Positions 1 to 63,118 are shown, numbered from the whole stretch's first letter. The stretch: DNA of 63,118 nt, filler included, from Octopus bimaculoides (GCF_001194135.2; 4 parts of 4 records of this genome joined end to end with filler, not necessarily neighbours in it), one strand, 5' to 3'. Made by a program: numbers and translations. The notes: generated from the sequence alone by a model not told the origin.

Positions 1-25525: not shown

Positions 25526-28085
25526 CATCTTCTATTTTTTAATTATTATAAATCTTCCAACAAAGATACAAGGCTCCATCTTTGGGATGTAGCTAACATA
25601 GACAAATTCATATTAGGAACTTGAGAAAAGTCTTGCATATTTTTACAGTTCCACTTACAGATTGGATTTGTAATGTACGAAGCAACCGGTCAATTTCTCT
25701 TTTTGAAAATCTCAGTTTATTTAGATTCTCCTTTAAGCATTTACTAACAAAACCTAGTGCTCCAATTATTATTGGTATGAATATGAGTTCATAGTCTGGA
25801 TTTAGAAGCTGGAGGTTTCGAAGTAGTTATCCATAGATATCTTCTTTTTCGTTGATTTTCAAAGAGATATTTATATCTGCAGGGCAGCTAACCTCTGTAA
25901 TGGTACATACCTTTGCCCCTCTGTCCCAAACAACAATATCCGGCTTGTTATGTTTACATTTGAAAGAAGTTTTGATGGGGATATTCCACCAGTATTCCTT
26001 GAGTTGGTGTTTATGAATGTATTCCATAACAGAGGGATCTTCTAGGTTTATTTCAGGGCAGTCTCTTTTGCAGATGGCATTGTAAATTGTTTTAGCAACA
26101 ACATCGTGCCACATAGAGAGGTCGTACCGTGTCGACATTTTAGGACAGCTGCTAATCACATGCGTAATGTCTTCCACAGAAACAGGATATAGCCTACAAA
26201 TGCGGTAAAGTTTTACTGAGTCTCTTGTTTAGTGGCAATCTCTTGTTCCTGGATTGCAAACAAATAGCCTTCAAAGCGTGATGTGATGTAGTGGTCTTGT
26301 GTCCAAGAGAAGCTGAGCTTCGTGTCAGTTCTACTGTCTTCCTCAAGCTTCCGGGCAACATACCTATGCATGGTCATTTTTTGCATGCTGAGTGCTTTCC
26401 ATCCAGGTCTTCTCTGAATTAAGAGAGCCCAGCTGTCTTGGGGCTGTATAGGAGATCATCAGAAAGAGAGAGTTTCTTGAAGAGTTCGCTGCCAACTCGT
26501 TCAATGTTGCTGTCTTCACTTTTCAGGACTACATTAATATATTTATTTTTGCTGCTGTTGTTTAGCAAGTGCTGCCTTAGTGATACCATATGGCATTCGA
26601 AGGCCGTCTGCACTGATCTCAGGCCTCTACCACCCTCATTTCTTCTTAGGTGGAGCCTGTCAACATCACTGTTTCTGTGGAAGTTCCCAGTTGTTATCAG
26701 GATTTTGCGGGTTTTTATATCTATGGAGTGGATTTCCTCCGCAGACCAATCAAGTATCCCAAATGTTTGGATCAGCAATGGTAGTGCAAATGTATTGTGG
26801 AATGTTGTTTTGTTGTAAGAGAAGAGTTCCGACTGCCATATTTTCCTAAGTCTGGTGAAATATTCTCGGGCCACTCTATCTTTATTCACAGTGCCTTCAT
26901 ATGATACATTTTCGTCTATGCCTAGGTACTTGTAACATTCTTTGTGTGGAATGGGGGAGATAGAGAGACCATTGATGCACAAGTTTTGGGTTTGGGAGAC
27001 TGACTTTCCTCTTTCTATAACCAAATATGAACATTTCTTTTGGCCAAATTCCATGCCTATATCAGCTGAAAATGTTAGTAATTCCAGTTGTTTTCTGGCT
27101 TTGTTAACACTTTTAGCATAAATCTTCAGGTCGTCTACAAAGAAATTATGAGTTACATTGATATTCCTGGCAGTTGAAGATCCTAGCATATAACCAGTTG
27201 TTTTCTGCAGTAGGAACGGTAATGGATTCAGTGCCAAAACGAAAAGAAGTACAGGAAGACTACCCCCCTGGAATATTCCCTTTGTAATGTCTATACTATT
27301 AGAAACAATTATTCTGTTCTCAGTTGTAAGAGTAAGAATAGTTGTCCATGCCATTGTGAGTCTCTCTATAGCAGCAATTAAGGTAATAGGTGCCTTTGCC
27401 AGATGTAGGCTCTTCAACAGCCATGAATGAGGGACAGAGTTGAATGCCTTCTTATAGTAAAGCCATACTGTCTCAAGGTTTTTGCGTTGTTTTCTTACTT
27501 CAGACAGTACAGCTTTGTTTATTAAAAGTTATTCGGTGCATCCCCAGACTCCCTTCTTTCCATCAGCCTGTTCCTTAGTCACAATGCTGTTCGACTCACA
27601 ATGGTCCTGGAGGAATTGGTTGAGGCAACTTGTGTACAGTTTGTACATAATGTTTAGGCAAGCAATGGGCCTGTAGTTTCCTGCCATCTCAGTGATTTCC
27701 TTTTTGGTAACAAGATTTGTCCTTGCTGTAGCAAGCCAATGTGGTATATCAGTTTGACCATCCATAGTCCTTTTGAACATGCATATCAATTGGTTTCTAT
27801 AAAATGTCAGCTTCTTGTACCAATATCCAATAATTTGGTCCTTTCCAGGTACATTTCCATCCTGCAGTTTGCCTACTGCTATAGCAAAAGTTTCTGCATC
27901 AATTTTGTATGTTTTACTGTTAGTGTTGGTACAATATTCTCTCTCAGTTGTATTTAACCATGATGCATTCAAGTTGAAATCCTTCTTTTCGCTCCAAATT
28001 TTTGGCCAGAATGATTGTAGCTCAAACATTCGCTTGCGGTAGCTGAGTTTCTTGCTCATCGTCCTGAGTTCATATTTTAAAGTGA
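25526..28085 (-). mobile_element. R4/Dong-type non-LTR retrotransposon (RT + CCHC + RLE), 5'-truncated and frameshifted
   Basis: YRPIACL, GIFQGGSL, FFVDDLK, YKYLG, HVISSCP and KPDIVVWD...EVSCP motifs; (ATGT)n on both sides. Confidence 0.92.
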
Positions 28086-28174
28086 TTATGTATGTATGTA
28101 TGTATGTATGTATGTATGTATGTATGTATGTATCTATCTATCTATCTGTCCGTCCGTGTCTGTCTGTCTGTCTG

Positions 28175-28862
28175 TCTGTCTATCGATACAGCTGCCGCTA
28201 CTTCTGGCATCATGAACAGAGATGCTCAGGGTGGTTGCGGATGGAATATCAACGGTCATTCATTCCAATAGATACCAACCTAGGAAAGAAACCATCACTT
28301 CTCTCAGAGCCGAAGAGAAGTCCAGTGGCTTGAAATTTCAACCACTATCATGCCTACTTTCAACAACCCCAAACTGGCAGCTGAGAGTGGGTCTGGTGAA
28401 GAAGATAAAGTTCCCGTATCACATCGTACCGACAACACTCCGCTCAGGTATAGTGATCTTCTGAAATTCCACCAAACATGATCATATGGGAATCGACTGT
28501 GTCCTGAAAGGAACGCATGGAGGAAGCTCATGAAAGGGAGCTTGACAAATATCAGAAGCTGTTTGAGCAGTGCAGAAATTGAGGCTGGCAAGTACGTTGT
28601 GAAACTACATATTTGGTCTGTGGAGGTTCTGTGGGGCGTTCATGCTTGAAAACTCTGACAGGGCTTGGAGTTACTGGTTACTGGCTATATATACCATCAC
28701 TGAAGCTGCAGAAAAGGCCACCAAGTGGCTTTGGATAAAAGGAGCAGACCAGTGACTTGCGGCTATTGAGATGCAGGCTGGGGCTTGATCAAACCCGGTT
28801 GGGTCAAATGTTAAAAGATCGAAACTCCCGAGACGCCAGAAACACATGATATACCTTAAATC
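28175..28862 (+). mobile_element. Hero-type RLE LINE 3' fragment
   Basis: WHHEQ, NWQLRVGLVKKIKFPYHIVPTTLRSGIV, MEEAHERELDKY and EAAEKATKWLWIK motifs; ends at (CATA)n. Confidence 0.78.
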
Positions 28863-29109
28863 TACATGCATGTATGCATACATACATACATGCTTGCATA
28901 CATACATACATACATACATACATACATACATACATACATACATTACATACATTATATATATATGAGCCATTTTAACGATGCGTCCTTCCCTAACTCTTCG
29001 AAACGCCAGTGTTATAATGGTGACAGCTGATGAAGGAAATGTTACATATAGTGGTTATATATGGTGGTTGTCTACCCTTATGTAGAGTTTAACCATCTCC
29101 TGTACCTAC

Positions 29110-29680
29110 ACCTTAGCACCATCATAGCATCTGATGTGGCTTTTTAAACCAGACATTGTTCTGAAAAGACACCCACAAAAAAGGTATATACATAATTACA
29201 GATATTTTGTTGGATGGCCGTTGACTATTCAGGAGTTCATCCGCACCTCCGATTTGGACCACCAAGAGTTGCAGATAAGTTCTGCTCTTTGTGGATCTTA
29301 AATTGTCGTTTGAGGCCTCCGTTGGATTTGCAAACCTGGCATACACTGCATTCAATGGTGTGCACAGACATATAGATAGTATAGCTGGCGGAGGTTCGTT
29401 TTTCAGGCGTTCGCACATAAGATTTGAGGCCAGCAAAAGACAGGCATGGTTTGTCACAGACTGTGCACACAAAAAGGCCATTGTCATTCACCTTCTCGAT
29501 CGTTACATTCTTCTTTAGATCTCTTTTGAGTCGTACTTTACATATGTATGCACATACACACACGAGCGCGCGCACACACGCACACTCACCCACCCACACC
29601 CACCCACACACATGAACCCAGCACCCATCGTGGGTTAGGAAACAATCAAGGAGACCAGCTGGATCTGCCTCAAACAATGT
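29110..29680 (-). mobile_element. Probable LINE 3' end encoding two degenerate C2H2 zinc fingers
   Basis: FVCTVCDKPCLSFAGLKSYVR and ECSVCQVCKSNGGLKRQFKIH; interrupted by a microsatellite; no splice context found. Confidence 0.5.
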
Positions 29681-29699
29681 CAGATTTTACCATGTTGTA

Positions 29700-30277
29700 A
29701 TCAGTCTGGTGTGCTTTTGACCCGGTATCAGAAGACATGGCACCTACCGAGCAGAAACCTTTGTCATATCAAATTCATTGTGCAGAATATTCTCAACTCT
29801 CACACGAGATATGCTAATAGCATTGGCTATTTGATTTGTAGTCAATCGCCTGTCATCCATCACTATATTGTGATCAATGTTTTCCTCGGTGATAACCGTT
29901 GCAGGACGTCCAGGCCTCGGGTCCATCATCAAGACTCTCCGTTTCCCTCGTAAATTCAGCTGCACCCTTTAGCACTGTTGTTAAAGCTGGAATGTCATCC
30001 CCTGATGTAGAAACCAAGTCAGTATGAATGTTTTTGGGGGCTAAAGCCCTTTTGTGCTGTTACTCGATAGTACAACGATGACAGATTTTGTCCATTTTCA
30101 AGAGCAGTTGCTACAAGTTACGTTTGAAGTCTTTTTTTGAACGGTCAGATGTCAGTTTGCCTGGAAAGAAACAATGTAGTCATTAATAAAAATGTTTGAA
30201 ATTAATGCATGGAAGATTTCACCTCTCCAGCATCACTCCTTCATAGTCAGCCTATGAACTATTCAGCCCACCCTCTC
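29700..30277 (-). mobile_element. mariner transposon 5' fragment (HTH region + TIR)
   Basis: DPRPGRPATVIT..NID...DDRRLTTNQIANAISIS...ILHNEFDMTKVSAR; TIR-like GAGGGTGGGCTGAATAGTTCATAGGCTGAC at ~30240-30277. Confidence 0.85.
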
Positions 30278-32068
30278 ACTGCGTGGCATCTTGGGAAGTG
30301 CCTTCTATTATAACCTCGGACCGACCAAAGCCTCCTGAATTGATTTAGTAGTCGGAAACTGAAAGAAGCCCGTGTATATACATATGTGTGCGTGTGTAAC
30401 CACGTGTGTATCGTTGGCGATTTTTTCCTCCGTCTTCCCTTCCTTTGGACTTTCTTCTATTTCTGCAGGGAACAGATTGGCTCGAAACGTTAAATCCTCT
30501 TTCTTTCTTTTCATGAGCGTCTGATAGTACAGTACTTGTACCACGTCCTCGCGGCGTTAATGTTTTTTCTTGTTTGTTTTTCTTTGTTTGGATTCACTAT
30601 ATATATACATGTGTGTGTCTGTGTATCTTTGTGTCCGTAATTGTTCCCACTGCCGCTCAAGATCCGGTGTTGGTGTGTTTACGTTCCCGTCACTAAGCGG
30701 TTCAGCAAAAAAGATCAGCAAAATAAGTACCAGGTTTTAAGAAATAAGAACTGAGGTTGATTCATTCGACTAAAAATTCTTCAAGGTGGTGATCCAGCAT
30801 GGCCACAGTCTAATACAAGGATTTTCAGCCATTTTCAATCTATGGACACCTTTGATTACTATCCTATTCTGGTGAACCCCCTTAGCCATTCGATGTTTAA
30901 AAACTAGTTTTATAGAAACTTGCTTAAACATTCCTATTTTGTTTTTCACATATCAACTTGTGAAAGACCTTCAAGAAAGAAGCCTAGCTGTTTCTTGCAA
31001 TACACATTGATATATACATCTAAAGCCAAATTTTTTCAGAAACCCTTAAAATACTGTCCTGGATTCCCAATTTATTATTTTGTTGCATGGACCACTCAAA
31101 ATCTTATATGGACACCTAGGGACCATAAGGACCCCGGTTGAGAACTTCTGGCCTCATGACTGAAACAAGTAAACGACAAAAAAATATGTGTAATATAGTT
31201 TTTATGAAGCATTGCCTTATATCTATCCTTTAATAATATTCTATTTTGTAAAGTCAAAACAATGCAAAATATAAAACTAAAACAAGCTATTAGTTTTACC
31301 TGGTATCTCAATAGTTCAAGGTGAGGACTCCTTCTTCCGGATATGTTAGGAGAAAAGTTGTTACTCGCTGACTTCCTTGTTCTGAGAAAGGAATACTAAC
31401 CCCGAATTACTGGAATAATAGGTAAAACTTTTAGTTTTATAAACTGCATTGTTTTATCTTTAGAAGATAATTNNNNNNNNNNNNNNNNNNNNNNNNNNNN
31501 NNNNNNNNNNNNNNNNNNNNNNNNNNNNNNNNNNNNNNNNNNNNNNNNNNNNNNNNNNNNNNNNNNNNNNNNNNNNNNNNNNNNNNNNNNNNNNNNNNNN
31601 NNNNNNNNNNNNNNNNNNNNNNNNNNNNNNNNNNNNNNNNNNNNNNNNNNNNNNNNNNNNNNNNNNNNNNNNNNNNNNNNNNNNNNNNNNNNNNNNNNNN
31701 NNNNNNNNNNNNNNNNNNNNNNNNNNNNNNNNNNNNNNNNNNNNNNNNNNNNNNNNNNNNNNNNNNNNNNNNNNNNNNNNNNNNNNNNNNNNNNNNNNNN
31801 NNNNNNNNNNNNNNNNNNNNNNNNNNNNNNNNNNNNNNNNNNNNNNNNNNNNNNNNNNNNNNNNNNNNNNNNNNNNNNNNNNNNNNNNNNNNNNNNNNNN
31901 NNNNNNNNNNNNNNNNNNNNNNNNNNNNNNNNNNNNNNNNNNNNNNNNNNNNNNNNNNNNNNNNNNNNNNNNNNNNNNNNNNNNNNNNNNNNNNNNNNNN
32001 NNNNNNNNNNNNNNNNNNNNNNNNNNNNNNNNNNNNNNNNNNNNNNNNNNNNNNNNNNNNNNNNNNNN

Positions 32069-32112
<44 letters not shown>

Positions 32113-32484
32113 GGATGTGTTGCAGGTGGTTAGCTCTATAAATGGCATCACTTTGACTGTAAAAATTATAGTTAAAACAGACAGATAGACAGACACACAC
32201 ACCCACGCGCGTGCACTCATGCATATGTTTTTAATTATAATCTAAACACATACATAATATATGTACTTATACATATATGCATATAAATACATACATATGT
32301 ACATACATACATATGTACATTTGTACATATATACATATATACATATGTACATATATACATATATATACATATATATACATATATATACATATATGTATAT
32401 ACGTATATACATATATACATATACATATGTATATATATACATATATATATGTATATATACACATATATATGTACATATATATAC

Positions 32485-32533
<49 letters not shown>

Positions 32534-33621
32534 NNNNNNNNNNNNNNNNNNNNNNNNNNNNNNNNNNNNNNNNNNNNNNNNNNNNNNNNNNNNNNNNNNN
32601 NNNNNNNNNNNNNNNNNNNNNNNNNNNNNNNNNNNNNNNNNNNNNNNNNNNNNNNNNNNNNNNNNNNNNNNNNNNNNNNNNNNNNNNNNNNNNNNNNNNN
32701 NNNNNNNNNNNNNNNNNNNNNNNNNNNNNNNNNNNNNNNNNNNNNNNNNNNNNNNNNNNNNNNNNNNNNNNNNNNNNNNNNNNNNNNNNNNNNNNNNNNN
32801 NNNNNNNNNNNNNNNNNNNNNNNNNNNNNNNNNNNNNNNNNNNNNNNNNNNNNNNNNNNNNNNNNNNNNNNNNNNNNNNNNNNNNNNNNNNNNNNNNNNN
32901 NNNNNNNNNNNNNNNNNNNNNNNNNNNNNNNNNNNNNNNNNNNNNNNNNNNNNNNNNNNNNNNNNNNNNNNNNNNNNNNNNNNNNNNNNNNNNNNNNNNN
33001 NNNNNNNNNNNNNNNNNNNNNNNNNNNNNNNNNNNNNNNNNNNNNNNNNNNNNNNNNNNNNNNNNNNNNNNNNNNNNNNNNNNNNNNNNNNNNNNNNNNN
33101 NNNNNNNNNNNNNNNNNNNNNNNNNNNNNNNNNNNNNNNNNNNNNNNNNNNNNNNNNNNNNNNNNNNNNNNNNNNNNNNNNNNNNNNNNNNNNNNNNNNN
33201 NNNNNNNNNNNNNNNNNNNNNNNNNNNNNNNNNNNNNNNNNNNNNNNNNNNNNNNNNNNNNNNNNNNNNNNNNNNNNNNNNNNNNNNNNNNNNNNNNNNN
33301 NNNNNNNNNNNNNNNNNNNNNNNNNNNNNNNNNNNNNNNNNNNNNNNNNNNNNNNNNNNNNNNNNNNNNNNNNNNNNNNNNNNNNNNNNNNNNNNNNNNN
33401 NNNNNNNNNNNNNNNNNNNNNNNNNNNNNNNNNNTGCTTTCACAATTAGGGTTAGGTAACAGAGTTCGGTAAGTGGAAGAAATTGTTTTACTGGGGGAGA
33501 TGATGAAACGGATCTGACGTCTAGAATAGACCCACATTGTAAGAAAGGCTTGATCCAAGTCATCTGATCGGTCCTTTTCTTCACGTGAAAACTAATCCAT
33601 TCCACTTTGTGAACTTCACTC

Positions 33622-33658
<37 letters not shown>

Positions 33659-33899
33659 CACACACACACGGACATACACTCACGCGTGGAGTGTGTTTTT
33701 TGTCGGCTAATTTTCTATTAGGGCATGAGATGGCGTTAAATGTCGGTAAAGAGTTAGTTTTATCTTCTATCGTTTTTCTATTACTTGTTTCAGTCTTTGG
33801 TCTGCAGTCATGCTAAAGCACCGCCGTGAAGGGTTTAGTTGTACAAATTGGCCCTCGTTATCCTATCAATCTGTCTTCGCTGAACTGCTAAGTTACGGA

Positions 33900-34290
33900 T
33901 ATACGAGTATATCTTGAAAATACCTTACAGAGTGATGGCCGTGCCCTGCATAGTTACGAGCTTCGCTTTGGCAAGACATACCACCCATTCAGTCACCTTA
34001 CTAGAAATTCGACGAAGTCATGGGACTGCTGTATAGCAGATAGTAAAGAGGTAGTGGATGAGCTCAACTGAGCCAACGGTGCTTCTTACGTTGATGCTGA
34101 GCAGAGGGATTCTAGAAGATCAACAGTCAGGATAACCAAGCTGTATTAAAAGAGTAAATGCAATGCATCCATAGGGGTGGTGTCCATGGTTGTGTAATCA
34201 GCAAATGAAAGATTCACTATGACTCGAGTTCCCAATTCGAATTCATAATAATGGAATTGGATGGCGACTGAGTCATAGGAATCTGCGAAA
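33900..34290 (-). mobile_element. LINE reverse-transcriptase fragment
   Basis: VNLSFADYTTMDTT..DALHLL is a degenerate FADD motif, followed by VELIHYL..RRIS. Confidence 0.6.
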
Positions 34291-34820
34291 GCAGCGAAAA
34301 AGAAAAAAAACAACACTGGTTGCGAGTGATGATTTGTGACATACACACAGACACCTACGACGGGCTTCTTTCAGTTTCCATCTACCAAATCGACTCACAA
34401 GTATTTGGTTATGACGCGCCGTGAGACGGAACCTAAGACCACATAGTTGGGAAGCAATCTTCTTACTACCCAGCCACGCCTGCCCCTATTATGTTTATAG
34501 TAAGTCATTATTTGAGTGTTTAAAACTGATTTCAAATTTTGTCACAAGGCCAACAATTTAGTGGGAGGGGGTAAGCCAATTACATCGACTCCAATGTCTA
34601 ACCGGTACTTATTTTATCGACTTCGAAAGGATGAATGGCAAAGTCGACCTCAGCGAAATTTGAACTCAGAACATAAAGACAGACGAAATGTTGCTAAGCA
34701 TTTTTTCCTGGAGTGCTAACGATTTTGCCAGCTCGCCTCCTTAAACATAAAGACGCATGGCGGACGAAACACTGCGAAGCAATTTGCGCGGTGCGCTAAC
34801 GATTCTACCAGCTTGCCGCC

Positions 34821-34885
<65 letters not shown>

Positions 34886-35664
34886 CCTTTCTACTATAGG
34901 CACAAGGCCTGGAATTTTTTGGGAGACGGGGATAGTTGATTAGATCGACCCCAGTGTATTCTAAGACGTTAGAATGTAATTTGATGAAGAATTCGCTCTT
35001 ATTTCCAGCAGGTCAACTAACCACTTAAAGGACTCCACCTTTGGCTTATGCGGACACAGAGAAACTCCCTTGTGTTAGAATTTAGATGATTTATGAGTGA
35101 CTGTGGTTACTTCTAGTGAACGTTATATAGGGGCCTCCATCAGTCATGTTTGACCATGCATCCTCAGTCCTGGACTAGATTTTTTGTTTTCAGGAAGACT
35201 GGCTGATGCCCACACATACTAATCCTCTCTCTTCACGTCACCAATGTTTAACTCAAGACCACTGACTTAGGCCAATATAGTTTGGCTCCAGTGTCACAGG
35301 CATTGCTATTAGAACTCAAAGAGCTGAAGCAAATTCCCAAAAGGCACATTTCCTAATCCACTAACAGCTTTGCCAATTTACTACTGTGGATTGGAACTTT
35401 TTATCGATTCTGAAAGGATGAAAGGCAAACTTGATTTCAGCAGGATTTGAACCCCGGTAGGAGAATGTTGAAATAAGTACCGCCAAGCACACTATCCAAC
35501 GCTCTTGGGTTCCTAAGAGCGTTGGATAGAGTGATCGATCGATTGAGTTGTAATTGTTTGTGAGTGATTTCTCTATGTTTAGGTATGAGAGTCACATTTC
35601 TGTTAATGTTAGTACTTCTTTCAGACACAAGGGCCAAACTTTCGAGTAACTCTCTTTTACTCAT

Positions 35665-35874
35665 TTACTCTTTTACTTGTTTCAGTCTTTTGACTGTGGC
35701 CATGCTGGACCACAGCCTTTAGTCGAACAAATCGACCCCAGGACTTATTCTTTGGAAGCCTAGTACTTATTCTATGGGTCTCTTTTGCCGAACCGCTAAG
35801 TTACGGGGACGTAAACACACCAACATCAGTTGTCAAGTAATGGTGGGGGGACAAACACAGACACACAAACATAT

Positions 35875-35921
<47 letters not shown>

Positions 35922-35969
35922 TATACATATATACGACAGGCTTCTTTCAGTTTCCNNNNNNNNNNNNNN

Positions 35970-36006
<37 letters not shown>

Positions 36007-36185
36007 TATACATATATACGACAGGCTTCTTTCAGTTTCCGTCTACCAAATCCACTCACAAGGCTTTGGTCGGCCCGAGGCTATAGTAGAAGACACTTGC
36101 CCAAGATGCCACGCAGTGGGACTGAACCCGGAACCATGTGGTTGGTAAGCAAGCTACTTACCACACAGCCACTCCTACGCCTATA
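35665..36185 (-). mobile_element. SINE family A, near full length
   Basis: tRNA-like head (TAGGCGTAGGAGTGGCTGTGTGGTAAG...GGTTCAGTCCC); same body as 1-380. Confidence 0.82.
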
Positions 36186-36956
36186 AGGTGCTAGTTGATT
36201 ACATCGATACCAGTGTTCAGCTGGATGCAAATTTTTTTTACTCGAGATAAAAGACAAAGTCACCCTCAGTGGAATTTGAACTCAGAAATTCCGCTAAGCA
36301 TTTTGTCCGGTGTATTAACGATTCTGCCAGCTCGTTGTCTTCCCTATCAGTTAATATTGATTTCAAATTTTGGCATAAAGTCAGCAATTTCAGAGGAGGC
36401 AGTAAGTCAATTACATCAACCCCCGCGTTCAATTGGTACTTATTTTATCGATCCCGAAAGGATAAAAGGCAAATGCGACCTCAGCAGAATTTGAACTCAG
36501 AACGTAAAGACGGACGAATTGCTGCTAATCATTTTGCCCGGCGCGCTAACAATTCTGCTAGTTCACTGCATTCACCACTAGTTTATATTAGGATTAAATT
36601 TAAGGCAACGAGCTGGCTGAATCGTTAGTATGCCGGGAAAATGCTTAGTGGTATTTCGTCCGTCCAAGCCACCATTGAAACTGTAAAAATGTGTAAAACT
36701 TTCCAAAAGTTTATCATTTAAGTTTATATGCGCACGTCTAGGCATGAAGATATATGCACGAGAGTACATACATAAAACAAAACATACAAATCTTCACGTG
36801 CACCGACTCCAATATTGCACACATACACACACATACACACATACATTCATACATACATAGATGTATACACACACATACGCACATACATTCATACATGAAT
36901 AGATGCATGCATGCATACACACAAACACACACACACATACTTACATACATTCGTAT

Positions 36957-37033
<77 letters not shown>

Positions 37034-37547
37034 NNNNNNNNNNNNNNNNNNNNNNNNNNNNNNNNNNNNNNNNNNNNTTAATTAATTAANNNNNNNNNNN
37101 NNNNNNNNNNNNNNNNNNNNNNNNNNNNNNNNNTATATATGTGTTTGTGTATGTATGTATGCTTTGTCGGCATACTACTAAGGACATACGCAAAACGCAG
37201 TTTAAATTTTAAACTTAAATTTAATCTTTAATTTTAACTTATACATATATATATGTGTGTGTGTCTGTGTGTATCGTGGCACTCCGTCGGTTACAACGAC
37301 GAGGGTTCCAGTTGACCCACTCAACGAAACAGCTTACTCATGAAATTAGCGTGCAAGTGGCTGAGCACTCCACTGACACGTGTACCCTTAACGTAGTTCT
37401 CGGAGAGATTCAGCGTGACACAGAGTATGACAAGGCTGGCCCTTTGAAATACAGGTACAATAGAAACAGGAAGAAAGATTGAGAGAAGATGTAGGAAACG
37501 ATGTTAATAAAAGAACTGTTGATGTACTAGAATCACTTCTATATTAC

Positions 37548-37776
37548 CTGTACATGTTTGTGTATGAAGCTTGTCTTGGATTTTCTTTAATTCGTTGAAG
37601 TTTCCTACAGTTGAAACCATATCAGGGGTAGAGGCGATAGAATTCAGTTCGTTACGATTAATGCCTTTACCAATCCCAATGGCAAATACTTGTATGTTTG
37701 TTCCGTGGATAAGGTTCGCCTCACGTTTTGTAAATGCTCTATTACTTGATTGTCCGTCTGTTAGCACAACAACAAC
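37548..37776 (-). CDS. Exon 7: VWA domain 2, C-terminal part (VVVVLTDGQSS...KLHTQTCT)
   Basis: 229 nt, same length as exon 3; acceptor gaattgttag, donor G|GTAATA (phase 1). Confidence 0.94.
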
Positions 37777-39367
37777 CTAACAATTCAAAAGGTAAACCAT
37801 TGATATTCCAGCTTCAACTTTAGGGCTATTTTACCATTAATATTCAAATTCAAAACTTAACTCAATAATATTTGAGCTTCTAACTTTAGGGTTATTGGTT
37901 TCATCTCTTTGTACCTTTGTTCTCGTAAATCGCTGTTTCTTCTAATTTGTTTTAGTAATTTGGTTGAGATAGATTTGCTTCTTTGTGTTCTAGTTATCCT
38001 GAACATGACGTGAAGCCATGAAATTGATACGAAGGAGAATTTGCTTCTAAAGTACGAGGTATTTTTAATCTTACAAACAATTCTTTCAGATTTAGAGACA
38101 TTTAGATCTGCCTACATTTTTATAAGAAAAGCCATTAGCAATTCAGTGTTTTAAATATATTTTCTCCCCTTGTTTTGTTTTACTAACTGGCGCCATTGAC
38201 GCTTAATAACAGATGCGAGAAGAAACAAGTGTTGAAACCAGGCCGCTATTTTCACCAATTATTTCACTTCTAGTGTGTAATGTCAAGAATAGTATGATGA
38301 TAAGCGCTACTCAAATACCAAAATAAACCATAGATAGTTTAAAAGTAAATGTCGTCGATAAATCTGTGAATTAACTACAGTGTCAAATATTTCTTTTTTC
38401 GGTTCAAACATTTAAAGATGGAGAAGTGATTACATAAAACAAAGATTACCACACGCTTGGAAATATATGTACATGGAATGAACACAATCTGCTAGAAAGA
38501 ACCGATGAGTTCTCTCTACCGTCTTAGAAATACAAATAATTAGATAATCATACAGTTTAGAATTTTTTTAATGTCTGAAAATAAGAGAAAGAGTCATGGC
38601 TGTCATGCCTTATATCTACAAGATTAAAGGTTATCTGCGCCTAAACAACACTAACAACAACATTTTTGTATAGCGTGTTTTACCACTTCTACGCTTTGCA
38701 GTTATGATATTAATGTTCCTATGAGTACTATCCACCAGTTAAACAATTCAGGCAATTCACTAATGAAGACTAGAGATGGCCCTCTAATGTATATTTCAGG
38801 AACTATCTTATCAGGAAGACTAGTTAACGGATTTTTCTTGGTTCTTACTTTCTTAAAGGCATTTGGTACTTCTTCACTTATACAAAAAAGAAATAACGTG
38901 ATTGATCAAACTCATAAAACCAGAGCTTAACCCGTTTTCCTTGACGTGTAAGTGAACGCATTTACAAATGAGTGGACTGAAGCTAAGTAAAATAAATTGT
39001 TCTGATCAAGAAGATTTCCTGTCAGGAAATCGCTATTTAACGATCGTAAGTGCAATTTCCTAACCTCTTGGCCACGCGCTTAGGAGTTAAAGCGCCAAGG
39101 ACAATAAAAACAGCATAGTAAGATAATTATTCTAAGCACTATTGTGGTCAGTATGTATTCAAAGTGTAATTACATAATATTGGAGAGCAACTTTGAAAGT
39201 TTATTTTTCAAACAATTCAAAACAACAGAATATTTCTAATGCTATAAAAGGGAAACTCGACTTTGAAACAGCATGGGACATTAGGTTTCCACATTAAGGC
39301 AAGATATACGACAAAATGATAAATAACAATTGAAAATATAAAAATGAGAATAAGTCAAATTTCTTAC

Positions 39368-39708
39368 CTGCGTGACATTTTTACGCCCACCGTTTTGTGG
39401 AGAGAAACCTGAAGTTCTGGCAAACGCCAAAACTTTGTCAGTTGAAGTTCCTCCGCCATGATAACGGATATTATTAATTGCATTTTTAAGAGCTTGTTTG
39501 TTATATATTTGGTTAAGTTTAATTTTTGGCATCACAACGTTATCAAACGTCGTAACTCCAACTTGAACTCGTTTAGGACCAATTTCAAAGCTATCTACGA
39601 AACTGCTCACAAATCGAAGAGTTGTCTTGAAATTGGCTGCACCGACACTTCCGGATGAATCCACCAAGAAAAGTATATCAAGAGGATTGTCTTTACAGTC
39701 TTGGATAA
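39368..39708 (-). CDS. Exon 6: VWA domain 2, N-terminal part (IQDCKDNPLDILFLVDSSGSVG...GGGTSTD...NVTQ)
   Basis: 341 nt, same length as exon 2; acceptor tcttttgtgtag, donor CAG|GTAAGA. Confidence 0.95.
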
Positions 39709-40393
39709 CTACACAAAAGAATGAAAGTGTTAAATTTAGTATGTATGTATGTATGTATGTATGTATGTATCTATCTATCTATCTATATATCTATCTATGT
39801 ACGTATCTGTCTGGCTATCTGTAAGTGTAAGATGTTTATAAGTGATATCACGAAAGAACAAAATAAGTGCACCCGATACTTATAGAAGAGTAAAAAAATA
39901 TAATGTTTCCATAATTCCGAGATAACTTAGACATGCTTTGGCCTTTATTGACCCAGGAAATGTCACACTTAAGAGCACTACCTGAAGTTGTCTTTTAAGT
40001 CATGTTTTAAGACATCACAACACAGCCCATGCAAATAGACAGATTTTTGCAGAGATATATCCGAGTATTGATAGTTTGTCTAGTATTTCTTGGAGCAATT
40101 TACCTAGATACCATTTGAATGTCATGGTATCTTTTTCTTCTATGAATTCTTTCGGAATAATGCTTTGTTAGGTAATAAAAAGCATACAAGCGATAGAATT
40201 GTTCGATTATTTTACTGGTATTTAACTTTTTCAGTACTAAAAGTCGGAGTTAAAGTGAACACCCGAGGTTCTTAACAGATAATGTAAGAAAAGTAAAATA
40301 AAATTACTATATTGTTTGGAATTTAGCCTTAAGTTCTTCAATTACCTATCAATTTGCCTACACATCATGGTTATATAATATGTGCTTACTTAC

Positions 40394-40420
40394 CTGGCGG
40401 CGTTGTTGTTGGGGGCATGG
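40394..40420 (-). CDS. Exon 5: 27-nt microexon, Pro/Thr hinge (TMPPTTTPP)
   Basis: Acceptor tatattgcag, consensus donor CAG|GTAAGT; phase 1-1 and frame-preserving. GC-rich within an AT-rich intron. Confidence 0.78.
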
Positions 40421-40984
40421 CTGCAATATAAAATTTCATATAATTAATAAGTTGTATCGTATGATGACAATCGATCTTTCGATCGAACTGTATAAATTAA
40501 ATTTCTATTATTTTTTTATGTGTTTTTTTTTCTATTACTGATAGTATCTGTCTGTCAGTTCTTCTGATAGAAGTGATGCTGTATATTTCCTTTCCTATTT
40601 TATTTTTCGGCGACAGGAGATGCAATTTAACCAAAAAATTCAGTCTCTGAATTAATACCACGAGATACCTTGACCGGCTGTCATACAATTCTGTTAATCC
40701 TCTACTCTTCCATTGGTACTTTATATATCGGACTCGAAAGAAATGAAAGACAAGGTTTACCTCAAATGACTTTGAACTCAAAACTCACCGTCTCAGAACT
40801 GATAACACAAGACTGACATTTACAATTTCACCAATTCATCATCCTCGATTATTTCTATAAATATCAGGCCCGAAAGGAATGAAGAATAAAGTTCACCTCG
40901 GTGAGATACGAACTCAGAGCAAAGGCCACAAATCATTCAATCTGATGCTCTAACGACCCTGCTAATTCAAAAACATAAAATAAG

Positions 40985-41215
40985 GCCCATAAGGCTACCG
41001 TCACGGATTCCATGACATATATATTCCCTCCTGAACAGAACACCGGTTCGTCGCACGATTGCTCATTTTTGCCAGTTGAGTGCATAGTAGCAATATGAAA
41101 CTAGGCGTTTCATTTAAGAATACAATGCATCGCCCGACCCAGGAACCGAAACCTCTGTCTCGCCATCATGTGTACAGCTCCTTAATCATTAAGCCACGTG
41201 CCTCCATTCTTCGCC
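40985..41215 (-). mobile_element. Degenerate tRNA-derived SINE
   Basis: Minus-strand head GGAGGCACGTGGCTTAATG...GGTTTCGGTTCC with A/B-box-like motifs. Confidence 0.55.
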
Positions 41216-42872
41216 AATTAGTTATAAAAGATGTCATCAGCATAAAATTACCTAGAATTCGAAAGAATCTAAATATGAGACTTGACCTACTAGAAAGAGT
41301 AGTTAAATCACCCTAACATCACAACTCTGTCAACTAAAAACAATTGATTTTATAATAGATAGTTTAGCACAAGACATCTCTACTGCGACTGGTATGATTT
41401 TGATCATAATGCTTGCAGAATGCAGAATGGACTGGTGTTAAATAGCAACAACAAAAACTAAGGGTTTTTTTTTCCCCAAGATATCTTTGGTCAATAAGGA
41501 TTTCTTACATAACCACAAAACCATCGATTCCATTACATCCTTTATGTGTATTTCAGTAACGGCAAACTAACATGTAAGTCTCAATGTGATACCCTGACTA
41601 GCTAAAATTAGCTGCCAAAATTCCATAAAATCGCACGTTATCTTTCTAAAAGGCGAAGATATTTGGGATGATGCATTCTTTGATGCATTCTGCCTCATAA
41701 ACGAACGAGGTTTTCTTAATGAGTACTGATACTCATTTGTATGAGGTGATAGAATAATTCTCTTTCCTTCTTTGTGTAACACGATAAAATAATAGTATCA
41801 TTTATTTCTCTTACCCATTAGAGTAATAGTAATGTTTCACTAATTTGTATGAATCTGCAAGATAGTAATGTTTCATATTTCTATGACGCAATTAGATGAA
41901 AGTATTATTTGATCGTTTATATGATGCTTAAAAATAGTATTGTCACTCGAATATTTGTAAAACGCTGTATTCATTTCACATTTTGGTACAAGACCAGTAA
42001 TTTCGAGCGACGGGATAAGGCGATTACATCGATCCCCGGGCTCAACTGATAATCATTTTATCGATCTTGAAATGATTAAATGCAAGTCTCCTAGGCGGAA
42101 TTTGAACACAGAACATAAAGACGGACCAAATGCTGCTAACCCTTTTGAGCAGCGTGTTAATGATTCTGCCAGCATACCGCCTTTATATAGGATAATAATA
42201 TTGGTTTCAAATTTTGGTACAAGGCCAACAATTTCAGGGGAGAGATAAGTGGATGACATCGAGCCCAGTGCTTTACAGGTACTTATTTTATCAAACTCCA
42301 AAGGGATGAAAAGCAAAGTCGACCTCGGCATAATTTGAACTCGAAACGTAATGCCATTAAGCAATTTACCCAGCGTGCTAACGATTCTGGCAGTTCACAG
42401 CCTTGTATTTGATTGGTAATTTGTAAGACGCTATAAATTAAAGGATTGTTTGCTCATTTGTTTGACAATAAACAAGAAAGATATTGTTTGCTCATTTGTA
42501 CGATGCTATAGCATAATACTGTTGTTTGATCATATGTATGAGGCTAAAGTTAATGTTATTGCTTGATAAATTATATAACGCTATAAGATAATAATATTAT
42601 TTACTCATAGCGCTGTAATATAATAGTATTTACTCATTTGTGTGATGATAAAAGACAATAACAGTTTTTGTTCTGGGAAGAAATTACAAAGCGAAGCAAA
42701 AGTAATCACGGCAAGATATTAAAAGTCGGTCATAATTAATGCCATACCTATTTGATTTCAAATACTTAATTTACAAAGTTTGTTCTTGGTATAATTATTA
42801 ACTCTAGATTTCATGTAAACGATAAAAGCAAAAGTGAAAGAATAGTATTATTTCCAATAAACGTTTCCTTAC

Positions 42873-43022
42873 TTGGACAGGGCTGTGTGTTACACGTTTT
42901 GTTTTCTCCTGTATTGGCGTAACACTTCGCGAGAAGACATTTTCGGGTACGTTTTGAAACACCTGTTCCGCAAGAAACTGTACAGGGAGACCAAGCACCC
43001 CAGTTATCATATTGACGTTTAG
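42873..43022 (-). CDS. Exon 4: thrombospondin type-1 repeat (AKRQYDNWGAWSPCTVSCGTGVSKRTRKCLLAKCYANTGENKTCNTQPCP)
   Basis: 150 nt, phase 1-1; acceptor ttctgttctatttag, donor A|GTAAGG. WxxW, CxxSCG, RxRxC and six Cys. Not in the ORF track. Confidence 0.93.
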
Positions 43023-43242
43023 CTAAATAGAACAGAAGAAATCAACAGACATTAGAACATATGGCCAAAGTGCAGTGTAGTTCTTTTTCTATTATAAACG
43101 AAAGATATACATAGAGAGTGAGCGAATGAATGAGAAACAGAAATCATTTAAAATACCTTCATTGATTTAATTGTAAATGCTTTTTATTGCAGTATCATTG
43201 AGGATTTTGGTGATACACACACATACATATACACACACATAT

Positions 43243-43304
<62 letters not shown>

Positions 43305-43350
43305 NNNNNNNNNNNNNNNNNNNNNNNNNNNNNNNNNNNNNNNNNNNNNN

Positions 43351-43389
<39 letters not shown>

Positions 43390-43809
43390 GCGCGCGTGCA
43401 TGTGTGTGTTATAGCGTAAATTTGTCCTAAGCATCTCGTCTCACTTCGAGAAGAGATAATGTAAAATTAAGACAATATTGCATGCTAGTGAAATATCTTA
43501 AAACTCCACAACTTTCCCAGTTTGATGGATTGCATAATTATAAGAGCGTAGTTACGATTAGTTGAACCGAATTAAGTTATGTGAAGGCCTTAACCTCGAG
43601 CAGAGCAATTAGACAAACCCGATAGAGAGACATAGTCGTACAGGGTGTATTGTTTTACCCAGAAACACTACTGTAATGGCAATCACAACGTGTCCAGCGT
43701 ATTTGATCCCCGAACGGGTTAAGGAATTAATAAATATTCACTGAGTGGTAAGGAAAACGTGAGGTCAATTACAAGAAAGACTCTTATTTTGAAATTAGCT
43801 TCAATTTAC

Positions 43810-44038
43810 CTGTGCAAGTTTGTGTATGCAACTTGTCTTGGATTTTCTTTAGCTCGTTGAAGTTTCCGACGGTTGAAACCATATCTGGTGCAGAAGCTAT
43901 AGCTTTCAGTTCGGTCTGGTCAACACCACTGCCAATTCCAATTGAAAATACTTGTATGTTTGTTTGATGTATCAGGTCCGCCTCACGTTTTGTCCATGCC
44001 TTGTTACCTGATCTTCCGTCTGTAACAACAACAACAAC
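43810..44038 (-). CDS. Exon 3: VWA domain 1, C-terminal part (VVVVVTDGRSG...KLHTQTCT)
   Basis: 229 nt; acceptor ttttcag, donor G|GTAAAT. Contains the TDG MIDAS Asp, IGIG motif and closing Cys. Confidence 0.95.
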
Positions 44039-45040
44039 CTGAAAATTCAAAATATGGAAATTGGTAAATATATTTGTTATACACGTTGAATATTTAACAG
44101 TCTACACATTGATACGTTGTATAATACCGGTTTCAAACCCTGGCACAAGACCAACAATTTTGGAGGAGGGCGTAGGACGATCACATCGACCCCAGTGCTC
44201 CTATGGTACTTGTTTTATGTACTCCGAAAGGACAAAAGGCAAAGTCGACCTCGGCAGAATTTGAACTCAAAACGTAAAGATAGACGAAAAATCGCTCAGC
44301 AGTTTGCCTGGCACGGTAACGGTTCCGTCAGCTCGCATTCTTATATGTTGTATAATATTATAGAACAACAGAGTAAATGTATTGCATTTTAGACATAAGG
44401 GATTCAACTGACATAAATGTATCATGTGACATTTTCCATTATGACAGGACAGATGATGTGGGGTTGAATCAGCAGAATTTCAACTCACAAAGTAAAATAA
44501 CAAGAATTAATTTACAGCAATGCTATTGTCCAGAGATCTATTCTATCGCTCATCTATGTGACCTCTTTCAACAGAAAAGCTGCTGAGGCCAATTTATCTT
44601 AAGCCTCTAAATGCGTACAGTAGTTCAGATTGATAAATTATTTCATGCTTCCTAAACGCAACCTCGTACTAGTATCGCTGCAAGTCATGATAAATAGATT
44701 CACTGTTTTGATATTAACTTATGAATTCAATAAATCCCTGACGGCACACACCAAAAGAATAAGCAAAAACAATACGGAAGTCTAACTGTTAACCTATATA
44801 GTAATAATAATAATAATAATAATGATAATAATGATAATAATAACCCTTTCTCTTATAGGCACAAAGCCTGAAATTTTGGAGGAAGGGTTTAGTCGATTAC
44901 ATCGATTCCAGTGTTTTACTGGTACTTAATGTATCAATCCCGAAAGGATGAAAAGCAAAGACGACTCCGACGAACTTTGCACTAAGAACGTAAAGACGGC
45001 ATGCCTGGCATGCTAACGATTCTGTCGGCTCGCTGCCTTC

Positions 45041-45093
<53 letters not shown>

Positions 45094-45769
45094 TTCTTTT
45101 AGTAGCCACCAGGGCAAAGGATGAGGGGCACAATACTAAAACAAACATAAAGTGTGGGGGTTTACATATGTTGGAATGAGAAAAAAATATATATATATAT
45201 ATAATGTATGTATATATANNNNNNNNNNNNNNNNNNNNNNNNNNNNNNNNNNNNNNNNNNNNNNNNNNNNNNNNNNNNNNNNNNNNNNNNNNNNNNNNNN
45301 NNNNNNNNNNNNNNNNNNNNNNNNNNNNNNNNNNNNNNNNNNNNNNNNNNNNNNNNNNNNNNNNNNNNNNNNNNNNNNNNNNNNNNNNNNNNNNNNNNNN
45401 NNNNNNNNNNNNNNNNNNNNNNNNNNNNNNNNNNNNNNNNNNNNNNNNNNNNNNNNNNNNNNNNNNNNNNNNNNNNNNNNNNNNNNNNNNNNNNNNNNNN
45501 NNNNNNNNNNNNNNNNNNNNNNNNNNNNNNNNNNNNNNNNNNNNNNNNNNNNNNNNNNNNNNNNNNNNNNNNNNNNNNNNNNNNNNNNNNNNNNNNNNNN
45601 NNNNNNNNNNNNNNNNNNNNNNNNNNNNNNNNNNNNNNNNNNNNNNNNNNNNNNNNNNNNNNNNNNNNNNNNNNNNNNNNNNNNNNNNNNNNNNNNNNNN
45701 NNNNNNNNNNNNNNNNNNNNNNNNNNNNNNNNNNNNNNNNNNNNNNNNNNNNNNNNNNATAAATTCACT

Positions 45770-47965
45770 CGAGGACAGCACCTCACTTTCCTTTTCAAGT
45801 GAACCTTACAAAATTCCATGTGAGCTTTACTAAAGAAGAATGTCTCTGTCCTCATTCCTTTCAGCCTCGTCCACCTGACAACCTCTTTCATCACAGCCAC
45901 CAGACAAAGGAAAACTGTCCTGCCTACCCGATTACAGGAGGGCGGCGGAGAAATCATCATTATGGATTCGGCTGACATAAAGATCCGCCCCACATGCGAC
46001 GACAGCTGCTCGATGTAACTCCACAAGTCAGCAATTCCCGGGCACTGAACGAGTGCATGCAGAAAGGTTTTGTCGCTCTGCGAGTACCTCGGGCAAACCC
46101 GTCTGATAGCACATCCATGTTTGTAGAGTTTATCTCGAACCGGCAGCATAGCGCCCCCCGGTAGGACTTCCAGGTCAAAGACATCTGAAAATTATCTATA
46201 GTAGTCCCCGACCGGAAATTCCTCCAGAATAGACTTGCTAACTAGTTCTCCCTCTAATCTATTTCTTTCCATTGCTAAATCTTTACTAAACGCTATCTAT
46301 TCTACTCCAATTGCTCTCTTCAGAGCGATCCACCGTTGGTTGTTGACAACAGGACCCGTTAACTGCCGCTAATCCGGTCACTCTAGTCTTTGCGAGCCGG
46401 TAAGGACGCGCTCATCTTCCAGTAAAGGGTTCCCTGTCTACTGGTCCTACCTAAATTTTCTGAGCATATCACAAATTTCCAATTTGTGTAGCCAACCAAT
46501 TTAAATTCTGCACAATTTATGCTATCCCTATTCTCTGACCTAACAAATACTCTATCTATATATGATCTGGATGACCTGCTGTAGTTGCTCCATGTCTACA
46601 CTAGCACATCAGGGAATTCCGGAAAGTTGGAAAGTCCTGAACAAGTTTTTAAATTTTTACACCCACTCCTACTATGTACTAAACCCACACAGTCCTTCCG
46701 TGCATCCAAAATACTATTCCAGTCCCCCACTATTACTAATATGTGAGACGTTCCAAACAATGTTTCTAGACACCTGAAGAAATCTGTCCTTCCAACCCCT
46801 GTAGGGACATAAACCACAACCAGTCTAAAGGCACCACTTTCACTGCCATTCACGTCGAGGACCACCACCCTACCATCCGGGTTCATGAAGATAGCCCGTA
46901 CTTGGAGATCTAAGGATTTCCGGAGTAGCACTACTTCACCGCCACTCGCTCCCGATAGGCCACAAGATGTGAACACCTCGAAAATAACTCGTAGTCCTCG
47001 AAAATGGATGCTAGAGCGTGTTTACCGGAGATCCTTGTTTCACTAATGGCACCCACATCCAAATTAAGCGACTTGAGATCATTGAGCAATTGACTTTGCT
47101 TCAAAGCTGTTCTTGTTGTTTTTGTTGGAGTCGTTGAGTTGTGTTGCAGTCGTGGTTTCAGTTTTTGTTGGTTTCTTGGAGTAGGGCTATGTACTCTCCT
47201 CCTCTTTCGGTTACCCACATTTGACACTGTGATCCTTGATCTTTCAGATCTTCTTTCTCCATGTCCTTACAGTTGATGTTGATTTGGAAGCAGACCATTC
47301 AGGAGAAACTTGCTTTTCCTTCTTTGTGTTGGTTTGGCAGCGGGTGTGAACGTAGGTGTGGAAGTCATTGTAGGAGTCTTGAGTGCGTGTTTATGATTTT
47401 GAGCTTGTAGTGTTTGTAATGTTGGCAGCAGTGGAACTTTATTTTTCCTTGTTTCAGGGCAGAAAGCCTTCAAGTGATTTTGTGGCATCTTGGCTTTCTA
47501 CCCTCCATGAACACTGACAGGTGAGTACCGTCCGGGAAATAGATTAGGTCGGACCGCTGGTCGATATGGTCCTGCATGCATTGCAAGGTCAGTTCCATAC
47601 CTATACCTAACCTGTTTTGCTTAGATAGTTTCTTGACCTCCAATATTGTGAATTCGTATTCTAAACATGCCAAGACGGCCGCCACTAACCAGGTATTCGC
47701 TATTTCTGGCGGCATATTCACCACCTTAATCTTGGCAAGTCGTTGGCCGCGATAGCTTGGGATTAAGAAAAAGTTGTCATTCCTCTAAGTGGTCGCGGAA
47801 TTACATCTAGCTTCTTCTGTCCCAAACCTCATCTCAATAGTTCCAAACTTCTTTCATCGGGTGATGTGGGTCTCTTTTTGTATTTCGCTCTCAGAAGCAT
47901 TTTCCACGCGTCGAGATTTGACAAAGAGCGCGTTCCTTTGTCGAACTGGCTTCTTTATCAGCCAT
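45770..47965 (-). mobile_element. Tx1/L1-type LINE: ORF1 + APE + C-terminal CCHC, RT deleted
   Basis: ORF1 (MADKEASS...VFMEGRKPRC), APE (AISETR, GRVVVLDV, VIVGDWN, YIDRVFV, YWKMSASL), then LPVRDKLY..CPR..LHALVQC. The ORF-track entry 46596..46976 is labelled + but reads on the minus strand. Confidence 0.88.
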
Positions 47966-48549
47966 CTTTATCAGCCATCTTTAAATAATTAAAGAAAATT
48001 GCAAAATATTTGCTTTTATTGTAAGTTTTTAAAATTCAAAATTTATTAATGAGTACCCCCAGCATGACAAGCTGTGTTTCTACACAAAAATACTATCTAC
48101 GCAGTCAAGACAATCTCGGAATTGCAATAGTAACAATAAAATGAACACAGGGGTCCTTAGAGTGCCGAAAAGATTACAAACACTGTTTCAACTTACGGAG
48201 CGCCAAATTTCCGTAACTTTATAGTATTGTGGCCANNNNNNNNNNNNNNNNNNNNNNNNNNNNNNNNNNNNNNNNNNNNNNNNNNNNNNNNNNNNNNNNN
48301 NNNNNNNNNNNNNNNNNNNNNNNNNNNNNNNNNNNNNNNNNNNNNNNNNNNNNNNNNNNNNNNNNNNNNNNNNNNNNNNNNNNNNNNNNNNNNNNNNNNN
48401 NNNNNNNNNNNNNNNNNNNNNNNNNNNNNNNNNNNNNNNNNNNNNNNNNNNNNNNNNNNNNNNNNNNNNNNNNNNNNNNNNNNNNNNNNNNNNNNNNNNN
48501 NNNNNNNNNNNNNNNNNNNNNNNNNNNNNNNNNNNNNNNNNNNNNNNNN

Positions 48550-48814
48550 ATTCCTATTATAGTAGGTGCCTTAGGTATAATAAAAAAATATTCAGACAAA
48601 TACATAACAAAAACACCAGGACTTACAAATATATATAACATACAGAAAATTGCACTACTGGGCGCAGCACACATCCTACGCAAAACACTTTCAATACAGT
48701 AACCATAAGAGCACCACAGCAAACCACAGCACATACCCAAGGCGCACAGAGCTGCGCTCGGTAGTGAAGTGAAAGCACGTTATAAAAATAAAACTACTGA
48801 ACAATAATAATAAT
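48550..48814 (+). mobile_element. R4/Dong-type LINE 3' end with (AAT)n tail
   Basis: IPIIVGALG...IQKIALLGAAHILRKTLSIQ* plus 3' UTR. Confidence 0.82.
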
Positions 48815-49393
48815 GCCCTGATGCAGTACCAGGCACTGGCCCTCATGGCTTCTGATCATAAATGATTGGAATTGTTATCATGTACGTTGTTTTTTCTTGG
48901 TATAAAAGATGGTTACAGTAAATATTCTGTTTAATACCACATATTTGCTTGTCAGTTGCTTGGATTTAACAAGTTGAGCATGTCCTTGGTGGCTGACGGT
49001 ATGTGCATCTCTGATCACGAGCAGAAGTAGTGGGAGAGCATCATGGCCATGTGTTGAGAGGAATTCTTTGGGGTCTGGATAATTCACCTCTAGAAACATG
49101 GGTGTTTCGTTCAACATCCTTAAACAAACCTTATTCGGGGACCTTTTGAGCGGGATGAGATACTCGACCTGAAGAAAATTCTAACTGGTCCCCCACCAGC
49201 AAGATCATGCGCTGTCTATCTTGATATGAGATGACCATGTCACGCACGTATGGTAGTGATGCATGTGCCTAATGTACCCTTATTAAACGGGTAGTATACT
49301 GGGCATCGTATATTTTATTCTAGTGTCATTTTGATGACATGCACTGCTCTCTCACTCAATAATAATAAGGTCTATTATCAGTGTTGTGTTTGT

Positions 49394-49459
<66 letters not shown>

Positions 49460-49790
49460 GGGGGTACAAATGTACGAAGCCTAATATACCCTCCATGAGT
49501 AACCGTCTCATAAGTCTATGCCAGGCACATGCATCACAACCATATGTCTGCGACATGGTGATCTTATATCAAGGTAAACAGAGCATGACCCTGCAGGTGA
49601 GGCCCATTTAGAATTTCCTTTGTGTCGATTAGCCCTTCCCGATCAAAAGGGTCTCTAAATAAGCTTGGTTTAAAGATGTTGAACGAAACACCTACGTTTC
49701 CAGTGCTGAATTAATCAAAACCCCAAAGAATTTTTCTCAATACTTGACTATGATGCTCCCACACTACATCTGCTCTACATCTATTAGTCT
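48815..49790. repeat. Tail-to-tail inverted pair of one dispersed repeat family around a (TAT)n tract
   Basis: 48960-49330 aligns to the reverse complement of 49465-49790 (e.g. GTGTTTCGTTCAACATC / GATGTTGAACGAAACAC). Confidence 0.8.
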
Positions 49791-49829
49791 ATACGTATTT
49801 TCTTCCCCGTCTTTAATGACAATGTCTGG

Positions 49830-50215
49830 TCGATTAACCTAGATTGTTCTCTCAGTGTTGACTGGAAAATCCGAGAGGATAGTGACATTTTTATCTTCAA
49901 CAACTGACTCGGGATGATGTTCATACCAGTAAGCAGGAGTGTTGATTTTGTAGTGTTTACATATTTTCCAATGTAAATACTGTCCTACCCTCTCGCGGCA
50001 ATTTTTGTATTCGTTTGGTGTCAGCACAGGACATCCTGCGACGAGATGATCTATTGTTTCATTAAATGTATCTATCACAGAACCTTCATTTAAGCTCAGA
50101 ACCGTTTTGAAGAACGTTAGCCTGGTAGTTTTTGGCAAGCAAGCTTTCATCTTGTGCCGCTAATATGAAACCTTCAGTCTCTGCTTTCAGTCCTGAGCTT
50201 CTCAGTCACTGATGG
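49830..50215 (-). mobile_element. R4/Dong-type LINE internal fragment (CCHC region)
   Basis: ETIDHLVAGCPVLTPNEYK...GQYLHWKICKHY...WYEHHPESVVE. Confidence 0.8.
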
Positions 50216-50726
50216 GTTGTTGCTTGTTAATTGCACACATGAGTGCAATTATTTATCGTCTCGTCGCTTAAAAACTCATTTGTTTATAAGGGTTAATTTA
50301 GCCTAAACTCTGAATTCACAAGAAACGCAGCTGCAAGCTGCCCGAGATAGTATGCGCAGATATAGAGCATGGATCAGAGAGGAACAGCGAGAAAATATAA
50401 TAAAAAGAGGAAAAAGACAGTACCGATAGAGACGTGAGGAAATAAATGTAGACGAACATAAAGAATATATAAAGAATGCTAAATTATGAATGCTATAAAA
50501 ATTCCAATCATCATTTCTTTCTTAAATAGGTCCTCATAGTTTTTTTCCCATTCCGTGGAACCTCGGGTCCCACTAGTTAAGTTTATAATATTAATAAGAT
50601 AACCTCAAGCCAAGAAGTGATAAAAGCCAAAATCAATTTCGGTGACGATAAATACAGAACCAAATAGTGAACCAAACATAGAAGCACATATTTTACCGAA
50701 CACATACAAAACTAAAGACTGTATAG

Positions 50727-51246
50727 CAGTGCTCACCAACTGTTTTTACACCACGGACCGGCTCCATGCCGGGTAATAATTCCGCAGACCGGTAGTATCA
50801 CATATGTGTAATTTAAGTGCATTTCGATAAAGAGAGCAATAATAAAAAGAACAATTTATTAATGGAAAGAAAAAGTGTATAATCTCTTTACTCTCATGTA
50901 CCGAAATTCTTTAAAATCTGAAAATTAGTTGGGATTAAAAAACTAGTTGAAAATTATTACAAAAAAATTTTAATATACATTGATTGTAAAATGTACTTAC
51001 AGTTATGATAGATAGTAAAGGTAGGCGTAAAATATACATTAATTATATAAATATACAAAATATTCATAAAATGTACTTACAGTCATGATAGATAGTATTG
51101 AGTTGGTGAATGTTGATTATTTAAACAAATCTTTTTAAATTTAGGTCTTATGTAATTTTAGACAAGTTAATTATTTTTCTGCGACCCAGTAGCAAGTGAT
51201 CAACGGAACAGGTAACGGTCCGTGGCCCAGTGGTTGAGGACCTCTG
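50727..51246. mobile_element. hAT (Charlie-like) MITE
   Basis: TIRs CAGTGCTCACCAAC / CAGAGGTCCTCAAC (rc); 8-bp TSD CTGTATAG / CTGTAAAG; no coding capacity. Confidence 0.82.
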
Positions 51247-51360
51247 CTGTAAAGTATTTAGACCTATTAAAATTTCTAATTAAATATGAGTGATTTTATC
51301 GATTCGATTAATTTAATATGAATAAAAATGTTTGAATTATAAAACAGTTAAAATCCATAC

Positions 51361-51701
51361 CTGCGTGACATTTGTACGTCCACCGTTTTGTGGAGTGAAA
51401 GCTTGAACTCTGGCAAACGCCAAGGCTCTATCAGTTGAAGTCATACCGCCACTATGTGGGATACCATTAATAGCGGTTTTAAGAGCTTGTTTGTTGTATA
51501 TTTGGTTAAGTTTGATTTTTGGTAGCACCCTGTGATCAAACGTTGTTACAGCAACTTGAACTTTTTTAGGACCAATATCAAAGCTATCTACAAAACTGGT
51601 CACAAATTTAAGAACTGTCTTGAAATTGGCAGCACCGACACTTCCGGATGAATCCACCAAGAAAAGTATATCGAGAGGATTGTCTTTACAATCCATATTA
51701 T
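51361..51701 (-). CDS. Exon 2: VWA domain 1, N-terminal part (NMDCKDNPLDILFLVDSSGSVG...GGMTSTD...NVTQ)
   Basis: 341 nt; acceptor ttttgcag, donor CAG|GTATGG. MIDAS DxSxS (DSSGS) and GGxT motifs present. Confidence 0.95.
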
Positions 51702-51790
51702 CTGCAAAAAATAAAAAAATGATTTCAAACATATATCGAAAACTAAGAATATACGTCTGGTTGTATGTGTACATATACACACCCACACAA

Positions 51791-51826
<36 letters not shown>

Positions 51827-52881
51827 NNNNNNNNNNNNNNNNNNNNNNNNNNNNNNNNNNNNNNNNNNNNNNNNNNNNNNNNNNNNNNNNNNNNNNNNNN
51901 NNNNNNNNNNNNNNNNNNNNNNNNNNNNNNNNNNNNNNNNNNNNNNNNNNNNNNNNNNNNNNNNNNNNNNNNNNNNNNNNNNNNNNNNNNNNNNNNNNNN
52001 NNNNNNNNNNNNNNNNNATATTATTATATGATCGAACGCCACGCATCCGTTTTCTAGTAAGTTTTATCGTTATAATTCCCATGCGCACTCTATCCCTCTC
52101 TATTATTTCTATGTATCTCCCTCTCTTGTTCTTATTCCTTCCTGTTTTTCTCTACCACCCTTCCCTATTCTTCTCCTCTCCTCTTCACCGTTCCCTCTCT
52201 CTCTCTCTCACTCGTCTTCCGTGACTCTCTCGTTGTTCACAGGTGACCAACCTCTATCCATCTTCCTTTCTTCCACTTCCTTCCTAAAGACAAGACCTAC
52301 TTTTGCCTGTCTCTTCTCAAAGCTCGTTTTTCCAGCGTTCACTACTTCACATCGTCTTGGCTTAACAGCCCTCACCGTTAGTTTTTACTGTTTTGTTCTC
52401 ACTGTCCTGTTTTTGTTACCACTTTAACCCTCCGCAAAAAATCCTAAATTTTATTTAATTTGCTTTGCGGGAAGGACTGTTTAAACGAAGTCGCGTCTTA
52501 TCTCTACTTTCGAAACGCGGAGCAGATAAAATAGGAGACAACTGATGAAGGGAATGTTGCCTTTCTCGTTTCTGTATTTGTTTCTTTCGTTGTTCGAAAA
52601 AAAGTTTGTTTTCTATGTTTTTGTTGTTTATGTTCTCGTTTCTCATTTTTTTAACGTTTTTTTTTTGATGTCCTGTACCCATGTATGCATGTATATATAC
52701 ATATATATGTAGATGTGTACATATATGTATGTATATATGCATATATTTATATATTATTTATATTATTATATATATTTATATATATAGAGAGGGTGATAAA
52801 TTGAATATTAATTCAGTTTAAAACCAAGTGGCCTAGCATATAAAAAATCTGAAAATTCAGACAAATTGTATTACATGTGTA

Positions 52882-53146
52882 TAAGGGATGACCACTAAGT
52901 GGGCATCCGATATGCTAGAAAGAGGTCATAAGTAAGCAAAACGTTAATGTTCATAAGTAAAACGTTAATCTTCGAAACCGGTACACAATTAATTCTTCAT
53001 TCTGTATATTTCTCATTTTGTCTTGCCCGCGTATGTTCTGGTGTTTTGCGAAATTTTTTTTCTGGAGAACATTATTTTTCTTTGTGGTTGGGTCGTTGAT
53101 GACCTCTTTCTAGCATATCGGATGTCCACTTAGTGGTCATCCCTTA
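52882..53146. repeat. Fold-back with 48-bp inverted arms (1 mismatch), probably a Penelope-like pLTR fragment with an inversion
   Basis: Arms at 52882-52929 and 53099-53146; the spacer contains CTTCGAAACCGGTA. Confidence 0.8.
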
Positions 53147-53188
53147 TTCACATATTTATATATATATGTATATTTATATATATACATT

Positions 53189-53242
<54 letters not shown>

Positions 53243-53314
53243 TAAACACATATACAGGCATACCCATACATACATATATGCAAATAAATATATATTAGTA
53301 TATATGTATTTACG

Positions 53315-53346
<32 letters not shown>

Positions 53347-56300
53347 GATAAACGTTTTTATTTCAGAAAACGAAATCATCGTTTGACCATTCCATAGCTA
53401 AACAGTTGTACTACACTTTGAGAGGTTTTTATCTCTTAGCATCTGAAGGAGCTGGAGATACGATAGTTTGACCAAAAGAACCGGCTATTGCAGACAAAAA
53501 TAATATTGTAGAAAACGCAATTGGCCAAATTTGGACATACGACAGTGTTGCACAATGGAAATGATATATATGTGAATGTGTTACAGACACACATTGATTT
53601 CATCAAGTATATTCTAACCCGTCTTCGTTTCAACAGGCAAAATTTAAGTGATTTGCCATTACATATATCAAATTATTTAGAGCTACGGTTATTGTATATG
53701 CCAGAAAGCGGAAAAGAATCGAGATAACCCTGCGGAAAAGAATCGAGAGAAAGATCTGTCATTTTCGTGAAGGCGAATCTTGCAAGACTGCATTCTGAAC
53801 TCTATATGTAGTCCACTGTGTTGTTGGTTGCTACATTCGTGCAATGCACGAAGTTTTCTTTCAATATTTGCCTTTATAGGAAAAGTTTAACGTTTCCTCA
53901 ATGTCATATAACCTTTGCTCTTCGTTTATTTGCACTATTTTAGCATTGTGGATCTTAATACCATTGGAAAGTTTTGATGCAGCTATCACTTATCTTATTG
54001 TTGTGCTTCTTGAACATTAAGGTGAGCTATAGCGGCACGAAAAACATACCTAGTACTATAAAGAATGGCAAAAGTAAGTTGTTGAAACTAAATGAATACC
54101 CAAGAGAGCAGACATTTTATAGACGACAGACCGAAATTTGTTTGGAGTAGAATAGCGGTTAGCAGAGCATGTAGTTAAAGTTTTTGATGAGAGCAGAGGA
54201 ACTGGAAAACGTTTCTGTGTCTGCAAATGGAAATTAGTTATCTTTTGAAGTTCAAAGTATTTTGAGTTTTGTGATTATTCATTACACTGTCTGCGCTTTA
54301 GTGTCTTTATCTATGTGTCTCTATTGAAGCATTTAGTGTTGTCTATTAATTTTGATCAAACATCAGGTTTCCTGAAAAATCAGTCAATTATCTGTTCATA
54401 ACATAACATATACTTAGATATAGCATACTTCAAAATGACGGGATGGTCACGGCAGTTGATGACCTAGACAGATTAGGACTTAACTACATCCTTATAAATA
54501 TTATGTAAATATTAAGATATGAATCCCAATATTTCCTGCTCTAAAACTATAGATTGTTGGCACCAGTTTTATCAGTTGCAGGCTTTCTCCATATAAAAGG
54601 GTAAGAGCTGAAGACTTTCTTTGGTCACGAATGTCCATGGGATTGCACCTAGAAAGTGACTCTAGAAAGTCCGGACAAGGTTCTTTATAGAAGATTGAGT
54701 CACCATTGCAAACCAGCCTCCCCTCTCCACGCCACCAATCTTGTCCAAGAGAACGACAAAAGCCGATACAGCTTGGCACCAGTGACGTCGCAACTTATTT
54801 CTACAGTTAGGTGAACTGGAGCAACGTGAAATAAAGTGTCTTGCCCAAGAACACAACACACAGCCCGCTCCGGGAATCGAACTCATTATTACATGATTAT
54901 GAGTCTGGCGCTCTAACCAATGAACCATGCGCTTATTTTAGATTTAAATTCTAATATATAACTGCTCCTTTCAAATGAGCAAAAGAAATATCTTTCATTT
55001 TCTGCAGCATACTTATTACAGACTTGGTTATTATAATTGCTTATACCTCTTGGTTATTGCGTTCTGGAAAACCTAAAACTACACATATTTCAATGTTCCT
55101 TTTTCGTTCAGAACAAGGATAAGAAGAAAATGCTCACAATAATCAAGTCCTACTTATCAGATTTACATAAAATTTAAATCTAAAATTGCTCTATGTAAAG
55201 ACTGCAAAAGCTTACGAAAAATATCTAAACAGTATGGCGCTTGTTAATAACTTATTCGGATTTATTTCGTACAGGACACATATGCTATTTATATGTAGTT
55301 TCCAGCACAAAAAGTCGATATCGGGAATATTACTGTAGTAAATAATGAGAATTTCATTTAAAACAAGAAAAATTCACGCATATCTGATAATTATGAAACC
55401 TATGTCGCTGCAACTTGTCCAGTTGGCAGGTACAAAGACAATTTAAGAGAAATCATAATCCGTGCTATTAAAATGATAAGCATATTGCTTCAAATATTTA
55501 TGATATGTAAAACGGAATAATGGACTCTCTAGAAATAGAAGTATGTTCGATTGCATATATTCCTTTCCAAGTTTTAATATTGGTGGTATCAATTCCATCT
55601 TCTGATTCTTTCGGGGACGTTGAAATAAAATTGTTATCAATGCAATATGGCTGATATGAAAGATTATAGCATTATCATAATAAAATCTATTTTTCTCCTT
55701 ATCAAGGATAATGAATTTTTTTTTAAATATGCTAATCTATATAATTGAATTTTCATAATTAGCATATTGTATGTATGTGTTTGTAATGCTCATAAATATT
55801 TGTCACTTTGAAAAGCAAATATTTTTATTCACTATTCATCTTTATGTGATTTCATCTTTCATTTGGAATGGCATTCGAAACATTCGAAAATGAAACGCAA
55901 GCTGAATAATTAAGTAAAATTTGCTTTCTCGAATGACGTATTAATGTGTAGATAATTATCTACAGTTTCCACAGTTTTGCAGGTTTAGTGACGACGTCGG
56001 AAGCACTCACCTATATTGTGTACACTGAAATCTTCCAGTATTAAAATTATATTTTGAAATCTTTTTCATCATCCGGAAACATAATTCATAAATATTTTAT
56101 CGACCTTCTGTTTTTCGTCTTCTTGTTTTATCTAACTCCTTGCAAACTCCTAATGCTCCTCACCGTCGCAGAAGGATGACGGGGTGAGAGACGATTCGTC
56201 CTTTTCCACTGCTGGAACCGAGCTCGAGTCGATTCCGCCCACACACCATTACTGTTGCCTCGATCAGTGGTAGAAGAGCAGACGTTGGAATTGCCCTTGC

Positions 56301-57290
56301 TGATGTTACTGGTTTCGCTGTTGTCTGCTGCTCTCTCTCCATTCCTCGGCTTTTCTAGTTCCTCAGTGTAGAAACCACTTAATTGACTCTCTTTCATAAG
56401 TGTAACAGTTGATCTTTCTGTCCTGTAACATTAGTTTTGTGACTTATTTTCTCAACCCACGACGGAGCACAGTTTCGGAATTGCTCTATAGCTCTCGGAA
56501 ATCATTAAACTTTGCCACTGAACGTCTTTTCTGCTACTTCGTTACTATCTGCATATACCACGCCACAAAATTGACGATATGCTAACAGTTAATGAAGTTA
56601 TCCCTTGTGTTACACCCCTCCATATATTGCGGTGCAGTCAGATGTGCAACGTACCAACTCGGTTTGTTTCATTTTTCACCTCGTCCCCCGTTTTGAATAT
56701 TATTTATGTAATTCCATAGTAACTCCCTCGACCGACGAACAATGTTACACCACATATCGGTTGAAGACAACTAAAATTTTCTTTCGGGGAAAAAAGAAAA
56801 CATCCTTATGCTTATCGAGAAGCAAAGAGGTTTTTTTTTCTCTATTTGATAAATGATTATGGTTTTGATGCCCTTTACCTTCTTACATAGCTCTATCAGG
56901 TAATTATTTTCTCTAAAAGGTAATTCATTTTTATGGCATATCTGTTGGAACTAATGCAACAGTAGAAGACAGGAGATGCTTTTCCTGTCTCGATTAGATC
57001 TTTACATTCATTCATTTGCTTGACGAATGCATGCTCATGTGTGTTATTGCTACGTAGATATTTTTTTCTTTTCATTATTTGTATGGTTGTCTGTCAGAAA
57101 TACCTTATTTTTCTTGAGAAATAAACATGTTCTAGTAGGGAACTGACTTTATTTTCACTGTTTATTCTAATGTCTGTAAAAATGCATTTCTTTTAGTTCT
57201 TATGTTGGGGCATCTTTTTTATACAGTTTTTTTTTTTTTGCTTTGCTTTGTTTATTTGCTTATGAGTGATAGAGAAGAAANNNNNNNNNN

Positions 57291-57572
57291 CTAAAGCTCC
57301 ACGAAGCTTTGTCAGGGTATGGTGGCGAACCCTGCTGTGCTCTTTCACCACAACTTTCTCTCACTCTTACTTCCTGTTTCTGTTGTGCCTGTAATTCAAA
57401 GGGTCAGCTTTGTTACACTGTGTCACGCTGAATATCACCAAGAATTTCGTTAAGGGTACACGTGTCTGTGGAGTGCTCAGCCACTTGCACGTTAATTTCA
57501 TGAGCAGGCTGTTCCGTTGATCGGATCAACTGGAACCCTCGACGTCGTAAGCGACGGAGTGCCAACAACAAG
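57291..57572 (+). mobile_element. SINE family B copy (head hidden in gap) with TSD GATAGAGAAGAAA
   Basis: Near-identical to the 14430 copy body; the 13-nt duplication is seen before the gap and after the tail. Confidence 0.85.
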
Positions 57573-59651
57573 ATAGAGAAGAAAACTTTTCTTCGCAGTC
57601 ACATTTTTGTCATCCCAAACAGTGAAGAAATGATGCAAACAATTCAATTCCTATATTTCTATTTGGAGCGAAATGAGTTCCACAGAGTTTCGCCTGGTAA
57701 TCATCACGGATATGGGTGAGCAAGATGTAACACGTCCGAGTATCTCAAAACACAGTAACTACAATAACAACGACAAAAACAACAACAACAACGATAATAT
57801 TCCTTTCTACTACAGGCACATGGCCTGAATTTTGTAGGGAGGAAATTAGTCGATTACTTCGACTCCAGTACTTGACTGGTACTTATTTTATTGACGCCGA
57901 AAGGATGAAAGGATGACCTCACCGAACTTTAATCTCAGAACGAAAAGACAGGTGAAATGCCGCTAATTAGCGTGATTAGCGATTCTGCCAGCTCGTCACC
58001 TTCATAATGATAATGATGGTTAGTCGCGTCGATTTTGACATATAAATGTTCGAAGGAAAATATATTTAAAAAATGATCAAAAATTGAAGCTGCATCTATT
58101 TGTGTTGGATACGTGAATGTAATTTGAGACCAAGTATGGATCTGAGACAGATGTATCTATCGATTGCAGGATATAATTATTTCGTTGTTCTGTTTCTTCC
58201 ACTCAAATTATTTAGATGCACCATGACACTTTTTACACCAATTAGATCGATCTAGGCAATAACTTGCCCAAGATGTAAGAATTTTAATTATTTGATTCAA
58301 CTTATTGTTATACCATAAAGGAGAATTTTCGAACTACAGTCATGCATTCGAAAATGTACTGCCTACGTACATTCACTTCTCAACAGCATATTTTTGATAC
58401 TGGAAATGTCACATTTTTCTAAAATTTTGATATTTCATATCTTATCTTGCCGTTTTATATTGCAGGTATTGCGCAGAGAGTACATAAAACATCAACAACA
58501 ACAACAATAATAATCCTTTCTACTGAAGGCGCAAGGCTTTAAAAGTTTGGGGGGAGGGGAATAGTCTATTATATCGACCCCAGTATTTCACTGGTATTTT
58601 CTTTATCGATCCCGAAACGATGAAAAGCAAAGTCGACCTCGGCGGAATTTTATAATAATGAGAAGAAGAAGAAGAAGAAGAAGAAGAAGAAGAAGAAGAA
58701 GAAGAATGTTTTCAAATTTTGGGCACAGGGCCTGTGATTTCAGGAGAGAGTGCTAAGATTACAGGATATAGGTGTTGAGATTACAGAACGTTTGGGCATA
58801 GGCAAAGAGGAATTCATTTTCATGTCCTCCCCTTCGGAGGCGAATAATTTAATAGAAGGACTCTTCTTCACGGGAAAAAAACAGAAACTGCCTCAGAGGT
58901 TATAGATTCCACTTCAGCGAAGCGTACCTCATTATCTCAGGAAATATACACCTGCTCATAGTTTTAATAAATTGATTTTGCATAGAAGTGATCCCATTCG
59001 GCCTTTCTCTGTTCTCTGTCCTCACAAGGGGATGGGGTTATATGACTATGGCCTCTTTTCTGTGTTTTAGGATCTGCTTTGGTCGATTTGAAAATATTTT
59101 TGTGGTTGGTGGTGTCCATGTACCGAAATACACTATCTGACATGAATGTTTTAGCGTTTCAGAAAAATGGAGTTAATGAAAAAATTAAAATTGTTGTTAT
59201 ACACCAGTCTAGGGTAGATTTCTAAATGTTTCCACTTAAAGTTTCTATAAGTAAATAAATAAATAAAAAATGTGATTATCCACGTACATTAAGCTTGCTA
59301 GAATCCAAAGTCTCAGGAAGTTATTTGAAAGCAGTATTTTATACAATTCCCCATCCGACTACTGGAGACTCTACCAGATAGATTCTTTCTTTTCACCCAA
59401 ATTTTGGGCAATGTCTGTCTCCATTAACAAATTTGTTGAATGAAACTAACATTCGTTATAGACTTGGGACATGTTTACAAGAAATAATATCCTCTTAGAA
59501 AATGCGTATACTTTATCTGCCCCAGAAGAAAGAAAAGAAAAGTTGAGTTGTGATGAATTTGAATTTGGTATAAAAGAGCCTTAAATAAACTACGCCCGGT
59601 ATTCAGTCCGCTGTCCTGTTATTTCTACAATTCAATACACACCTAGGTGGC

Positions 59652-59709
<58 letters not shown>

Positions 59710-60174
59710 TATCGTCATTTTTTGGTTCCCTGAGGTAAAAATCTCAGAATGGATACAGCGAAACGACTGTAATTGGAACCGGATTTTCGACTTGCTGCCC
59801 AGTAAATTAAGCGATAATTTTATTGATCGTATCAGATGAGACTTACATTGAAAGAAATCAAATATTTTGTAGACAAAAGCGTATTAAATTCTCATTATAT
59901 CACTTCAAAGAGAATGCTATTAAAGAACACAAAGACGAGAAAAAAACGTCACAACAAACAAAAAGTTAAATAATTATCAAGATGTAAATTTAAGATTAAT
60001 TAGGAAGTGTTTATCAGGGTCAAAATATATAAATACAATGGTCGAAGCCTAAAGGAAAATAATTAGATCGAGTATACATCTTGGCAAAGAAGTATGTTCT
60101 TCGTGTTTTATATTAAAATAATTATATATTATAATTGCATTCGTTAAATATATGGTAAATAATTTTTTTCTTAC

Positions 60175-60244
60175 CTGGTTTAGCTGCTAAGCTGCCACCA
60201 CAGAGCAGCAAAACCAACCAGTAGAGGGAATACATCTTTGTCAT
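60175..60244 (-). CDS. Exon 1: signal peptide MTKMYSLYWLVLLLCGGSLAAKP + G (phase 1)
   Basis: Hydrophobic core with a small-residue cleavage site (SLA). Donor AG|GTAAGA at 60175/60174. G+AT joins exon 2 in frame as Asp. Other in-frame ATGs at 60253 and 60235. Confidence 0.8.
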
Positions 60245-60274
60245 TTTTGACATAAGGAATCTATCAAGCCCTGA

Positions 60275-60282
60275 CTTTTATA
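60275..60282 (-). promoter_or_regulatory. Candidate TATA box (TATAAAAG) of the VWA/TSP1 gene
   Basis: Consensus TATAWAAR about 30-45 nt upstream of the ATG cluster; a CCAAT lies at 60385-60389 on the same strand. Confidence 0.55.
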
Positions 60283-61069
60283 AGCCCATTATAAACTATG
60301 GTATAGATACAAAGGTCAAATATATTTTTTCAAGTGGTATATATCTATGAGTATGCGAAAGGTGATAAAACCAATTTATGTATAATTGGATTGAGGTACA
60401 AAATGATTAAGTGAGTGATTTAGTAATTATGATTAACTGAAATAATTATTAATTGCAATTTTACATATCACGCCATACGATGAAAAGGTAACATTTTCCA
60501 ACCAACGAAATTTTTTAGGTCAAGCACGTTCCACTTAATCAGATGAGTGTATATATGTGTATGTATGTATGTATGTATGTATGTATGTATGTATGCATGT
60601 ATGCATACGTACGTATGTAGGTGGATAGATAGACAGACATAAATATATACAAATATATAATCAATATATATATTTCATTATTATAAAGGAAAATTATACT
60701 CAAAATTTTCTAAGGAGGAGGGTAAATATTACAATATACACTATGTAACATACGAATTGTGCACAAGCACGCACGCATACACACAGGACACAGACACGTA
60801 TACACACACTAACACACACACACACACACACTCCCCCCATATCCACCTNNNNNNNNNNNNNNNNNNNNNNNNNNNNNNNNNNNNNNNNNNNNTTAATTAA
60901 TTAANNNNNNNNNNNNNNNNNNNNNNNNNNNNNNNNNNNNNNNNNNNNAGATACATGAAGACGCATACATCTATACATAGACTAAAATATATACTGACAC
61001 ACTCAAACATGTATGTGTGTGTGTGTGTGAATGTGTGTGCGTGTGAATGTGTGTGTTATTTCTTTACTA

Positions 61070-61285
61070 CCCACAAGGGGCTACACACAGAGGGGACAAA
61101 CAAGGACAGATAATCGGATTAAGTCGATTATATCGACCCCAGTGCGTAACTGGTACTTATTTAATCGACCCCGAAAGGATGAAAGGCAAAGTCGACCTCG
61201 ATGGAGTTTGAACTCAGAACGTAGCGGCAGACAAAATACCGCTGAGCATTTCGCCCGGTGTGCTAATGTTTCTACCAGCTCACCG
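61070..61285 (+). mobile_element. SINE-like dispersed repeat family C (ATCGACCCC..CTGGTACTTATTT..CGAAAGGATGAAAGGCAAAGTCGACCTC)
   Basis: Further copies at ~34520-34820, 36190-36670, 41985-42400, 44120-44340, 44845-45040, 57800-58010 and 58515-58650, often beside (AAT)n. Confidence 0.8.
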
Positions 61286-62321
61286 CTGTGTGTGAATGTG
61301 TGCGTGTGTGTGTGTGTGTGTGCGTGTGTGTGAATGTGTGTGTTAACCAACATAAAGCATGTATTTGCTGAATACAGACACACACTATTTCTGAATAAAA
61401 NNNNNNNNNNNNNNNNNNNNNNNNNNNNNNNNNNNNNNNNNNNNNNNNNNNNNNNNNNNNNNNNNNNNNNNNNNNNNNNNNNNNNNNNNNNNNNNNNNNN
61501 NNNNNNNNNNNNNNNNNNNNNNNNNNNNNNNNNNNNNNNNNNNNNNNNNNNNNNNNNNNNNNNNNNNNNNNNNNNNNNNNNNNNNNNNNNNNNNNNNNNN
61601 NNNNNNNNNNNNNNNNNNNNNNNNNNNNNNNNNNNNNNNNNNNNNNNNNNNNNNNNNNNNNNNNNNNNNNNNNNNNNNNNNNNNNNNNNNNNNNNNNNNN
61701 NNNNNNNNNNNNNNNNNNNNNNNNNNNNNNNNNNNNNNNNNNNNNNNNNNNNNNNNNNNNNNNNNNNNNNNNNNNNNNNNNNNNNNNNNNNNNNNNNNNN
61801 NNNNNNNNNNNNNNNNNNNNNNNNNNNNNNNNNNNNNNNNNNNNNNNNNNNNNNNNNNNNNNNNNNNNNNNNNNNNNNNNNNNNNNNNNNNNNNNNNNNN
61901 NNNNNNNNNNNNNNNNNNNNNNNNNNNNNNNNNNNNNNNNNNNNNNNNNNNNNNNNNNNNNNNNNNNNNNNNNNNNNNNNNNNNNNNNNNNNNNNNNNNN
62001 NNNNNNNNNNNNNNNNNNNNNNNNNNNNNNNNNNNNNNNNNNNNNNNNNNNNNNNNNNNNNNNNNNNNNNNNNNNNNNNNNNNNNNNNNNNNNNNNNNNN
62101 NNNNNNNNNNNNNNNNNNNNNNNNNNNNNNNNNNNNNNNNNNNNNNNNNNNNNNNNNNNNNNNNNNNNNNNNNNNNNNNNNNNNNNNNNNNNNNNNNNNN
62201 NNNNNNNNNNNNNNNNNNNNNNNNNNNNNNNNNNNNNNNNNNNNNNNNNNNNNNNNNNNNNNNNNNNNNNNNNNNNNNNNNNNNNNNNNNNNNNNNNNNN
62301 NNNNNNNNNNNNNNNNNNNNN

Positions 62322-62484
62322 GCACTACTGGGTACTGCACACATCCTACGCAAAACACTTTCAATACAGTAAACATAAGAGCACCACAGCAAACCACAGC
62401 ACATACCCAAGGCGCACAGAGCTGCGCTCGGTAGTGAAGTGAAAGCACGTTATAAAAATAAAACTACTGAACAATAATAATAAT
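62322..62484 (+). mobile_element. Second copy of the same R4/Dong-type 3' end
   Basis: 4 differences from 48652-48814 by hand count. Confidence 0.82.
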
Positions 62485-63118
62485 TATAATGATGATAATA
62501 ATAATAATTTAAGATGGCAAATACCATCTTAATAATAATAATAATAATAATGATGATAATAATCTAAGATGACAAATACCATCTTAATATTAATAATAAT
62601 ATTAATAATAATGATAATAATAATGTAGTTGTATACTACCACCCATCCCTCTAGCTATGGTAGTAAGGACAGCTGCATGAAGAAGTTCTGAGCTCTGATT
62701 TTGGAGGGAACCCAGGAAGATGTGGGATGAAGTGACGAGAAAGGATCTTTGGTTACTGGGCCTTACTGAGGAAATGACAACTTGAATCAACCTCGATTCC
62801 TACCTGGTATTTGTTCACTGATTGGCCAATGTCTCTGAGGGAGGTAAGCGCTGTAACACCAACCGTCACACTGTGCAGTTCTCTCTTAATAATTGTTATG
62901 TTCCGGCTTAGCTCGTAAAGCTCATCGGTTAGGAACTTGGTACACTTATCACAGACTGAAAGAGAACGAAGGGTCTTAATTTATGCGTGACATCACTACA
63001 ACAACAACAACAACAACAACACGGGATAAAACAAACAAACAATAATTGGATTCCCTCACTGTTTGTTAACTCTCTTTTACTTGTTTCAGTCATTTGACAG
63101 CGGCCATGCTGGAGCACC

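What the first reader, a model, noticed from the sequence alone, without database searches (positions are those of the whole stretch)
37548..60253. Secreted VWA-TSP1-hinge-VWA protein with a TRAP/CTRP-like domain arrangement
Seen: seven exons splice into signal peptide, VWA1, TSP1, TMPPTTTPP hinge and VWA2. Both VWAs keep all MIDAS residues (DSSGS, GGxT, TDG) and are bracketed by a Cys pair. The TSP1 follows VWA1 after only ~6 residues and has WxxW (C-mannosylation) and CxxSCG (O-fucosylation) motifs plus an unusually short CLLAKC loop. Known: an abutting VWA-TSR pair defines apicomplexan TRAP/MIC2/CTRP adhesins, and twin-VWA proteins occur in mussel byssus (PTMP1). Inference: a lineage-specific, metal-dependent adhesive or matrix protein assembled from phase-1 modules by exon shuffling, convergent with TRAP rather than homologous. 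The likely TATA promoter and unmethylated body fit tissue-restricted expression.
Basis: partly seen in the sequence, partly recalled or inferred. Interest (0 to 1): 0.75.

Follow-up and report, generated by a model that had tools for sequence, protein, structure and literature searches.

The report
N-terminal part of octopus VWA–TSR protein
The seven exons are real, but they encode only the first quarter of an already annotated 2002-residue secreted octopus matrix or mucus protein that has relatives across molluscs, so this is an ordinary though uncharacterised extracellular adhesion gene.

Summary
All seven minus-strand exons exist with canonical AG/GT sites and compatible phases. They splice into signal peptide, VWA1, TSR, PT hinge and VWA2 (465 aa). 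Every assembly gap lies in an intron. However, the model has no stop codon: exon 7 ends at a phase-1 donor 414 nt from the edge of the piece.

The 465 aa are identical to residues 1-465 of RefSeq XP_052823619.1 (Octopus bimaculoides LOC106875429). That protein is 2002 aa and its gene spans about 165 kb. It continues with a second TSR and PT hinge, three more VWA domains, ShK-like motifs and VWC-like Cys-rich repeats. It has no transmembrane segment and no collagen helix.

An abalone protein is collinear with residues 270-1986, so octopus has tandemly duplicated the N-terminal VWA-TSR-PT cassette (76% aa identity between copies, dN/dS 0.30). VWA-TSR-PT cassettes also occur in Mya, Dreissena, Elysia, Lingula and a sponge.

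The O. sinensis/vulgaris orthologue of this N-terminal region was detected in an octopus skin-mucus proteome (2 peptides).

Most likely function: a secreted, MIDAS-metal-dependent cross-linking matrix or mucus glycoprotein (inferred).

The parts
60275..60282 (-). TATAAAAG motif 29 nt upstream of the first ATG; a possible core promoter
   Evidence: Read directly. Not tested. A start site about 30 nt downstream would fall at the first ATG. The orthologues start at the equivalent of Met4.
60175..60253 (-). Coding exon 1: Met plus signal peptide (MSKMTKMYSLYWLVLLLCGGSLAAKP), ending in phase 1
   Evidence: It is the most hydrophobic 19-residue window of the whole 2002-aa protein. Identical to the start of XP_052823619.1.
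51361..51701 (-). Exon 2: N-terminal half of VWA1 (DSSGS, GGMT), phase 1 to 0
   Evidence: An orthologous exon with conserved AG/GT occurs in a related octopod contig, L002 (86% nt identity, dN/dS 0.41).
43810..44038 (-). Exon 3: C-terminal half of VWA1 (VVTDG ... TQTC), phase 0 to 1
42873..43022 (-). Exon 4: TSR 1 (WGAWSPCTVSCGTG ... CLLAKC ... QPCP), symmetric phase 1-1
   Evidence: Pfam TSP_1 scores 33.7 bits against a gathering score of 21.6.
40394..40420 (-). Exon 5: 27-nt Pro/Thr hinge (MPPTTTPP), phase 1-1
   Evidence: PT linkers sit at the same place in the Mya, Dreissena and Haliotis relatives.
39368..39708 (-). Exon 6: N-terminal half of VWA2, a paralogue of exon 2 (84% nt identity)
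   Evidence: An orthologous exon occurs in the related octopod contig L001 (92% nt identity, dN/dS 0.22).
37548..37776 (-). Exon 7: C-terminal half of VWA2, a paralogue of exon 3 (80% nt identity). It ends at a phase-1 GT donor with no stop codon
   Evidence: In XP_052823619.1 the next residues are AKRQFGDWTPWSPCSASCNTG, which is TSR 2.
37134..37547 (-). Start of intron 7, cut by the edge of the piece. The remaining 1537 codons lie outside the window
   Evidence: gene range about 165 kb in GCA_001194135.2. Reading through gives GNIEVILVHQQFFY*. No AATAAA is visible in the printed sequence; this was judged by eye only, with no pattern search.

Best explanation
The finding is the 5' end of Octopus bimaculoides gene LOC106875429: its first seven coding exons, encoding residues 1-465 of 2002.

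The full product is a secreted, non-membrane, non-collagenous modular glycoprotein. Its layout is signal peptide, [VWA-TSR-PT hinge] x2, VWA x3, an ShK-like motif, a series of VWC-like Cys-rich repeats, and further ShK-like motifs.

The two N-terminal cassettes arose by tandem duplication of one ancestral VWA-TSR-PT cassette. This happened after the cephalopod-gastropod split and before the O. bimaculoides/O. vulgaris split. Both copies are under purifying selection.

Inferred mechanism. Five MIDAS-competent VWA domains give multivalent, divalent-cation-dependent binding to matrix partners, as in mussel PTMP1, the collagen VI N-domains and integrin I domains. The TSRs (probably C-mannosylated and O-fucosylated) and the O-glycosylated PT hinges act as spacers and secondary binding sites. 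The Cys-rich C-terminus mediates further binding or oligomerisation. Together these would cross-link skin, connective-tissue or mucus matrix.

Shown here: the gene structure, identity to the annotated protein, the domain content, the duplication, the selection and the presence of relatives. Inferred: ligand binding, metal dependence, glycosylation and the tissue role.
For: - Exon structure and phases.
- The spliced model is identical to residues 1-465 of P0297 (XP_052823619.1) and of P0300. Full sequence.
- The gene range is 165 kb on a 147.8-Mb chromosome of GCA_001194135.2.
- Pfam on P0297 finds 5 VWA, 2 TSP_1 and ShK.
- Motif scan of P0297 finds 5 DxSxS motifs, 5 ShK-like motifs and VWC-like repeats. 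There is no (GXY)5 run and no hydrophobic segment apart from the signal peptide.
- Orthologues: O. vulgaris 90.6% identical over the full length; the O. sinensis model 91% identical from residue 442. Haliotis XP_071091672.1 is collinear, with residues 270-1986 matching its 21-1864 at 37.7%.
- The two cassettes are 76% identical to each other, and 46% and 44% identical to the single Haliotis cassette.
- dN/dS is 0.30 between the VWA copies, and 0.22 and 0.41 against a related octopod, with splice sites conserved.
- Closest solved structures: PTMP1 and the collagen VI alpha3 N-domains by sequence. By fold, VWA1 has pLDDT above 90 and matches collagen VI N5 at TM 0.91 and rmsd 1.3 A, and PTMP1 at E 2e-24.
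- 3xVWA paralogues rank 19th and 30th in the same proteome.
Against: - No transcript data were examined directly. Identity to a RefSeq model is not independent proof of every junction.
- Proteomic support is only 2 peptides, in a sister species, and in a mucus sample that also contains muscle and blood proteins.
- No ligand, metal-dependence or glycosylation data exist for this protein or for any close relative. No paper mentions the locus.
- The function of the C-terminal Cys-rich repeats is unknown. Pfam VWC does not reach E 0.001 on the octopus protein.
Confidence: 0.82

Rival explanations
1. One reading: a stand-alone secreted protein of about 465 aa, VWA-TSR-hinge-VWA, acting as a TRAP-like adhesin. 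This could be either the whole gene or a short isoform that ends after exon 6 or 7.
For: O. sinensis RefSeq carries a 438-aa model (XP_036358533.1) that covers exactly this region, and that entry is the one found in the mucus proteome. Reading through the exon 7 donor reaches a stop after 14 codons.
Against: - Exon 7 ends at a good donor, at the same position and phase as the exon 3 donor, with no stop codon.
- Both O. bimaculoides RefSeq models and the O. vulgaris model continue into TSR 2.
- The tail of the O. sinensis short model maps to intron 6 (window 38043-37925) and is frame-broken in O. bimaculoides. It would also truncate VWA2.
- The second O. sinensis model starts at residue 442, which points to a split annotation.
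Confidence: 0.07
2. The protein is mainly an extracellular regulator of BMP/TGF-beta-type ligands, like CRIM1 or kielin/chordin, acting through its VWC-like repeats. On this view the VWA-TSR cassettes only anchor it to the matrix.
For: The C-terminal half carries repeated C-x-Y-x-G ... W-x-D-G-C units. Older O. bimaculoides fragments of this locus's cluster were named 'cysteine-rich motor neuron 1 protein' and 'VWFC domain-containing'. The Lingula relative hits Pfam VWC (31.8 bits against a cut-off of 27.6).
Against: Pfam VWC does not reach E 0.001 on the octopus or Haliotis proteins. Five MIDAS-bearing VWAs and the detection in mucus point to a structural or adhesive role. No ligand data exist.
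Confidence: 0.12
3. The VWA-TSR pair is homologous as a unit to the pair in TRAP/MIC2/CTRP, through shared descent or an ancient animal-to-apicomplexan transfer of a two-domain cassette, rather than being convergent.
For: MIC2 (E 1e-23) and TRAP (E 3e-16) align to the query across VWA and TSR in one HMMER stretch with similar spacing. They are the best two-domain fold matches after PTMP1. Dreissena XP_052223521.1 adds a TM segment and a tail to three such cassettes.
Against: - The MIC2 VWA alone scores the same as integrin and collagen VI VWAs (66 against 65-66 bits).
- The two-domain superposition is poor: rmsd 13-17 A, TMt 0.58-0.67, TSR pLDDT 55-82.
- VWA and TSR are both phase 1-1 shuffling modules, and they are combined in many orders in animals.
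Confidence: 0.05
4. It is a membrane-anchored cell-adhesion receptor, like the Dreissena (VWA-TSR-PT)x3-TM protein.
For: The cassette is 41-43% identical to each of the three Dreissena cassettes.
Against: The 2002-aa protein has no hydrophobic segment beyond the signal peptide. Its best 19-residue Kyte-Doolittle window is 1.3, against 2.7 for the Dreissena TM segment.
Confidence: 0.02

Closest known systems
Haliotis 'uncharacterized protein' XP_071091672.1 / XP_048254904.1 (2067 aa) and the octopus orthologues (O. vulgaris CAI9721274.1, O. sinensis XP_036358133.1 + XP_036358533.1)
   Same: Collinear layout of VWA-TSR-PT, three VWAs, ShK-like motifs and Cys-rich repeats. Identity to Haliotis is 37.7% over 1864 columns; identity within Octopus is about 90%.
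   Different: Octopus has a second, tandemly duplicated N-terminal VWA-TSR-PT cassette and a shortened TSR loop (CLLAKC/CLLKKC, against 11 residues in Haliotis). None of these proteins is functionally characterised.
Mytilus PTMP1 (PDB 4CN8), a twin-VWA collagen-binding byssal matrix protein
   Same: It is the best per-domain sequence match among solved structures (82 bits per VWA) and the top fold match (E 2e-24). It is a MIDAS-bearing mollusc matrix VWA protein.
   Different: PTMP1 has two directly abutting VWAs, with no TSR, no PT hinge and no Cys-rich C-terminus. It is 454 aa against 2002 aa. Only about 24% identical, and the two-domain superposition has rmsd of about 20 A.
Apicomplexan TRAP / MIC2 / CTRP adhesins (PDB 4HQL, 4OKR)
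   Same: A MIDAS VWA is followed within about 10 residues by a TSR. One alignment spans both domains.
   Different: The octopus protein has no TM segment, no rhomboid site and no cytoplasmic motor-linking tail. It is an intron-containing animal gene with mollusc orthologues. Its VWA is not specifically closer to MIC2. The interdomain geometry is not reproduced.
Collagen VI alpha3 N-terminal VWA array, matrilins and collagen XII (the names used by automatic annotation)
   Same: Tandem VWA domains bracketed by Cys. The VWA1 model superposes on collagen VI alpha3 N5 at TM 0.91 and rmsd 1.3 A.
   Different: No Gly-X-Y helix. No Pfam hit to EGF or Collagen at E 0.001; Pfam does not model matrilin-type coiled coils, so that feature was not tested. 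These families lack interspersed TSRs.
[quoted passage not shown]
   Same: The same VWA-TSR-PT cassette, repeated three times. Each repeat is 41-43% identical to the octopus cassette.
   Different: It ends in a TM helix and a 56-residue cytoplasmic tail, not in VWAs plus Cys-rich repeats.
Pinctada fucata byssal 'TSP-1' protein (24 TSRs + 1 VWA) and Elysia 'VWA+TSP1+VWA collagen alpha-5'
   Same: These are mollusc secreted proteins that combine a MIDAS VWA with TSRs. The Pinctada protein is a foot-expressed byssal component linked to Ca2+ effects (PMC4597212). The same domain order was tabulated in Elysia (PMC7663992).
   Different: Domain numbers and order differ in Pinctada. No sequence comparison with either was made here.

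Membership tests
Pfam VWA (PF00092) and TSP_1 (PF00090) domain families | A profile match above the curated gathering score | tested here: met
   VWA scores 295 bits for two domains against a cut-off of 23.8. TSP_1 scores 33.7 against 21.6. In the full protein there are 5 VWA and 2 TSP_1.
LOC106875429-type lophotrochozoan multi-VWA/TSR/ShK/Cys-repeat proteins | Identity with, or collinear full-length alignment to, the annotated proteins | tested here: met
   The model is identical to residues 1-465 of XP_052823619.1. It is 90.6% identical to the O. vulgaris orthologue and 37.7% identical over 1864 columns to Haliotis.
TRAP/MIC2/CTRP adhesins | A MIDAS VWA domain immediately followed by a TSR | tested here: met
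   The spacer is 8 residues, and MIC2 aligns across both domains.
TRAP/MIC2/CTRP adhesins | A type I transmembrane segment (rhomboid substrate) | tested here: not met
   The 2002-aa protein has no hydrophobic segment other than the signal peptide.
TRAP/MIC2/CTRP adhesins | An acidic cytoplasmic tail with a sub-terminal Trp that links to the glideosome | tested here: not met
   There is no cytoplasmic region. The C-terminus is ...CHYCDRKAPAVMYEATAAHGSE, after an ShK-like motif.
TRAP/MIC2/CTRP adhesins | TRAP-like relative geometry of VWA and TSR (extensible beta-ribbon) | tested here: inconclusive
   An AF2 model of the O. sinensis orthologue fragment has TSR pLDDT 55-82 and pTM 0.51. Its superposition on 4HQO/4OKR gives rmsd 13-17 A and TMt 0.58-0.67.
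Collagen VI / XII | A Gly-X-Y triple-helical domain | tested here: not met
   No run of five or more G-x-x, and no Pfam Collagen hit.
Matrilins (cartilage matrix protein) | EGF domain(s) between the VWAs and a C-terminal coiled coil | tested here: not met
   No Pfam EGF hit at E 0.001. TSR or PT linkers lie between the VWAs instead. The coiled coil was not separately predicted.
PTMP1-like twin-VWA byssal matrix proteins | Two directly adjoining MIDAS VWAs that bind collagen | not testable with these tools
   Sequence and fold similarity are the highest among solved structures. However, a TSR plus hinge intervenes, and collagen binding needs an experiment.

The most novel reading that the evidence does not exclude
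The VWA-TSR-PT cassette is an old, mobile metazoan adhesion unit. It is seen here in octopus, abalone, clams, a brachiopod and a calcareous sponge, and in zebra mussel as three cassettes on a transmembrane stalk. On this reading, the apicomplexan TRAP/MIC2/CTRP ectodomain descends from such an animal cassette by lateral transfer as a two-domain unit, rather than by independent assembly.
Probability: 0.06. Interest if true: 0.7.

Novelty: new member of a known kind. Interest (0 to 1): 0.25.

Why it matters
As submitted, the finding would have introduced a "new TRAP-like octopus adhesin". In fact it is the truncated start of an annotated gene.

The corrected picture has modest value:
- It gives a domain-level description of an uncharacterised giant secreted protein family of molluscs.
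- It dates an internal cassette duplication in octopods.
- It links the family to octopus skin mucus through proteomics.
- It shows that VWA-TSR adjacency is widespread in animals, which weakens its use as an apicomplexan hallmark.

The Dreissena transmembrane (VWA-TSR-PT)x3 protein is the more interesting lead for anyone studying the origin of TRAP-type adhesins or byssal and mucus adhesion.

Tried and rejected
1. The search for homologous proteins with the spliced model returned no cephalopod hit (best 37%, Mya). This nearly suggested the gene was unannotated. The octopus proteins surfaced only as members of a 50%-identity cluster.
I used exon 6 alone instead.
3. Exact look-ups of the window's exon 6 and exon 7 ORFs in public contigs found nothing.
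4. Logan contigs of a related octopod (L001-L003) are only about 1 kb and do not reach beyond exon 7.
5. The DNA of the full locus could not be fetched because the gene range is 165 kb. I therefore did not see exon 8 itself.
6. I compared exon structure with Mya arenaria. Only the phase-1 intron two codons after the VWA C-terminal Cys is shared. The intra-VWA phase-0 intron is not, and TSR plus PT form one exon in Mya. Gene structure therefore neither proves nor excludes a common origin of the cassette.
7. Pfam on ten long intronic ORFs found no hits. ARAGORN found no tRNA-like element.
8. A literature search for the locus and accession identifiers found nothing.
9. I considered a pseudogene or a chance ORF and rejected both, on dN/dS, conserved splice sites and proteomics.

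Full report
**Observation**

The piece (37134-60848) is 36% G+C with CpG o/e 0.85. On the minus strand, open stretches carry VWA, TSR and Pro/Thr motifs. I read each boundary directly and assembled the exons.

The seven exons are 60253-60175, 51701-51361, 44038-43810, 43022-42873, 40420-40394, 39708-39368 and 37776-37548. Each has an AG acceptor and a GT donor. The phases chain as 0>1>0>1>1>1>0>1. The 465-aa product reads signal peptide, VWA1, TSR, MPPTTTPP hinge, VWA2.

Pfam confirms two VWA domains (E 2e-88) and one TSP_1 domain above its gathering score (33.7 against 21.6 bits). The bracketing cysteines are invariant or nearly invariant in a 28-sequence alignment.

All five assembly gaps fall in introns 1-3. 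The spliced product equals the RefSeq protein derived from the newer chromosome-level assembly, so no coding exon is hidden in a gap.

Exon 7 ends at cag|gtaata in phase 1, exactly where its paralogue exon 3 ends before the TSR exon. The piece stops 414 nt further on.

**What it is**

The first database search gave only mollusc "cartilage matrix protein-like" and "collagen VI-like" proteins at 37% identity or less. A full HMMER scan with exon 6 found two short genomic ORFs from a related octopod, 79% and 90% identical. It also found several multi-VWA proteins.

Cluster membership of one hit plus a motif scan revealed Octopus proteins carrying the identical WGAWSPCTVSCGTG. XP_052823619.1 is "uncharacterized protein LOC106875429 [Octopus bimaculoides]", 2002 aa. 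Its first 465 residues are identical to my spliced model. Its gene spans about 165 kb on a 147.8-Mb chromosome.

After VWA2 the protein continues with:
- a second TSR (WTPWSPCSASCNTG, also with a short CLLKKC loop);
- a second PT hinge;
- three more MIDAS-bearing VWA domains;
- an ShK-like motif;
- VWC-like Cys-rich repeats;
- four further ShK-like motifs.

It has no transmembrane segment and no Gly-X-Y run. The finding is therefore the N-terminal 23% of a large annotated, but uncharacterised, secreted protein.

**Evolution**

- The O. vulgaris orthologue is 90.6% identical over its full length.
- O. sinensis has the gene split into two models.
- Haliotis XP_071091672.1 aligns collinearly with residues 270-1986 (37.7% over 1864 columns). 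Relative to abalone, octopus therefore has one extra N-terminal VWA-TSR-PT cassette.
- The two octopus cassettes are 76% identical to each other, and 46% and 44% identical to the single Haliotis cassette.
- The corresponding exons are 80-84% identical at the DNA level.
- dN/dS between the VWA copies is 0.30, with dS 0.46.
- Orthologous exons 2 and 6 in a related octopod keep their splice sites, with dN/dS 0.41 and 0.22. Both copies are therefore functional, and the duplication predates that split.
- A tandem octopus paralogue (O. vulgaris CAI9721272.1, 41.6% identical) lacks TSRs.

VWA-TSR-PT cassettes also occur in:
- Mya arenaria;
- Dreissena polymorpha, as three cassettes followed by a TM helix and tail;
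- Elysia crispata;
- Lingula and the sponge Sycon.

"VWA+TSP1+VWA" was already tabulated for Elysia chlorotica (PMC7663992).

Comparison with the Mya gene shows the same phase-1 intron two codons after the VWA C-terminal Cys. The other introns are placed differently.

**Relation to TRAP**

Among solved structures, the best sequence matches are collagen VI alpha3 (many domains), mussel PTMP1 (82 bits per VWA), then MIC2 and TRAP. MIC2 and TRAP align over VWA and TSR in one stretch.

The MIC2 VWA alone scores 66 bits, the same as integrin alpha1 and the collagen VI N-domains. There is therefore no specific affinity.

An AlphaFold2 model of the O. sinensis N-terminal fragment has VWA pLDDT above 90 and TSR pLDDT 55-82. 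Its matches are:
- PTMP1 first;
- then TRAP and MIC2, with a poor two-domain fit (rmsd 13-17 A);
- single VWAs, which superpose at 1.2-2 A.

With no TM segment and no tail, the TRAP family's defining features are not met.

**Function**

No paper mentions the locus. [quoted passage not shown] Two 3xVWA paralogues rank 19th and 30th in that list.

Related mollusc VWA and TSR proteins are byssal matrix components: PTMP1, and the Pinctada TSP-1 protein (PMC4597212; review PMC12817120).

The best-supported reading is a secreted, multivalent, MIDAS-metal-dependent cross-linker of skin, mucus or connective matrix. Ligands, metal dependence and glycosylation are inferred, not shown. A role as a BMP-type ligand regulator through the VWC-like repeats remains possible.

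**Verdict**

Interest is low to modest.

Noticed in passing
window 42228-42335, 44155-44262, 44871-44978, 57828-57935, 58543-58650: A family of about 110-150-nt dispersed direct repeats (61-78% identical) lies in introns 1, 2 and 4. It looks like a SINE-type element. ARAGORN finds no tRNA-like part.
   Followed up: partly
window 43197-43304, 45155-45218, 48172-48235, 51727-51826: Four of the five assembly gaps (43305-43350, 45219-45758, 48236-48549, 51827-52017) are bordered on the low-coordinate side by (TA)n/(CA)n/(ATAC)n microsatellite sequence. The breaks therefore look like simple-repeat collapses rather than missing unique sequence. The flanks of the fifth gap (57281-57290) were not examined.
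   Followed up: partly
window 45963-47784, minus strand (intron 2): A run of long ORFs (93-141 aa) looks like a decayed retroelement insertion. None hits Pfam at E 0.01.
   Followed up: partly
window 60244-60253: The first ATG (60253) lies 29 nt after the start of the TATAAAAG motif. It is not used in the O. vulgaris or O. sinensis models, which begin at the equivalent of Met4 (60244). The real start may be Met4 or Met7.
   Followed up: partly
window 37925-38043, minus strand (intron 6): The 52-residue tail of the O. sinensis short model XP_036358533.1 maps here, but in three different frames in O. bimaculoides. It is probably an annotation artefact of a split gene model, or at most a species-specific alternative 3' exon.
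   Followed up: yes
P0165 (Dreissena polymorpha XP_052223521.1), not in the window: Its layout is signal peptide, (VWA-TSR-PT)x3, a transmembrane helix and a 56-residue tail. This animal protein has the overall CTRP/TRAP layout, including membrane anchorage.
   Followed up: partly
P0234 (Sycon ciliatum XP_065193054.1, named 'hornerin-like'), not in the window: A 4041-aa sponge protein with about 11 VWA and 10 TSR domains in strict alternation. The VWA-TSR unit therefore occurs outside Bilateria.
   Followed up: no
L004 37626-41024 (Mya arenaria CP111027.1): The gene next to the Mya VWA-TSR gene encodes a TSP_1 plus fibrinogen-C protein on the opposite strand.
   Followed up: no
tool behaviour: The word-indexed protein search did not return the window's own annotated protein or its 90%-identical orthologues. 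They were found only through cluster membership, so an absence of hits there should not be read as 'unannotated'.
   Followed up: yes
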